Shown here piece after piece: positions 1-64,000 of a DNA stretch of 64,000 bases. Numbering within the stretch: the stretch's first letter is position 1; every line of letters starts with the position of its first letter. The notes under the pieces are model-generated. The model saw only the letters and a list, made by a program, of their open reading frames with translations. It was not told the origin of the DNA and made no database searches. Origin of the DNA: a virus. Lineage: Duplodnaviria; Caudoviricetes. The DNA lies in the IMG/VR virus record IMGVR_UViG_3300032038_000028, positions 32,001 through 96,000 of that record; one strand, written 5' to 3'. The position numbers and the translations under genes are program-made.

Positions 1-3000
1 GCTTCTGTCTGCCCAGCAGGCGGCTGCGAAGATCTGGAAGGACTCCGGCTTTACCGGTGCGCTGGACACGACATCCAAGGATTTCACCGAGCTGATGGCT
101 ATGGACGGCGGCGCTTATCAGGCGGCGCTGGAGCGTGCTAACGGCGGGCTGTTCTTCAGCAAGGACGCCTTCGATAAGATCGTACAGCAGAAGTACAGGG
201 AAGAGCTTGCTGCCCTGCGGCAGGACGTCCTGAAAACGCAGCAGAAGTACACCGAGGCGGCCACGAAGGTCGTCGAGGAAATGAAGAGCGGTACGGTCAG
301 CCAGGAATCTTACGAAGCTATGCTCGGCTACGGCACGCAGCTGACTGAGTACGCCAACCGCATGGCTCAGATCAACTACGGCATGAGCGACATGGCCAAC
401 TGGATCAGTAACAAAGGCGGGGCTGAATCTGGTGACGCTTATGACGAGCTGGGCGAAGCGATCAACGCTATCACCGGCGGAAAGTCGAGCGGCCTGACGG
501 GCACGCGGGAATTCGCGGCTGCCATGCGGTTCGTGACTGGTAAGGAGATCGGGTCGGGCGCAGGTCAGGTTTTACTGGGTGACCTGAGCTCCAAGACTAT
601 GTCGTACATGCAGGCGCTTGGCGCCGTGGATAAGAATGGCAAGCCCGATCAGGCGGCGCGGAGAAATGCACTGGCTGCCTTCCAGAAAGATATGAAAGCG
701 GCCGGCATTCTCGATAAGACCGGCGCAGTTGCTGTTGCGGGCATGACGACCGGACAGATGGCCGACAAGTTTAACGAGAAATACGGCACACAGTTCGGCG
801 CCGACTTTATGCAGAGCATCCTGATGGGCATCAATGATTACATTCAGGACCCTGCGGAAAAATATGATATCAGTACCGAAACACCGGAGTCGAAGCGCGC
901 AGAGGAGGCGCGGAAGAATTTTCAGGACGCCGTAAAAGCATGGCGTGAAGCACCGGCGGATCTGGAGGACGCTCAGAAGCAGGCATTGCTGGATGGCGTG
1001 GTAGAGGCTGGCGAAGCGATGACCAAAGCCCAGCTTCAGGATATGGTTGCCAACGGCTCTACTGAGCAGGCGGCGGCAGCGGCGGCGACCCTGGCCAACC
1101 TGGATAAACAGGAAACGGCTGACCCGCTGACCTCTGTACTTGGCAAACTGGACGCGACATTATCCGCACTGAATACGACGCTGTCCAAAGAAAACAAGGA
1201 CGAGGAAGGCGGCAAGAAGGGTAAAGGGGCGGACGAATACCAGGATACCAAGGAAGTCCCCGACAAACCAGCCTTCACTTCTGGCAAATCCACGTTCGCC
1301 AGCGCAGAAGCAGAAGCAACTTCGCTGGCCGGGCTGACTCAGGAGATCAAGGATTACGAATCGAAGCACGGCGGGTCCGATGCGCTCACCGAACTGATAG
1401 GTGAAGCTGAAAATGAGGGCGCCAGCTACGATACTATTCTCGAAAAGTGGAATAATTATCGCAGCAACGTCGAAGAAGCTGAACAACAGGCGGTGCAGCA
1501 GGCGGCCGAAGAGGCGAAGTCCAGCAAATGGTCGTTTGGTAAACTGGCAGATCAGTATGACGACACAAAGACCATTCGCGATAAACCCAAGCGCGCATTT
1601 ACGACCGGCCCGTCCACGTTCCAGGATGCAGAGGAAGCCGGGAAGGCACTGGCAGATCTTGGCGAACAAGCCAAAGCTCTGGAAAAACAATATGGATCAT
1701 CGGACGCGCTTACTGAGTTGATCGGTGAGATTGAAACCGAAGGCGCGGACTATGACACCATGCTGAATAAGCTCAATAATGTCCGCAGCGACCTTGAAGA
1801 GGCGGCGGCAAACGCCACTGAAGCAGAAGCCGAAACGGCTAAGCAGCTGTCACGCAATGCGCTGGACAAGGGCAACGCTCTGCATGGTACGCTCAAAGAG
1901 CAGGAAGCCTCCGGGCTCGCGCAGGCTATTGAGCAACAGGTAGCAGAGGACCTGCAGGAACAGGCGGAAACCGCTACCCAGACGAGAACGGGCTTCAAGT
2001 TTGGCAAGCTCGCTGATCAGTACGACGAGGATATTGCAACTCCTAAGCCCGGCACCGACCAACAGGCTATTCGCGAGCAACTGCAGGAAACAATCACTCA
2101 GGCGCAGGATGCCGGTATTGTCATTGATGAGGCAACAGAAACTGTGGCCATGCAGATGGAAGATGTCAGCGAGTCCGGGGCGACAGCATCTACTGAACTG
2201 CTTAGAAACGCACAGAATAAGATTGCTCAGCTGCAGGGACTGCTCAAGGCCAATGAAGCCTCTACACTGGATGAAGCTATTGAGCCGAAAACTGAGAATG
2301 CCGAAGACACCACGGTCGCTACCGGCCTCGATCAGCCGCTGACCACGGAGACTGCTGTGTCTGGCGACGAAGAAAAAGCAGCGAAAGCGGCACTGAAGGC
2401 ACAGAAAAAACAGGAAGAGCTCGCAGAACTGCAGAGTATTGCGGAAGATGCATGGCTGAAGTCGTTCGAGGACACGCAAGACAGCGTACAGGAAACGGCG
2501 GATACCCAAATTGATACTGCGGAAGCGGAAGCCGAGGCTATGCGTCAGCGCATGAAGGATGCGGCCGATCTGGATCGTCGGGAACGGGCAGAGCAGGCGG
2601 CGAGTGACGCTGCGGCTGGCGAGGCATTGCAGGACAGGCTGGAGACGCAGTCGAAGCTCGATCAGCAGGCGCAGTGGCAGGAACAGCTGGCAGCTGCGGT
2701 TGAACAGGCTGGCGGTCTGGGCGGGATTACCGACCCGGCACTCCGCAAGTCGGTCGAAAACGCCACGAACGCGCTGATCGGATACAACACGGACGGCAAG
2801 GTTATCCCAGAACAGGATATCGCGGATCAGATCACCGAAGCCATCGACGGGATGCAGGAGTATCTGCAGACGCAGGAGCAGGAGGCTCTGGCGGAGCAAC
2901 GGGCTGCGCAAGACGAAAAGCTCGCGGAACTGGAACGGGAGCGCGCCGATCAGGAGGCCCAGGATCAAGAGGATCTTAATGCTGCCCTCCGCGAAACAGC

Positions 3001-6000
3001 AGAACAGACTGCCGAAACGGCTACAAAGAGCGGCTCAACCTTCCAGAGCATGGAGGACGTTGCCGCTGCCATGGCTAACCTCGACAACGAGGTCCGTGGA
3101 TTCGGTGGAGCCCATGATGTGACGCCGGAACAGCAGCAGACACTGGACGACATATCGACATCTCTGAACGGCGAGTACGCCAGTCTGAACGAGGCTGTAC
3201 AGGCATATGATAATGCCGTCGACGCGATGAATCAGTTGAGGAGCGACGTAGAGACCAGCGAACAGACGCAGGGTCTGACGCAAACTCCTCCTGCTTCTGC
3301 CGGCACGATCGCGGGCACAGAGTCCCCAGTCGATACCGTTACCTCTGCGTCGGTCGAGCCGGAAGAACTGAACGTCGAAACCAAATCAACGGCGGTTGAA
3401 TCCAAGAAGAGCACGAATGTCAATACAGGCACCGGCACATCCATGTCGGCGAGTGACATGGAGAACATGCGGCTGGATGCTCTCAGCACAATGTCGCGGC
3501 TGGAAGATATGTCGGCGAACAAAAAAGGCTCCGACGGGCAGCCGCTCAACCAGAATCAGCTGAGTGCGCTTGACAAGGCGGTCAGCCAGCTCGAGCAGGC
3601 GCTAACAGACGGCGGAGCGCAGGCGCTCCAGGACGCGCTGACCACTGCGCAAAAGGCGGAATCCGGTGTCCAGACGGAGCAGACTGCCACCTATACCGAA
3701 ACTGCGGTGACTCCGGCTGTTGAAGATGCGACAGCCACGGTACATGTGGAGACCGAAGAAGCACCGCCTGTTGTGCCTCCCGAAGAACCCACTGTTACCG
3801 TCCATACAAATGTGGAGGATCCTGGATCTATCAGCGTTCCCACGCCTCCGACAGTCACCATCCCGGTACAGTACGGCGACCCAGGTGAAATCCCGACCGG
3901 CGGCGGTGGTGGCGGCAAAGACGCAGTTCGCACCGTCAGCGCAGCCGCAGGGGGCACGGACGATGCAGCCGGCGGCATGACGCTGGTTGACGAGCTTGGC
4001 GCCGAGCTGATTGAGCACCGCTCCCGCGGCACCTATGAACTGGGCACCAACAACGGCGCACGCTTCGTAAAGCTGGATGCTGGCGACGTCGTACACAATG
4101 CAAAGGAAACCAGGAAGATCCTGAAGCGCGGCATGGCGATGGCCAACGGCGGCGTAGTGACAGGACGAGCAATGTCCAGCATAAGCAATGGCAAAGATAT
4201 GACCGGTGGCTCCGATCAGGCCGCGGCCATCGCCAAAGCCCAGCGTGATGCCGCAGCGGCACAGGAAGCAGCTGCAGCCGCGCTTAACTCTTCAGACAGG
4301 AAGGCCAAGGCACTTCTTGAGTGGATCAAGAAGGTGCTGGATTGGATCCCGACGTACCTGAACGAGTTGAAGAAAAAGACCACACAGTTTGTCGGAGCAG
4401 CGGACGACGCCGTACATTATCTGAGCCAGAACAAACTGCTGGACAGCGCCATCGAAAACATCGCAGAAGAAATTCAGGCGAACATCAGCTCGGTGGTCAG
4501 GTACCGCAGCTTCCTCAGGGAAATGCAGACGACGGGCGGGCTGTCAGATGAGATCGTTGCGAAGATTCAGAACGGCACGATTGATCTGGAGGCATACAAT
4601 AACGAGGAAACGGTAAAGGCTATTCAGGCCTACCAGCAGTACTGGGAAAAACTGGTTGCCTGTCAGGAAGCGCTTGCTACGCTGAATGATCAGATGGAAG
4701 CCCTGAGCCAGCAGAAGCTGGACAACGTCGTGTCCTACTTCGACAGGATCGACGGGTTGTTGCGCGACCAGCAGAAGCGGTTTGAAGGCCTGATTGACCT
4801 GAAGAAACAGTACGGCCAGGAGCTGACCGGCGCCGATTACATGGACTCTCTGACCAACATGGAGCAGATTCTGGCCAACGCTCAGAACGAAGAGCAGGCC
4901 CTGCTCAAGGAGCTGGAAGACCAGCTCGGTGTAGGCGGAGACATGGTACAGGCTATCCTGAACGGCGGTAAAGATGTATGGGAAGCCATTGCAGCTCATG
5001 TCAAGAAGGGTGTGGACGAAGGCGTCACCGACCTGCAGGAAGCCATTGACGAGAATCTGGTCTACCGGACGGTCGCGCATTACAATACCGGCACCGGTAC
5101 GGAAAAGCTCGGCTCCATGACTGATATTGCAGCTACTTCGGCGACACCGGAAGTCACCCAGCTGTCGCTGGCCGACGTACAGAAGATCGCCACCGGTGCG
5201 ATGAACATCAACCTGGATCAGGTGCCGGCGGCCCAGCGTGCAGCGGTGCAGGCGGCGATCAAGGGCACGACGAGCACGTTCAGCAACGCAACAAATAAGA
5301 ACACCAAAGTCCAGGCTATTCTGGATAAGATGCAGGCGTCCCAGCAACAGTACAGCAGCAAGCAGGTTAATCAGCAGGCCCTGCCGCCTGTAGAGATCTC
5401 TCTGGTCGATGTACCGGTCACCCCGGCTACGGATGAAGACATGGTTGCCATCGGCGAGATGCTGGGCATGAATGTGGCGGATGGCTCTGAAGAAGCGCTG
5501 AAGAATCTTGAGGCCATCAAGTCTCTCTTCACGACGTCGTGGGACAACCCGCTGGCTATCGGCAGCGACACCTGGTACTCCTACATGTCCACGCTGGAAA
5601 ACCTGAAGGAGTCGATCACCCAGACGAAGATTGAAATCAGTGAGATGAACGACACGATTGCTGACATCCCTCTGACCAACCTGAAGACTGGCTACGACTA
5701 TCTGGAAGAGATCCAGCGCAATCTGGAAGGCATGAACAACCTGCTGGATGCGCAGGGGTCGGACAAATACGCGGGGACGTATCGCAGCATGATCTCTGTC
5801 GGCATGCAGCAGATCGAAAACCTGCAGGAGCAGAACCGGCTGATCGAGGAGCAGATGAGCACACTCGATCCATTGTCTGAAAAGTATCAGGAGCTTCGCG
5901 GCGATCTGACGGGCAACCTCGACACGATCGCGGACATCCGCAAGAATCAGGAAGAGTGGAATGACGCCATCATCGACCTGCAGATCGAGCGGCTGAAGAA

Positions 6001-6556
6001 GCAGAACGACAGCTACAAGGAACAGCTCCGGCTGATGCAGGCGCTGGATGATCTGGACAAGGCGAGGCAGCGCAGGCTGCTGATCTACCACGAAGACACA
6101 GGCTTCCAGTACGAAGCGGACGAGGATGAGCTTGAGAGCGCACAGGAAGCGGCGAACGACGCCATCTTCAGCAGCATCGTCAGCGACCTCGAAAAGTCGA
6201 AGGCAGACAGCAACATCTACGGCCCGCTGGGCGAGAGGCTGATCAGCGGATCGAGCATCCTTGACTCTCTGGGCAACGTGCTTGTGCCGGTAGAGGACAA
6301 GCTGAGCGGGCTTGACTTCGAGCCCTACTACCAGAGCATCGTGTCCGGGTCTGAGCAGTCCGGCCTCCTCGAAGGCCTGCTGCAGAGCATCGACCTGAGC
6401 AAGCTGCTTGAAGCGTCGATTGGCGGTAACGTCAACATCGACATCGGCACCATGACCCTGAACGAGGTACAGAACGCAAAGGATCTGGGCGACGCGATTA
6501 TCAATCAGCTGCCCTCGTATCTGCTGCAGGCGCTGTACAAGAAGGGCGCGAATTAA
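1..6556 (+). CDS. Tail tape-measure protein (5' end outside window)
   Basis: The frame is open from base 2 to the window edge and encodes >2150 aa of Ala/Glu/Gln-rich helical sequence. It contains a TMP-type motif (AAGGTDDAAGGMTLVDELGAELI) and lies directly upstream of tail-tip-like genes. Confidence 0.8.
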   Translation, partial: LLSAQQAAAKIWKDSGFTGALDTTSKDFTELMAMDGGAYQAALERANGGLFFSKDAFDKIVQQKYREELAALRQDVLKTQQKYTEAATKVVEEMKSGTVSQESYEAMLGYGTQLTEYANRMAQINYGMSDMANWISNKGGAESGDAYDELGEAINAITGGKSSGLTGTREFAAAMRFVTGKEIGSGAGQVLLGDLSSKTMSYMQALGAVDKNGKPDQAARRNALAAFQKDMKAAGILDKTGAVAVAGMTTGQMADKFNEKYGTQFGADFMQSILMGINDYIQDPAEKYDISTETPESKRAEEARKNFQDAVKAWREAPADLEDAQKQALLDGVVEAGEAMTKAQLQDMVANGSTEQAAAAAATLANLDKQETADPLTSVLGKLDATLSALNTTLSKENKDEEGGKKGKGADEYQDTKEVPDKPAFTSGKSTFASAEAEATSLAGLTQEIKDYESKHGGSDALTELIGEAENEGASYDTILEKWNNYRSNVEEAEQQAVQQAAEEAKSSKWSFGKLADQYDDTKTIRDKPKRAFTTGPSTFQDAEEAGKALADLGEQAKALEKQYGSSDALTELIGEIETEGADYDTMLNKLNNVRSDLEEAAANATEAEAETAKQLSRNALDKGNALHGTLKEQEASGLAQAIEQQVAEDLQEQAETATQTRTGFKFGKLADQYDEDIATPKPGTDQQAIREQLQETITQAQDAGIVIDEATETVAMQMEDVSESGATASTELLRNAQNKIAQLQGLLKANEASTLDEAIEPKTENAEDTTVATGLDQPLTTETAVSGDEEKAAKAALKAQKKQEELAELQSIAEDAWLKSFEDTQDSVQETADTQIDTAEAEAEAMRQRMKDAADLDRRERAEQAASDAAAGEALQDRLETQSKLDQQAQWQEQLAAAVEQAGGLGGITDPALRKSVENATNALIGYNTDGKVIPEQDIADQITEAIDGMQEYLQTQEQEALAEQRAAQDEKLAELERERADQEAQDQEDLNAALRETAEQTAETATKSGSTFQSMEDVAAAMANLDNEVRGFGGAHDVTPEQQQTLDDISTSLNGEYASLNEAVQAYDNAVDAMNQLRSDVETSEQTQGLTQTPPASAGTIAGTESPVDTVTSASVEPEELNVETKSTAVESKKSTNVNTGTGTSMSASDMENMRLDALSTMSRLEDMSANKKGSDGQPLNQNQLSALDKAVSQLEQALTDGGAQALQDALTTAQKAESGVQTEQTATYTETAVTPAVEDATATVHVETEEAPPVVPPEEPTVTVHTNVEDPGSISVPTPPTVTIPVQYGDPGEIPTGGGGGGKDAVRTVSAAAGGTDDAAGGMTLVDELGAELIEHRSRGTYELGTNNGARFVKLDAGDVVHNAKETRKILKRGMAMANGGVVTGRAMSSISNGKDMTGGSDQAAAIAKAQRDAAAAQEAAAAALNSSDRKAKALLEWIKKVLDWIPTYLNELKKKTTQFVGAADDAVHYLSQNKLLDSAIENIAEEIQANISSVVRYRSFLREMQTTGGLSDEIVAKIQNGTIDLEAYNNEETVKAIQAYQQYWEKLVACQEALATLNDQMEALSQQKLDNVVSYFDRIDGLLRDQQKRFEGLIDLKKQYGQELTGADYMDSLTNMEQILANAQNEEQALLKELEDQLGVGGDMVQAILNGGKDVWEAIAAHVKKGVDEGVTDLQEAIDENLVYRTVAHYNTGTGTEKLGSMTDIAATSATPEVTQLSLADVQKIATGAMNINLDQVPAAQRAAVQAAIKGTTSTFSNATNKNTKVQAILDKMQASQQQYSSKQVNQQALPPVEISLVDVPVTPATDEDMVAIGEMLGMNVADGSEEALKNLEAIKSLFTTSWDNPLAIGSDTWYSYMSTLENLKESITQTKIEISEMNDTIADIPLTNLKTGYDYLEEIQRNLEGMNNLLDAQGSDKYAGTYRSMISVGMQQIENLQEQNRLIEEQMSTLDPLSEKYQELRGDLTGNLDTIADIRKNQEEWNDAIIDLQIERLKKQNDSYKEQLRLMQALDDLDKARQRRLLIYHEDTGFQYEADEDELESAQEAANDAIFSSIVSDLEKSKADSNIYGPLGERLISGSSILDSLGNVLVPVEDKLSGLDFEPYYQSIVSGSEQSGLLEGLLQSIDLSKLLEASIGGNVNIDIGTMTLNEVQNAKDLGDAIINQLPSYLLQALYKKGAN

Positions 6557-6607
6557 AAAATGGGGCGGCCCCACAACGGGACTGCCCCTTCCCCTGGGGG
6601 TGAATAT

Positions 6608-7408
6608 ATGGCGGATATTATAATTGATCCAAAGTACCAAACCATCACCTGTGTGAATGATCCGGTTTATGCCAACATCAAAGTCAGGGTGGCATATGTT
6701 GATGAAGGACTCGCGGTGCATGAAATCCAGACGTATCAACTGCGCAGACGGTTTGCCGGGAGTAGCGACTACAAGGTACTCAAGAGCGGCACTGTCAGCA
6801 GCTCGGATGACCTGACCTACAGCTATGTGGACATGGAAGCCATCGCCGGTATCAGCTACACGTATGAAGCCTGTGTTTTTGACGCACGCGGCGCATGGCG
6901 CAGTGGCGTTGAGACGACTATTATATGTAAATTCGACGGCATTATTCTGGCCGACTCTACCGGGTCATGGCACAGCGCTTTCGGTACCAGCGAGAGCCGG
7001 TTTGCCATCAACACCCAGAAGAACCGACCGGTCAACTATATCGTGACGCTGTCCGGGAAATTCCCGCACAGGGTCAGCAACACACAGGCCAACTACTGGA
7101 CGGGCACCTGCTCTGCCATCTGGCTGCCGTGGGTGCCAGACCCGTCTGGCGAAGGCTGCATTGAGCCGTCCTTTGATCAGGCGGACGCATACCGGCAGGA
7201 GTTTATGGAGTGGCTGATGACAGACACGCAGAAGCTGCTCAAGACCAGCGACGGCAAGGCGATGATCGTCGGGATTGACGGCACACCGCAGGAATCCTAC
7301 AACGCGATCGCGGGCATGTCCGTTGTCACGTTTGACTGGACGCAGATCGGAGAGGTGGAACGGCCGACCGTGCCGTTTGATCACGGGGAAGCGTGGGTGA
7401 GCTCATGA
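6608..7408 (+). CDS. Putative distal tail / tail-tip structural protein
   Basis: Directly follows the TMP gene. ATG 6608 follows GGGGTG. Beta-rich protein whose stop overlaps the next start (ATGA). Confidence 0.55.
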   Translation: MADIIIDPKYQTITCVNDPVYANIKVRVAYVDEGLAVHEIQTYQLRRRFAGSSDYKVLKSGTVSSSDDLTYSYVDMEAIAGISYTYEACVFDARGAWRSGVETTIICKFDGIILADSTGSWHSAFGTSESRFAINTQKNRPVNYIVTLSGKFPHRVSNTQANYWTGTCSAIWLPWVPDPSGEGCIEPSFDQADAYRQEFMEWLMTDTQKLLKTSDGKAMIVGIDGTPQESYNAIAGMSVVTFDWTQIGEVERPTVPFDHGEAWVSS

Positions 7409-8994
7409 GTTATTCATCGGAAGACTCCCAGCTGATCAACCAGACCAATCATGTCGTACGGTACAAGCTGGAGCTGCTGAACAAATACCTGCAGGTGGAG
7501 AGCGAACTGACCGGCGACACGGCGGACGTGAATTTCAACATCGACGCCACGACGGATATCAGGCGGACGGCAGACCTGACCATGGTAGTGACCGACCAGA
7601 GCTGGATGACGGACAACTTCGAGATTGGCTGGGTTGACAAGCTGGTCAGATTCAGCATCGGCTTGCAGAAGCTGGACGGCACATGGAAGTGGTACGCTCT
7701 TGGAACGCTGCTGCTGTCCTCGGACGCCTTCAGGTTTGACACGGCGACGCAGGAAATGCATATGTCGCTGGTCGACCTGATGGCCTACGGGACGTCGGAG
7801 CGGGGGAGTCAGATCGGCACCGGGGTGAAGTATGTATATAATACAGACATCCCGCGACTGCTGACCGACACCATCTCCCGGTTCTTCCCCTACAAGGACG
7901 TTGAGATCGAGGAATTCCCGGACGTGCTGCCCTATGATCTGACCTTCGGCATCGGCTCCTACCCCTACGACATCCTGCGGACGGCGCTGGCGCTCTTCCC
8001 GTGGTACGAGCAGTTCTATGACGCCAACGGGACATACCACGCGCAGAAAATCCCGATGCATGTCAACGAGCCGTGCCTGCTGGGGCCGGAAGATCTGGAC
8101 GACCTGATCATCGCGGAGAACAGATCCTTTGATTTCAGCAACATCAAGAACACGACCGAGATCTACGGCAAGTCAATCAAAAGCCACTACACGGCAACGA
8201 GCTGCGTGCTGAACGGGCAGACATACACGCTGGGCTTTGTGCTGTCCACGATGGAGACGCTGGAGAACAATAAGAAGTACGGCTTTACCCCGGCAGAGGA
8301 TTCCCCGGCGTCGCCGAAAATTCACATTGATCTGACGGATGACCAGCAGCAGAGCACGGCGGATCTTCTGGATTCAAACGGAAATGAGCTGGCGGCCGGT
8401 GCGCTCAAGGCGGGATATTCCTACGTGGCCCGGTGTCTGGACGTGCCGGAAACGATTGACAACGAGACCCGGATCGTAAAGAAATTCTACCTGCTGGGGC
8501 AGAAGGAAATCCATGTGATCGTCCGGGAGATGAATGAGATACCGTCAGCGGCTGTCATCGCAGCGGATCAGACACTCAACGACTGCGTGGATATCCGCTA
8601 CGTGCGCAACGCTGACAGCCCGTACGCCTGCGACAGGAATGACGCAGAGGGTATGACGACAGAGATGACCATTGCGGCGGGACAGATCAGGCAGGTACTG
8701 TACGACGGCGAGTACGCTGGCATCTACACCACGGAGCTAGCCTACCAGCGCGGGGAATATGAGAATTATCTCAAGTGCCGGATGAACACCGACGTGGAGC
8801 TGACCACGGTGCTGATCCCGTTTATCGACGTGAATCAGAAAATCGAATACCACTCGCCGATCACGGGCGAGCCACACCAGTACATCGTCAAGTCAGTGAA
8901 TATGGACGTCGCCAACTTCACGATGACCATGAAGCTGGCGAGATTTTATAACTGGTACCCGAAGGAGGAAGCATATGAAGCCAGTAATTCTTAA
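7405..8994 (+). CDS. Putative baseplate hub / tail-associated protein
   Basis: Second gene after the TMP, ~530 aa. N-terminal IRRTADL..V motif and C-terminal IPFIDVNQKIEY...YIVKSV resemble siphophage hub proteins. Confidence 0.6.
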   Translation: MSYSSEDSQLINQTNHVVRYKLELLNKYLQVESELTGDTADVNFNIDATTDIRRTADLTMVVTDQSWMTDNFEIGWVDKLVRFSIGLQKLDGTWKWYALGTLLLSSDAFRFDTATQEMHMSLVDLMAYGTSERGSQIGTGVKYVYNTDIPRLLTDTISRFFPYKDVEIEEFPDVLPYDLTFGIGSYPYDILRTALALFPWYEQFYDANGTYHAQKIPMHVNEPCLLGPEDLDDLIIAENRSFDFSNIKNTTEIYGKSIKSHYTATSCVLNGQTYTLGFVLSTMETLENNKKYGFTPAEDSPASPKIHIDLTDDQQQSTADLLDSNGNELAAGALKAGYSYVARCLDVPETIDNETRIVKKFYLLGQKEIHVIVREMNEIPSAAVIAADQTLNDCVDIRYVRNADSPYACDRNDAEGMTTEMTIAAGQIRQVLYDGEYAGIYTTELAYQRGEYENYLKCRMNTDVELTTVLIPFIDVNQKIEYHSPITGEPHQYIVKSVNMDVANFTMTMKLARFYNWYPKEEAYEASNS

Positions 8995-9190
8995 AGCAGA
9001 CCAGAGCGGCAAGATCCTGATCACGGCAGAGGAGATCGAGAAGATTGTTTCGGACGCCTATGATCAGGGTTATCAGGACGGCAAGGGATCTGTGGTGACG
9101 GTCACCTGCGATCCGCAGACGACGTGGAACAAATGGCCGCCCAACATCACCTGCGACAGCGTTACGTTCTCCAGCGTAGATAGTCACTGA
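8975..9190 (+). CDS. Hypothetical protein
   Basis: GGAGG RBS; overlaps the end of the previous gene; 71 aa. Confidence 0.6.
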   Translation: MKPVILKADQSGKILITAEEIEKIVSDAYDQGYQDGKGSVVTVTCDPQTTWNKWPPNITCDSVTFSSVDSH

Positions 9191-9198
9191 GAGACTGT

Positions 9199-9280
9199 AG
9201 CGACATGTGACGGGGCCTTGACCACACGGGTGGATAAGTTGTAAGGGTCTGAAGACAGGCGTCTCTACACGTCGCTGAAG
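9199..9280 (+). repeat. Dispersed ~80-bp repeat, copy A
   Basis: AGCGACATGTGACGGGGCC...GGTGGATAAGTTGTAAGGGT...ACACGTCGCTGAAG. The 20-bp core at 9229-9248 is identical to the reverse complement of 11054-11073. Confidence 0.85.
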
Positions 9281-9285
9281 CAAGT

Positions 9286-9335
9286 AAAAAAAGGGATAAC
9301 AGGCGAACTCAATCGCTTGCTATCCCTTATTTTTT
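9286..9335. terminator. Bidirectional intrinsic terminator
   Basis: AAAAAAAGGGATAAC...GCTATCCCTTATTTTTT hairpin between the convergent tail and integrase units. Confidence 0.65.
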
Positions 9336-9478
9336 CTGGTGCGTACTGTGTGCTCAACTGAAAACAGGGTGCCCCAGCGTTCAGGTCAGCATACAACACG
9401 GCGTATAATATACGGTTTTTTCTGATTCTGTCAAAGACCAAAAAGACAAAAGACCCTGATTTCACAGAGTCCTTTGAA

Positions 9479-9525
9479 TGGTGGGACCAGTAGAACTCGA
9501 ATCTACGACCTCCACGATGTCAACG
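9479..9525 (-). other. Probable attP core: 3' half of tRNA-Val(GAC)
   Basis: The minus strand reads CG-TTGACAT-CGTGGAGGTC-GTAGA-TTCGAGT-TCTAC-TGGTCCC-ACCA, giving an anticodon loop (GAC), T arm, acceptor 3' strand and CCA. The 5' half is absent. It lies about 45 bp from the integrase stop. Confidence 0.85.
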
Positions 9526-9539
9526 GACGTGAAAAATGT

Positions 9540-9590
9540 TTTGCATAAAAATGAGGTATCACATGGGCGTTATTTGCATAAAAATGCAGT
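9540..9590. promoter_or_regulatory. Paired ARG-box-like sites next to attP
   Basis: TTTGCATAAAAATG occurs at 9540 and 9573, 33 bp apart. The second copy, ttTGCATaaaaATGCAgt, fits WNTGNATWWWWATNCANW. Confidence 0.55.
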
Positions 9591-10556
9591 ATTGACGGCG
9601 CCCCTGTACTTGAGAATTCCTTCCTTCCGAGCCGTCGCGTAGATGGTTTCGACCATACGGGTGTCGGCGTGTCCAAGCAGGTCGGCAACCTGTGCGGATG
9701 TCATACCGGACTCCTTGAGCTGGGTGGCGAAGGTGGCCCGCCAGTCATGGTTGTTGTAGCCGGTCATCCTGAGCTTCTTGAATACGGCCCGCATCGTCCG
9801 CTGAAACGTGGAGATGGAAGCAGGCTGCTTCGGGGTGCGGCCTTCGATTACGAAACCGGAGCGGCGCTGCTCTGGGCGGAGGATGTCGGCCAGTGCGTCC
9901 GGGATCAGGAAGATGCGCTCGGAGCTGGCTGTCTTGGGGTGATCTTTAATCACGGTGCGTTTGTTGTCCGGGTAGACGACGACGCGGGTGATGTGGCCGT
10001 AGCCTTCTTTCAGGTTGATGTCTTCCCAGCGCAGGCCAAGGATCTCTTCCCGGCGCATACCGGTATACACGAGAAGGGCGGCGTACAGGCGCTCCCGCCG
10101 GTCGGTGAGCCCGGGCACTTCGGCACGGATGCGGGTCACCTCTGCGTCTGTCACAGCCTTGTGATGGTGGGACGGGACGCCGTGGTTGCGCAGCAGGACA
10201 GGTTTGTAGGGCGAATCCCGGATGACGTGCAGCGCCTCTGCCACCCGGAGGATGCGGCCGAGAAAACCGCCGATGCGCTCAATGGTGCGCCTGGTGATGT
10301 CCTGCCTGAAGCCGTTCTGCGAGCCGTGGGCCAGCCAGTCGTACAGATTCTGAATGTCGACGATGGTGATCTGATCAATAGGAACGCGGCCGAGGAACGG
10401 GTAGATGTAGCTCTCCAGATAGCGGGAATAGTTGCGCTGGGTGGTCAGCTCCAGGTTGTCGATAAAGGACGAGCGGAAAGTGTGCTCGACGAATTCGATC
10501 AGAGTAGGGGCGTGCGTGCGGGGTGTGGTTGGTATCAATAAATCAGTGCTTAACAT
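9570..10556 (-). CDS. int: Tyrosine integrase
   Basis: Catalytic motifs YTGMRREEILGLRWEDI, K(TASS), HDWR, LLGH and the C-terminal Tyr, plus a SAM-like core-binding domain. The start at 10556 follows GAAAGGA (the ORF track extends to 10682). Confidence 0.93.
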   Translation of the reverse strand: MLSTDLLIPTTPRTHAPTLIEFVEHTFRSSFIDNLELTTQRNYSRYLESYIYPFLGRVPIDQITIVDIQNLYDWLAHGSQNGFRQDITRRTIERIGGFLGRILRVAEALHVIRDSPYKPVLLRNHGVPSHHHKAVTDAEVTRIRAEVPGLTDRRERLYAALLVYTGMRREEILGLRWEDINLKEGYGHITRVVVYPDNKRTVIKDHPKTASSERIFLIPDALADILRPEQRRSGFVIEGRTPKQPASISTFQRTMRAVFKKLRMTGYNNHDWRATFATQLKESGMTSAQVADLLGHADTRMVETIYATARKEGILKYRGAVNTAFLCK

Positions 10557-10756
10557 GGTGGCATCCTTTCCCCGTGTTATACCCTGAACAGAACACTGAG
10601 GTATCATATTGTCAAGGTACGCCGGGGCAGTCAGCCCCATGTCGTTTCCAGTATAGCCTGTGGGGCCGCGGTTGTCAATCATAACTTTCTCCGGTACTGT
10701 AACTTAAACAGAGTTGTAAAAGGCCCGGCCGGCGGTGATGCCAGTCGGGCGCGGGG

Positions 10757-10957
10757 TCAGTTGAGACCTGCCAGCTTCAGGTTGTGCAGGAGGAACCTGT
10801 ACCCATCGAGCAGATCAAGGATCAGATCAACGGTGCCCGTTTGCAGGGCGACGGTGTCTTCGTTGAGCGACGTAGCGTGTTCGATCTCGTCGATCACGGT
10901 GCAGATCCCGTCGTTTTCGCCGATGACGTCGCCTACGGTTTGAAATTCGTTTCGCAT
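10757..10957 (-). CDS. Hypothetical protein (66 aa) upstream of int
   Basis: AAGGAG RBS before ATG, followed by a GC-rich hairpin at ~10722-10750. Confidence 0.55.
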   Translation of the reverse strand: MRNEFQTVGDVIGENDGICTVIDEIEHATSLNEDTVALQTGTVDLILDLLDGYRFLLHNLKLAGLN

Positions 10958-11021
10958 AGCTTCTCCTTGTGGTAATGCATTTCGGCAATTTTTGGAAATA
11001 TTGCCAATGTGTATAGAGGAA

Positions 11022-11107
11022 CCTCAGCGACGTGTGACGGGGCCTGTCGTGATACCCTTACAACTTATCCACCTGCATGGGTGAGGGGCCGTCACATTGA
11101 GCTGAGG
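11022..11107 (-). repeat. Dispersed ~80-bp repeat, copy B (inverted relative to A)
   Basis: CCTCAGCGACGTGTGACGGGGCC...ACCCTTACAACTTATCCACC...GGGGCCGTCACATTGAGCTGAGG. Confidence 0.85.
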
Positions 11108-11157
11108 CGGCTCAGAGACTACGTGAAAAACGGGCGCAGACTTTCAGGAGAAAACCC

Positions 11158-11186
11158 TTGTGAGCCTGCGCCCTGTATGTTATAAT
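11158..11186 (+). promoter_or_regulatory. Sigma-A promoter for the small toxin-like ORF
   Basis: TTGTGA-17 bp-TATAAT with a TG extension. Confidence 0.7.
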
Positions 11187-11263
11187 GCGGGTGCTGTGGC
11201 TGGTACCGAAGCCTGTGAAGCCGACAAAGCATAAAGCCATTCTTATGCAGAGGAGGTGATCGC

Positions 11264-11344
11264 ATGACTGAGTATCAACTTCTGGTGCTTGTCATCATGA
11301 TCGCGCAGTTAGCCTTTGAGGTATTAGCGTACCTGAAAGACTGA
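11264..11344 (+). CDS. Putative type I toxin / holin-like membrane peptide (26 aa, not in ORF track)
   Basis: AGGAGGTGA RBS; MTEYQLLVLVIMIAQLAFEVLAYLKD; has its own promoter and terminator. Confidence 0.7.
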   Translation: MTEYQLLVLVIMIAQLAFEVLAYLKD

Positions 11345-11446
11345 CACAGTAAGCGAACCTTCCGGGACTGCATGCGCCTGGAAGACGCCGTCTGAGGACT
11401 GATCAACCACACAGACGGCGCAGAATGCAAAATCCAGACGCAGCAG

Positions 11447-11491
11447 AACGGTATGTGTGACGTCGCGCATACCGTTTCTTTTTTTTTTTTT
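11447..11491 (+). terminator. Intrinsic terminator
   Basis: AACGGTATGTG...CGCATACCGTT hairpin followed by a T13 run. Confidence 0.75.
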
Positions 11492-11517
11492 ACAGCTGCC
11501 CGCATCACAACCGCACG

Positions 11518-12120
11518 TTACTTGCCGGTGCTGCCCAGACCGCCGTTACGGGCTTCAGTGGTCTCGTCGTCGTCGGTCGTGCCGAAGGGCAGGATCACGC
11601 CCTGACAGATGGCCTGACCGGCCCTGATCTCAACGGGCGGGTTGCCCGGGATATCAGAGCGGATGTTGACGAAGATGTCACCCTCGTTGTCGGAGAAAAT
11701 GTAGTCTCTGTCGATGAGGCCAACACAATTTCCCAGACGGCTGTACTGTTTGATGCCCAGCCCGGACTTCGGGATCATGATCAGGCAGAAGTCGGGGTGC
11801 AGCTCGCACTGAATGCCAGTCGGGAAGGTGATGCCGCGGGGGTTGACCGTCATGTTGCTCATCGCAAAGGGGATGGGGGAGAAGAAGTCATACCCGGCGG
11901 AACCGGTAGTGGCGCGGACGGGCAGCTTGATGGCGTCATAGGCTTCCTTCATGACGGCGTCGGGCAGGTTAAAGCCGCAGTCGATCATGTCGTGCCTGAA
12001 CTGCTCGAAGGACACCTTGCGGAACTTCGCCACCTTGCGGAAGGTATAGTGGCGGTCGATCTCTTCGGGGGTGACTTCGTTGGGAGTGGTGGTAGAGGCG
12101 GCCTTGGTTTTGGTAGCCAT
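11518..12120 (-). CDS. dut: Trimeric dUTPase
   Basis: Motifs SAGYD, PKSG, GLIDRDY, ICQGV and RNGGLGSTG; GAAAGGAG RBS before MATKTK. Confidence 0.95.
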   Translation of the reverse strand: MATKTKAASTTTPNEVTPEEIDRHYTFRKVAKFRKVSFEQFRHDMIDCGFNLPDAVMKEAYDAIKLPVRATTGSAGYDFFSPIPFAMSNMTVNPRGITFPTGIQCELHPDFCLIMIPKSGLGIKQYSRLGNCVGLIDRDYIFSDNEGDIFVNIRSDIPGNPPVEIRAGQAICQGVILPFGTTDDDETTEARNGGLGSTGK

Positions 12121-12142
12121 AGTGGTTTCTCCTTTCGATGGT

Positions 12143-12420
12143 TGGTGCGGCGGCACGAATCGGACGTGCCATTAAGTCCAGTAGTGTGCGGGTGCTCTTG
12201 CTGAGAACCAGACACCGCGAGCTTTACTTTTCGCATACGGAAAAGCGCTGAGAGTAAAGATTCCTGATGTCGGAAGTAAAGGCCGTGCGGAGCTTCGCAC
12301 TCCTGCAGCACGTCTGCCGGGATGTCAGTGACTATTTTAACGTGGTACGCCCCCACATGTTCCCGCATACGGACGCCGTGTATTGTCTTCCACTGCGTTT
12401 ATCTTTCGCCAACGGCCGCA
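12143..12420 (-). ncRNA. Candidate tRNA-ended, tmRNA-like structured RNA (~278 nt)
   Basis: 5' UGCGGC pairs with 3' GCCGCA-CCA. Has a Leu-like D arm, a T arm GGCACG-UCCGAUU-CGUGCC and long-range helices CAGUGG/CUACUG and UGCGGG/CCCGCA. Confidence 0.5.
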
Positions 12421-12424
12421 TAAG

Positions 12425-13036
12425 TTAAAAAGTTGAAGCATCAACTGAACGATCAACATAGTACTCGTATTTTCGGCAACTTCTCTTCGGCGTATCTATA
12501 TGTGCGAATCCATAAAAAGTCAGCGGTTGCTTAACCAAGGCGCGTTCCAAGGCTTTGTCAATCTGTATTCGTAGCGGAAAGGTGAACGTACATGTATCAT
12601 CGTCCTTCCCTTCGCATCGTACAAAAACATACACCGGCATCGTGCAACTGATTTCTATGAGTGCGACATATAACCCCTGATCATCAAAAACGAAATCGTC
12701 GTCAGCGAATATAATGTCACCAGCATTAGGCTGAGGGCATAAGACTCTTCGATCGCCATTATCATCTTCATCAGTCAACTTATCAACAGTTGGCAAAACA
12801 CAGTATGCTATGATTTCGTCATCAGGAATTGATCGATACATGCCAAAGGAACTCTGAATTAAGAATACATCGGCGCTCTCGCTCCATAAAGCAATAACAT
12901 ATACTTTATCATCTATGAACGCGTAGTCGGTATATTCTTCGTCAAATTCTTTGAGGCACGTCTGTGTTTGCACAACACATACGCAGTCGCCCCCTGACGG
13001 TCTGCCTAGATGCTGCCAATATATTGGATCGTACAT
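12425..13036 (-). CDS. Hypothetical protein, low-GC (moron-like)
   Basis: GAGGAG RBS; visibly more AT-rich than its neighbours; 203 aa. Confidence 0.7.
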   Translation of the reverse strand: MYDPIYWQHLGRPSGGDCVCVVQTQTCLKEFDEEYTDYAFIDDKVYVIALWSESADVFLIQSSFGMYRSIPDDEIIAYCVLPTVDKLTDEDDNGDRRVLCPQPNAGDIIFADDDFVFDDQGLYVALIEISCTMPVYVFVRCEGKDDDTCTFTFPLRIQIDKALERALVKQPLTFYGFAHIDTPKRSCRKYEYYVDRSVDASTF

Positions 13037-13089
13037 ATTGATCTCCTCTGGTGTGTTATTACACAGTAAACCGCGTTTACTGTGGAAAA

Positions 13090-13368
13090 TCAGAACGTGA
13101 TCTGCTCGGTGCTGGGCGTCCCGTACATGCGGAAGTTGTCCAGCGCGGGTGGGAATTCACCGTCATTGGTGGTGTTCAGCAGGAACAGCTCGGTCGGATG
13201 CTCGGTGGCCATGTAGAGCAGGCCGAGCATGGAGCGGGCGTTGACCCGGTGCGTGCCGTCTTTGCTTTCGACGACGTAGTTGCTGTCTTCGCCGGCCATC
13301 AGCTTGAGGAAATCGAGAATGGCTGGCTGGGTGTCAAGGGCGATATGTGCCCGGATGTAAGGCTTCAT
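13090..13368 (-). CDS. HPr-family phosphocarrier-like protein
   Basis: VNARSMLGLL matches the HPr Ser46 motif (VNAKSIMG); there is no GLHARP His15 motif. Confidence 0.7.
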   Translation of the reverse strand: MKPYIRAHIALDTQPAILDFLKLMAGEDSNYVVESKDGTHRVNARSMLGLLYMATEHPTELFLLNTTNDGEFPPALDNFRMYGTPSTEQITF

Positions 13369-13918
13369 AGGCTTCCCTTCTTTCTTTGACGTGCTTTTCA
13401 GCGTCTGCGATGATTTTGTCGGGGTCGTAGGGGATGTTGGGGTCAGGCCACGGCTCCCTGTACTCTTCGTTGTATCGGAGGATCTTGGCCCGCAGCGTGT
13501 CCAGCTGCTCGGAGATGTCGATGCCGGAATATTCCCGGGCGGAAATCAGCCCGTAGACCAGCGGCCATCCCCACAGGGTTTCGTGCTCGCTGGTCAGGAA
13601 GAGCCCGACATACTTGTTGTCCCACACCGGCTCGGTGCCGTCGTAGTGCAGGAAGATCATGTCGTCCTTGAACAGATGGTTGTGGTGCGGGAGACGGCAG
13701 GGCCGGTAGATCAGGTTGGTTACCCGGCTGGTGTCGACGTAGCGTGTGTTCCAGTAAGTGAGCTCGACGTACCACGGCGGGAGATCTTCGGGCCGGATCT
13801 TCGTGGGGTAGATCCCGTTCGACAGGAGAAACTCCGGTGGCTCGAAGCACTGCTCCATCTTGCCGTGGGTGTAGTAGTGGGCCTTAAAGCGGCGGTTGAC
13901 CTTCTCGATGTCGTTCAC
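13334..13918 (-). CDS. Hypothetical protein
   Basis: Coupled to neighbours; GGAGG RBS; 194 aa. Confidence 0.65.
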   Translation of the reverse strand: MNDIEKVNRRFKAHYYTHGKMEQCFEPPEFLLSNGIYPTKIRPEDLPPWYVELTYWNTRYVDTSRVTNLIYRPCRLPHHNHLFKDDMIFLHYDGTEPVWDNKYVGLFLTSEHETLWGWPLVYGLISAREYSGIDISEQLDTLRAKILRYNEEYREPWPDPNIPYDPDKIIADAEKHVKERREAYEALHPGTYRP

Positions 13919-14436
13919 AGGATCCCCTCCTTTACTCTGTCCATAATGTCCTCGGCCATGACGTCACTGAAACAGGTGATGGTGACGCTACTCATACCGT
14001 AGTAGATGGCAACGACTTCGCGCCAGCAGGCGGACTCGACGATGGTAGCGACGATCTGCCCGCCGCCAGGTACGGTGTCGATCATGACGGAGTCGCCGTG
14101 GAGATAGACTTCCATGACGGCCTCCTGAAAGATTTTGACGTAGCGCTCCTCGACCTGATCGTGCAGGATCCTGCTGCGCCTGCCGAGATGCTTCTCGCCG
14201 TAGCGGTCGATATATGGGGTCAGGCCCAGCGTGTCCAGATCTTTTGACAGCTGACCCTGATTGCACCCCAGCCCGCGCTCGGCCAGCCATTCTGTCAGGG
14301 CGACCTGACCGGTGTAGACTTCCTTGCGGGCGAATTCGAGGATGGCCTTCAGGCGCTTGCGGCGCAACTCTTTGAAATACTCAACGCCCTGGTTATTGAT
14401 GATGGCGACCTGTTTGGCGCCCTGTTCGGATGGCAT
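13915..14436 (-). CDS. argR: Arginine-repressor (ArgR/AhrC)-like protein
   Basis: Winged HTH (TGQVALTEWLAERGLGCNQGQLSKDLDTLGL, compare TQ.EL...L...G..VTQATVSRD..EL) and C-terminal domain (IDTVPGGGQIVATIVE, compare KTLPG.A..IA..ID). Confidence 0.8.
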   Translation of the reverse strand: MPSEQGAKQVAIINNQGVEYFKELRRKRLKAILEFARKEVYTGQVALTEWLAERGLGCNQGQLSKDLDTLGLTPYIDRYGEKHLGRRSRILHDQVEERYVKIFQEAVMEVYLHGDSVMIDTVPGGGQIVATIVESACWREVVAIYYGMSSVTITCFSDVMAEDIMDRVKEGIL

Positions 14437-14508
14437 AGTAGCTTCCTTTCTGCTTTTTTCACCAGTAAATGTGGTCGGATAAGAGTTGGTGGAGCAAATC
14501 ATGGTATT

Positions 14509-15183
14509 TCATGACGCCACCTGCTCTTCCTGCTTGTGGTGTCTGTAGTGCTTTTGTACCGGCGCAGTGAAGGCGCGCTCGACGTCCCAATGATACCGAA
14601 ATATGCGCTGCCACAGTGTCACCACTTTGATTCCAAACGTCGCGGCCCAGTCGGACAAACATCGCGTAACGCCATGATAGGTGATCTTGATGTTATTGCG
14701 TCTATTACGCTGCTGCTCGGCCATGGTAATCCATCGGCAGTTGACAGGGTTATATCCTTCGTTGACGTCGATGCGGTCAAGGGTCAGATTCTCCTGATAC
14801 CCGGTGCGCTCCGCCCACTGCATGAAGTTCGCAAAATCATGCCACTCCTCGCAGACGGAGACCCCGCGCCCGCCGTAGTTGTCGTAATTCGTGCTGTGCG
14901 GGTTTTCGCATCTTGTGTGCATATTTGTCCAGATGCTATATAAGCGTGAGTAGCACTGGCCGTGTATTGTGTGAGCTGCCCTCACCCGTTCCTTCTGCAG
15001 GCATCCGCAGGATGTTGTGCGCCCTCTGCGCAGATCGGAGCCCCGAACATCCTTCTCGTTGCCGCAGTCACACAGACAGCGCCATCTGGCAGTACCATGC
15101 TTATCACACGCAGGATCAGCACGCCCGACTACCACCAACCTGCCGAAGCGCTGGCCTGTCAGATCAATAAAGGCACGCATCAA
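14509..15183 (-). CDS. HNH-type homing endonuclease
   Basis: DLTGQRFGRL, WRCLCDCG, SCGC, YGGRG and TLDRIDVNEGYNPVNCRW motifs. Confidence 0.85.
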   Translation of the reverse strand: MMRAFIDLTGQRFGRLVVVGRADPACDKHGTARWRCLCDCGNEKDVRGSDLRRGRTTSCGCLQKERVRAAHTIHGQCYSRLYSIWTNMHTRCENPHSTNYDNYGGRGVSVCEEWHDFANFMQWAERTGYQENLTLDRIDVNEGYNPVNCRWITMAEQQRNRRNNIKITYHGVTRCLSDWAATFGIKVVTLWQRIFRYHWDVERAFTAPVQKHYRHHKQEEQVAS

Positions 15184-15662
15184 ATCACCTCTCCATACTG
15201 GTTATCAGACGCCAGATCCACGCCGAGCACTTCGTCAAAGTGCGGCTGCTGTCCGGGGACATACCGGCCGTATTTCATCACGATCTGTACGCCGCTGATA
15301 CCCTTCAGCTCGTCGAAGAAGCCGAGCCTCTGCACTTCGCACTTGGTGTAGCCGGTATAGATCACGAAGGTGGTCTGAACGCCGCGCTCGACGGCACGGC
15401 GGATCAGACGGCACACTTCATGGATCTGAAGCAGAGGCTCCAGACCTGCGATCACGATGGCTTTGGTGATGGGGTCGGTCAGATAGGCGTCAAGAATCTC
15501 GTCGTCCGGGATCTCGGTAACCGGCAGCCTGGCGACCGGGTGGTTCTGGCAGACATACGGGTTGTCCGGGCAGCACTTCCAGTCGCAGAAGCAGGCGGCG
15601 AGATACAGGGACGGTTCTTTGTAGTCTTGAAAACGCTCTGTCAGCATCTTTCTGACTCTCAT
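15180..15662 (-). CDS. nrdG: Anaerobic ribonucleotide reductase activating protein (radical SAM)
   Basis: CxxxCxxC-like CFCDWKCC motif, GLEP, YTGY and ASDNQ; adjacent to nrdD. Confidence 0.85.
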   Translation of the reverse strand: MRVRKMLTERFQDYKEPSLYLAACFCDWKCCPDNPYVCQNHPVARLPVTEIPDDEILDAYLTDPITKAIVIAGLEPLLQIHEVCRLIRRAVERGVQTTFVIYTGYTKCEVQRLGFFDELKGISGVQIVMKYGRYVPGQQPHFDEVLGVDLASDNQYGEVI

Positions 15663-15667
15663 AGGCT

Positions 15668-17428
15668 TTACTCCGTCAGCTGGTTGCGGTCTTTGAATTC
15701 GTTGGCTTTGCCGCGGTTGAAGTTGTCGACATCCCGCAGGTAACCCGTAATGCGCTGGAATTTATGCAGGCGTTGTTTGCAGATGGGGCATTTATCTACG
15801 CGCTCCATCACATAGCCGTGCTCCGGGCAGTACCGGGAGATGGGGGAAATGCTCATGTAAGGGACGTTGTAGGTCTCGAACATGGCTTTGACGATTTCCT
15901 TTGCATGCTCGCCGGGAATGGCACCATCCATGTAACAGTGGATAACCGTACCGCCGGTAAAGAGCGTCTGAAGATCATTCTGATGGGCGAATGTGGAGTT
16001 GATATCCTTGACGTCGCCTACCCACAGGTGGCAGGAGTTGGTGTAGTAGACATCCTTGCCGCCGGGGCCCTGCGTGATGATGTCCGGGTAATCCTTCTTG
16101 TCGATCAGGGCAAGGCGGTGCGAGGTGGCCTCTGCGGGGGTAGCTTCCAGGTTCCACAGGTTTCCGGTTTCTTCCTGATACTGAACCAGCCTGTCGCGCA
16201 TGTGATTGAGCACGTCCCGCATCAAGGCATGGCCTTCTTCGCTGCGGATGTCCTTGCCGAGCAGGTTCAAGCACATCTCGTTACCGCCCACCAGACCGAT
16301 GGTGCTGAAGTGATTGCGCAGGGTACCGACATACTCGATAAAGGCAGGTATCAGCTTGGCGTCGATGACGTTTTCCTGCAGCCATTTGCGCTTGATTTCC
16401 AGACTGTCTCTGGCGATGTCCATGTATTTATCCAGAGACTCCCAGAACTTCGCTTGATCGCCGTGGGCTTCGTAGGCCATGCGCGGCAGATTCAGGGTAA
16501 CCACGCCGATGGAGCCGGTGCTGTCTCCGGAGCCGAACAGACCGCCGTTTCTGCGGCGGAGCTCACGCAGGTCAAGCCTGAGCCGGCAGCACATACTCCT
16601 GGCGTCGGACGGATCCATATCTGAGTTGATGAAGTTGGCAAAATAGGGCGTGCCGTACTTCCCGGCCATCTCCCAGAGCAGCTTGTTGTTGGGATTATCC
16701 CAGTCGAAGCGCTTGTGGATGTTGTAGGTGGGGATCGGGTAGGCAAACAGCTTGCCTTCTGCGTCGCCGTTCAGCATGATCTCAAAGAAAACCCGGTTGA
16801 GCAGATCCATTTCCTGCTGGCAGTCCCCGTAGGTGAAGCTGACCAGATCACCGCCGACGATGGCGTAGTCGTCAATCATGTCGGCAGGAGGCGTCAAGTC
16901 GAACGTCAGGTTGAAGAAGGCCGGCTCAGCCCCGCCGCGGCTGTTGCTGTTGACGGAGAAGATGAAGTTCTGCATCGACTGCTTGACTTCGTTGTAGCTG
17001 AGCTTGTCCGCCTTGATGAACGGAGCAAGCAGGGTGTCGAAGCTGTTAAAAGCAACGGCTCCCATGATCTCGTTCTGAAACACGGTGACCAGATTCGCGC
17101 ACTGGTTGAGCACGGAATCAAAGTGCTTGGCCGGGGCGGATACGGGGATGTTGGACACGCCACGGACGCCTTTATAGAGGATGTCCTTCAGGGAGTACCC
17201 GCAGCAGTACAGCGTCAGCCCGCCCAGATCGTGGATATGAATATGGCCATCGACGTAGGCCTGAGAGATGTACTCCGGGTACACCTCCCGGAGCCAGTAG
17301 TCCTTGCTGACCTCGGCGGTCATGTATTTGTTGAGCGCTCCGAAGGAAAACGGGCTGTTGGAATTCTCCTTGGTGCGCCAGTCGGACTTCTTCAGGTACG
17401 CTTCGACGATGGCCTTGGAATTCTTCAT
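15668..17428 (-). CDS. nrdD: Class III anaerobic ribonucleoside-triphosphate reductase
   Basis: HIHDL, SMCCRL, EATPAE, YYTNS, a C-terminal Zn ribbon and the glycyl-radical motif RITGY. Confidence 0.95.
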   Translation of the reverse strand: MKNSKAIVEAYLKKSDWRTKENSNSPFSFGALNKYMTAEVSKDYWLREVYPEYISQAYVDGHIHIHDLGGLTLYCCGYSLKDILYKGVRGVSNIPVSAPAKHFDSVLNQCANLVTVFQNEIMGAVAFNSFDTLLAPFIKADKLSYNEVKQSMQNFIFSVNSNSRGGAEPAFFNLTFDLTPPADMIDDYAIVGGDLVSFTYGDCQQEMDLLNRVFFEIMLNGDAEGKLFAYPIPTYNIHKRFDWDNPNNKLLWEMAGKYGTPYFANFINSDMDPSDARSMCCRLRLDLRELRRRNGGLFGSGDSTGSIGVVTLNLPRMAYEAHGDQAKFWESLDKYMDIARDSLEIKRKWLQENVIDAKLIPAFIEYVGTLRNHFSTIGLVGGNEMCLNLLGKDIRSEEGHALMRDVLNHMRDRLVQYQEETGNLWNLEATPAEATSHRLALIDKKDYPDIITQGPGGKDVYYTNSCHLWVGDVKDINSTFAHQNDLQTLFTGGTVIHCYMDGAIPGEHAKEIVKAMFETYNVPYMSISPISRYCPEHGYVMERVDKCPICKQRLHKFQRITGYLRDVDNFNRGKANEFKDRNQLTE

Positions 17429-17434
17429 AGTCGG

Positions 17435-17647
17435 TCACTCCTTTTTATATTTAGCCAGCCAGGCGAGGGCGGCAGTCTCATAGAGGATTTCTCCGTCGAC
17501 CTCGATGGCCGGAACACTGTCAAGATTTCGGGCGACGATCTGATCTACGTCGCTGATTTTTGTGTATTCAATGCCGCGCTTCTTCAGCATCTCGCTGAGG
17601 AAAGCACAGCGGTGGCATCCATCCACCCCGTACAGGATTACTTTCAT
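17435..17647 (-). CDS. Glutaredoxin / NrdH-like protein
   Basis: CHRC redox motif and SVPAIEVDG; next to nrdD. Confidence 0.8.
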   Translation of the reverse strand: MKVILYGVDGCHRCAFLSEMLKKRGIEYTKISDVDQIVARNLDSVPAIEVDGEILYETAALAWLAKYKKE

Positions 17648-18141
17648 CGGTCCTCTCCCATCCTTTTTCCAAATTCTACGATGCGCGGGTCGTTGCGGTT
17701 GTCGGAGAGACGCTCCTCGTCCGTGCCGTAAACAACCGGCTTCTGACGCTTGGCATCTTCCGCCATCCGGTCAAGCACTTCGCTGACAAAATGGATGGCG
17801 CCGGCGATGTCCCACCGGGTGATCATTACGACGGCAGCAGCCAGAGGAGGATCCAGCTCCTTGTCCCGGGCAAAGGCCACCGGGTCGATCTGCGGGGTAT
17901 AATCCGCCCACTCCGTCTCCCGGGGGTAGGTGGTGTTGGTAACGAGCTTCTTCAGGTATTCGAGCGCCTTGCGCAGATCCTGTTCGAGCGCGTCCTTGTG
18001 CCCGGCCCGGACGAGATACTTGACGGCGTTGCCCCGCAGGAAATCCAACCGCCAGTCGGAGATGAAGTCCCAGGTTTCAATGGTTCCTCTCGTGTAGTAC
18101 ACGGGATGGGAGACCGCCTGCTCAATCTGCTGTGTCGTCAT
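17644..18141 (-). CDS. DUF3310-like protein
   Basis: VSHPVYY..G.IET.D, GNAVKYL.RAG.K...DL.KA..YL. Confidence 0.75.
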   Translation of the reverse strand: MTTQQIEQAVSHPVYYTRGTIETWDFISDWRLDFLRGNAVKYLVRAGHKDALEQDLRKALEYLKKLVTNTTYPRETEWADYTPQIDPVAFARDKELDPPLAAAVVMITRWDIAGAIHFVSEVLDRMAEDAKRQKPVVYGTDEERLSDNRNDPRIVEFGKRMGEDR

Positions 18142-18799
18142 TCTGATAAACCTCGCTTAAATGTTTATGCCGTCCGCACCCCTGCCGCTCCGGGCAGAAG
18201 GGATAGTCGGCGTTGATTTCACACTTGGGGACAAGGTACGGCCCGATCAACGGTACCTCTGCTTCGGCGGCAGCTGCCATCTCCCCGGCAAGCTCGCGGA
18301 TTTCCCACTGGGCTCTGGTACATAGCCGCTCATGGCAGAAGTGCATCAGCTCCCGGGCGTTCATGGTAACCGTCAGCTCCGTCTCGCAGGCGTTGGGCAG
18401 GACGAAGCGGGCGTCTTCCGGCGGCATGCCGTAGTCGAGCAGGCGGCCGTAAGCGTTGCGGATGTAATCGATCACGTTGTTGTACAGCTGCCGGGCCGCA
18501 TCGTTGTGAGCGATGGAGGGAGGGGTAACCACGCCGAAATTATTCTCTTTGCAGTAGCGCTGAGAGCGTACGGAAAAGCTCATCAGGCGGTGTCTGGTCA
18601 GCTGGGCCAGCAGGGCACGGCTGACGCCTTCGATACGGAAGGTAAAATTCATGTGCTCCCAGACCGACAGGTGGCCGGTGCGGGCACAGGCTTTGAGGAT
18701 CCGCCCGTCTTCGGACGGCTGGCTGTCATAACAGGTGGACGCCGCCTGCTCACAGGTAGCGACCGGGTCGCTCGTGACAGCGATCAGTTCAACATACAT
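18122..18799 (-). CDS. thyX: Flavin-dependent thymidylate synthase
   Basis: GHLSVWEH, RHRLMSFSVRSQRY (RHRx7S motif), ARFVLPN, AQWEIR. Confidence 0.95.
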   Translation of the reverse strand: MYVELIAVTSDPVATCEQAASTCYDSQPSEDGRILKACARTGHLSVWEHMNFTFRIEGVSRALLAQLTRHRLMSFSVRSQRYCKENNFGVVTPPSIAHNDAARQLYNNVIDYIRNAYGRLLDYGMPPEDARFVLPNACETELTVTMNARELMHFCHERLCTRAQWEIRELAGEMAAAAEAEVPLIGPYLVPKCEINADYPFCPERQGCGRHKHLSEVYQNDDTAD

Positions 18800-19558
18800 C
18801 CCTTTTCCTCCCGGCAGAAGCCTGCATATCCAGTACGTTCAGCATATGACGCAGTGCTTTTCTGATGGTGTCCAGCTCAGCGTCGCCGTGCATCACGATC
18901 TCAATGGCAGAAGCACCAGCGTGATTTGAGACGTCGATAGACCACTGAGTGCTTCCCATATCTTCGAGGCGCAGATAGGTGCAGCAACCGGAATCGCCAC
19001 CGTGGTATCCGTTTGTGCCGGCCTCGGCCTCCAGGATGTTGCAGTCTGCGATCTCTGTGCCCCATGTCTGTACCTCGCAGCCGTCGACCAGACGGGTACG
19101 ATTTACCAGCTGTTCCTGCGTCGTTGCAATGATTTCATTTTCAGTCATGGTCATGTCCTCCTGCTTTGTAATAGCTGGCGCAGATCTCGCCGAAGTCAGC
19201 GATGGATGCGCCGTAGTATTTATGTTTCGGGATTTCCCAGTTGATACAGCTCTGCTTGCGGTAACACCCGGCGACACAGTCCATGGCGCCGCAGTACGTA
19301 ATGTCGTCCGGCCACGCTGGCGGCTCGGGCAGACGGAAATCAGTCATCGTTGTATCCATAATCTTCCATGTCATCCGGGACGCACCCGGACATTCCTTCT
19401 GCGTAATCCCACAGCTCTCCGCGGATATCTGTCCCGCGGGCGATGTGGTCGGAGATGAGCGCTGTGTACAGCAGGCGCTCAAGTTCTTCGTGCTCACGGA
19501 TCTCTTTCTTCAGCGCTGAGACCGTGGGCGCGGCGCGCTGTGCTGGCAACGGCAGCAC
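18789..19558 (-). CDS. Three small hypothetical proteins (approx. 18789-19154, 19141-19347, 19340-19558)
   Basis: Overlapping start/stop coupling with RBSs between thyX and dnaE. Confidence 0.5.
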
Positions 19559-19573
19559 CCCCTTTCCAAGGTG

Positions 19574-22500
19574 TCAGCTGGCTTCTGCCAGCCTGTAACG
19601 GCACAGGTAGTAATATGTCCGCCCGTTGTAGGTCTTCGGGTACCATGAGTTGGTGTAGACCGGTTTGCCGCTGCCGGTCTCCGGGACGACGCGCAGGATG
19701 TCGCCCTTGGCGAACTGCTCCAGATAGCTGCCGTCCTTGATCGTCCACTCATGGGTGCCACCGTCCTTCAGGCTGACTGCCGTAAAGGAGTAGGCCCACG
19801 GCTTGCCTGTCTTCTTGGACGTCAGGACGCGCACGTCGGACGTGACGTAGAGGAGAGCTTTGCCGTCGTTCCCCAGCGGTTCGACGTAGCCGAGGTACTC
19901 CATCTGGGCGCGGGCCCTTTCGGATGGCTTCGGCGGCGGGAGATGCTGAGAGCGGACATGGGCTTCGCACAGGGACAGGAGCTTCGGCATGTCGGTGATC
20001 GTCCAGCTCTTGAGCGTACCCGCCTTGCCCTGGTCGGTAGCGGCCGACTCAATGATGCCCGACAGGCGGTAGGCTTCCACCTTGTCCTTGGCGACGCGGG
20101 TGAGCGTGCCCTTGTTGAGCTCGGTGAAGTAGGCGTTGATGGCGGTCAGCTCCGACGGATTGCCGAAGGCGGCGAAGAAGTCGAGCTGGATCAGGATGTC
20201 GAGCTGCAGGGAATTGAGGCTGGTCTCCTGGTCGATCACCTTCAGGACATCCATGAAGGAAGCGTCCTGCGGCAGATGCTGAGCGGCTTCGTACAGCTGG
20301 TCAGCCACGTCTGCGTTCAGATGCTTGATGGACAGCAGCCCCTTGTAGATGACGCCGTTTTCGGTATCGAACATGTAGTCGGCCCGGCTGTGGCCCCATC
20401 GTGGCGGGGAAACGGTGACGCCGTGGCTTCTGGCGTAGGCGATGACGGCCGCCGTCTTATCCGCCTTGTCGGCGTAGACGTTGAGCGCCGCCGCTACGAA
20501 GGGGAGCGGGTAGTGATAGCGCAGATAGCCGATGGCATAGCCGATCATTGCATAGGCCAGGGCGTGGTTGCGGCTGAAGCTGTAGGAAGAGGCGTCCAGT
20601 ATGGTCTGAATGAACGGCTTGACGATCTGCTGTGCCTTCTCCTTGGTGACGTCGTCGTAATGGGCCGGAGCGTATTCGACAAAGCGCCGCTCGATCTCCG
20701 GCAGAAGGGATTCCGTGCCCTTCTTCTTGGCGATGGCGCGGCGGACGCTGTCGGCTTCGCTGCCGGAGTAGCCGCAGAAGAGCTCCAGCCATTTCATAAC
20801 TGTTTCCTGATAGGTTGCGAACCCGGCTTCGTCTGCGAGGAAATCATTCAGCGCCTTACAGCCGTTGTCGCGCACCTTCCCTTCCGCTACCTGATCACGG
20901 TAGGATGCGCTGCCGGGCCGGAGAAGGCCAGAGGCGAATGCGAACCAGTCGATCATGCGGAAGCCAGGGTTGCGGGAGCGGGCCAGAGCGATGATGTCGG
21001 GGGACAGAAACTTCTTCAGATAGGCCGTGGCCTGTGCGGATTCAAACTGGAAGATGCAGGTCGTGTCTTCCCGGATGGACTGCCAGACCTTTGCGTCTTC
21101 CATGTCCATGTTGTCCGGCGTCAGCCGTTCGATGCCGGCGTAACGGCAGGCGCGGTTGATCAGGTCGTTGGAATCCAGCCCGAGCTCGTCCATCTTGACC
21201 AGATTCAGGCTGTCCAGCTCCTTCATGTTGAGGCAGGTGATGGGGTAGTTGGAGCCGGAGGAGGTACACAGACCGATCTCTGCGGCGACGTCGTGGTCGG
21301 TGACCAGCACGCCGCAGGGGTGAGACCCGTAGGAAACGACAGTGCCGCTGACAATATCCACGTACTCAAACAGCTCCGGGTATTTTGCCCGCACCTCGTC
21401 CGGTACATTCCCATCTGCGTCCACCGCCTTGGTCAGCTTATCCACTTCATCCAGCGGCAGGTTGTCTGCCCGGGCGATGTCGCGGATGGCGCCCTTGGTG
21501 GCGATGGTGTTGAAGGTGATGATCTCCGCCGTCTGAATCCCGGAGAAACCCATCTTGTCGTCCAGCAGATATTTCTTGGCCAGCTCCCGGTCTGCTTCGG
21601 CGTAGTCCACGTCGATGTCGGCGAGGGATACGCGCTCCGGGTTCATGAAGCGGAAGAAGTTGAGGCCGTACTCCATGGCGTCCACGTCGGTAATACCGGT
21701 GACGTAGGCACACATGGAGCCGGTGACGGATCCTCTGCCGTAGCCGGTGGCGATGCCGTGTTCCTGTTCCCACATGTGCTGGTGATACTTGAGCGCCATG
21801 TAGGGGGAGGCGCCGCACTTTTCAAACACGGCCAGCTCCTCGTCCAGACGGCGGAACAGGGCTTCCCGCCCGTGCCGCTGCATGGCGTAGGGGTGGCGCT
21901 CCGCTGCCTGATACACTTCGTCCCGCCAGAGCTTCACCGGGTCGGCAAAGACGTTGGGGTATTTGATGGAGCGGTCGACGGTGAAGGGCTCAATCATGTC
22001 GGCGAAGTGATTGGTCTCGTCGATGGCGGCCAGGAAGACAGCTTCGGGCAGGGAATTCTGAGCACGGTAAGCGTTGACCAGCTCGTCGTAGCTCATAAAG
22101 CGCAGGTTCCAGTCCGCTTCGTTGTCAAACCGGACGCCCTTGCCCTGCTGGAGCTTGACCCTGCCCCGGGCATGGCGCTCGTTGAGGGCGTGACTGTCTG
22201 TCCCGGCGATCAGCGGGATGCCATAGCGTTTGGAGTAATCCCACAGCTTCTGGTTGTACTGGGCCTGCTCGGCGACCAGATGGTGCTGGATCTCCAGCCA
22301 GCAGCGGCTCCTGTTTGCCCGCATGAAGCGGAGAAACCGCTCCTCGTCTTCCGACTTACCGTTGAGCGGGCCGCCCAGACAGGCGGAGGTGACGAGGATG
22401 TTGTCCGATGTCCCCTCCAGATCGTCCATGAAGATGCGGGGAACGTAGTAGAAGTGAGTGGTCTCCTTGCGCTCGAAGGAACCGGAGACCAGACGGTTCA

Positions 22501-22801
22501 GCTCCAGAAAGCCGTCGTAATTCCGGGCGTACAGGATGACGTGATAGTTGTCGCGCACCTTTTCCTCCGGGTGCATGGTGACATAGGCTTCCACGCCGTG
22601 CAGATACTTCATCCCGGCCTGCTCGACAGATTCTTTTTTGTGCAGCCACTCGTCGATGTTCCCGTGTTCCGAAAAGCCGAAGGCCTTTATGCCCAGCTCC
22701 GCCGCCCGGGCGGTGTACTGGTAGTACCGGGACACCGAGTCGATGTTGGTGGTGCAGTTGGACAGCATGGTATGTACGTGATAGGGGACGTAATTCTTCA
22801 T
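19574..22801 (-). CDS. dnaE: DNA polymerase III alpha subunit (family C)
   Basis: PHP domain (HVHT..S, EHG, DSH), GRGS, RFMNPERVSLADIDVD, HPCG, FQFES, YSFSRNHALAY. Confidence 0.95.
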   Translation of the reverse strand: MKNYVPYHVHTMLSNCTTNIDSVSRYYQYTARAAELGIKAFGFSEHGNIDEWLHKKESVEQAGMKYLHGVEAYVTMHPEEKVRDNYHVILYARNYDGFLELNRLVSGSFERKETTHFYYVPRIFMDDLEGTSDNILVTSACLGGPLNGKSEDEERFLRFMRANRSRCWLEIQHHLVAEQAQYNQKLWDYSKRYGIPLIAGTDSHALNERHARGRVKLQQGKGVRFDNEADWNLRFMSYDELVNAYRAQNSLPEAVFLAAIDETNHFADMIEPFTVDRSIKYPNVFADPVKLWRDEVYQAAERHPYAMQRHGREALFRRLDEELAVFEKCGASPYMALKYHQHMWEQEHGIATGYGRGSVTGSMCAYVTGITDVDAMEYGLNFFRFMNPERVSLADIDVDYAEADRELAKKYLLDDKMGFSGIQTAEIITFNTIATKGAIRDIARADNLPLDEVDKLTKAVDADGNVPDEVRAKYPELFEYVDIVSGTVVSYGSHPCGVLVTDHDVAAEIGLCTSSGSNYPITCLNMKELDSLNLVKMDELGLDSNDLINRACRYAGIERLTPDNMDMEDAKVWQSIREDTTCIFQFESAQATAYLKKFLSPDIIALARSRNPGFRMIDWFAFASGLLRPGSASYRDQVAEGKVRDNGCKALNDFLADEAGFATYQETVMKWLELFCGYSGSEADSVRRAIAKKKGTESLLPEIERRFVEYAPAHYDDVTKEKAQQIVKPFIQTILDASSYSFSRNHALAYAMIGYAIGYLRYHYPLPFVAAALNVYADKADKTAAVIAYARSHGVTVSPPRWGHSRADYMFDTENGVIYKGLLSIKHLNADVADQLYEAAQHLPQDASFMDVLKVIDQETSLNSLQLDILIQLDFFAAFGNPSELTAINAYFTELNKGTLTRVAKDKVEAYRLSGIIESAATDQGKAGTLKSWTITDMPKLLSLCEAHVRSQHLPPPKPSERARAQMEYLGYVEPLGNDGKALLYVTSDVRVLTSKKTGKPWAYSFTAVSLKDGGTHEWTIKDGSYLEQFAKGDILRVVPETGSGKPVYTNSWYPKTYNGRTYYYLCRYRLAEAS

Positions 22802-22944
22802 GACTGCTCCTGTTGGTTGATGATGGGGTGTCTGGCGAACACTTCCTCCAGTGTCCAGCCCTGCTTATACATGTCCCAGACGTCAAAATACTGAAGGCCC
22901 GTCATTTCAGCCACCTGACGGATGGTGAATTCCCAGTCCGGCAT
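22798..22944 (-). CDS. Small hypothetical, possibly HTH (48 aa, not in ORF track)
   Basis: MPDWEFTIRQVAEMTGLQYFDVWDMYKQGWTLEE... fills the gap between primase-helicase and dnaE, overlapping both. Confidence 0.5.
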   Translation of the reverse strand: MPDWEFTIRQVAEMTGLQYFDVWDMYKQGWTLEEVFARHPIINQQEQS

Positions 22945-24893
22945 CAGAAAGGCTCTCCTCCCTGTCCGCTCAACGTCAGGTACTTCTGCATATCGAAGAA
23001 TGGAAGCTCGTCCTCATGCTCCTCCTTATCCCAGTTATAATGTTTCGCCAGCATTTCCGGCGAATCATAGAAACGGCGGGACGGGATGTCGTAGAACAGC
23101 GGGATGATCTTGCCCAGAGCGCTTCCAAACCTGTCCTTGATGACGCGGAGCTGGACGTTGCAGTTGGTAAAGGGTTTTCTTCGCCCGGTCTTGCCGAGCT
23201 CCCGGTCTGAGTCCTGTACGCGGTACAGCGAGAAGATGCGGTGTGCCAGGTTGGCGCTGGACGTTACGCCGGACAGATCGAACAGATCAACCGGCCTGAT
23301 CTCCATCATCTTCTTCGGGTGCAGGACGATCAGGAGAATGATATCCAGCCGCCGCGCCATCTCGACGCAGTCCCGGATGAAGACGTCCTGTTTGTGGTAT
23401 TTGTTTTCCTCATTGGCTTCCAGATCCACGCTGGTCATGTTGTCCAGTACAACTGTGCGGACACCGTAGCGTTTCACACAGGCTTCAATGGATTCCATGA
23501 TGCGGGAAATCTGCGGAGACTCCGTATCCTTGTAGAAGTAGAGCTGGCCTTCATAATACTGATTGATGCGCCTGCTGGCCTCCGGCTTGATACGGTATAC
23601 CGTACGCCCGTCCTTCTGCTCGCTGATCAGGTTGGCCTGCCCGGCATGTACGAAGTCAATCCACGATTTAAGAAGTGGGTTGTTAAGCTCCCCGGAGTAC
23701 ACGAACGTCGGAAAACCCTGATCCACTGACTGGTTGATGATGGTGGACAGGAAGGAGCTTTTGCCGGAGCCGGTGATCCCAGTAATCAGATTGGTGGTTC
23801 CGCAGAACAGTTTGCCGATCGAAGAATCCAGCTCCTCGAATCCTGTTTTGATGCCGTCCACGTCGTCCATGTTGAATTCCCTGACCTTGGTGTAGTCAGC
23901 GGCCGACATAATTTCCCGTTCCTTTGCGCTGTTGATGGCGTCGATGACGGCCTGCTTCCCGCCCCTGGCCAGCAGCTCGTTGAGATCCTTGACGTGATGC
24001 GGAACGCCGTTATCGTCCGTCCAGTGGTCGGGCACATCCACCACCTTGCAGCGGTATTCGCCAAGGCGCCGCGTAGCTTCCTTGACAAACTTCTGCCCGG
24101 CCTCGTCGTTGTCATGGATCAGGATGATCTCGGAAAACTGCTCCAGCCACGCCCAGTTCTGCGTGATGAACTGCAAATTTCCGTCCCCCATCGGGATGGA
24201 TGTCGAGTTGGTGAACCCGCACTCATATGCGGCTGCGCAGTCGCCTTCTCCGCAGCAGATGATCAGGGGTTGGGTGATGTTGATGTGGTTCATATTGAAC
24301 AGCAGGTGCATGGTGTCGCTCTTCATCCACCAGCACTTCATCTTGTCCACGCCCTTGCGGATAGGCCGGCTGGGCCGCACCTTGACGCAGCGGAGCACAT
24401 CTTCCAGATCCCAGTAGCAGAAGCAGGTGTTGCCGCCGGTGTCCTGCATGATACCAAGAGCGTCGATGGTTTCAGGAGAGATACAGCGTTTCCGCCAGTA
24501 GGCGTAGACTTCATCCTTGTTGTCGGCCCATTCCGGCTTGGGGTAGGCGTAGTCCCGGTCGGTCGGGATGCCGCGGTAGGAGAAGTTGTGCGGCATATCA
24601 GCTTCCTGGAACAGCTTTTCGGCCGCCTGCAGGAAGGTATCTCCTGCGCTCATCCATGCGTCGATGACGTCGTAGGTGGCATGGCATCCGAAACAGTAGA
24701 AGTTGTGGGCTCTCGGGTTATAGGAACAGCTTGGGGTGTCGTCGTGATGGGCAGGGTTGGGGCAGCACCCGATCCGGCGCTGAGGGTTATACTTTTCCAG
24801 CTTCATGACATCGGCGATGATCTCGGCATTCCGGTCGCCCAGACGCTCTTTTGCTTCTTCGATTCTTTCCCGGCTGATATTGGAGTCCATCAA
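22944..24893 (-). CDS. Fused primase-helicase (T7 gp4/Twinkle-like)
   Basis: Zn finger CCPNPAH...CFGC, TOPRIM acidic motifs (EGD, DND), Walker A GITGSGKS, VVLDN and KDRFG (SF4 helicase). Confidence 0.9.
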   Translation of the reverse strand: MMDSNISRERIEEAKERLGDRNAEIIADVMKLEKYNPQRRIGCCPNPAHHDDTPSCSYNPRAHNFYCFGCHATYDVIDAWMSAGDTFLQAAEKLFQEADMPHNFSYRGIPTDRDYAYPKPEWADNKDEVYAYWRKRCISPETIDALGIMQDTGGNTCFCYWDLEDVLRCVKVRPSRPIRKGVDKMKCWWMKSDTMHLLFNMNHINITQPLIICCGEGDCAAAYECGFTNSTSIPMGDGNLQFITQNWAWLEQFSEIILIHDNDEAGQKFVKEATRRLGEYRCKVVDVPDHWTDDNGVPHHVKDLNELLARGGKQAVIDAINSAKEREIMSAADYTKVREFNMDDVDGIKTGFEELDSSIGKLFCGTTNLITGITGSGKSSFLSTIINQSVDQGFPTFVYSGELNNPLLKSWIDFVHAGQANLISEQKDGRTVYRIKPEASRRINQYYEGQLYFYKDTESPQISRIMESIEACVKRYGVRTVVLDNMTSVDLEANEENKYHKQDVFIRDCVEMARRLDIILLIVLHPKKMMEIRPVDLFDLSGVTSSANLAHRIFSLYRVQDSDRELGKTGRRKPFTNCNVQLRVIKDRFGSALGKIIPLFYDIPSRRFYDSPEMLAKHYNWDKEEHEDELPFFDMQKYLTLSGQGGEPF

Positions 24894-24902
24894 ATCACCG
24901 CC

Positions 24903-25655
24903 TTATTTGTAGTCGCATACGGATCTGGTGTCGCAGAGGTTATGACAGAAGAACCAGTCCGGCATGGGAAGGAAGACCTTGGAGTTCTCGATCCGCTTGA
25001 TGCTGTCGATGGCCCAGTTGACGGCTTCTAGCTCGCCGGCTGCCGAATACGGTTCCTCGATACGGATGCCGGACTTGAAACAGTTGAAGACCAGCTTGGT
25101 CACCTGCCCGAACTTCAGCTCCCGGCAGGCATGGGCATATAAATAGAGCTGGCGCAGATACCGATCCAGCTCCTGATCCTTGATGGTGGGTTTGCGTTTG
25201 CCGGAGCGCGGCTGCAGGTCATGGCTCTTGTGATCCATGATGACCAGCCCGCCATTTTCACGGTAGAGCAGGTCGGCAATGCCGATGAAGCGGTACTTGC
25301 CGACATGGAATTTCAGCCGCTGCTCGACGCCGACGATGTCGTCCGGCGTGTAGATGTCCTGGGCGAAGTAGTTGAGTCCGCTGGTGAGGTAACGGCTTCT
25401 GCGTTTGGAATCCGTTTCCGGCAGGGTGATGAACTGGCGGATGAAAGTAGGGATGATCTGTTCCTTTTGGATCTCGCCCTTGTACCAGCGCTCGTGAAGC
25501 TCGTGGACGAGGGAGCCGTAGGCGGAGAAGAAATTCTGTTCCCCGCGCTGGGCTTCCCCGTACAGATACTTCTGAGCGAAGCCCCACGGGCATTGCTCGA
25601 AGGACTGGAGTCTGGAGTAGCTCCAGACCCAGTCGTCAAAAAGTATGCTTGCCAT
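24903..25655 (-). CDS. PD-(D/E)XK exonuclease (AddB/Cas4-like)
   Basis: SYSRL..FEQCP, G..D, DHKS, QLYLY and C-terminal cysteines. Confidence 0.85.
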   Translation of the reverse strand: MASILFDDWVWSYSRLQSFEQCPWGFAQKYLYGEAQRGEQNFFSAYGSLVHELHERWYKGEIQKEQIIPTFIRQFITLPETDSKRRSRYLTSGLNYFAQDIYTPDDIVGVEQRLKFHVGKYRFIGIADLLYRENGGLVIMDHKSHDLQPRSGKRKPTIKDQELDRYLRQLYLYAHACRELKFGQVTKLVFNCFKSGIRIEEPYSAAGELEAVNWAIDSIKRIENSKVFLPMPDWFFCHNLCDTRSVCDYK

Positions 25656-25667
25656 GACGGCACCGCC

Positions 25668-26045
25668 TTAGAAGGGCAGCTCGTCGGTGTCTTCTTCCAC
25701 TGCAGGAGCAGCCTTGGGCGCGGCAGCAGAAGACTTTGTTCCGGATCCACCCTTGCTGTCGGCCATCTCGAAGTCCCAGACGCAGAAGGTGTAGCGGTTG
25801 ATTTTCTTTTCCTTGTCATACTGAGAGGTGACGCTGGTCTGCAGGAGCTTGACGCGATCCTTCTCCTTCAGCTTCGCTGCTTTCCTGGCGGCGTCTCCGC
25901 TGAAGAAAGCGTAGTCACCGAAGTCGTTGATGTACTCGCCAGTCTTCTTGTCCTTATAGGACGTGGAAATACGGACCTTCATGGAAGATCCACGGGTAGG
26001 TTTGACTTCCCAGACGGTTGCAAAAGCGTTGTCACGAAATGCCAT
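25668..26045 (-). CDS. ssb: Single-stranded DNA-binding protein
   Basis: OB-fold-sized protein with acidic tail EEDTDELPF, between the nuclease and ERF genes. Confidence 0.75.
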   Translation of the reverse strand: MAFRDNAFATVWEVKPTRGSSMKVRISTSYKDKKTGEYINDFGDYAFFSGDAARKAAKLKEKDRVKLLQTSVTSQYDKEKKINRYTFCVWDFEMADSKGGSGTKSSAAAPKAAPAVEEDTDELPF

Positions 26046-26060
26046 AGTGCTGGTTCCTCC

Positions 26061-26786
26061 TTACTTCTGTTGCTTATCCAGATAAGCGCTGACGGCGGCG
26101 TAGATGTTCTGCGCGTCCTCAAGCGACTTGATCTTCAGGTAGTTGCTGGACGGTTTTCCGTCGATCTTCAGGTTCTTCTTGATCAGGGCGGTGATCTCAG
26201 CCTTGTTTTCCTCGGTCAGGTTGGCGCGGATCAGGGTGTCCAGCTGGCCGACCAGCAGGGTGACGGCTGCGGCTTCCTCTGCATCCGCTGCTTCGCTCTT
26301 CTTGCGTTTCCATTCGTCGGGATCATCTTCCGGCGTGGCGATGCCGAAAAACTTCATCATGAAGTAGCGGTTGGAGTAGGTGAAGGAAGAGCCGACGGCC
26401 TGAGAGTCGTCCGCCTGCGATCCGACGAGCGGCCAGGGGACGACGATCGCATCGTCCGGGTTGTCAGTGTTGACGACCCTGAAGTTCAGCCAGCCGCGCA
26501 CGCAGTATTCCGACTGCGGATCGTCGATGTAGGACTGGGTCGCCTTGTCGAACTTCTTCTTGATGAAGTCCCGGCGCTCGATGCTGAAGGACGACATGTC
26601 CGGGATGGGGTAAATGAAGAGGTTGTACTTGTCCAGACCGGCTTTGACCTTGGCCAGAACCTCGTCTTCTGATACGTAGCGGTAGCCGTAGCCGGACTTG
26701 TTCTTGGCGATGACGTCCGCAATGGAGCGGACCTTCGCCAGCTTCTGCCACAGATTCATGGTGGCGGTGTCGATGCTTTCTGCCAT
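26061..26786 (-). CDS. ERF-family single-strand annealing protein
   Basis: GYGYRYVS, ERF motif QAVGSSFTYSNRYF....FGI....DD.D. Confidence 0.85.
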   Translation of the reverse strand: MAESIDTATMNLWQKLAKVRSIADVIAKNKSGYGYRYVSEDEVLAKVKAGLDKYNLFIYPIPDMSSFSIERRDFIKKKFDKATQSYIDDPQSEYCVRGWLNFRVVNTDNPDDAIVVPWPLVGSQADDSQAVGSSFTYSNRYFMMKFFGIATPEDDPDEWKRKKSEAADAEEAAAVTLLVGQLDTLIRANLTEENKAEITALIKKNLKIDGKPSSNYLKIKSLEDAQNIYAAVSAYLDKQQK

Positions 26787-26872
26787 ACAAACTCCTTTGC
26801 AGTTTCAATAAAAAAGGTCAGCCGGCCGGGATGACTCAGGTCAACTGACGCATAATAAGGGAGTATCCTATA

Positions 26873-28015
26873 TCAGGATGCAAAAGACTCGTCTCCGGCG
26901 ACCAGACGATCGCGGATCTGTTCGAGGCGGTCGATCAGGTTGTTGACCATCAGGTACGCCGTTCCGGCGCGGTCTCCGCACAGAGGGCGCGGATCATTGG
27001 CGACCTCAGAGAAGGCACTCATACAGGCGGAGATCAGAGAGCTGACCAGTTCGATGTCCGCCCCTGCCTGAGCTTCGTCTGCATCCTTCATGTACTGGTC
27101 GCGTTCCTCAGTGAGCCGGGCAATCTCGGCGGAATCCCCGCCCTGTTCGTCGAGCAGTTTTTCCATGGCGTCCATACGCTTCTCGTGATCCGCTTCAGCT
27201 TTTTTCAGCTGACGCTTCGCTTCCTGAAGCGCCTCGTAAGTGTTGCGTTCCTTGGTTTGCAGATCTTGAATCTTCTGACGCAGTTCCAGTTCCCCGTCGC
27301 CATTCTGGTACTCGGCAAGTCTTGCCTGAAGCTCTTCGACCTTCTGTGCCTGCGGGATATACTTCTCCGTCAGTTCCTTTGCCCGTTTCCGGATCTCCTC
27401 CTGTGTATACTTTTGCATGGAGTCCAACTGCATCACAAGCTCCACCTGTTGCTCCGGCGGGAGTTTTGCGATCACATCGTAGGCGACACGCGGTGGAATT
27501 ACACCGCATTCCACCATGTCCTGCACAGGCTCCGGCATCACAGACAACGCTTTCGCACAGTTGGCAACCTTTTTATCGATGCCAAGATGTTCCTGAATAT
27601 CCTTGCGGCTGACGGTGCCCGCACCGGGCTTTCCGCCAGAGGAACGTTTATCCGCGCCGTAGATCCGCTCATACTCTTTCATGATCCGTCCGAGCTTGAC
27701 GGAAGGAAAGTTGATTATCCCGCGCTGGCGGAGATTGGATTCCATCAGGGCCAGCAGGATATCGTCTTCCGGGCATTCGCCTTTCGGCTGGTAAACGTAG
27801 CAGCGGACGGTGGGAATGTTCAGTGCCAGACAGGCGCGCCAGCGCTGATGACCGGAGATGATAGTGCCATCTTCGGTAATCATCAGTGGATGCAGGATGC
27901 CTTCCCGCTGGACGGAGGTCAGGAACTCTTCCCACTTCTCTCCCTCGATATCGTCGAACAGGTACTCATTCATCGGATGCGGCTTCAGGTCAGCGACTTT
28001 CTTTTCAATCAGCAT
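26873..28015 (-). CDS. ParB/Srx N-terminal domain protein with coiled coil
   Basis: LKPHPMN, GILHPL, IISGHQRWRA, ESNLRQR. Confidence 0.8.
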   Translation of the reverse strand: MLIEKKVADLKPHPMNEYLFDDIEGEKWEEFLTSVQREGILHPLMITEDGTIISGHQRWRACLALNIPTVRCYVYQPKGECPEDDILLALMESNLRQRGIINFPSVKLGRIMKEYERIYGADKRSSGGKPGAGTVSRKDIQEHLGIDKKVANCAKALSVMPEPVQDMVECGVIPPRVAYDVIAKLPPEQQVELVMQLDSMQKYTQEEIRKRAKELTEKYIPQAQKVEELQARLAEYQNGDGELELRQKIQDLQTKERNTYEALQEAKRQLKKAEADHEKRMDAMEKLLDEQGGDSAEIARLTEERDQYMKDADEAQAGADIELVSSLISACMSAFSEVANDPRPLCGDRAGTAYLMVNNLIDRLEQIRDRLVAGDESFAS

Positions 28016-30347
28016 TTGCTTTGTTCTCCTTCACAGTTTCTGGGAACCGGTTCCGCGGACAGTATAACGCCGTTCCGGCAAATCCGTGCTGCAAGATTTT
28101 GACGATTTTCAAAAAATTTTTTGTCGACTATTTATGCTGATGGATCAGGCTGATTTGCCGATCCTCAGAATACAGATGCACGATTTGTACAGTTTGGTAT
28201 TTTCTGTACATGCAAATTCATAATTCGTTCATATCTAACAAAGTGACTGTGATTCCAGCAAGAATGACACCGAAGAAGGTGCCGGCTCCGAAAGCGAAGA
28301 ATGCGATCATCCACGGATTCATGGTCATCACTCCCCAGTCACTGGTTACAGATACGGATTCATCTGCGTATAGGTTTTGGCACCGGGCAACTCTTTCTTC
28401 TTCCGGCGGCGGATGACATCACGGAGCCAGAAGAGGGCGGCGGCGAATCCAAGGGCGAAGGCGGCGATTCCGATCAGGACAATCCAGTACCAGCTCATAG
28501 GCTTTTCTCCTTTCAGGCGCCGAACATGATGTCGCCATTCGGCAGGTGGACGGTGACACACTGCGAAGTTTTACCCGCGCACTTCGGCTTTTCGGGGACC
28601 GGGACTCCCTTTCCGCGGTAGTAGGTATTCCGGTCATCCATGTAGGCGACGTGCGTGACGCCGATGACGGGCTCCAGTCGGGAGACGTTGGCCAGCTGCA
28701 GGACGAAGTCGAGCACTTCCTGTGTGGGGATGATGGCGATGATGGAATCCACCACGCCGGGCATCTCCCCGTTCTTCGTCTTGCACATGACGTGGTCGCC
28801 TTTTTTGACACCGTCTACAGGAACGCGGAACAGGTAACGGGTTCCGTTCTGGAGAACCTGTGCCAGTCCGATGGGGAACTTGAGGTCGGTATACTGCGTT
28901 GCGGTTTCAGTGTTCTGCTTCATAGCGTTTCTCCTTTCATTCCTCTGCGGTCAGCAGGTAGGACACGTCGCCCTGTACCCACACGTAACCGTTCTGCTCG
29001 ACGGTGGCGGCCATGACGATGGCTGTCATGTTCTCTGTCACGGTAAAGGTTGCGACGTTGTCGCGGTTGATCCAGATGGGTCGGCCTTCCAGGTCGACGC
29101 ACTGCACAAAAGGGTTTTTCATATGGTTCCTTTCTCCGGCTCAGCGGATTCCGACAGGATGACTGATGTCATATATATGCACACGGGCCGGCTGACTGCG
29201 AATCAACAGGCCCGTGAAACAGAGGAGGGCGGTGAACACGATCACCGCAAAGGCTGATATCAGCGTACGTTTCATGCGTATGGATCCTTTCCGTATTTCT
29301 CAATGTATTCCGGCTCAAACGGATCGGCCTGACTGGTACAGCAGGAGCAGCCGATGACGTCTCCGCCGCTGTCCAGTACGAAATACTCCGGGTCTTCTTC
29401 ATTACAATAGGGGCAGTATACGTGATCCCCTTCCGGCGGGCCGAACAGCTCGGCTTCCCGGATCCACGGGGCGTCCGGCAGTTGCTTCATACTTCATCAC
29501 TTCCCGATAATTCTTCCGCGTTCTTCCCCGCGGCACATGTACAGGCGTTTTGAATTCTTCTCGGTGATCTTCCGCATCTGCCCGACGACTTCTCCAAAGC
29601 GCTTGACTGCGTCCGGGTTGGCATTGGCCCATGCAACCAGTGGCTGCAGCAGCTCGTACTGATCCTTGGCGACCCGGCGCTTCCGCCGTACCTTGCCGAG
29701 GCGCTGGGCCAGCTTGGCCCGTTCCGCGTAGGGCGGGGTCAGCAGCTCCAGCTCGTGCAGGATATCCTGCTGGGTGCCTTCGTGTTCCAGAATCTCGTCT
29801 GAAAGAGACGCCGCTTCCCTGTCCGCTGTACGGATCAGATCCCACGCGGCTTCAACGTCTTTGATGGTGATCAATCTGAGTCTCTCCTTTCTGAAAGGCA
29901 TAAAAAAAGAGTGCCCGATGTCGGGCAGTTGGGGGTCTGTGATTTATTTAATTCACTCTTCGCAAATTGCTTCCAATCCATAGTCAACCTCTATGCTATT
30001 TATTTTTTGTTTATTATTTACCGCGAAGTGTGACACACCACCACACCGTTTGCAAAAATACGTTACACAACTGAGCGCACCAGATATAGTCGCTCCTCTT
30101 TCCATTTGACCGTTACACCAGAAACATTGAATCTCTAATGGTATAAATGTGTTTCTGCTGTTCATATTCAAAACTCCTATTTATTTAACCATGTTGTTTC
30201 CTGTTGTACTCTTCAATTGTGAAATCCAGCTCACGGTTGAAGTCTTGCAGCAGGCATTCATCGCATGAATGACAACAATCAATGCAATAATAATCGATCA
30301 ACTTGCTGACGTCTGATGTGGTCATTTTCTGTGGATCAACAGGCATC

Positions 30348-30959
30348 TTACGCGCTCACCTCTGACAGGTAGTCCTTCCTGATCATCGTCAGCTCGGCGA
30401 TGAAGGCGTCCAGCGATCCTGCGTCGAAGATGGCGACCTCCGACGATCCATTGGTAACCGTCAGGGTGCCGGTCTTTCCGTCCGTTTCCACTTCGTACTG
30501 GCACTCCAGACCCTTCAGCTTCACCGTACGTCTGCTGCTTACGACAGTGCAGACTGGAGTGCGGGCTGTGACAACAGGGGCTGCAGTCACAGGTGCCGCC
30601 GGGACTTCCACAGGAGCCTGCGCTTCCGGCTGAAGTTTCTTTTTCCGGTTGGGCCCGAGATCAGCAATGTACTTTTTAACGGTCTTCCAGCTCAGGCCGA
30701 CATGTTCCGCAATGGTGTTGATCGACTTGCCGTCCAGGTACATCTCCCGCATGGAATCAACGAGCTTGGTGGTCACGACACAACGCTTGCCCTTCCTCGG
30801 CTGGACGGGCTGGCGAATGTCCGGGCCGATATAGCGGAGGATGGTGGCAGGATGAACGTCCAGTCTCTCGGCGATCTGCCGGTTGGTGAGATGATCCTCG
30901 TTCCGCATGTGCAGAAGCTCGGCAACAGAAACAGATTTTGTCAGCGGTTCCTTTACCAT
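30348..30959 (-). CDS. Double-HTH DNA-binding protein
   Basis: LTNRQIAERLDVHPATILRY and KSINTIAEHVGLSWKTVKKY. Confidence 0.75.
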   Translation of the reverse strand: MVKEPLTKSVSVAELLHMRNEDHLTNRQIAERLDVHPATILRYIGPDIRQPVQPRKGKRCVVTTKLVDSMREMYLDGKSINTIAEHVGLSWKTVKKYIADLGPNRKKKLQPEAQAPVEVPAAPVTAAPVVTARTPVCTVVSSRRTVKLKGLECQYEVETDGKTGTLTVTNGSSEVAIFDAGSLDAFIAELTMIRKDYLSEVSA

Positions 30960-31017
30960 ATGCGATTCTCCTTCCAATAAAAAAGCACCCGGCGACCGGA
31001 TGCTGTTTTGTGGTTCC

Positions 31018-31046
31018 ATTATACAGTTTTGTGTGGGTGGTGTCAA
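31018..31046 (-). promoter_or_regulatory. Sigma-A promoter
   Basis: Minus strand TTGACA-17 bp-TATAAT, a perfect consensus. Confidence 0.85.
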
Positions 31047-31052
31047 ATGAAG

Positions 31053-31086
31053 AGGGCTAACCGGGACGTACGTCCCGGTTAGCCCT
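31053..31086. promoter_or_regulatory. 34-bp perfect palindrome (operator candidate)
   Basis: AGGGCTAACCGGGACGTACGTCCCGGTTAGCCCT; the central 20 bp recur at 52482-52501. Confidence 0.75.
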
Positions 31087-33167
31087 AATAATGTCTCTTA
31101 CCGGGGTAGTTGCCCCGATTACATTGTAACTCTGCAACGATCTTTGCCAGCTCCGCGGCCTCCGTTTCCGTCAAACCGCTATTCTATGGCCGACCCCAGG
31201 CTGTCGAGCGCTTCGCCTATACTCACGAGCACGTCGTCCAGCGTGAGCCCCGCATCGTCCAAATTCACCACAGCCTCCTCGCCCTTCTCATACCGCTCCG
31301 ACCCCTGCAGATTCTCCGGAATACAGTCCAGCGCCTCCTGTTCCTCGTCCTGTATATCCCCGACGACGCTCCGCAGTTCTTCCAGCCTTGATCTCACATC
31401 ACAGATCTCATCGAACACGGTGCTGATTCTCTCTCTGCGTTCCTTATTCATCCTGCTCCGCCTCCCATTTCTTCTGCTCGTCCACAAACTCGTTCCACCA
31501 TTCCGCGAAATCCTCTGCGGTCAGATCTTCCGGGACATCATACCCGGCGGCACGGAAACGCACCAGATCGCTGGCGGCGGTTTTTACGTCCAGCTCCAGA
31601 TCATATCCTACACGGCTGTTCAGCCAGTAATTTTTTACCCATTCATACGGCGTCATCTGCTGCTCCTCCTCTCCACAATGTAGCCGCGCAGGGTGCGCTT
31701 GGGATCGTCCTGCCAGTCCCGGTCGGCCGGATACCAGACAGGGAGGATGACAGAATCAGCGTAGCAGGAGAAAGCGGAATCATGCCTTTCCCGGTACCGT
31801 TCATCCCGGCACAGCTGCTCGGCTTCCTTCCGGGTGATCTGCTCGCAACCTGCCTGCTTTGCCCGCTCTTCCTGCTCGGGCGTCTCAGTGTATCCCAAAG
31901 AGTACTGGTTGGCGAAGTCTCCGCGCCTGATCCAGTAATGTTTCTTCATACGCATTCTCCTTACCGTCCGAGGATGACGTCAGAGATCACGGCGTGATCC
32001 GCAACGGCTTCCTGATAGAGGAAATATGAGTCATCCCAGGTGTACGTGTCCAGAAATTCTTCCAGAGGTGTTCCGTCCAGCCACCGGGCAACCCATTCCT
32101 TCGAGACCTCAAACACCCGGAGCTCGTTGTCATAGTCCTCATTTTCGCTTCCGTCATTCAGTAGCAGCGGCGGGTAGGTTTCCAATGCGATCTTCTCCAT
32201 AGCTATCTCCTTTCAGAATTTCCGGGCCAGCAGATTCATCAGTTCCGATGCGGCGGTCAGCACGCTGTCTCCGGTGACGTTGATGGTGTACAGGAGGTCG
32301 CCCGTTTCCCGTTCCCAGATCCAGAAGTACTCGTCGCCCGGGACGAGATGATGGTACTGGCGCTCCCACTCCGTGGTAGTGGATTCGAGCCAGGGGTCTG
32401 TTGCCCGGCGGTAGATGATGTTCCAGCTATACTCCTTGGGTGCGTCGATCACTTGCAAGACCGGTCGCATCTGTGTCACTATCATCTGCATCTGTCCGTC
32501 TCTGGTCATGATGGTTTACTCTCCTTTCTCGATCAGGTTCCAGTTGATCAGCGTCGCTTCGAGGCCGTCCGCGATCTCGCTGTAGTCCGTGCCGTAGATG
32601 TTGGCGGCATCAGGATCCTCGTTTTTCTCCGGGTTCCGGATGGCGATCCCCCTGGCGTCCAGAAAATCCTCGAAGACGTCGACCAGCTGGCCGATCAGTT
32701 CCATACGCTCACTGTTGTTCAGCTTCATCATAGCTCTCCTTCCTTTGGCCAGTTTTGTTACCATACTTCTTCATACTCTTCGTCGGCGTCGTCCTCCCAC
32801 TGTTCCGGCGGCAGAAGTTCCTGCCCGAACAGGTTGTACCAGCGGCCGCACTTTTCGCAGGGGCAGGCACCCATGTATCTGTCGTACAATTCCACCCTGT
32901 TTCCGCATGAGCAGGTGCCGCTGGCCGGCTCCCGGTAGCTGTGCTTGCGGCGGACGACTTCGCCGGCCATGACAAACTCGCCAGCGTGGTTCCGGCACCA
33001 TTCGAGATTCTTCAGGGCCGCCGGGTTCATGTCCGGCAACGGGTTCCCGCATTCATCGCAGGGGAAGACGAATCCGCTTCCGTCCTCACGTTCGTAGGCA
33101 ATTTCAAACCAGTACTCTGTCTTCCACTCGCCTCGGTCATAATTCTTCAGCATGGCGCGCTCCTCTC

Positions 33168-33470
33168 TCAGTCCCAGAAGAAGGTGTTGTCCCGTACGAA
33201 CCACCAGCCGGTGGTCTCGTCGGTGAGTCCGCTTCCCGCATCGTCTTCCGGGTCGAAGTAACCGTATTCGATGGCATCGTAGGAGGGGCAGGGGCCGCAG
33301 CAGTCAAAGCCGATCAGCTCGGCCAGCTCGATCGCCTGCGCTTCTGTCCGGCACAGGATGTAATCATAGCCAGAATACCATTTATCTGTCCCTTTGGCGG
33401 GATAGTCCGGCAGAGAACGGGCAATACCCACAAAGCTCTGATGAGCGGCATCGTGTTCCAGTAATCTCAT
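33168..33470 (-). CDS. Hypothetical protein, paralog of 34213-34515
   Basis: Shared motifs ILCRTE...G.(F/Y)DPE.D......DE.TGWW(F/Y)V. Confidence 0.7.
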   Translation of the reverse strand: MRLLEHDAAHQSFVGIARSLPDYPAKGTDKWYSGYDYILCRTEAQAIELAELIGFDCCGPCPSYDAIEYGYFDPEDDAGSGLTDETTGWWFVRDNTFFWD

Positions 33471-34523
33471 ATGATTATTCTACCTCCTCGATCTCGACGA
33501 CCTTGCCGTCTTCGTTGAACGTGATGTTATATGCTTTGCCGGTATTAAATCCACATCCGACAATCGTGTTGGAGTAGTTCAAATCGTCGACATAGTAGCT
33601 GATGCTGTCTCCGTTGTAATCGATGGATGCCATTCCAGTCATGATGGATTACTCTCCTTCCGGGCAATACTTCTGAATCCGCTCGTTAATTATGCGCATC
33701 GTGTCTTCTGATTCTCCGTACATCACCCATAGTGTGGTTGAGATGCACTCCCGGAAAGATTCCCTCAGGACGTTGTCACAAAAGTCGATCAGCTCTCCGG
33801 CTTTTTGCATAATCTCTTCCAATGTGGTGTCCTCTGGTAGCGTTTCGCTTTCCGTGATCTCTTCGACGAAGTCTCCCATATACAGGTAGTCACGGATCTG
33901 ATTGATCATTTCATCCGTCAGGCGTTCGCACTCTTCGAATGTCAGGAAATCATAGGACAGATCCCACTCCTCCAGTGCGCTGTCCATGCAATTGTGTACG
34001 GCAACTGTGACTCCGTCCATGCTGCGCTGGATCTGCATACTGTACTCCGTTTTGCGCCAGCCGTGCCACCCGGTATCAAACGGCTGTCCGCTGGCCAGCG
34101 CCGCCCGCAGCTGCTCTTCCACTCCGTCGTACCAGTCGTCGAGACCCCATCTGCCCCAGTCGTCAAAATCAAATGCCATTGTAATATCTCCTTCCTTTAT
34201 ATGCCATGGATTTCAGGTTGTCACGTACCACCATCCGGTGTACTCATCAACGCAGTCATTCTCCCGGTCTCCTTCGGGATCATAGCACCCGGTCAGCGTT
34301 GTATACCCATGCTCATCCAGCCAGTCCGCTACAGCATCGGCGACGTCTTCCGTCCGGCACAGGATGTCGTCTCCGTCATACCACATGTCGCTTGTTGTTA
34401 CAGGCTTCTTCGGCAGGGTATTCCCCAGCAGCGCAAATAGATTCTGTTCCGCCAGAATATCATCCGCCCAGCCGAAGACTTCACGTCTTACCTGGTCTCT
34501 CGATTTCATATTCATATCTCCTC

Positions 34524-35180
34524 TCACATGATTACGGTTCCAACGGGCTCGGTGGTGGTGTCTATGTTCCAACCTCTGTCGCTCTGATTGACGCCCATCC
34601 AATCGATCTCCTCATCCGCAATGAAAGGCTCTCCACCCGTGCTGGTATCCAGTAACTTGCTGCCAAACTCCTCCGGCGTCATTTCACACAGCACTTTCCG
34701 GCCGAGCTTTGCAATCGCATCCATCGTGGCGTCTTTCGGCACGGACAGGTACATCCGATAGGTGCGAACCAGGCCGAAGTCAATGCAGGCAACGGCGTGC
34801 TCTTCCGGTTCCTTTTTCTCTTCGGTGAAGTGCCAGACGGTTTCCGGCAGGGAGCCGTCTTTGATCTGGACATAGACGCAGACTTCACTGCACATCAGCC
34901 TGCACTCAGACACCCAATTCCACACGACGTCCCGGAGCCGGCTCGGGGTCTCTCTAAAGTCTTCTTCCGTTTCCGAGAACGCCGCTGTGCTTCCGCCGCC
35001 GTAGTAGTCTGCGATCCAGCACATGCCGTTGTCAAACATGGCGTCAGGCAGACGGCGGATGCCGTAGGAATACTCGCCGTCTTTGGTCGCCGCCAGTCCG
35101 ATTTCAGATCCGACATCCATCTTGCGCATCCGGTCAACCAGTTCCATCACGGTAATCATTTCTGTTTTGTACATATTCAT
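34524..35180 (-). CDS. Hypothetical protein, tandem paralog 1
   Basis: Shares KTE.IT..EL..RMRKM..G, YGIRRLPD.M.DNG.CWIAD.YGGG with the adjacent gene. Confidence 0.75.
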   Translation of the reverse strand: MNMYKTEMITVMELVDRMRKMDVGSEIGLAATKDGEYSYGIRRLPDAMFDNGMCWIADYYGGGSTAAFSETEEDFRETPSRLRDVVWNWVSECRLMCSEVCVYVQIKDGSLPETVWHFTEEKKEPEEHAVACIDFGLVRTYRMYLSVPKDATMDAIAKLGRKVLCEMTPEEFGSKLLDTSTGGEPFIADEEIDWMGVNQSDRGWNIDTTTEPVGTVIM

Positions 35181-35188
35181 ATCTCCCT

Positions 35189-35836
35189 TCACTTTACTAC
35201 TGTTCCCACGGGCAGTTCCGTTTCGCAGTCTTCAAAGCCTACGAAATCCTGATCCACTTCCATCCAGTTAATGTCTTCCATGTCGATAAAGGGATCCCGC
35301 CCTTCGCTGTCGTCGGTCACCTTCTGTTCGAATTCGCCGGTCACCATCTGGCACAGAGCCTTCTTGGCGGCGTCCTGAATCTCTTCGTCCGTCGCTTCCG
35401 GCGGGACGGAGATGTACATATTGAAGGGACGGTTCATCTCGAAGTTGATGCAGGCCAAGCGATTCTTCTTCGGTTCCACAACCGTCCTCTGAAAATCGTA
35501 TCGGATTTCCTGCTCGGTTCCGTCTTTGATTGCCACCTGTACGGTTTCACCATCATCGCCCATCAGATGTACCATGAACAACCAGGTGAACAACTGGGAT
35601 TTCAGAGAAACCCCATGCGCTCCGTCCGTGAACACCCTCGCTGCTCCGCCGCCGTACACATCGGCGATCCAGCAACTGCCATTATCCAGCATGTTGTCCG
35701 GCAGGCGGCGGATTCCATACCACTGCTCTTCATCATTCTGCTTTCTTACCAGATCGATCGCGGTTCCGATTTCCATTTTGCGCATCCGCTGCTCCAGTTC
35801 TTTCGCGGTAATCTTTTCGGTTTTGATCATGTTCAT
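35189..35836 (-). CDS. Hypothetical protein, tandem paralog 2
   Basis: Collinear with paralog 1 over its full length. Confidence 0.75.
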   Translation of the reverse strand: MNMIKTEKITAKELEQRMRKMEIGTAIDLVRKQNDEEQWYGIRRLPDNMLDNGSCWIADVYGGGAARVFTDGAHGVSLKSQLFTWLFMVHLMGDDGETVQVAIKDGTEQEIRYDFQRTVVEPKKNRLACINFEMNRPFNMYISVPPEATDEEIQDAAKKALCQMVTGEFEQKVTDDSEGRDPFIDMEDINWMEVDQDFVGFEDCETELPVGTVVK

Positions 35837-37829
35837 ATCTCCTTTCACCACAGTTCGCTATACCATTCATCCATGATACTCCGGCTCTCAAACCTGCAGC
35901 CCTTATAATAGGTAACTTCAACACTAAGTAACCGCCGATCCGCGGAGCGCAGGCAGAAGGTACACTGGGGAAACTGTTTGCTGATCGTACGCATGATGCT
36001 GTGGACATCCAGTTCGCAGAGTCCCTTGGATTCAAAGACCAGCTCTTCTCCCGGTTCCTTCACCCACACACGGTCGTAGTCCGAGAACAGCGCCGTGTCA
36101 AACAGATCCTGATTGTACAGGGCTTGCCAGATTTTGTGGATCAGTGCCGCCGTGAAGGTACTGGCTCCGCCGTTGTTGTGGATGAACAGCGAGTAGTACT
36201 TCATGTTCCTGTCTCCTTTCACACTCTCGGGTTCCATCCGCCGATGAAGGTCAGCCGCTCCCGGTTATCCTGCTTCGTGGCTTCGTAGAGGAAGTAACCC
36301 AGGTTCTGTTTCCGCATGGCTTTCGTGGCGGCCATGGCTTCTTCGTGGGTGTCCAGCAGGCGGGGCTTGTCGCACAGGGGAATCAGTTTGTAGTAGGTTT
36401 TCATAGGACGGCTCCTTTCATTTCCACGCCCAGCTTCCGGGCGATCACACGTTCCAGCGTTAACTGGATCTCCGCGTCCGTCACAGATTCATGATTCGGC
36501 AGTTCCCGCCAGACCGCCATCTGCAAGACGGGCTGGACGTCGTCGTAATGGGCTTCAAAATGCCGCCCGATTTCCCGATTGATCCGCGTCAGAATTTCAT
36601 TCCGCTTGTCTTCGCTGGTGGCAGGGGCGAGCTGATCGTCCGGGATCAGCCAGCTGCATCCGCTCACTGTGTACTGTGCCAGCCCACTTTCCCAGTAGCG
36701 GAGCGGGACAGTCATGGTGTACTGGCGATGGCAGTAGTCGATGGTTTGCACGCCGGCAAGCTTAGCTGCCAGCAACGGGTTAACTTCCGAGACACGCCGC
36801 AGGAAATCCGTGGAGATGGTTACCTGATCGCCCTTATGGAACCGGCCGAGGATGGCGATTTTGTTTCCGTCCCAGTCCGTTGCGGTTTCAAATACGATGT
36901 AGGGTTTCTGATCCTTTTTCATACGCTCACTCCTCCTCCTTGAACGTGCTGTCGATCTGTTCCGCCGTGAGATTCACATCCCATACGGGTTCATCCCAGT
37001 GGGATTCCGGCGACCAGTAGTGGGCTTTCATCTGTACATCTGTCAGATCACACTGATCCACTTCCACCAGCATCGGGGCAAAGACATTTCCGTCCGGCCG
37101 CTTCAGGCTGATGTACACACCGGGGTAATCACCATTCGGCGAAACGTCCACAGGTTCCACCAGCAGGGTTCCCAGTGCGGTGTCGATTTCCATCTTGGCT
37201 TCCTGTTCGATCACGGTTCCGTCTTTCAGAATGATGCGCATGGTGTATCTCCTTTCAGTCCGTCGTCCGGTAATAGTAGTCGGCTTCTTCGCCGGTTAGG
37301 TGTTCCTGTGCATAGGTGTCGGCTTCACCGTACAGTTTGTTGTACATCTCCGCCATGTTCTGCCTGCCCGAGTTGTACCACTGCCAGAGCTTGTGGTTCA
37401 GCACCATGACCAGCTCGGTCAGGTATACACAGTTGTCTTTCCATTCCGCGAAAGCCCGATCGAAGGTATCCTGCACAGCGGCAGGGCCGAAGCGGTCAGC
37501 GATGGAGAAGTCCATCCAGAAGGTGGTCTGCAATTCGTAGTCCGTGTTGGGAAGATACATGGGGCACGCTCCTTTCATCAATATCCTTCGTAGTATTTTG
37601 AGATCACGCTGTGCGGCAGGAATTTGTATCCGCGCTCCGCCAGCGTATCCATGATGTAGTTCTCCATGTTGAGCACGGTGAAGTCATCTTCGGCGACTGA
37701 CTCACGGTACTCTTCTTCGAGGTCGTCCATCAGGTATTCAAAGTCATCATCCGATTCCGGCGCTTCGATCAGGGCGAAGTCGTCGTCGCCGTAGTCATTG
37801 TGCATATGGATCAGCTTGATGCTCATGAT

Positions 37830-38378
37830 TTACTCTCCTTCCTCTTCCTCATCGTCGTCACACATCTCATCTTCGTAAATTCCCCAAAGGTCGGCGGCTG
37901 TTTCCCAGAACTCCGGCGTTCCGTATGCGTAGTCGTCGCTGTCTGAACAAACCATGTCATCCTCGAACCAGAACACATGCCATTTCGCTCCGCAAGCGAT
38001 ATCTTCATTCATGGCTGTGACATCGATCTGTGCTTTGGTGTTTTCAACCAGCGCCCACACCGGCGGTTCAGCAAATGACCATGCTGTATCATATCTGATT
38101 TCATGGCGCTGATAATTAACGTTGCCATGACAGGCATTCCATTTGGTACCCCAATGATTGACACTCCAGTCGTACCAGTTAAGCTCGCCCGGATACTTCT
38201 CTCTGTCCTCCGCACTCAGCGGCCCGCGGAACACCGTGTCCGGCATCGGGATCAGTTTCTGAAAATCCAGAGTCGTATCGCCATCGGGTTCCTTTGTGCA
38301 GTACTGATCTACAATGTTCCTGAATTCTTCGTCCGTGACATCTACAAACCTCAACTTCGTTGCAACCCAGTTCGGCAT
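37830..38378 (-). CDS. DUF1281/YubB ferredoxin-like domain protein
   Basis: MPNW..., WYDW...HWGTKWNA, YDTAWS..EP. Confidence 0.7.
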   Translation of the reverse strand: MPNWVATKLRFVDVTDEEFRNIVDQYCTKEPDGDTTLDFQKLIPMPDTVFRGPLSAEDREKYPGELNWYDWSVNHWGTKWNACHGNVNYQRHEIRYDTAWSFAEPPVWALVENTKAQIDVTAMNEDIACGAKWHVFWFEDDMVCSDSDDYAYGTPEFWETAADLWGIYEDEMCDDDEEEEGE

Positions 38379-39581
38379 ACTCTTATCTCCTTCCTTACAG
38401 ATGGGCGTCCACGGCGCCGCAGATGTAGTACTTTTTGCCAGGCTCCGCTGCCCGCATGAAGTCCTGTGCCGTCAGCCAGCCGTCGTCCCATGAGAAAAAC
38501 ATGCTCTCGTCGGTAGCATCATGGGACATGCTGAGCCGGTACAGGCCCGGTACACTGTACGCCCTCATATCTTCTTCCGTTGTGGTATTGAGCAAAGCAA
38601 GCGCTTTCTTGAATTCCTGCCAGATACCGTGGAAGTAATTGTCGATAGATTCCTGATCCAGCTGGACGTACCAGCCGTTCTCATCCTGATCCACAACGGC
38701 GCGTCCGCCGGTCAGCCAGTCGCTGATCTCCTGCGCCAGCTCTTCGTCGGAAGTCGAGATGTCCTGCCAGTAATCATAGTGGCCGATGGCATAGGAGTCA
38801 TCATCCAGCATGTCGGCTGCGATCTTGTCGATGTTGTCCGTGTTTTCTGCGATTCCGTAAATTGTGATATGCATATTCTTATCTCCTTCCATTAAAAAAG
38901 GAACCGGCTTACGGTTCCCGTTCGATTGCTTCCAGTTCTCTGAGCGCCCAGCGGTGGCTGACCTGTTTGGATGCCACCCGGTTGAGCAGGTCGAGGAGCA
39001 GTTTGGTCTTGGTTCGGTAATGGATCCTGCCCGGTGATCCGTGACGGTAGCGGACACGGTACTCGAACATTTCCCGGGCGTAGTCTTCGTTCATGCACCG
39101 CTCAGTGGCGATGCGGATTTTCCTGTACACCCGCTCGGCGTCCGGTGGGAGATTCTCGCTCCGCTTTACCTTCACCCGGGCGTTTGTGTTCTTCCATCCT
39201 TTGCCCATAGGTATCTCCTTCCGTTAATCGATCTCAATGGTGAATCCTTCGGGGTGTATGTAGTCTATCTCCACGTCTGGCCACAGCTCCGACATGCGGT
39301 CGATAATGTAGTCGTCTGCACTCAGGCGGTCGCCATCATACAGGAGCTCACATGGCGTCTCTCCGTCATCGTTTTCTGTTGTGAATTCCTTTGCGATCTT
39401 CTGAAGGTCGTCGATCATGCGCCACCATTCGTCAACCGTGCATCCGTTATAGGTTACGTTGTACAGGAGCTGGTAGTCTTCACCGGGAGCTCCGACTCCG
39501 CAATTGGCGGCGTCCATCCCGTTCCATTTGATTCTCATGATCTGCTTCATCATGATCTGCTTCATATTCTCATCTCCTTTC

Positions 39582-39998
39582 TCAGGCGGTGGTCTGTTCC
39601 TGCCAGCGGAGCTGCTGCGCTTCCTGAGCTGTTCTCATCTGCACGTTACGGCGTTTCAGGAAATTCCTGACGGTTGGTTCCGCCACATGAAAGACTGTCG
39701 CGATTTTAGGGCAGGACATGCCCTGCTGATACATCTCGAGCACTTCCTTCTCAAACTGTGGCAGGACGCCGATCCGACTGGTTCGCACAGGCTTCCAGTT
39801 CCTAACTGGTTCCGGCTTCCGAGGATCCAGCGCCACGATCTTCGGTTCCATCTTCGGCTCCGTCGTGTCCGAGCTGGTTTTCAAGGTGATGGTCGCATGC
39901 TGTGCGATGGTTTCTTTAATCTCTTCCGCGGTCAGTTCGATCTCCAGTTTCATGCCAGCAACGTTCCGAATGATAATCATATTCATGTCTCCTTCCAT
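39582..39998 (-). CDS. HTH domain protein
   Basis: YQQGMSCPKIATVFHVAEPTVRNFLK. Confidence 0.65.
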   Translation of the reverse strand: MEGDMNMIIIRNVAGMKLEIELTAEEIKETIAQHATITLKTSSDTTEPKMEPKIVALDPRKPEPVRNWKPVRTSRIGVLPQFEKEVLEMYQQGMSCPKIATVFHVAEPTVRNFLKRRNVQMRTAQEAQQLRWQEQTTA

Positions 39999-40337
39999 TA
40001 TAAAAGACGCCCGATGTCAGGCGTCCTCTTTCCAAAGTTCTTTTTTTGCTTGGTTATATGCGTCCTTGAACAGCATCCTCGGATTCTCCTTGAGTATCTC
40101 CATCGCTCTGGCTTTGGTGATCTCGTACCGCCGGTTGGATTCCGCCTGCCGTTCCTCGGCTTCACGTTTCTCGCGCTTTTCCTTTGCATCTGCGCAGGCC
40201 AACCAGATCAGGATGATAATCACGATCACGACGGCGGTTCCTGCCCGGGCGAAATCCCCGGACGACATGTCGATGAAGAGACAACAGGCAAGAATAGCGA
40301 TGGCAACTAATCCGAACATTGCATCTCCCCTTTCCGA

Positions 40338-41024
40338 TTAACGCAGGATTTCCAGGATATCGAACTCGGTGTCCTTCCGGTAGCAACGCTTGCAGGTGGC
40401 ACAACTGATTCCGGCACAGTTGGATTTCACGCCGTGGGCCAGCAGCCATTCCTTCGTGTAGACGGTGAAGCGGTGATCCACATATGGGAGAGCCCACGGT
40501 GGAATCGCGTCCGGCATGTTGATCCGCAGGCTGGAGAAGACGAGCGTCATGTTTTCCGGCTTGCCTTCCTGCTTCAGAGCTTCCACCCAGAGATCCAGAT
40601 TCTTCGTCCAGACCCCGAACCGGCAGTCCGGATTGGCCTTGATGATCCTGATGTAGTTGACTGCCTGCAGGACACTGGCGACATCGCCGAAGCTCTCCAC
40701 CCGGGTCAGCTTGTCAGGATTGATCCTTAATGCTTTCGGAGTCCACTTGACCTTGGGCGCCGTTTCGATTTCCGTTGCGTTCAGTGTAGCAAAATTCTGT
40801 CCGGTTGTCAACTTAAGTCCGGGGCGGATCTTCTGCAGGGCACAGCTGAAGCAGTGAGCGCACACCGCTTCGCCGTTCAGCATCCGTGCAACGCACCGGG
40901 GATTCATCAGACAGCAGGTGGAGAAGGACGGGAGCCCGGCCATTTTGGATTTGCAATCGTGTTCCGTCTGGATGAGCTCCGCTGTGGTTCCGTTCGCCAT
41001 GGTCATCGCAAGTCTGTACGCCAT
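40338..41024 (-). CDS. Gp88-like Cys-rich protein
   Basis: SKM....S, CAHCF, RVESFGD, WTKN, CATCKRC. Confidence 0.55.
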   Translation of the reverse strand: MAYRLAMTMANGTTAELIQTEHDCKSKMAGLPSFSTCCLMNPRCVARMLNGEAVCAHCFSCALQKIRPGLKLTTGQNFATLNATEIETAPKVKWTPKALRINPDKLTRVESFGDVASVLQAVNYIRIIKANPDCRFGVWTKNLDLWVEALKQEGKPENMTLVFSSLRINMPDAIPPWALPYVDHRFTVYTKEWLLAHGVKSNCAGISCATCKRCYRKDTEFDILEILR

Positions 41025-44000
41025 ATGATACCTTCCTTTCGTAGACAGTTGTCTACCTTTTGTGCATTAAAAAAGAACCGTTTACGGTTCCTGTTTGAGC
41101 CACGCTTCGATGGCGGATTGCGAATCGAACGTCATCGACTCGCCGGTCTCGGTGTTCTTGAAGAGGTAGGCCGTTTGCCGATGTCGTCCGACTGGCCGGG
41201 CCCGGAAGACCAGAACCCAGCCGCGCTTCAGCATTCGCTTTTCCAGGCGGAGCAGATGCTCCGGGTATTTATTGATTTCCATGGCTGTTCTCCTTCCGTC
41301 AGAAGCTCCGCGCCAGTGTTCCGTCCGGGTTGGTCAGGTAGCAGTACAGCCCATCCCGCAGGTTGTACCCGGCGACCTGAATGATGTGGTCTTCGTGGAT
41401 CCGCACCACGTTGATTCCCTTGACTCCCTTCAGCACGCCGCGATTCACGGCCGGGATCTGATTCCGCTTGGCGTAGATGCGCTTCGGGGGCTTGCTCAGT
41501 CCGGTGATGCCGGGCTTAAAGAGCTCGATCGCAATCATTTGGATTCTCCTTCCCACCACGGTTTCTCTTTCCGTCCACGCCAGCATCCATGTGCCGGGCA
41601 CCAGTCACAGCGCTCGTCATGCCCTTCATCAGCGGCATCCCAGTGGCAGAGCGTGCAGAGCATCGTCTTCCGTCCACAGGTGGGGCAGGTGACGGCATAG
41701 GTTTCCATGTCGTCGTCATCAATTACAATTGGGATATCGGTATCGCATTCCGGGCAGTACTCTCCGAAGTCGTAACCGGTTTCCTGTTCCGTTTTAACGT
41801 GGGTCATACGACGCTCCCTTCCGCCGTGAACGAGATCGTAACTTCCCCGCTCAGATCCGGCATGTCATAGAACAGACTGTTGGTTCCGCTGACCACTGCT
41901 CTGGTGTGGTTCTCGTTTACAGACATTCCGGTACGGAGCCACATGGCGTGGGTCAAAGCTTCAAACGCGTTCCGGGTGGCAGATGCAAAAGCTTCCTGTC
42001 CGCCGCCGATGTCTTCGACGACGTACTGCTCCACCATGGGGGAGTAAACATGGTCGCCGTTTTCAAAGTGCAGGACGGATCCCACCTGACCAAGGTCGCG
42101 CCGAATTCGGATTCCGGTTGTGGCGCCGTTGTCAACCATGAGTACCATTACAGCTCACCTTCTTCCAGCTCGAGCCCGTTCTTCTGCAGGATGGCGTTCA
42201 CCAGCATGGGCAGATTCTGATCCACCATGCGCTCGGCTTCCTGTTCCGCTTTGGCAGACTTGCGGGCGACTTCCTTCAGGAGAAGCTTGGTGCCGCTGAA
42301 GGCAACGAAACCTTCCATCATGACGCCGTTGCCGCAGGAGCGTCGTTCCACCGGGACGACCGTCAGATAGTAGCCGCGCCGCTCGTTCTTGTAGGTGAAC
42401 AGGTTCATGCCGCCAAGGCTGTAGGACATATCCACTTTCAGGTGGGTTGTGGTTCCGGCGTTGGGTTTCACTTTCAGATAACGTTTCATGGTTTACTCTC
42501 CTTCCATTTCTGCGTCCGCTCTGGCGATGATGTCTTCCAGATAGTAGCCGACCAGCTCCCCGAACAGAGTGCCGGCGGGTTCTGATTCCTGTGCAAGATT
42601 GATGATCGTATGGGCGGTGACTTCGGGAATGTGAGTCCACGTTTCATCGACCGCCTTGGCGATCGCGTTCATAAAGCAGTAGCACCAGTCGGGATTGCTC
42701 AGGCGGGATTTCATGTCGGGCATAGTTTATTCTCCTTCCTTCACGGGCTTCTTGCTGATGATGACGGTTGCGACGTCCTCGAGCCAGCCTTCCATCACAT
42801 CGAAGGTGCCGTCCGCTACATTTTGCTCGATGGCCTTGATGGCGGCGTCGTCGGTGCGTGCCCGGTGGCACATCCGATTAACCCAAGTTTCGCGCCGTTC
42901 CACTTCATATTCGTACATCGGTTCTTCTTCCACTTCATACTGGTCGATTATGCCGTACTTGTCATAGATGTACAGTCCGCCTTTATCGCAATCAATGCGG
43001 ATGTCGGTAATGGTTACCTTTCCGGTGGCACTGATTACGTAACGCTGAGCACTCAGGATGTGAAAATTTGCGCGCCGTTTCCCAGACATCACCCAGCTGT
43101 GCATAACTTTGAGATCTTCTATGTCCGACCAAAGGACCGGCTTTCCGCCGTAGGTCACAACGAGAACATATTTGATGTCGCTTTCCATTATTACTTCTCC
43201 TTCCGTCAATGGTCGAATTCCGGGAACCATCCTTCCCAGACAACGTTTTTGCAGATGTCTCCGAAGCGGAAGTGCTCGCCCGGTTCCCATCCGAAGTACC
43301 AGACGCGCTCTCCGTGCCAGTAGATCTCGGTGACGTCATCGTTCGTGCAGTCATCGAAGGCAATGATTTTGGAAACGTCGGTGAAAAACCGATCCGCTGA
43401 GACGTTGCTCGAGTATCCGTGAACGGTGACGATCCGCTCATCGGAGTCCGCGGTATCATGTTCCACTGCAAACAGGTTCAGCTTGGCGCCGATGCTTCTC
43501 ATGTTGGGTTCTCCTTCCGTCAGTAGATCCACAGGGCTTGCTCGAAGGTCTGCCCGTCCACTGTGACGTTAATGAGCCAGTCACCTTCCGCCGGGCGAAC
43601 GTATTCGTTGAGCCAGATTTCGGCGTCCGCTACGACGTGATGGATGCCGCTGCGGAATCCGATGAACCATGCCAGTGCGGCGACCAGCAGGACGGCGATC
43701 AGTTTTTTCATGCGTCATTCTCCTTCCATTCCAGCTTGTACACCCGGTGGGCGGTCGCTTCGGTGTCTACGATCCAGTACCGGCGAATGATTTTCGTTTC
43801 CCGATCCGGCGACACACTGGTCAACTGGGTCGGCAGGTAGCCGGCGTAGGTATAGCCGTACTCGGTGCGCTCCGTTCCGCCGAGATTCCGGAAGAACGGG
43901 ATGGCGTCGAAGATGTTGTGGTAGAATTCGTAGGAGATTTTGCGCACCGTTTCTGAGTCCGGCTTGGTCTTCCAGCTCTTGCCGGAAGTCGTGCGGGAGA

Positions 44001-44120
44001 AGCGCTGTTCCTTTTCCACTATGACGGCGTTCTCCAAATAGCTGCGGTTCATGCGAATGTTGCGGGTGGGATCAGACATAATTTACCTTCCTTTCTGGCT
44101 CCGTTGAGCCTGTACAATGT

Positions 44121-44180
44121 AGCCTGTCTCGTCAGTAACGGGCGGCCATTCCCGTCAGACCGCCCGAAGGCGGTTTCGAC
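44121..44180 (-). ncRNA. Type II hammerhead ribozyme HH1
   Basis: GUC-GAAA-CCGCC(UUCG)GGCGG-UC^UGACGGG(AAUGGCCG)CCCGUUA-CUGACGA-GAC-AGGCU. The catalytic core, three stems and a loop-I/3'-tail pseudoknot are all present. Confidence 0.9.
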
Positions 44181-44886
44181 AATTCGATTTCCTTTCCGGT
44201 TCCGTTTACCTTATGCGGTCTGCTCGGCGGCTTCGGCAGCCTTCTTCGCTTCCCGTTCCGCCCACCACCGTTCCGAGGCGATACGTTCCTGCTCGCGCCG
44301 CTCGGCATTCTCGTTCAAAATCTTTTCCTGTTCCGCGGGAGACACTTCGCCGACCAGCTTGTACACGTACAGCGTGTAGGCATCCTTGCCATTCTGCTGT
44401 TCCTCGTCCCACTCGTAACGGCGGGACGCCTTAATAATCTTATCGGGGGCCTTTTGGCCTGGTTTATACTGGTAACGTTTTATCAATTCGGGTTCCAGCG
44501 CGTAGTCGTCGAAGCTCTTGACGTGGCTCTGTTCGCACTCATAGCAGAGATCGTAGTCTTCGTAGGTCTGGCCGCAGTGGTCGCACACATACAGATTTTT
44601 CATTTTGATTTCCTTTCTGGTTCCGATGAACCTTAGTCCAGATCGTCCAATGTGAGAATGCCCATAGCCCAGAAGAGCTTCCAGAAGGTTTCCGAATTGG
44701 TTCTGATTCCGTTGGGCAGATGGATGTCGCAAACGGTGCTCCGCTGACGGTGCGAGCAATATTTGCTGTTCCGCGTGGTATATAGGGGTGTGATCTGATT
44801 CCCCTTGACGTAGGCGTAAAGCATGATTCGATTTCCTTTCCGGTTCCGTTGAACCTTTTGGGATCGTTTCGGGTTCCGTTTACCTA

Positions 44887-44925
44887 TGTGTATAATATGC
44901 AAGATTGTGTGTATAATTATGCATT
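44887..44925. promoter_or_regulatory. Tandem ARG-box-like sites
   Basis: tgTGtATaatATgCAag at 44887 (one nt short) and tgTGtATaattATgCAtt at 44908, 21 bp start to start. Confidence 0.55.
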
Positions 44926-45605
44926 TTGGAATCGATTCGGGTTCCGTTGAACCTTATGCAAGCTGTTCAGCTGCTTCCCGTTTCGCCCAAACGTGGTCTT
45001 GTGCATCGTAAACCTTGTTCCGCTGGTGCCACTTCAGGCGGTTGTCTCCGGCGTCCAGATCCACTGTGTAGGATCCGTCGTTGAAATCCACGAGCCGTCC
45101 GCCGACGAAATCGCCAGCGTCAGCCCAGACCTGATTCCCGTTCCGCATATAGAACTTAATGACTTCATCGCCGGATATGATGGTTACGTCCACCTTGACG
45201 ACGTCTTCGATCTTGACGCAATCCAGATAATGACGGTCGTTCCGATAATCCATTACGCATGCCAGTCCGTTGTGCTTTCCTTTGTAGGTGCTCATGATCC
45301 TATCTCCTTTCTGGTTCCGTTGAACCTATCAGAAAACCCGCATGTAAGGCTGTTCCGGTTCCGAGAGCTGAAGGTAGCAAGCAAGCTGACGCTTGACATA
45401 GAAATTCTCTTCCTCGTTGATCTTACCAACGATGAAGAGAATCAATTCCGATTCCAGTATATGCCCCTGCTTCCATTGGGCGATCTTCTCACGGATTTCT
45501 GCCTCTGCCAGAGCAAAGCGGGCGTTAGCATTCCGTTCCATCGTTTCTGTAATCTTCATTGTTATCTCCTTTCTGGTTCTGTTATGAACCTGTGCATAAA
45601 AATAC

Positions 45606-45665
45606 AGCCTGTCTCATCAGTAGCGGTAGGCTGGTTCCGCCAGACCGCCCGAAGGCGGTTTCGAC
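45606..45665 (-). ncRNA. Type II hammerhead ribozyme HH2
   Basis: GUC-GAAA-CCGCC(UUCG)GGCGG-UC^UGGCGG(AACCAGCCUA)CCGCUA-CUGAUGA-GAC-AGGCU. Loop AGCCU pairs with the 3' AGGCU, and stem I covaries with HH1. Confidence 0.92.
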
Positions 45666-46991
45666 TTCCATCAGCGGCGAGCGTCCCAATCGAAAAGGTA
45701 GCTGGTTCCGGTGGCCACTGCGACAAATTTGATGTGTCCGTCATTCGGAGCGTCGAAATGGACGAAGCTTTCCGCTTCCGCATAGGTCATTTCTTTTGTG
45801 GTGCTGGTTCCGTTCCAAGTCATGATCGTTACATTGCACTTTAAGTTTGCCATAGTGATACCTTCCTTTCTGTCGTTGAGTTATGAAAACCGGTTTCGAT
45901 TCCGGTTCCGCTCTTAATAAAAACGCCGTCCAGAGCGGGCGGCGAGCTTGCGAATGTTCCGTTTGAATTGTTTTGCCTGCCAGCGTTCGGCGCGTTCCTG
46001 CTGGATTCTGTCTCCGTCGAAGACGGCGTGCAGGAAATGCTGTTCCTTCACAAACTCGATGATGCAGGCTATCAGGTAGGCCAAGCAGAGGAGGGCAAAG
46101 GGGATAGCTGCAATGAGCCAGTTGGGCGGGAGCATAAGCATTTTCCTTTCTGATTCCGATATGGATTCTGGTTCCATCATCGCCTCTTGCGGCGATTTTT
46201 GGCATAAAAAAACCGCCCGAAGGCGGTTGGGTGCGGAAGCTGGGTTATTCGTAACAGTTGAAATACTCGAAATACAGGGTTACATACTGGTCATGCCGCT
46301 CGACGCGCACGCCGTCGGGGTGAATCGGCTCCTGAGCTGGAGCATCGTTAGACAGTACATCGTCAAAGCAGTCGCCCAAGTCGATGTCAGCAGACTCGGC
46401 TATGATGTTGATCTCCAAGATTTCGACGCCGTAATAGGCACGGGTCGTGTCAGTGGCTTTGTAGTGCTTTGCAACGACGTCATGGCGTTCGCTGACCTCG
46501 GGCTTGCCCATGGCCAAATTCATCACCTGCTGCCACTTGGCGGCAAACGACACTTCGTCAGGGAAATCGCCTTCAACAGGCGTCACGTTGTCGATGGTAC
46601 AGTTGAATTCTTCGTTGATATGCCTGCACAGACAGTCGATCTGTGTCAGCCTGCTTTCGACAGGTCTGGTCTTCGGTGGTAACTGCTCAGCGTCGTCAGT
46701 CTGCCGCCCTTTGTGCTTGAGCACATCGGCCCAACTGTCGATCACTGCCTGCGGAGCGCCCGCCATTTGCAGGGCACCAAGTTTCAGGTACACCTCAGAT
46801 GCGGGCGTTGTCTTAAAATCATCTCCTTCAAAATATCGTTGTGCGGCGTCAGGATCGCGCCACAGGTTGTAAAAGTGATAAGGGTCTTCATTGAACATTT
46901 TTCGGAACTCTTCTTTTTGCTCATCAGTCAGCTCAGAAGGGTCAAGGTCGTCAAGATATAGCATGCAGGTTATCACGCTCCCTTCGCTCAG

Positions 46992-47020
46992 AGTATAAAC
47001 GTTGTGACATGCGCTGTCAA
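46992..47020 (-). promoter_or_regulatory. Sigma-A promoter
   Basis: TTGACA-17 bp-TATACT upstream of 46245-46976. Confidence 0.75.
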
Positions 47021-47295
47021 GCGCGGTTACCTGTACTCATGCACCTCCCCATCAAAGTCGATCAGGAACGCGTCACCTTCGGCCCATACTTGGGCAGTGG
47101 CGGCGGCATGGCGTACACCTTGGGCGTAGGCGTTGTGAGCGATAACGGCGGCCAAGGCAAGCAGGGCAATGATCTTAAACAGTTTACGCATAAGGAAACC
47201 CCTTTCGCCCATAGCGTCTTCATGCGGACGCAAGCGGGCATATAAGCCGGGTATCAGGCCCCCGGCAGGCCGCAGGTATGGGAAGCGCGGGGAGC

Positions 47296-48138
47296 TTACT
47301 TCTCTTCGCGCCAGATCACGTCGTAGGCAACGCCGGACACTACATGGGAGAGGACGACGAACATCAGGTGCATGGTCTTCTCGGGCGTGCGGATGTGGGG
47401 CTTGCCAGTTTTGTCGTCAAGCCAGAACATGTACTGCATGAAGAAGCGGGCGTCTTCACGGCGGATGCGGTAACGGTTCTGCCCGTCGTCGCGCCCGGTC
47501 GTGTCGAACAGGATATTGTCGACGATCGTCTGCAGGCGCCTCATGATCTGGTTGATGGTCAGCTCTTCTGTCCATGCGTTCTTCTCGTTTTCGGTCATGT
47601 CACATACGTCGATCGGCTGACCGTCGTCAGTGTAGACGAGCATGTCCCCGGTCATGGCGAACGCATCGCGGAACTTCTGCATGTCGCACTTCAGGAGCTT
47701 GCACTCTGCCGCCGCCGCATACAGACGGGCGCGGTAGGTGCGGGAAGACCATTTCTGGTCGTGCATCAGGTCGCCGAGGTTAAGGTCGCTGTAGGTGCTT
47801 TCCAGAAGCTTCAGCCGGTAGGGCTCAGTGTCTTCGGTCTCGATCTCGACGTTCTTGATGCGGTCGGTGCCACTTTCCTTGGTGATCTTTCTGGTCGCGA
47901 GGCCAGAGAAGGAAAACGCTTTCGCGGCGGTTGCAACGACGTCTTCGCCGGCACAGATCGTCTCGTAGGCGTTCGTGCGGACCTTCTTGTTGTAATCGGC
48001 CAGAGCTTCACGCAGTTTCTTCTCGGCCGCATCAATGGCGACTTTGGTCACGGCGGGAGTGTTGGCAACCGTCTTGTAAGCGGTAGCGGCGGACTTGCAG
48101 TTGTTCATAGCGACGTTCAGTTCTTCAGCTGTGTACAT
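47296..48138 (-). CDS. Hypothetical protein, first gene of the leftward arm
   Basis: GGAGG RBS, 280 aa, typical codon usage. Confidence 0.75.
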   Translation of the reverse strand: MYTAEELNVAMNNCKSAATAYKTVANTPAVTKVAIDAAEKKLREALADYNKKVRTNAYETICAGEDVVATAAKAFSFSGLATRKITKESGTDRIKNVEIETEDTEPYRLKLLESTYSDLNLGDLMHDQKWSSRTYRARLYAAAAECKLLKCDMQKFRDAFAMTGDMLVYTDDGQPIDVCDMTENEKNAWTEELTINQIMRRLQTIVDNILFDTTGRDDGQNRYRIRREDARFFMQYMFWLDDKTGKPHIRTPEKTMHLMFVVLSHVVSGVAYDVIWREEK

Positions 48139-49246
48139 AGTGTACCTCCATGGCGCCAGTGGCGCAGTTTTTTAGCTCGGGCCGTCATCATTGCAGGCGG
48201 CGCGAACAGGGAGGCCCGGCCGATCGAAATCAGCAGGGCCTGAGGAAGTACTATATGCGCACGGCCGAAGCCGAGAATTTCGCATGGTTTAACACTTATG
48301 CCAGTTACTATGCGTATCGCCCACAAGCCGCTCCCAGATACTAAGAGCCAGTAACAGACAGGAGAGATGACAAACCTGCCCCATCGCGGACGATTCGCCA
48401 GTGCGCTGACACTTGGCGAGTAACGGCAACTTCGGTATGGTGCCACTACCAGATTGTACCCCCGTACTACACGAGCAGTCTGTACAGGTAGGCTGACCGC
48501 TTCACAGCGGACCACAGACGACCCCGCGCAAAAAATGCGACAGTTTCCCGTCTGCGATGCTCATGCCGCCCAGCCGCTATGCGACCGCGCGACACGAGCG
48601 CGAAACCCGCGCCGCGACCGCCGCGCCAACCGCGACCGCCGCGCGCTTTATTATCGCGCTCACAATGGACGGGAACGAGACCGAGAAAAAGTATGAACAA
48701 ACTGTGAACAAATTATGAACGAGAAAAAGAGTGAAAACGCGACCGCGACCGCCGCGCGGATACGCTGACGGTTGGAAAAGTAACACTTTCGTAACATGAT
48801 TTTTGATTTTTGATCAGAAAAGCGGGGAAATACTCACGCATAAAAAAAAGCCCGTCTTAAAATCGAGATGAAAATGCCTGTGAAATGAGGCGTTTTAACA
48901 TATGAACAGGCGCTCAGACTTAAAATCGACCAGATACGACAAAAAGAGCGAAAAAACGCCGAAAAACAGGCATTTTCCGGGCTATTTTTGATCAGGAAAC
49001 GCCATTTTCCCCGCCGTCAGAGGAAAAACGGTATAAATGTTACAAAAATGTAATAATTATATACAGAAAATGGATAAAAATACATATAAAACGGCAGTTT
49101 ATACATTGATATACATTGAAATTGTATAAAAAAATCTCAAAAAAATAGAGAAAATCGTCTGATCAGGCAGGAGAATTTCACTTTTTGTCGAATATGTATA
49201 GTGTAATTCAATACACCACACCACTACATGAAGGAGGAAACACACC

Positions 49247-50230
49247 ATGAAGAATTACATCACCAGCAACCCGGGCACCTTGTATCGCATCAGCATGAAC
49301 CGCGCGCGCGGCATCTTAAAACGCCTTTACGATCTGAAGGCCCACGGAGCAGATACCACCGCGCGCGCCCTGACCGTCGCGAAATTCATTGACGATCATT
49401 CAACCGCGCGATTTATCCGCGACACCCGCCGCGCCGCCCTGATTTATCATTTATCCCACATCAGCAACCCCACACCCGCCCACCGCGCGCGCCTTGAAAA
49501 GCTGACCGCCATCGACAACCGTATCAGCGCGCGCCCCGCCGTCAAGAGCGCGGCAACCGTCAAGGCCTATAAAGCACTGACTACCCACCGCGAAAAATTC
49601 CCCGCAATAGACACGCGCGGTATTGAATACCTGCCAGCGCGGACGGCCCTTGCCATGGTTATACGGAGCGCGGAAACCCGCCGCCACGTCGACCCCGCGC
49701 GCAACCCCTACCGCGACCCCATCAAACGAAACGATTTTTTACAAATCGCCGCCCTTGAGTATCAGACAGCTATTGCCCGGTCGACATTGCGCGCCGTCAC
49801 CCTGCCGGACGGTCGGACAGTCTACAATTTCAACGAGCTTAACCCGGTTGACTGTAAGCCCCTGACATACGCCGCGCGCGCCATCGAGCGCGCCGAGTAT
49901 CAGAGCCGCGCGCGCCGCATCGTCTACAAAGACGGCGAAGCGACCGCCGCCGCCCCGGTTGATGAATGTATCAGAACGAGGAAGCCCGCCCCGGAAATCC
50001 CGGAACACGACATCGACCGCGCGTTTGACGCAAAAGCTTTTCAGGCCGCCATGATTGACGCTATCAAAGCAGAGAACCGCCTAAACGAGAAACGCCGCGC
50101 CGTATTGATTGACATAGTAAAAGGGAAGCAGGAAAGCACCCCGCGCGACCGCGACTACTTGAAGCAAATCGGACTAAACGCCGGACTCGTGAAAAAGGGA
50201 ATCGGGAAGCACTTTTTAATCAACGATTGA
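49247..50230 (+). CDS. Hypothetical Arg/Ala-rich basic protein
   Basis: AAGGAGG RBS; 327 aa; followed by a terminator-like hairpin at ~50250-50289. Confidence 0.7.
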   Translation: MKNYITSNPGTLYRISMNRARGILKRLYDLKAHGADTTARALTVAKFIDDHSTARFIRDTRRAALIYHLSHISNPTPAHRARLEKLTAIDNRISARPAVKSAATVKAYKALTTHREKFPAIDTRGIEYLPARTALAMVIRSAETRRHVDPARNPYRDPIKRNDFLQIAALEYQTAIARSTLRAVTLPDGRTVYNFNELNPVDCKPLTYAARAIERAEYQSRARRIVYKDGEATAAAPVDECIRTRKPAPEIPEHDIDRAFDAKAFQAAMIDAIKAENRLNEKRRAVLIDIVKGKQESTPRDRDYLKQIGLNAGLVKKGIGKHFLIND

Positions 50231-50535
50231 CGAACGAGCGAGCGCGCCGCCGCCCCATCACAGGGACGGCGGATTTTTTGTGTTTTTTGGCATGGACGAA
50301 AAACCGCCCCACATAAAACCAGCATATTCAACCGCCGCGCCGCGCGTCTTTTCCTGCCGCCGTCAGCCGTCACCCGTCAGCGATGGACGCGCCGCCGCCC
50401 TGATCAGTACACCGCGCGCGCGGTTCGCTCTTCACCACAAACGCGAACCCCGCCCCGGCGGGAAGCCCATCCCCCGGCGGTTTTAAGGCATGGCAACCGC
50501 CAGAAAAATGGCTCGCCAGGTAAGCTCTTCCATCT

Positions 50536-50590
50536 TCCAACCCCGAAATCCAACCCCGAAATCCAAAGCCCGAAATTCAACCCCCGCCAC
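50536..50590 (+). repeat. Tandem ~13-bp repeats (TCCAACCCCGAAA) x4, degenerate
   Basis: TCCAACCCCGAAA TCCAACCCCGAAA TCCAAAGCCCGAAA TTCAACCCCCG. Confidence 0.8.
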
Positions 50591-50812
50591 AATCGCGCCC
50601 AATTTTCGTCACCAAATATTATTTTCAGCTTCACTATCTGTATACACACGATGACCACTGCCACACCGCGCTTTTGTATACATCCCAGACGAGCGGGCTG
50701 TTTATATTCACTTCCCGGATCCGCGCTTTACTGCTTTCAAAAAGCCGCTACGACAGCATTGCCAGACACCCGAAAATCACACAAAAATCCCTGATGTATC
50801 AGGCCAAAACGC

Positions 50813-50841
50813 TTGACTTCACAGGCCCGTCGTGGTATAAT
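50813..50841 (+). promoter_or_regulatory. Sigma-A promoter of the second recombinase
   Basis: TTGACT-17 bp-TATAAT with a TG extension. Confidence 0.8.
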
Positions 50842-50882
50842 AAAGGTGCCCTGAAGGGGCCACTACAGAAGGGGGATTACGG

Positions 50883-51824
50883 ATGAGCGAACTGGCTTAC
50901 AGGCATCAGGAGAGCAACATCTACACGGAGACCGAAGGCAACCTTACCAGGATCTTCTTCGGCCAGAGCGAAGCGATGGGCGAGAACAGAGCACCGTCAG
51001 GTGCGGGATTTTTCGGCCAGAGCGAAGCGATGGACACTGCCGCGCCCGATCTCTATCAGGCCGCTACGACCGACGATCACCTGACGCCCCGCCAGAAGGA
51101 GCTCGCCAAACCCGACAGCCGTGACATGGCTGTCGTCCCCCTGGAGAGCTACGATCAGGTGCGCAGCCTGATCGACTGGTTCGAGAGCAAACAGGATTAC
51201 CGCGACGCCTGCCTGCTGACCTTCGGGTTCTGCACCGGCCTGCGGATCTCCGACCTGCTGAACCTGAAGATCAGCGACATCGTGGAGAGCATCAAGCCCA
51301 TGGTCTTCAAGCGGGCTATCGACATCCGCGAGCAGAAGACCGGCAAGCGCACGGTCGGCCACCTTGACGACATGCTGATCACCCAGGCGATGCAGGAAGC
51401 CTTCAGCCGCTACATGGACAGGAAGCCCTACCCAGAGCTCGAGCCTGACCGTTATCTGTTCACGTCCATGTATACGCATGGCAACAAACCGATGAGCATC
51501 AGGGCGATCCAGAAAGTGCTGACTCCCGCCTTCGCAGCAGTCTGCCCCCACCTTCACTGCTCCACCCATACGATGCGCAAGACCTTCGTCTCGATCATTC
51601 ACACCTTTGCGACCCAGGCCACGATGACCGGCGCCGGGATCAACCCCGCTACCGCCTGCCAGATCGCCCTGCGTCACGCGAACGCCGCTACGACGATGGC
51701 GTACATGGGCACGATGAAGTCCGGGATGCTGTCCCTGCGCCAGGCCGTAAGTGATTTCGTGATGGGCAGGACCAAGATTCGCAGCCTGAAGACGCAGTAT
51801 TCGTGGGAGCTCGTGGACGACTGA
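50883..51824 (+). CDS. Tyrosine recombinase (catalytic-domain type, resolvase-like)
   Basis: TGLRISDLL, EQKTGK, THTMRKTF, LRH...TMAY; no recognisable arm- or core-binding N-terminal domain. Confidence 0.9.
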   Translation: MSELAYRHQESNIYTETEGNLTRIFFGQSEAMGENRAPSGAGFFGQSEAMDTAAPDLYQAATTDDHLTPRQKELAKPDSRDMAVVPLESYDQVRSLIDWFESKQDYRDACLLTFGFCTGLRISDLLNLKISDIVESIKPMVFKRAIDIREQKTGKRTVGHLDDMLITQAMQEAFSRYMDRKPYPELEPDRYLFTSMYTHGNKPMSIRAIQKVLTPAFAAVCPHLHCSTHTMRKTFVSIIHTFATQATMTGAGINPATACQIALRHANAATTMAYMGTMKSGMLSLRQAVSDFVMGRTKIRSLKTQYSWELVDD

Positions 51825-51921
51825 GCCTGACAACGACCAGCTCCCACGTACCGAGACGCGCAGCGTCGAAGGTACATGGGAGACGATCGACGACTGAGAC
51901 GCAGATGGCCGTAGAGCGACC

Positions 51922-52005
51922 GTAGCTCAATGTGGTGACCGGTGTAGCGGTCGGGTGGATATCTTGGTAGGGTAGAAAGACAGGGGCCGTCACACGTCGC
52001 TGAAG
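51922..52005 (+). repeat. Dispersed ~80-bp repeat, copy C
   Basis: GTAGCTCAATGTGGTGACCGGTGTA...GGTGGATATCTTGGTAGGGT...GGGGCCGTCACACGTCGCTGAAG. Confidence 0.8.
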
Positions 52006-52080
52006 CGTCTCTACGACTATCGGGCCGCTACGAGCTGTGACGGAGCGGGCAGCGACGGGCCTGAGAATCATCGTCGTAGT

Positions 52081-52450
52081 GGTTTTTTTAAAAAAAATAA
52101 ATCGGGGCGAAAGCCCCCTATAAATAATTTATATATTTTTAATTTACAACTAAATCGGGAAACAATGTATAAAGAGCTGTAATGCTAATCGAGCCCTATG
52201 GAATCAGGACTAGTAGTGTAACTTGAATAGGATATCAACTTGGTATGTTGACTCTAAGGAATAGGTACTTGTGTACATCGGAGGTCGAGCCCTATAGTAT
52301 AACGACCTGTACCGTTTCTTGAATAGAAGCAGGACTAGTCATGTATCTATCGTGAATAGAAGCTTGAGCCCTATTGTAAATCGACACACATTGCTAATCG
52401 ACCTGTAACGTAATCAGGCTGTAATGTTTCTCTATATATAATATATAATA
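52081..52450. repeat. Origin-like block of short direct repeats with AT-rich flanks
   Basis: GAGCCCTAT x3, TGAATAG x3, CAGGACTAGT x2, TGCTAATCGA x2, CGACCTGTA x2, GCTGTAATG x2; non-coding and AT-rich. Confidence 0.6.
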
Positions 52451-52481
52451 AGGGGTGTCTTGCTTGCCGGGAAAGTTTCAA

Positions 52482-52545
52482 ACCGGGACGTACGTCCCGG
52501 TATCCCGCTGCTCGATTTGACCGGCCACCCCGCCCGTGGTATAAT
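52482..52545 (+). promoter_or_regulatory. 20-bp palindrome plus sigma-A promoter
   Basis: ACCGGGACGTACGTCCCGGT (52482-52501), then TTGACC-17 bp-TATAAT (52517-52545). Confidence 0.8.
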
Positions 52546-52829
52546 ATCCATGTCAGCAGGGGCGCGGTTTCGGCCGCGTTCTTTTTGTGCACAAAGAAAA
52601 TGACCCGCGCAACATATCCGCCCTCATCGGGCTGCGCGAGCCATCTTCCTGTGGTTGTTCACCCAGACCATCTTGCAGATCCCTCAGCGCGGCGATCCCG
52701 TCCCTCGGGGCGGGCGAACGCTGTTGCGGTTGTTGCCGCTGCGTGCCTTCGCCGGGCACCACGGTTGGATATGCGCACCGCTTCTATGAGATGGCACTTC
52801 AGAGCACAGGCTGGCACAATACCCAAATT

Positions 52830-52971
52830 CATGCCGTGGCGGAACAGGTAGACGCGCAGAGGCCAGGAGACAGGGGCAGGTTTAAACACCAACGGTGAGC
52901 TCCTATGGGTTCGACTCCCTCCGATGCGGGCAGTGCACGGCCCATGCAGGGTGCAGATCCCTGCCGGCATG
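52830..52971 (+). ncRNA. tRNA-Leu-like RNA with a 90-nt insert
   Basis: Acceptor CATGCCG/CGGCATG, D arm TGGCGGAACAGGTAGACGC, T arm GCAGGG-TGCAGAT-CCCTGC; no canonical anticodon arm. Confidence 0.65.
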
Positions 52972-53017
52972 TTTCAGGGCGGAGACCACATGGCTCCGAC
53001 CCTTAACTTTTATCCAG

Positions 53018-53042
53018 TCGCCTTCGGGCGGCTTTTTCATTT
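53018..53042 (+). terminator. Intrinsic terminator
   Basis: GTCGCC-TTCG-GGCGGC-TTTTT. Confidence 0.7.
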
Positions 53043-53063
53043 ACATCGAAAGGAGAGACCGAT

Positions 53064-53655
53064 ATGGACAAAATGAAGGAACTGCTTCTGGACTGCGCCA
53101 GACGGATCACGAAGGAGCTCACGGAGACCATTGAACCGGACAAGATCCCGAATCTCAGCTACGCGATGAGCGGCATAGCGGACAGCTACACCGAGCTGGT
53201 AAAGCTGGAGAAGGCGCCGGACGCCGACCAGCAGACGGCCGCTCTCACGCAGCTGCTAAAACTTCTGGCAGAGGCATGAGCCTATGGAGATTCTGAACAC
53301 TGTAACTGGGAGCCCCGCCGGTACCGGAACGCTGATGGCATTGCTCATCGTTCTCATGGCACTGGCAGCGGCTGCGCTCGGTTATCTGATCTATCAGCTT
53401 TTCGATGCCATCAGAGATCGCGATCTCGACGGCGGTCTTGCAGCGCTGGTGGTTTTTAGCGGTGCGCTCTGTCTGCTCATGATCGTCTTCGGCTGGCGCG
53501 GGGTAGATAGGCTGCACAACGCCCGCGAGACCATCGTCTACGCCACCATCGACGACAGCACCCCGTGGTCAGAGATCAACGAGCGCTACGAGCTGATCAG
53601 GCAGGACGGGAAGATCTATCAGCTGAGGCTGAGGGAGGAAGTCGGCCATGAGTAA
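53064..53655 (+). CDS. Two hypothetical proteins (53064-53279; 53284-53655 with two TM segments)
   Basis: GAAAGGAG RBS; hydrophobic helices in the second ORF. Confidence 0.65.
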
Positions 53656-54481
53656 AGCACTGAGCGTGACGACGTTTGACAACAAGATGTTTGGTACCGT
53701 GCGCGGCGGAGAGATCAACGGGAAGCCGTGGTTTGTTGGCAGCGATCTTGCTGTGTCACTTGGGTACAAGAAACCTGCCAACGCGCTCCGCATGCATGTT
53801 CCAGAGAAGCATAAACGTCTGATGCGGCTGGATGATTCAGAGGGTTCTACCCTAAATCGGGGAGGAACTCCCAGCATGGGCGGCAACCCACACCACACTA
53901 TCATCGACGAAGCCGGGATGTACCGGCTGATTTTCCACAGCAGGCTCAAGGCCGCTGACGACTTTGTCGAATGGGTCACGGCCGATGTCCTGCCGACACT
54001 GCGCAAGACCGGCACCTACTCGACCGGGGCCAGGCTGATAGCTCCTGATGTACAGGCCCTGATGGATGGAAAGACGGACGACGAGATCCGGGTGGCGATG
54101 CAGCAGTACAACAACCGGGTAGCCGGAAACGCCAAACGCAAAGCAACCAACGCGGCAAAGCGGGCCGCCGAACACCTGAGTGATGATCAGATTGTAGTGG
54201 CCATCGCCCGGGCGATCAGCTCGAAGCTGTATGGCGGGCGTTTCGGCGAAGGGACGCTGGCAATGTATGACGTGATCGAGAGCCGGTGCCGGATCCCGCT
54301 GCGTGACAGGCAGAGGATGTGGCAGCTGGGGCGCGGCGTCGGAACGCCGTCGGGGAAGCGGAGCCTGTACTCCTTCATCCTGCCAGAAGAAATCCCGGGC
54401 GTGCTGCAGGCACTGACAGCGTACTGCTCGGAGAACGGTGCGGATATCAGCGGGATTGTCAGCAAGCGGAAGCCGCAGTGA
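53648..54481 (+). CDS. BRO-N domain antirepressor-like protein
   Basis: FGTVR....GKPWFVG.DLA..LGY, IDEAGMYRLIF.SRL..A..F.EWV...VLP.LRKTG.Y. Confidence 0.88.
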   Translation: MSKALSVTTFDNKMFGTVRGGEINGKPWFVGSDLAVSLGYKKPANALRMHVPEKHKRLMRLDDSEGSTLNRGGTPSMGGNPHHTIIDEAGMYRLIFHSRLKAADDFVEWVTADVLPTLRKTGTYSTGARLIAPDVQALMDGKTDDEIRVAMQQYNNRVAGNAKRKATNAAKRAAEHLSDDQIVVAIARAISSKLYGGRFGEGTLAMYDVIESRCRIPLRDRQRMWQLGRGVGTPSGKRSLYSFILPEEIPGVLQALTAYCSENGADISGIVSKRKPQ

Positions 54482-54482
54482 T

Positions 54483-54549
54483 TTGCCAGCCGGAGCCGGA
54501 TGTGGTATAATACAGTCATCACCGGGGACAGACCCCGGGTTTCTTTTTT
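54483..54549 (+). promoter_or_regulatory. Sigma-A promoter followed directly by a terminator
   Basis: TTGCCA-17 bp-TATAAT (TG extended), then CCGGGG-ACAGA-CCCCGG-GTTTCTTTTTT. Confidence 0.75.
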
Positions 54550-54600
54550 ATTACGTCATGCGGTACATCCGCGTGGCGTTTTTATATAAGGAGATCGTAC

Positions 54601-57600
54601 ATGAAGATCATTGACTTCGAGCGCCGCGGCAATGTCGTCCGCCTGTACATCGGCAACGACGACCTTGTCGAGTGGTGGGGCGACGACTGGAACGACCGCC
54701 CCTATGAACACAACGCCGGCCGGGTGTACGACCAGTACGTCGCCGGCCACGTCGACATCGCCTTCCCGTTTGACTCTCTGGTACTGGAACCCTGCGACGG
54801 CGCCTTCAACTCCGAGTACTCCAAGGAAGACATGGTTGCCCGCCGGGTGCCATGCCTGATCATCGTGCCGAAGGAAGTGAGCGGCGACAGCTGGTACTGG
54901 GAAACCTTCGACCACTGGGTCGGCGCGGATGGGATCACAAAGCTGTACTTCGGCGACAGGATGGATACCCTGAAGGACGCCGGGATCGGCACGTTACTGG
55001 AGTGGTGTGAATGACAAAAACTTTCTGTGACCGCTGTGGCCGGGAGATCGACCCAAAGATGCATGCCGCCCTCAGGCACCGCGTGCACTACGCAGAGACC
55101 TGGCTGTGGACCTTGGCAAACGATGAAATCACGCATGTGCTCTGCCCGAGCTGCGAGGAGAGCCTGATCTACTGGTTCAACCACGCAGAGACCTGGGTGG
55201 TACGTGAAGGCAGAGTGCTAAGTATGTAAAGAATGACCCCTATGCCCACGGAAGTCTGCGGACGGACCGTGAAAGCTCGACCTCTTCGGAGGCATGAGAA
55301 AGGCATCTTCCTGAAAGGAGACATATGGACAGGGAACAGATGATAGCCGGACTGCAAAGTCTGGCGGAGAATATCTACTTCGGGCGGACGGTCACGATCC
55401 CGGAGTTTACATACCTGGAAATGGCGATCGAGCAGCTGAAGCCGAAACGTGTGGTGCGTAAGGAGGACATGACGCGGTGCCCGAACTGTAACACGCCGTT
55501 CAACGGCTGGAGCGTTTACCGCGCTGACAACTACTGCTGGAAATGCGGACAGGCGGTGAAGTGGGATGGCTGACACAGAAAAAGCGATATCCCTGCTTCA
55601 GCAATGTCTTGACGAACGGCCTTATGCCGCGGTACGGGTTAGTCAGATCATGTCTTGTATTCAGGAAGCAGTCGAACTGCTGAAAGAGCAGGAAATAATG
55701 TCCCCGGATGAATTCAAGGAAAAAATTCTGGGTATGTTTTCTTCGATTTGGGACTGTGAAATAGATCATCCTGTTTTCCAAGATAAGGTTGGCGAATTGA
55801 TGGATGCGGTCGTTGCGCTTTACAGAAAGGCGGTGAAGTGGGAATGACATTCGGACAGCTTTTCACGGTCATGAATCCTGATGTAAAGGTCAGAGAAAAT
55901 AGCACTTGCGTGTGGCTTTTCTTCGACGAAGTAAACCATTACACCATAGCAGCCGAATGGTGGAAGCGAGAAATTCCTGATTATGCAGTTGAACTGCTGA
56001 ATGAGCCGAAGCCCGTGGTTTACACAACGAGCACGGTGCGGTGCCCGGGGTGCGGGAAACAGATCACAACCCGGAGAGCCATTCACCCCAAGATCAACTA
56101 CTGCTGGAAGTGCGGACAGGCGGTGAAGTGGGGTGACTGACAGGAAGAAGGTTATCAGAGCTGTTGAAACCTGTTTTGACAGCTGGATTGATAAGCACCG
56201 AGACATGGGCCTGGATTTGCACAACGTCGAGCGTTTGAAACGCGAAGCACTTGAGCTGCTGAAGGAACAGGAAGCGGTGAAACCGATAGTTGATCAATGT
56301 GCTATTCCACTTACAACATACACTGTACAATTCATAAAAAAGTATTACTGCGGTATATGCAATGAAGAAATAACCGGGAACAATGTCTACTGTCACAAGT
56401 GCGGGAGAAAGGTGAAGTGGGATGAGTGACAGGGAGAAAGCGATCAGGATTCTCGAAGGGAATTACAAGGATTTCGTGCTTCGCCATAATGGTGAGTTGC
56501 TTACAGTAAATAAACTAATCGCGCTGCTGAAAGAGCAGGAGCCGCGGGTGTTGACGCTGGACGAGGCCGACGCCGCAGAGGTTGTATGGTTTGAGGCGCG
56601 TAACCATATATTCATCGAGCCCATGATGACACGCGGGAAGCGGCTCTCTGATGAGGCGGCGGACTGGTTTCGATATGGCCGCGACTGGCGATGCTGGTCT
56701 GCCCGGCCAACAGATAAGCAGAGGGAGGAGGAACCGTGGGATGAAATTACAGGTTGACCTGCAGGATCTCCGGTACATGATCAAGGAGAAGTGCGATGAT
56801 ATCATCGCCGACCCCAAGCTCGCGCATGAATTCTTCGACAGGATCTGTGACATCGAGGAAGACCAGCGGTTCGAGGAAGTACGCGAGGGCAGGTGGGTAC
56901 CCCTGACCGGGATGGCGCCACCTGAGTATCATGGGCACAAGATCTGTTCGCTCTGTGAGTGCTTCGCGCCGTATGACCCGCTGCATATGGGGCATGAAGT
57001 GCTGACGAAGTATTGTCCCGGCTGCGGGGCGGAAATGGAGAATGGCACGGATGACTGACAGGGAGAAGGTTATCACCGCGCTTCAGCTGGAGCTGGAATA
57101 CCCGTACTCATGGGAGTGCGCAGCTGAGTGCCCGTACTACGGCAAAACGGACTGCGACTGTTTTGCCCAGGTCACCAAGGATGCGATTGAGCTGCTGAAG
57201 GAGCAGGAGATAACGGTGCAGCCGGAAAGACGATATCTGAGTATCGACCCGCATCTGGATAAATACAGATGTTCGCGGTGCGGAGAACTTGGGTTGCGTT
57301 ATCTGCAGCGGTTCTGTGGTGGGTGCGGAAAGGAAGTGGACTGGCTTGATCGTATTTGAACTGACGATGCCGCATTGCGGATCATGGAACGGAAGATGGT
57401 CGCAGGCGGAAAGATTACATGTCAGGGTGAAGAGCGAGCGGGACGTTCCGAAGGCGTATTGGAACAATGAGTTTTATTACCGATGGGATGACGGTTGGAC
57501 GGCCTGTGTGACGACGCGCCGGTTGAAAGCGAACGAAGCCAGAAAGATCGAGCGCAGGTCGGATGGTTTCTGTGGTTATGACTGGATGATCCGGAGCATT

Positions 57601-58602
57601 TGCCGGAAGGGCCTGATCGAGCCGGAGGAGGGGTGAGCGCAGATGACGCCCAAGAAAATCATTGACGCCTTCGAGCGGTGCATCAGGATCAGTGACGAGG
57701 GCCTGCTGGACGCCGACTGCGACGGCTGCCCGTACCAGACAGAGGATTGGGTTGAGCACGGCTACGCCGCCTGCGGTGAGTTTTCGGACCTGAGCGTGGA
57801 GATCCCATGGCAGCTGGCCGACGACATGCTTCAGCTGGTAAAGGAGCGGAACGCTCTTACCAAGCATCTGCGCGAAGATCTGGTGATCGCGATGGAGGGG
57901 AGAGGATCTGAGGATGAGTAAAGGACTTACCGTGTACGGATATGAGAGCATGATTCAGGAGCTGCTTGACGAAGCGCTGAACGAACTGACGCCGGACGGT
58001 TTCGCGAAACTGCTGGACAGTATCAACATGATGCTGGCCGACTATGAGGAGTGATCGGATGCAGAGGGAGCGGGTTATCGCCGAGCTCAAGGACATCGCG
58101 TACCGGGAGCGCGAGTATCTGGCCGAAGTCACCGGGGAGGAGCCCGGGTACATCGCCGAGGTGCTGTACATCGCCGCCGAGATGCTGGAGCCGAAGAAGG
58201 GGCGCTGGATCCCGGAGCCAGATCGTGGGTGGCACTGGGCATGCAGTGTGTGCGGGAACGTCGTCGGTCTGGCCGGGCTGATGGGCAACTACTGTGAAAA
58301 GTGTGGAGCCGAGATGGAGAAGCTCCCGGTCGATCAGATTTTCCGGAAGGAGCAGAACGATGTTTGCTGATATTGAGTTTCGCCCGGTGTGCGGTAACTG
58401 CGGGAGGATGGTCGACGGTATCGTCGACATCCTCCAGGCGGAGCCTTACTGCAGCGGAGGCTACAACGTGGTTGACTATCTGATCAAGCCGGCGGAATGC
58501 CAGCACTGCGGCGCCCTGTTCCAGAGCATCCGTATGGCGACCAGACTGCCGTTTGATAACCGAAGTGTGCGCACAGGAGGGGATCTGAATTGGGACGACT
58601 GA
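54601..58602 (+). other. Array of small hypothetical / Zn-ribbon (CxxC..CxxC) genes
   Basis: e.g. 55011-55229, 55325-55573, 55566-55847, 55838-56140, 56133-56429, 56422-56757, 57042-57359, with shared DREK.I, ELLKEQE and C..CG..VKW modules. Confidence 0.75.
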
Positions 58603-59646
58603 TAGATGCCGAGGAGCTGAAAGAAATCATCGGCTGTGAAAACGCCGTGAAGTACGGGAACGCGGACAGAGAGCAGCAGGCCGTCAGCTACGGCACGATG
58701 ATGATGTACGAAATCAATGACGCGATTGACGTCGCCCCGACTGTTGGCGGCTGGATCAGCGTCAAGGATAGACTACCTGTACGGCCACCTGATGTTTGTG
58801 GTCTTCTTGTTAGGCGGCAGTGGTATTTGGTCGCACTTGAGAGTGGAACCGTACTTACACTTGCGTATGAATTTGATGAGGACAGATGGCAAGGTGTCGG
58901 CTCTCCTGTCACGCACTGGATGCCGCTGCCGAAACCGCCGGAGAGGAATTCACAATGAGACTGATAGATGCTGACGCGCTGAAAAATATGGTACCAGACA
59001 CTCGTGTGGACATTTTTGAGAATTGTCGCAACTGCGCACTGCTTACAGCAGAGGACGTGCTGCGGCTGATTGATCGGGCGCCCACCGCCAGCGAATGGGT
59101 CAGTGAAAATGACAAGCCGCCGCAAAGTGGGGAACGTTATCTGACGGTCGGCGCTCGTGGCGTCATGCGGGTGGCAAAGGCCTATGTCCCGGCTCAGGTG
59201 ATGCCCAACTGGGGCGGTGCCGCGGATTATCACTGGTGGGAATGCGAGGGCAAACGATGTTCGGTCACTCATTATATGCAGTTGCCCGCTAAGCCGGAGG
59301 GGAGTGCGCCATGAGACTGATCGATGGGGACGCACTGGTTCATGAATTGACCGAGCTGATCAGATACAGCACAGGCGAGTACAAACACGGCATTACCGCC
59401 GCCCGGTTCGCCGCAATGACGGCGCCTGCTGTCGCCGGCTGGAACACCGGCACTCCGAAGGAATCCGGCTGGTACTGGGTGTACGCACCGGACTATACCG
59501 GCGGATCGTCAACGCACCGGGAGCACCACGGCGGCATCATGTTTGCAAAGTGGAACGGAAAGGTATGGAGTATTGAGCGGTGCTATTACAACCGGCCGGG
59601 CTGTGTCAAAGCGTGGATGCCGCTGCCGGCCGCACCGGAACAATGA
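58590..59646 (+). CDS. Three tandem DUF551-like proteins (58590-58958, 58955-59314, 59311-59646)
   Basis: All begin RLID(A/G)(D/E) and end in VTHWMPLP-like motifs (VTHWMPLP, VTHYMQLP, VKAWMPLP); WISVKDRLP in the first. Confidence 0.75.
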
Positions 59647-59650
59647 ACAT

Positions 59651-59767
59651 GAGCGGTGGCGGAATAGGTAGACGCTAAGACAAATGCGACGTGGGAACTA
59701 CGGAGAATGTGCCGTCAGAATTCGAAGGGCATAAGAATTCATGTGAGGTGCAAATCCTCACCCGCTC
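59651..59767 (+). ncRNA. tRNA-Leu-like RNA with a 67-nt insert
   Basis: Acceptor GAGCGG/CCGCTC, D arm TGGCGGAATAGGTAGACGC, T arm GTGAGG-TGCAAAT-CCTCAC. Confidence 0.65.
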
Positions 59768-60950
59768 TTAACACACAGGAGACCGTCATGAAAGCAATCG
59801 TTACTTTTAACTGTCGTCTGGAATTTGATCTCAAGGAGCCGCTCGGAGATATGATACCACAGGACGAGCAGGTGAAAGATATGGAGCTGGCTCTAAAGGA
59901 CGAGCTCGGCTGCAGCCGGGCAGAGGTCATCGGCTATCAGGTCGTGCTTGCACCAACAACATGAATACATCCGGTGCCGGCCGCCGGGGAAGGGCTGGCT
60001 AAGTGTTATCCGATGGTTGACCGAAAGGCGGTCATAACAGCCGGATTTTTAAGGAGGTTGCCTATGTGGCTGTTTATTGGCGGATTTTTCACCGGGGTGT
60101 TTACGGGTATCCTGATCATTGCACTGGTATCGGCCAACCGGTTTGGCGAAGATGAGGAGGTGACGGCGGAATGATGGCGGTTCATATTACATCCCTGCTG
60201 ATCGGAATCATCGGCGGGCTCTTCATCGGCATGTGCGTTGCCTTCTACGCTACCTGGGCGGTTGAACAGCGGGACGAGCTAGAGCGCGGCAATCAGTGGT
60301 CGAGAGGCTGGGACATGGGCTGGGAGAGCCGGGGCGAGCATGAGGAGCTGATGCGGCTCAAGAAGGACGGAGGGAAAACATGCAGCAGATAGCGGAACTC
60401 ATGCAGAAAAAGGACATGTTACTGAAGCGCGCTGAGGCTTATAAGGAAAAGCGCACTGCCGGCGGCCCGTGCATGGCCCTGGCCGACGAATTCGCGTACG
60501 ACGCTATTGTGGACGAAGCTCATCAGCTCGAGCTCGAGATCGAGGAGCTGATGAAACCCCCGCTCGGCGCCAAGCCATACTATATCACCGCATGGAGCAG
60601 GATCGGCGAGCTGGCCGAAGCGATCTACAGACAATACGAGGCCGCGAAGGGCGACCCGGAGCTGGTCAGCCGGTGGGCCGAGGAGATCAGGTGGCAGTGC
60701 GCGATGATCCAGTCTCTGCAGGAGGACGAGAACGATGGCTGAGAAATGTCCGAAGTGCGGGGCGGAGATGGCGATCGGGCAGTTGGAGCTGCGCATGTAC
60801 GACGGGTATCGGTGGACGAGCGGTGATATCGCCGACTGCCCTGCGTGTAAGACGCGTTATGTTGAGGCCGACGGCGACATGAGCCCGCTGCCGGCATGGA
60901 AGGAAATCAACGCGCTGTTTGATCTCATATGGTACCAAACCGAAAATCGA

Positions 60951-61036
60951 CTTCAGCGACATGTGACGGGGCCTTTCCTGTGACCCTTATAAAGTATCCA
61001 CCACGGCCGTACACCGGCCACCACATTGAGCTGAGG
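60951..61036 (-). repeat. Dispersed ~80-bp repeat, copy D (inverted relative to C)
   Basis: CTTCAGCGACATGTGACGGGGCC...ACCCTTATAAAGTATCCACC...TACACCGGCCACCACATTGAGCTGAGG. Confidence 0.8.
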
Positions 61037-61441
61037 CTTCTCTACGACTATGCTGACGATACTGCCGCCAAACAGGCGGTGTTTTTTATATAGAGGTCTA
61101 CCATGCAGGAGCGGGGAATCAGAACTCTGGAGGAGTGGATCTGCTCCTTTGACGACCCGGTGTACGTAGCCGGGCTGCTGGCCAGGCTGGGGATCTGCCC
61201 GGCGAAGGAGGATACTGATGATGACAACGATGTATGAAGAGATGCTGGCGGCGCATGCGCCGATCCCGGCGCCACCCTGCGCATTCTGCTCGAAGCACGG
61301 CAGAGGCGAGGATGTTTTCGCGAGGAGTGGCGACTGGGCGAGCAACGACCTGGACATGTACGGCCCGATTCAGTTCTGCCCGCTGTGCGGCAAGCGGCTG
61401 AAGGCGTACGCGGTACTGGATAATCTGATGGAGGAAAGACA

Positions 61442-61723
61442 ATGACGAGCAATCAGTTTGACATGATAGCAAGGGCGGCTGTCGCGGCAGTGTGCGTACA
61501 AAACTACGGCGAGGAGTACGATGCCAGAGACATTCAGGTGGTCTGGTTTGCTCATGTGCTGGGCAACAAGAAGACGATTATGATCGCTAACGGGCCAAAT
61601 AACCGCATCTATGAGGTGACCTATAACGCCGCGAAGGATGAGCTGTATGTAGATGCCTACAGCAAAACCAGCAACACCGTGGTGCGCGGCGCGTCAGATC
61701 TGGTGGCTGCGACGGAGGGATAA
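61442..61723 (+). CDS. DUF6275-like protein
   Basis: VVWF..VLGN.K.......YEVTYN..KDELYVDAY.K..N. Confidence 0.6.
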   Translation: MTSNQFDMIARAAVAAVCVQNYGEEYDARDIQVVWFAHVLGNKKTIMIANGPNNRIYEVTYNAAKDELYVDAYSKTSNTVVRGASDLVAATEG

Positions 61724-63560
61724 ATGAACCAGTACGCTGACATCGAGATGGGCAACCTGCTCTTCGGTCACAGCATGGGCGCGTATAAGTTCCCCGACCG
61801 TGAGATCGAAGACGGCGACGAGTGGCTGGCTCTGTTGAATGCGCTGGGGCTGGATCACTACGGGTATGCAGAGATGGACAACCCTTACGTGAACGACCGC
61901 GGCGGCTATGACGACGGCGAGATCTGTATCAACCCCTATTACTGGGGCGACGACCCGGACGAAGCCGAGAAGCCCAACTTCCTGGATCGCAGGCTTGGGC
62001 TTGAGATCAGATGGTACAAGTACCCGTTCAGGGACGCCTACATGAGCTGGAACGCAGACGCGCCGGCTATCAGGAAGTACTTCGGCGCTCTGGCGCTGGC
62101 AAAGGCCGCGAAGAATTACCGAGAGGAGTGGGGATATGAAACCTGATCAACTGGATCTGATCAACGTGCTGATGCAGGTGCCCGCCAGCATCGTCAGGAT
62201 GAGCCTGACAGCGGAGTATGTAGATGATACCGGGCCGCACACGGCGGACTGCGTATACAGCGCCAAAGACCTGCGGGGAACGTGGAATGACTTTCTGATG
62301 TCGCAGGAGGGATACTTCCGGGATTACCCGCAGCTGCTGGGCGAAGACGCGCCGATGATACCGGTGATCATCAAGCTGCCCGACATGACCTACCGTGTAC
62401 AGCTGAGAAACCTGCTGGATGTCAGCGACGACATGGCTGAGGAGCTGCAGACGCGAGGCTGCGGGCGACTGATCGAGCGCCGCGAGATCCGTCAGATGCG
62501 CAGGGATTTCCTGAACTACGTCCCGGAAGGCGACGAGTACGACGCGGTCTATACGCTGACAGATGATGGCCGCGCAGAGCTGGAGCGGCTGATGAAGGAG
62601 GACGACGAATGAAAATGAGAAAGCACAAGCGGATCGTCGGCAGGGTGATGCCGTACGACCGGGATAAGATGAAAGCGGCGCTGGCTCAGTTCGGCATCGA
62701 GATGAGCGATGAACCGATCGGCCCCTACCAGCCGTGGGAGGAAAGGATTCTCGGTGCGGTCAACGGGCTGCTGGCCAACCACCTGACTTCCGAAAAGGAA
62801 GCGATCCTGCAGACGCTGGGCCAGTACAAGGTCTTCTGCTACTGGCTGGAGAACAAGCTGCCGCAACTGATCGCCGACAATCCCGGAGCGAGCGGCAGGC
62901 TGCTGATGGCCATGGCTGCCCAGAGCTACACGATGGAGATGATGCTGTGGGCGCAGCGCCGGGATCAGGAGGCGCAGGATAATGGCCCGCTCGGAGGAAG
63001 GGAGCGGCCGGCATGGTGAGCTACACGATAGAGGTATGCGGCCTGAGGGTGGCGAAGCTGATCGCGAAGCTGAAGGCCGAGGACAAATTTTTTCTTACCC
63101 ATATCCAGGAGGACGACGGGGCACGCACGATCTTCGGAAACGGCTACCTTGTGTTTATCGTGCCGTTCAAGATCGGCGAAGAGAAAAATCGTAAGACCGG
63201 AGAGAGCGTAGTGAAGCTTGTGCAGAGCAGGCTCTGGAGCGATGACGCACAGCGGCACATGCAATGGGTGCCCCTGCCGAAGGCAGATGAGCTGAAGCCG
63301 GGGCGCGACAGGGAATACCCGGTGCGCTGCCATCTGGCGGCGACGGATATGCTGGCTGCCGAGTGGGCCGCCGAGAACATGCCGTGCGCTACCTACCCGT
63401 TTGATGTGCAGGCCAGGTACCTGAAAATGGCGCTGCAGCTGGCGAAGTTCAGCGGGCAGAAGGACACGCGCTCTGCGTTTAACCCGCTATGTCTGTGGGC
63501 GGAAGACGATGACGGCAACGTTATACAGGCGTTCATCATGCCGATGCGGGGTGACGGGGC

Positions 63561-63878
63561 GTGAATGCTATCAGAGCACAGGAGCTCGCCCCGTGGGCTA
63601 CCGGCTGGGAACCGATGCCGGACAAGAAGCCGCGGGTCAGGAAGTGCCCGGCCTGCAAGTCGCCGCCCCTGTGGCGTCACATGCTGCGATGTTACTGGAT
63701 CGTCTGCACGACATGCGGTCTGAGCACGGCGGCGTTTAAGACCATGGAGGGGGCGGCCGGCGCGTGGAACATCGGCAGCGAAGAAACCGACCGCGTACAG
63801 GGTGAGCTGGAAATCACAGAAGCAACACTGGATGGAATCATTGATCAGGTGACGGGGAGAAGCGATGAGGAAGGATAA
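63561..63878 (+). CDS. Lar-like (restriction alleviation) Zn-binding protein
   Basis: CPAC...IVCTTCG......A..AWN pattern. Confidence 0.55.
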   Translation: MNAIRAQELAPWATGWEPMPDKKPRVRKCPACKSPPLWRHMLRCYWIVCTTCGLSTAAFKTMEGAAGAWNIGSEETDRVQGELEITEATLDGIIDQVTGRSDEEG

Positions 63879-64000
63879 CGTAATCCCGATTACCGGGGAC
63901 TGGTACCTCGGGACGGATGGTATGAGCCTGCTGCTGCTGAAGCGGCAGGTGGTGTCGGCGGAGAAGGCGAAGCGCAAGGAGAACGTCGGCAGGGAGAACT

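Follow-up and report, generated by a model that had tools for sequence, protein, structure and literature searches.

Why would a phage that encodes an ArgR-like protein also carry, at several places in its genome, sites of the kind bound by ArgR in bacteria? The window analysed here, a stretch of 64,000 nucleotides, raises this question. It belongs to a rumen/gut phage record of 112,852 bp (113 kb). An initial annotation had described ARG-box-like 18-mers in it, and all of them are present at the positions it gave (Table 1). The answer that we favour, in our judgement about evenly balanced between right and wrong, is that the phage carries operators of the host clade's ArgR type, through which host and phage ArgR may control early genes. 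In this way, the control of early phage genes, and perhaps integration as well, may be coupled to ArgR.

Table 1 Features of the window discussed in the text, with positions counted from its first letter
Feature	Position	Strand	Remarks
Terminator hairpin	9476-9447	-	follows att core
att core (tRNA gene 3' end)	9480..9527	-	CCA end at 9480; 47 bp identical in L006
Degenerate copy A1	9540..9557		two mismatches, 12.1 bits; right arm ATGAG instead of ATGCA
Tyrosine integrase (int)	9570..10682	-	Pfam Phage_integrase 5e-21; 74% identical to L006 integrase
ARG box A2 (TTTGCATAAAAATGCAGT)	9573..9590		exact pattern match, 18.0 bits; 46 bp from att core edge
ArgR-like protein, 173 aa	13915..14436	-	Pfam Arg_repressor_C 28.4 bits (cut-off 25)
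Tandem boxes B1 (44887-44903) and B2 (44908-44925)	44887..44925		21 bp start to start
ARG box C (TGTGCATAAAAATACAGC)	45591..45608		one mismatch, 13.3 bits
Hammerhead type II ribozyme HH2	45603..45666	-	Rfam RF02276, 33.9 bits, E 1.9e-5
ARG cluster D	49048..49117		boxes 49048 (10.8 bits), 49069 (15.9 bits, exact) and 49100 (12.9 bits)

None of the exact, one-mismatch or two-mismatch phage sites conforms to the strict E. coli consensus, which has TGAAT/ATTCA arms. The pattern was loosened at positions 5 and 14 to fit, and the phage sites match only this relaxed, clade-appropriate form; its TGCAT half-site has been described as a variant of the ARG box (PMC4865122). A Christensenellales MAG of 3.3 Mb that carries a related prophage provides the reference. 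Here, the pattern matches exactly at only 4 places, all of them just upstream of argG and argC-argJ. In the clade of the MAG, 23 of 25 argG promoters have boxes with TG[C/A/T]AT half-sites, often as 20-21-bp tandems, the full range of tandem spacings being 20-23 bp. In the phage, partner sites are spaced by 21 bp at B, by 21 and 31 bp at D and by 33 bp at A, in agreement with those tandems and with boxes that share one face of the helix (~21 bp or multiples of ~10.5 bp). Two phage boxes are nearly identical to argC boxes of the MAG, B2 at 17/18 positions and box C, compared with the upstream argC box, at 16/18. The GC content of the MAG loci (~56%) equals that of the phage, and Christensenellales-like Clostridia are the probable host clade. 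The sites initially annotated as ARG-box-like operators thus appear, from their match to the MAG arg promoters, to be of the host clade's ARG-box type and not only of that of E. coli.

The number of sites exceeds chance. Exact matches in the whole record are the three of the window (9573, 44908 and 49069), and the reversed pattern, used as a control, has none. Shuffling of the whole window gives 0.01 expected matches. From natural DNA, 67 exact matches in 79.5 Mb (31 relatives of the MAG) correspond to an expectation of 0.095 for the phage (P(>=3) = 1.3e-4). We also scored the phage with a matrix built solely from argG promoters of the MAG's clade (training-site median 18.5, 75th percentile 20.7 bits), in which the exact sites reach 22.3 (44908), 18.0 (9573) and 15.9 bits (49069). 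Local shuffles (dinucleotide, in 60-200-bp blocks) were scored with the same matrix. At >=15 bits the phage has 3 sites versus 0.23-0.31 expected, a number reached by at most 1 of 300 local shuffles; at >=12 bits it has 8 sites versus 1.4-1.6 expected, and 0 of 300 shuffles reach 8. Such a scan against a shuffled background had been suggested with the initial annotation, and its outcome favours the sites. Matches of 12-15 bits are equally common in ~123 kb of natural host DNA (n=12), and weight is therefore placed only on the top sites and their phased partners. Besides 45591-45608, the one-mismatch sites include the intragenic 14916; the two-mismatch sites are 9540, 49100 and 29166, the last within a small ORF. 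Sites 14916, 29166 and 56329, which lie inside ORFs and score 8.9-13.6 bits, were treated as chance. We also rejected an RNA-structure reading of the boxes: the box regions fold no better than shuffles (z -0.8 to +0.4), which favours a role at the DNA level.

Boxes B lie between two minus-strand genes. B2 is the best site of the genome. B1, a variant of 17 nt whose centre has 3 nt (16.9 bits), is the top genome-wide match of a 17-column version of the matrix and corresponds to the near-copy already noticed 21 bp upstream of B2. The pair is kept in contigs from three metagenomes that delete the adjoining 63-aa gene. Box C is 32 bp upstream of a 76-aa gene (45329-45559, minus strand), within a 340-bp segment missing from a relative that is 96-98% identical (L049). 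It was said to abut hammerhead HH2. The two do adjoin, the 3' tail of HH2 overlapping the box by 6 nt, but the ribozyme itself scores under the Rfam Hammerhead_II gathering score of 37. The minus- and plus-strand blocks of genes diverge from a region of 1.1 kb, and cluster D occupies its AT-rich part, 130-200 bp ahead of ORF 49247. Iteron-like repeats adjoin this cluster. A promoter scan found no sense-strand sigma-A-like promoter clearly overlapping any of the boxes, which weakens the early-gene co-regulation put forward in the initial annotation. At B, perfect TATAAT -10 elements occur on the antisense strand only; at D, the sole plus-strand candidate is weak (TTGATA-18-AAAAAT), and its -35 element overlaps box 49100. 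No match in Pfam or PHROGs was obtained for the genes that adjoin boxes B, C and D. Relatives of the 113-aa cassette protein are encoded on 106-kb contigs.

At the attachment site, box A2 had been placed between the core and int. In fact the box is coding sequence: it makes up the six codons (T-A-F-L-C-K) that end int ahead of its stop codon at 9570-9572. A1 is 13 bp away from the edge of the core, at a spacing of 33 bp to A2. The two copies are direct repeats with 18/20 nt in common, so that binding by Int or by a directionality factor is also conceivable. No further copy was found within 300 bp on the other attP arm, with up to 4 mismatches allowed. In prophage locus L006 the 47 identical bp of the core continue as a complete tRNA, and ARAGORN found no whole tRNA in the window. 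Pfam recognises no arm-binding domain in the integrase, and a near-consensus promoter predicted at 10678-10650 suggests that the true int start may sit further in. L006 has the same tRNA core and encodes the ArgR-like protein. Its integrase has a different N-terminus, and repeats like A1/A2 are absent. Near int/attP of the diverged relatives L006, L008 and L010, which all encode the ArgR-like protein, no site reaches 9 bits. The comparative evidence thus speaks against the proposed role of ArgR at attP as a conserved feature.

The phage ArgR-like protein is confirmed by sequence and by fold. The Arg_repressor_C domain (PF02863) scores 30.8 bits in the genome search. The N-terminal winged-helix DNA-binding domain (PF01316) reaches 22.9 bits by sequence, below the cut-off of 27. 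Search for structural similarities with the AlphaFold model (pLDDT 83.6) using Foldseek placed AhrC/ArgR on top (E 1e-10), with target-normalised TM-scores of 0.78-0.93 and rmsd of 0.7-1.8 Å for ArgR C-domain entries. The modelled N-domain superimposes on that of the AhrC N-domain-DNA complex (2p5l) with a TM-score of 0.85 and an rmsd of 1.3 Å. The recognition helix reads QGQLSKD, versus QATVSRD in canonical ArgR; Gln, Ser and Asp of the QxxxS[R/K]D helix are retained and Lys replaces the canonical Arg. Across the phage-type clade this helix varies (SKD, SRD, SID, SKH). Sequence alignment also shows that the arginine-contact motif GDD(T), in which Asp128 and Asp129 of E. coli ArgR (GDDT) have roles in arginine contact (PMC2880562), is changed to GMSS. 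Other phage-type clusters have GTEN, GLSC, GINS or GPTH, so that GDD is lost clade-wide, whereas canonical matches and the host ArgR carry GDDT, GDNT or GEDT. By alignment, the phage protein is a member of a small ArgR clade in which the Asp-Asp arginine contacts are replaced. This loss fits the earlier idea that the phage copy might override the host signal. The gene itself has no box. It is part of a nucleotide-metabolism block (nrdD-nrdG-argR-like ... dUTPase) conserved in all relatives. A conserved neighbour of 194 aa has no Atlas match, and its low-confidence model (pLDDT 63) has no fold match.

Few relatives were found. The phage database had no match to 8.5 kb of the DNA or to the ArgR-like protein. 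IMG/VR returned one near-identical relative or nothing in searches with the ArgR-like protein, its alignment, the DNA polymerase and the 327-aa and 280-aa proteins, and likewise with a hairpin-plus-RBS pattern. The MAG was the sole match among the genome contigs searched, and a metagenome search gave only one 2.5-kb contig. When int plus attP served as a DNA query against 401 genomes from the order of the MAG, no additional lysogen was detected. In the MAG that holds the related prophage, no exact box lies outside the arg promoters, which indicates that the phage ArgR family is not generally accompanied by boxes in cis.

In the favoured scheme, ArgR would act at four operator places: the in-phase triple at the divergence (D), the tandem (B) and the single box (C), which both precede small cassette genes of the leftward operon, and the int 3' end (A), with one strong box and a degenerate copy 13-63 bp from the att core. 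Arginine-loaded host ArgR hexamers on these sites would damp or block early transcription, so that infection or prophage expression would read the arginine status of the cell. The phage paralogue, once made from its gene midway along the leftward operon, would probably take the same boxes without arginine, giving feedback or override. A hexamer at attP may bend the arm beside int; this is the weakest step. A bolder version, which we consider quite improbable, is that the phage protein is a ligand-free mimic. It would form a constitutively closed hexamer on phage operators and on the host arg regulon regardless of arginine, and would time the shut-off of early genes, give the integration site its shape and steer carbamoyl phosphate and aspartate towards nucleotide synthesis.

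Other explanations account for part of these observations. The sites might be AT-rich promoter or spacer DNA that fits a degenerate pattern by chance and binds no ArgR-family protein. ARG boxes do look like -10 elements (TGTGTATAAT), every phage site is located in an AT-rich island, and the loosening of the pattern and the abundance of 12-15-bit matches in host DNA point the same way. For the top sites, however, the local-composition shuffles and the whole-genome natural controls reject chance; moreover, in the 3.3-Mb MAG nothing but arg promoters is picked out by the relaxed pattern, two boxes match host arg boxes at 16-17/18 positions, and partners occur at 21-, 31- and 33-bp spacings. We hold this reading to be improbable. 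For the attP copies alone, the likeness to ARG boxes could be coincidental, the repeats being arm-type sites of the integrase or directionality-factor sites and ArgR having no part in recombination. The likeness of the two repeats extends to positions that an ARG box leaves free, and they adjoin the core on the int side, the usual place of such sites. Their absence from the relative with the same core and an integrase of different N-terminus is as expected under co-variation of arm specificity and the N-terminal part, and in P1 a 16/18 look-alike near loxP is inert (PMC2409434). This is nevertheless unlikely in our view, since the score of box A2 comes near the median for true host sites (>=18 bits is reached in ~3% of locally shuffled genomes), the copies occupy one attP arm only, the integrase has no Pfam-recognised arm-binding domain and near-identical box types occur at three further loci distant from attP.

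Two further explanations turn to the host. The phage protein might act mainly there, as an arginine-blind repressor or poison subunit that fixes the arginine regulon in one state and, for example, spares carbamoyl phosphate and aspartate for pyrimidine synthesis; the phage boxes would then be read by host ArgR only, or be incidental. Consistent with this are the position of the gene in the conserved nucleotide-metabolism block, its retention by relatives without boxes in cis, the clade-wide loss of arginine contacts and the fact that carbamoyl phosphate is common to the arginine and pyrimidine pathways (PMC6245113). Left unexplained is an ARG-box density on the phage ~30 times that of the host clade. 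The recognition helix is also diverged, which makes binding to host boxes only putative, and we consider this explanation possible though somewhat unlikely. Alternatively, the boxes could be decoys by which a replicating 113-kb genome titrates host ArgR and derepresses arginine synthesis for phage protein production. Although the best phage site exceeds the 75th percentile of host argG training sites, there are only 4 loci, with ~8 sites per genome, and these are dispersed over gene boundaries and control regions instead of forming a single array. A decoy function is also hard to square with a phage-encoded ArgR-like protein, and is very improbable.

If ArgR binds the sites, as the favoured scheme supposes, the phage would be reading a host amino-acid sensor at several control points while carrying a ligand-blind copy of it, which is the distinctive trait of this phage. 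In a gut clade that is uncultured and little studied, the development of a phage would then be directly coupled to nutrient state. The clade of apparently arginine-blind ArgR proteins would be a natural experiment on the removal of ArgR allostery. The attP idea, if true, would extend the accessory role of ArgR from Xer/cer to a phage integrase.

How does this arrangement compare with known systems? Like bacterial ARG boxes (E. coli TNTGAATWWWWATTCANW, Streptomyces AWTGCATRWWYATGCAWT; PMC4865122), the phage sites are palindromes of 18 bp that have an AT centre and TG..AT / AT..CA arms, and they occur in tandems ~21 bp apart. Unlike those operators, they are found at cassette boundaries, at the divergence of gene blocks and at attP, and none is at an arg gene. 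The phage protein has the two-domain fold predicted for an ArgR/AhrC but differs in the missing Asp-Asp arginine contacts and in the Lys that replaces Arg in the SRD motif. In temperate Acinetobacter phages, namely fEg-Aba01 and relatives, a gene labelled ArgR is also located in or near the integration module (PMC7354433, Table 2). The fEg-Aba01 'arginine repressor', a 228-aa protein beside int/xis, is known by annotation only, with no boxes reported (PMC7354433).

Concerning recombination, the position of an ARG box beside a tyrosine recombinase core recalls XerCD at ColE1 cer, and by analogy ArgR would be an architectural protein. At cer, one box is located 98 bp from the core, and PepA and ~180 bp of accessory sequence are required (PMC2409434). 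The phage instead has two copies at 13-63 bp, one of them inside the coding end of int, and this arrangement is absent from L006, which has the same core, and from L008 and L010. It therefore differs from a cer-type accessory region. Another parallel is P1, in which a good consensus match near the recombination site loxP had also led to a proposed link between ArgR and lysogeny; this 16/18 Arg-box look-alike failed to bind ArgR in vitro and left Cre unaffected (PMC2409434). The sites described here are putative as the P1 site was, but they match the operators of the host clade itself, at four loci. Finally, sites for a global regulator of the host are carried by the Bacillus phages phi29 and Nf, where Spo0A boxes at early promoters and origins make the phage follow the state of the host, as shown by footprinting and transcription assays (PMC2731898). 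The present phage would rely on another regulator and another signal and, unlike phi29, encodes its own copy of the regulator.

The 18-bp pattern WNTGNATWWWWATNCANW is the E. coli ARG-box consensus with positions 5 and 14 freed in the initial annotation. Exact matches occur at three positions of the window (9573, 44908 and 49069) and matches with one or two mismatches at five others; the expectations from whole-window shuffles are 0.01 and 2.05 (at most two mismatches), respectively. In the complete phage record no further exact match occurs, and the reversed pattern has none at all. The named sites are present, with some corrections to their description. Box 9573-9590 had been placed between the att core and the end of the integrase gene int; it actually coincides with the six final int codons. 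The near-copy 21 bp upstream of 44908 is found at 44887 as a 17-mer with a 3-nt centre. Box 45591, described as abutting the hammerhead type II candidate HH2 (45603-45666), overlaps it by 6 nt, and HH2 itself scores 33.9 bits, below the Rfam gathering threshold of 37.

Could the relaxed pattern have been fitted after the fact? This explanation is ruled out by its matches in a host genome. Via the ArgR-like protein, a related prophage was found in a rumen MAG (labelled Christensenellales), where it occupies the same 47-bp tRNA core. This 3.3-Mb genome, which also encodes a canonical ArgR, contains only four exact matches, all at arg genes: one pair lies immediately upstream of argG, the other immediately upstream of argC-argJ. 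Host box TGTGTATAATTATGCATA is almost the same as phage box TGTGTATAATTATGCATT (44908), and host box TATGCATAAAAATACAGA almost the same as phage box TGTGCATAAAAATACAGC (45591). Boxes at two mismatches or fewer are present in 23 argG promoters from 25 relatives of the MAG, with TGCAT, TGAAT or TGTAT half-sites and a spacing that is often 20-23 bp. TGCAT arms are the published Streptomyces form (PMC4865122). On sequence grounds, the phage sites are real and non-random, and are predicted operators of the type used by ArgR in the host clade.

Sites were scored with a symmetric matrix derived from 43 argG-promoter sites, phage sequence being excluded (training-site median 18.5 bits). As a local control, dinucleotides were shuffled within 60-, 100- or 200-bp blocks, so that AT-rich islands were preserved. 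The initial annotation had proposed such a comparison with composition-matched shuffles, and the top phage sites do exceed them. At 12 bits or more, 8 sites are observed for 1.4-1.6 in local shuffles (0 of 300 shuffles attain 8); at 15 bits or more, 3 for 0.23-0.31 (at most 1 of 300 attains 3); at 22 bits or more, one site is observed and none in the shuffles. A natural control is given by 31 relatives of the MAG, which contain 67 exact matches in 79.5 Mb, true ARG boxes counted. At this rate 0.095 matches are expected in the phage, giving P(≥3) = 1.3e-4. Because about 123 kb of host DNA also yielded 12 matches of at least 12 bits and 2 of at least 15 bits, the weaker phage sites, above all those within ORFs at 14916, 29166 and 56329, mean little alone. 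Partner distances are 21 bp (44887/44908), 21 and 31 bp (49048/49069/49100) and 33 bp (9540/9573), and the weaker partner sites gain weight from this spacing, which resembles that of host tandems.

Candidate ARG boxes, scored with the host-derived matrix, and main features of their genome setting
Feature	Coordinates	Strand	Score (bits)	Remark
Box A, weaker partner	9540		12.1	
Box A	9573		18.0	
Site within ORF	29166		13.6	
Box B	44908		22.3	
Box C	45591		13.3	
Box D, weaker partner	49048		10.8	
Box D	49069		15.9	
Box D, weaker partner	49100		12.9	
Site within ORF	56329		12.1	
ArgR-like gene	13915-14436	-		good ribosome-binding site at 14436 start
att core	9480-9527			tRNA 3' end, then terminator; blocks converge here
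Minus-strand block	48138 down to integrase 10682-9570	-		gene calls
Divergent AT-rich region	48139-49246			1.1 kb, between blocks
Plus-strand block	from 49247, via record end to 9190 if record is a permuted circle	+		gene calls

The phage record (112,852 bp, of which the window covers bases 32001-96000) is rated complete by CheckV, and gene calls divide it into two long blocks, one on each strand. Related DNA was found in gut metagenomes of cattle and goat. A second tyrosine recombinase (50883-51824, plus strand; phrog_216, 1e-26) is encoded early in the plus-strand block, away from the attP-linked integrase.

The assignment of the ArgR-like gene is confirmed by Pfam, with the C-domain above threshold and the N-domain just short of it, and by a fold search. 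AhrC and ArgR structures are the top matches of the AlphaFold model (pLDDT 83.6), and both domains superpose well. A profile search against 1.84 billion representatives delineates a compact clade, with five clusters below 1e-30, beyond which the scores fall off sharply to ordinary ArgRs of some 150 residues. In E. coli ArgR, the aspartates of the GDD(T) motif bind L-arginine through its guanidino and alpha-amino groups (PMC2880562). This motif is replaced throughout the phage-type clade and retained in the canonical matches and in the host protein. The recognition helix, compared with QATVSRD, retains Gln, Ser and Asp, has Lys in place of Arg, and is variable within the clade. The phage protein is best called a predicted arginine-blind ArgR paralogue.

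The start of a 194-aa gene (13334-13918, minus strand) overlaps the ArgR-like stop. Its product (model pLDDT 63) has no match in Pfam, PHROG, Atlas or fold search, and is better conserved than the ArgR-like protein, identities in the same relatives being 76-77% and only 57-64%, respectively. ORF 14509-15183 (minus strand), which separates nrdG from the ArgR-like gene and contains a one-mismatch pattern site at 14916, has no Pfam match; read by eye, it is a possible homing-endonuclease gene. In L010, a diverged relative, a 224-aa ORF also adjoins nrdG; in L008, another one, none is found there.

The B pair is located 62-100 bp upstream of a small minus-strand gene and box C 32-49 bp upstream of another, in a stretch flanked by two hammerheads. 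A 96-98%-identical metagenome contig, L049, lacks a 340-bp segment comprising part of HH2, box C and a 76-aa gene. Contigs from three other studies lack the 63-aa gene (breakpoints 44853, 44868 and 44888) yet retain the B pair. The small-gene cassettes 45322-45661 and 44626-44887, located between GGTTC-AACG-GAACC hairpins, vary in presence among near-identical relatives. L049 also carries, in a segment without window counterpart, an ARG-like 18-mer (1083-1100, 15.9 bits) overlapping a probable start codon.

Within the divergent region, the D boxes occupy the AT-rich half, beside GC-rich iteron-like repeats. Region 48560-49246 contains four copies of these repeats, CGCGACCGCCGCGC, as well as two of ATTTTTGATCAG separated by 178 bp, another TGATCAG (the third) near 49160, and two of CTTAAAATCGA. 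In sequence, the divergent region resembles a replication origin or a multi-operator region next to D. In consensus scans, B and C showed no overlapping sense-strand promoter, and D only a weak plus-strand candidate whose -35 element overlaps box 49100. Elements with a perfect TATAAT sequence do occur inside B, in antisense orientation. Binding at these sites might either occlude a promoter or serve as a roadblock. RNA folding of the box regions gave no support for a role at the RNA level.

ArgR had also been proposed as an architectural factor at attP. The matrix score makes ArgR binding at 9573 plausible. In three diverged relatives, the order nrdD-nrdG-argR-like-194 aa-91 aa ... dUTPase-int is preserved, and no site of at least 9 bits is found in the 10-13 kb covered of each, int/att region included. 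The sole relative retaining the attP boxes is 98% identical, so that this retention says little. The attP pair consists of direct repeats with 18 of 20 nt in common, consistent with duplicated sites for any type of protein. No further box copy was found in the other attP arm, and Pfam revealed no arm-binding domain in Int. Any architectural role in recombination would be conjectural, and the feature is not conserved across the phage group. The P1 loxP case is an example of such an ArgR inference failing (PMC2409434).

In L006, one of the diverged relatives, the integrase is 74% identical with a different N-terminus, and the same 47-bp tRNA core (L006:6247-6293, compared with 9480-9527) is inverted relative to int. 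DNA of two MAG contigs (C67 and, next to the prophage att site, C50) matches the phage left arm (9440-9479) at 84-87% identity. The stretch from 9405-9434 (minus strand) to 9286-9333 contains, just beyond the tRNA-fragment terminator, a near-consensus promoter (TTGACA, 16-18 nt, TATATT/TATTAT). Its -10 region is a palindrome, CGTATAATATACG, and the promoter points towards a bidirectional hairpin some 100 nt away. There could be a small RNA at this left arm.

We consider the chances about even that these sites are bound by ArgR-family hexamers, linking early phage expression to ArgR occupancy. The host ArgR would bind the candidate boxes when loaded with arginine, and the phage paralogue would probably bind them without it; a role at attP would be a secondary, weaker possibility. 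We found no paper in which a phage is described as having both an ArgR paralogue and ARG boxes. Acinetobacter phages carry an 'arginine repressor' gene beside int/xis, by annotation only (PMC7354433). The Spo0A boxes of phi29 and Nf are a proven precedent for host-regulator sites on phage genomes (PMC2731898).

Follow-up and report, generated by a model that had tools for sequence, protein, structure and literature searches.

The 112,852-bp (~113 kb) genome of an uncultured phage carries two type II hammerhead ribozymes, HH-A and HH-B, between small minus-strand genes in the window, the 64,000-nt stretch of DNA that was analysed. We consider it likely that both are active, that they work from intergenic leaders in co-transcriptional mRNA processing or insulation, and that they are portable modules.

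The initial annotation had described a complete pair of minus-strand hammerheads and had suggested a search with the Rfam type II model. This search, performed with RF02276 (Hammerhead_II, clan CL00010), matched both elements over their full length. HH-B scored 49 bits (E 5e-7 for the whole window) and passed the Rfam gathering threshold of 37 bits, whereas HH-A fell just below it with 33.9 bits (E 0.005 over the whole window and 7e-4 over a 10-kb stretch). The sub-threshold score of HH-A is due to its 10-nt loop I, which is counted as an insertion by the Rfam model. With the in-house model R1, HH-A scored 77 bits, a value that is not independent because HH-A is in the R1 seed. No hammerhead other than these two was found in the phage genome. 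The core is intact in HH-A (CUGAUGA, GAAA and GUC) and in HH-B (CUGACGA, GAAA and GUC), and both copies have the required C3-U4-G5-A6-N7-G8-A9, G12-A13-A14 and triplet ending in H17. The core-flanking pairs 10.1-11.1, 1.1-2.1 and 15.1-16.1 are G-C, U-A and A-U in both, the standard pairs asked for by the acceptance rule of Perreault et al. (2011; Methods, PMC3088659). Full-length alignment to the model structure gave the type II topology for both copies, with stems I and III closed by loops and stem II open. Stem III is identical in the two (ACCGCC-UUCG-GGCGGU), whereas stem I differs and yet remains paired (UGGCGG/CCGCUA in HH-A, UGACGGG/CCCGUUA in HH-B), with a single exchange of G-C for A-U between the copies. 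Loop I and the 3′ tail form a pseudoknot of six contiguous pairs in HH-A and five in HH-B, where at least four were required. The predicted cuts lie at 45643|45642 (HH-A) and 44158|44157 (HH-B), and the fragment between them is 1485 nt long. The UUCG-capped stem III, the differing but paired stems I, the pseudoknots, the cut positions and the spacing all agree with what had been claimed. By their sequence, HH-A and HH-B are genuine type II hammerheads with pseudoknots. Their positions and those of the neighbouring features are listed in Table 1.

Table 1. Ribozymes, genes, junctions and transcription signals of the array (window coordinates)
Feature	Position	Strand	Basis or remark
Sigma-70-like promoter TTGACA-17-TATACT	46992..47020	minus	consensus scan, 11/12 matches
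Intrinsic terminator past the 243-aa gene	46211..46228	minus	consensus scan; repeat family D8
gC, 60-aa ORF	45671..45853	minus	ends 4 nt before HH-A; homologue called in L128 and L130
HH-A, type II hammerhead	45603..45666	minus	RF02276 full-length match, 33.9 bits
Leader past HH-A	45567..45602	minus	palindromic box, hairpin GGUUC-AUAACA-GAACC, Shine-Dalgarno
gD, 76-aa ORF, first gene past HH-A	45329..45559	minus	gained or lost together with HH-A
Junction hairpin and Shine-Dalgarno before gE	45300..45329	minus	repeat comparison, folding
gE, 113-aa ORF	44954..45295	minus	no family matched; called in L128 and L131
Long intra-cassette junction	44825..44956	minus	three junction-repeat copies (two without Shine-Dalgarno) and AT-rich segment
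gF, 63-aa ORF	44633..44824	minus	in L216 positioned after gG, not before
Junction hairpin and Shine-Dalgarno before gG	44606..44635	minus	repeat comparison, folding
gG, 130-aa ORF	44211..44603	minus	N-terminal CxxC...CxxC, zinc-ribbon-like motif
Orphan junction repeat directly 5′ of HH-B, Shine-Dalgarno without gene	44182..44213	minus	family D2
HH-B, type II hammerhead	44118..44181	minus	RF02276 match, 49 bits
Junction hairpin GGCUC-AACG-GAGCC and Shine-Dalgarno, HH-B to gH	44089..44113	minus	sequence
gH, 123-aa ORF, first gene past HH-B	43708..44079	minus	phrog_16226, E 1.8e-12, function unknown
Terminator-like hairpin GAACCG-UAAA-CGGUUC with U run	41069..41090	minus	read from sequence; outside consensus-scan range

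Thermodynamic folding in context reproduced the three-way junction for neither ribozyme, and the z-scores were unremarkable. This outcome is expected from a 3-bp stem II together with a pseudoknot and was given no weight in either direction. The full-context minimum-free-energy fold of HH-B favours an alternative in which the 3′ strand of stem III pairs with the 3′ strand of stem I, and this predicted fold could slow cleavage.

Each ribozyme had been placed between a stop codon and the next RBS, and this is true for both. HH-A starts 4 nt past the gC stop codon (45671-45673) and HH-B 29 nt past that of gG (44211-44213), and each is followed by a hairpin, then by the Shine-Dalgarno sequence AGAAAGGA, and then by an ATG, at 43 nt for HH-A and at 38 nt for HH-B. 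In the predicted folds stem I is retained, the hairpins GGUUC..GAACC and GGCUC..GAGCC form, and AGAAAGGA is unpaired in most cases. The hammerheads are co-oriented with ORFs bearing a Shine-Dalgarno sequence, and independent gene calls in the relatives L128 and L131 gave the same strand. Hairpin-and-Shine-Dalgarno repeats join the gene array, and the same element also precedes genes that have no ribozyme. In the hairpin between HH-B and gH, a U-A pair of the other junction copies is replaced by C-G, a compensatory change; the orphan repeat 5′ of HH-B shares 24 identical nt with the junction preceding gF, and the AT-rich segment of the long junction contains a palindrome at 44910-44923. A further palindromic box, TGYAT-W4-ATRCA (45593-45606), overlaps the last 4 nt of HH-A and is over-represented in the window (four found against 0.15 expected). 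Searches of the four cassette ORFs and their neighbours against Pfam, PHROGs and the ESM Atlas returned nothing usable on function; gG gave a weak ZZ-finger match (E 0.013) and has eight homologues (35-93% identity), all unnamed.

The consensus scan revealed a single strong promoter candidate upstream on the minus strand, at 46992..47020. Because the strong terminator at 46211-46228 separates this only consensus promoter from the array, transcription of the array requires read-through or an unrecognised promoter. The hairpin of this terminator shares 17 identical nt with stem III of both hammerheads. Inspection by eye and the consensus scan gave no convincing -35/-10 pair in the AT-rich junction 44880-44930, and the scan found no consensus promoter within the junction repeats. 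Nor did it find a minus-strand terminator between 46211 and 43000, and a double cut of a read-through transcript would therefore release a four-ORF RNA of 1485 nt. The earlier proposal of such an RNA is thus supported, on condition of read-through, by the co-orientation of the ribozymes and the lack of an intervening terminator in the scan. The hairpin at 41069..41090 is the probable end of the operon.

It had also been suggested that the released RNA may even be a circular mRNA. In such a scheme the 1485-nt fragment would be closed into a translatable circle, with a host RtcB-type ligase or a reversal of the hammerhead reaction (self-ligation) as the joining step. Hammerhead cleavage leaves 5′-OH and 2′,3′-cyclic phosphate ends, which by established chemistry are substrates of RtcB. 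Since HH-A and HH-B share stems II and III, the ligated junction would recreate a complete chimeric HH-B/HH-A hammerhead. Of 41 genomes sampled from the putative host order, 10 had RtcB, a patchy occurrence in an order that is itself a putative assignment. However, the suggested search of the phage genome for rtcB found none, only the 3-bp stem II bridges the fragment ends, and in other arrays the stretch between successive ribozymes holds one small gene, varies in length and shows nothing suggestive of a circle. Moreover, circular or spliced products were sought from clustered prophage hammerheads by Perreault et al. and none were seen (PMC3088659). In viroids and retrozymes, two hammerhead cuts likewise free a unit with 5′-OH and cyclic-phosphate ends that RtcB can join, but these are tandem or rolling-circle repeats, mostly non-coding, with ribozymes of type I or III and ends that pair extensively (PMC7229834), whereas the window holds a single-copy, four-gene mRNA segment with type II ribozymes, 3 bp at its ends and no phage ligase. 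The idea of a circular mRNA is left unsupported by these results, and we regard it as extremely improbable.

A survey of IMG/VR yielded 237 hammerheads of the subclass in 122 contigs. Two or more were present in 60 contigs, with a maximum of 10, and the strands were never mixed. The usual order is stop codon, ribozyme, Shine-Dalgarno sequence and start codon: the upstream stop codon lies -3 to +5 nt from the 5′ edge of the ribozyme in 194 of 228 cases, and a Shine-Dalgarno sequence with a start codon follows in 207 of 226, at a median gap of 17 nt. A stop codon abutting the ribozyme, with the Shine-Dalgarno sequence and start about 17 nt on, argues that the ribozymes define mRNA ends rather than occupy a random position in the spacer. 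The gaps of HH-A and HH-B are at the long end of the subclass because of the extra hairpin. Across 126 distinct relatives, 97.6% of the cells in the three stems were paired, and compensatory changes were seen at 14 of the 15 pairs. In the subclass the pseudoknot had a mean of 5.2 pairs compared with 3.6 when the tails were permuted among ribozymes. The genes after the hammerheads were extremely diverse (194 proteins in 167 clusters). In a comparison of the 237 copies, which asked whether a ribozyme accompanies the gene behind it rather than the one before it, 23 pairs of similar ribozymes shared only the downstream gene (86% identity) and 96 only the upstream gene (88%), counts that are confounded by ORFs truncated at contig ends. 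The few recognisable genes behind the ribozymes encode ArdA, ArdC, DUF932, anti-repressors and SSB, which suggests early or anti-defence accessory arrays. Co-oriented hammerhead arrays are thus very common in phage DNA, and the pair HH-A/HH-B is a good but ordinary example. The view that a pair embedded in a gene array is unusual does not stand, given the arrays of 2-10 in IMG/VR and the clustered prophage hammerheads assayed in 2011 (PMC3088659).

The overlap of the stop codon with the first nucleotides of the ribozyme, which is usual in the subclass, also bears on whether cleavage is regulated rather than constitutive. A terminating ribosome at such a stop would cover the 5′ strand of stem II, so that folding might compete with ribosomes on the upstream ORF, with the alternative fold predicted for HH-B or with a bound factor, and the cut would be conditional. 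This possibility was raised for phage hammerheads by Perreault et al. (PMC3088659), and the over-represented palindromic box adjoining HH-A would fit it. In the window, however, the stops precede the ribozymes by 4 and 29 nt and do not overlap them, the box is an operator-type DNA palindrome with no evident RNA ligand site, and neither HH-A nor HH-B has an aptamer-like extension. Furthermore, hammerheads that match the full consensus and have a pseudoknot cleave fast in vitro (PMC3088659). Taken together, conditional cleavage appears quite improbable.

Comparison with near relatives revealed that the ribozymes vary in presence and in place. L128, which is 94-96% identical, lacks a 348-nt block consisting of HH-A and gD, whereas L130-L132 have both; the boundary of this indel is the first nucleotide of HH-A, and contigs from two assemblies begin exactly there. 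HH-A is conserved in L130, L131 and L132 with a single G-C to G-U change that keeps the pairing. HH-B is letter-identical in L131 and L216, where the flanking DNA is about 87-95% identical, and in L216, in which the gene order is permuted, its gene neighbours differ from those in the window. Both hammerheads are more conserved than their own flanks. More distant relatives lack hammerheads. None is present in the syntenic relatives L126 and L127, and the ribozymes are therefore dispensable for the operon as such. L126 and L128 contain an extra element of ~120 nt within the long junction, for which no Rfam match and no further copies in 214 loci, IMG/VR and JGI metagenomes were found. Beyond these relatives, blastn of 43000-47000 against 50,697 GenBank phages gave no match, IMG/VR held no relative of gD and one distant relative of gH without a hammerhead, an exact search for the junction repeat gave two copies in JGI metagenomes and none in IMG/VR, and a screen of 185,579 species genomes by means of the GP88-like protein detected no prophage relatives. 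These comparisons show that the ribozymes are portable inserts and that the array holding them is a mosaic with hairpin-and-Shine-Dalgarno repeats at its joints.

The absence of hammerheads from L126 and L127 and the score of HH-A under the Rfam cut-off might indicate that one or both copies are inactive relics. We hold this to be very improbable, since all core positions and closing pairs are intact, the low score reflects the way the long loop I of HH-A is counted, and both elements are conserved beyond the level of their flanks. The same variability could mean that the hammerheads are chiefly recombination passengers or joints, that is, DNA-level homology patches for cassette swaps whose RNA cleavage is tolerated rather than selected. 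The 348-nt indel with its edge at nucleotide 1 of HH-A, the two assemblies with contigs beginning at that nucleotide, the identical HH-B beside different genes in the permuted L216, the gene-less orphan junction repeats and the diversity of the genes that follow subclass hammerheads would all be in keeping with this. Homology, however, needs no intact core, no compensatory stems and no covarying pseudoknot, all three of which are kept across the subclass, and it is already available from the junction repeats alone; the tight spacing of stop, ribozyme, Shine-Dalgarno sequence and start also speaks for a function of the RNA. A role chiefly as passengers is thus unlikely, and mRNA processing or insulation by portable ribozymes is the reading that we prefer.

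The closest known systems are clustered hammerheads flanking genes in prophages, as in Clostridium scindens, Azorhizobium caulinodans and the ardA locus of Agrobacterium tumefaciens, which were described and assayed by Perreault et al. (PMC3088659). Their cleavage was seen in vitro and, upon expression in E. coli, also in vivo, and a role in the processing of long phage transcripts has been put forward (PMC3088659, PMC6765202). Like the present pair, they are type II hammerheads with a pseudoknot between loop I and the 3′ tail. In both cases the co-oriented copies stand around a single phage gene or a few adjacent ones, whose identity varies, and the role proposed is the same. The present locus differs in the extra local hairpin before the Shine-Dalgarno sequence after each ribozyme and in having near relatives in which ribozymes are present, absent or relocated. 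The mobile PeSL regulatory cassettes of T4-type phages consist of an early promoter and terminator stem-loops (PMC2839356, PMC4122927). As in those, short repeated intergenic motifs flank the sites at which close relatives differ by an indel or a replacement of small accessory genes; the composition is different, since the repeats are a 5-bp hairpin with a Shine-Dalgarno sequence, without a consensus promoter, and some slots hold a ribozyme.

The layout of both loci, with a ribozyme directly upstream of a hairpin and, in the predicted folds, an accessible Shine-Dalgarno sequence, also resembles that of a synthetic part. RiboJ, attributed to Lou et al. in 2012, is reportedly an engineered insulator with a hammerhead and a hairpin before the RBS. 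In both cases a self-cleaving hammerhead is followed by a short hairpin, an exposed Shine-Dalgarno sequence and a gene, and cleavage would fix the 5′ leader. The loci in the window are natural, of type II and not derived from sTRSV, their place is within an operon and not behind a promoter, and their hairpin and Shine-Dalgarno sequence also stand before genes without a ribozyme; insulation is suggested by analogy of layout.

In the mechanism that we propose, a minus-strand operon of ~17 small accessory genes would be transcribed, starting near 47.0 kb and ending near 41.07 kb in window coordinates. During transcription stem III would fold, then stem I, and the pseudoknot of loop I and the 3′ tail would lock the active shape. 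Each ribozyme would then cut after its own GUC, and the polycistronic RNA would fall into three parts. With stem II as the open stem, closed hairpins would lie beside both new ends: the upstream piece would have the UUCG-capped stem III and a 2′,3′-cyclic phosphate at its 3′ end, and the downstream piece would start with a 5′-OH right at the stem I hairpin, followed by the second small hairpin and the Shine-Dalgarno sequence. The stability and translation of each piece would thereby be uncoupled from upstream sequence in the manner of the RiboJ insulator. We infer cleavage in vivo, protection of the ends and an effect on expression. In Bacillus, RNase J1 degrades 5′-OH RNA, as in the glmS precedent, and stabilisation would therefore not be guaranteed by a 5′-OH alone. 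Gain, loss and relocation of the ribozymes would proceed through recombination at the repeated hairpin-and-Shine-Dalgarno junctions. The idea of insulation or processing, already put forward in the initial annotation, is the standard published hypothesis (PMC3088659, PMC6765202) and fits the hairpin and Shine-Dalgarno sequence found after each ribozyme.

The purpose of bacterial and phage hammerheads is still open (PMC6765202), and this locus leaves that of the phage hammerheads unanswered. What it offers is a near-isogenic natural contrast, with HH-A and gD in the window, L130 and L131 and neither in L128, a second contrast, with HH-B next to one set of genes in the window and another in L216, a quantified layout of the subclass, and a rationale for the type II topology at this locus: type II alone closes both of the new RNA ends with a hairpin.

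The two minus-strand elements that the initial annotation had read as hammerhead ribozymes, HH-A and HH-B, were searched with the Rfam type II hammerhead model (RF02276). The results showed full-length matches for both, HH-B scoring 49 bits, above the 37-bit cut-off, and HH-A 33.9 bits, a low value only because the 10-nt loop I is counted as an insertion. In the alignments, both copies have a complete core (CUGAUGA or CUGACGA, GAAA, and GUC) and standard pairs at the core-adjacent position of all three stems, which is the acceptance rule of Perreault et al. 2011 (PMC3088659, Methods). Stem III (ACCGCC-UUCG-GGCGGU) is the same in HH-A and HH-B, stem I differs in sequence with full pairing kept in each, and loop I forms a pseudoknot with the 3′ tail over six contiguous positions in HH-A and five in HH-B. 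The predicted cuts lie at 45643/45642 and 44158/44157 and delimit 1485 nt. These results confirm the two ribozymes with the structure and cut sites first described. No further hammerhead was found in the whole 112,852-bp IMG/VR virus record, which is complete according to CheckV and of which the window covers bases 32001-96000.

The initial annotation had regarded the pair within a repeat-linked gene array as the unusual part. This rarity claim is not supported, since Perreault et al. (PMC3088659) already described prophages in which several hammerheads flank one gene or a short run of genes, a layout that the window shares. Such hammerheads cleave in vitro, and in vivo in E. coli, and processing of long phage transcripts was proposed as their role (PMC3088659); a 2019 review still gave their purpose as undefined (PMC6765202). 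Scanning for the exact pattern of the subclass (AGUCGAAAC ... CUGAUGAGACAG) gave matches in 82 stretches of species genomes from many bacterial phyla and in at least 119 IMG/VR contigs. Our covariance model, built from 13 copies, gave 237 full-length hammerhead hits spread over 122 viral contigs, with stem pairing in 97.6% of cells, compensatory changes at 14 of 15 pairs and a covarying pseudoknot. At least two hammerheads were present in 60 of these contigs and at least four in 14 (maximum 10), never on mixed strands within one contig, and their median spacing of 388 nt is about one small gene. An upstream stop codon lay −3 to +5 nt from the first ribozyme base in 194 of 228 cases, a count partly aided by the AG fixed in the search pattern, and a Shine-Dalgarno sequence and start codon followed in 207 of 226 (median 17 nt). 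Behind these hammerheads lie small genes of extreme diversity, with a median length of 86 aa; names exist for only a few, namely ArdA, ArdC, DUF932, anti-repressors, NinX, SSB, and a Mu-type transposase. Very dense arrays also occur, as in contigs L021, L022, and L048 (ten hammerheads in about 3.4 kb) and in a Bathymodiolus japonicus methanotrophic gill symbiont (L211:1-2850, NZ_BLYC01000024.1; six exact-pattern copies in 2.8 kb).

The operon genes lie on the minus strand throughout, and independent gene calls in relatives agree in ORFs and strand. A consensus promoter is predicted to drive a 243-aa gene ending at a strong intrinsic terminator, followed by two small genes, HH-A, the 76-, 113-, 63-, and 130-aa cassette genes (gD to gG), HH-B, and a closely spaced run of about ten further small genes that begins with gH. 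A terminator-like hairpin probably marks the operon end. The consensus scan showed no terminator-like site on the minus strand from 46211 to 43000. A hairpin with a U run inside the 3′ end of a 75-aa membrane-protein ORF (46141-45914) surfaced through a spurious Ysr49 alignment, suggesting that the array upstream of HH-A may be attenuated twice. Searches of Pfam, PHROGs, and ESM Atlas gave no recognisable function for genes near the ribozymes. Seventeen nucleotides of the intrinsic terminator are letter-identical to stem III of both ribozymes (repeat family D8), and the sequence after it resembles the HH-A 3′ flank (family D14); this may point to a common origin or to coincidence, such UUCG hairpins being very stable.

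Coordinates of features at the hammerhead locus and in its relatives
Feature	Position	Strand	Basis or remark
HH-A	45603-45666	-	RF02276
HH-B	44118-44181	-	RF02276
Consensus promoter	47020-46992	-	Consensus scan; upstream of 243-aa gene
Strong intrinsic terminator	46228-46211	-	Consensus scan; end of 243-aa gene
Second terminator-like hairpin	45920-45950	-	U run
Terminator-like hairpin	41090-41069	-	Read from sequence
Junction repeats (eight copies)	44073-45591		0.13 pattern matches expected by chance
TGYAT-W4-ATRCA palindromes	9575-9588, 44910-44923, 45593-45606, 49071-49084		Pattern count; 0.15 expected
FuFi-1 RNA (RF02986)	52597-52838	-	Below threshold (43.8 bits against 59.6; E 3.6e-6)
Element X	L126:3770-3900, L127:6448-6578, L128:762-892		Relatives, outside the window

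In the junction repeat, of about 41 nt, a 5-bp hairpin (GGUUC-AACG-GAACC) precedes AGAAAGGA. One hairpin carries a compensatory change (GGCUC...GAGCC), and in predicted folds the hairpins form while the Shine-Dalgarno sequence stays unpaired. Three of the eight copies have no gene behind them; the one directly 5′ of HH-B shares 24 identical nt with the junction before gF. Of the four palindromes, the third shares 4 nt with the 3′ end of HH-A and the second lies inside the cassette.

The best-supported reading of the layout is co-transcriptional self-cleavage, by which HH-A and HH-B would cut the operon RNA into three pieces. The upstream piece would end in the UUCG-capped stem III with a cyclic phosphate, and the downstream piece would start with a 5′-OH at stem I, followed in this phage by an extra junction hairpin before the Shine-Dalgarno sequence. 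Closed hairpins at both new ends would follow from the type II topology and would be left by this type only. The layout resembles the engineered RiboJ insulator, which has an extra hairpin between ribozyme and Shine-Dalgarno sequence. However, the terminator precedes the array, an alternative predicted fold competes in HH-B, and some relatives (L126 and L127) lack hammerheads, implying that the ribozymes are dispensable. The initial annotation had also suggested ligation of the released 1485-nt fragment into a circular mRNA. Of 41 genomes sampled from the order containing a Christensenella MAG, 10 have RtcB, but the phage encodes none, only the 3-bp stem II would bridge the fragment ends, and Perreault et al. 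(PMC3088659) sought circular or spliced products and found none. Circularization is thus unsupported and very improbable.

Syntenic relatives were reached through homologues of gG. Contig L131 (94.7% identity over 1590 nt) has both hammerheads and all four cassette genes, and L130 carries gC (60 aa), HH-A, and gD. In L128 (94-96% identical), gC is joined directly to gE; the missing 348-nt block comprises HH-A, leader, and gD, and the joint falls within a GGAA common to the junction repeat. In two separate assemblies, contigs L131 and L132 both have the first base of HH-A as their starting nucleotide, which fits a polymorphic breakpoint there. Metagenome record ODAI012827581.1 (L216:60-970) has the order gG, gF, HH-B, and a different 193-aa gene, whereas the window has gF, gG, HH-B, and gH (123 aa); HH-B is nevertheless letter-identical, suggesting that cassettes change places at the junction repeats. 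No hammerhead was found in the more distant L126 and L127.

In L127, element X, a conserved non-coding stretch of about 115-130 nt lying between junction repeats, occupies the gG/gH slot that holds HH-B in the window. A fold with 34 pairs and one compensatory change was predicted by RNAalifold. Rfam gave no match, and the collected loci, IMG/VR, and JGI metagenomes yielded no additional copy. Element X, in a position equivalent to that of a ribozyme, is a candidate for a structured RNA not yet catalogued.

HH-B shows no changes in relatives while its flanks differ by 5-12%, and HH-A shows a single change that maintains its pair. Together with their variable presence, this indicates that the ribozymes are conserved as sequences and portable as modules. 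The array thus appears, from sequence comparison, to be reshuffled at its junction repeats, as in the PeSL cassettes of T4-type phages (PMC2839356, PMC4122927), with ribozymes that move within it. From their layout and precedent, the processing or insulation role first proposed for HH-A and HH-B is plausible.
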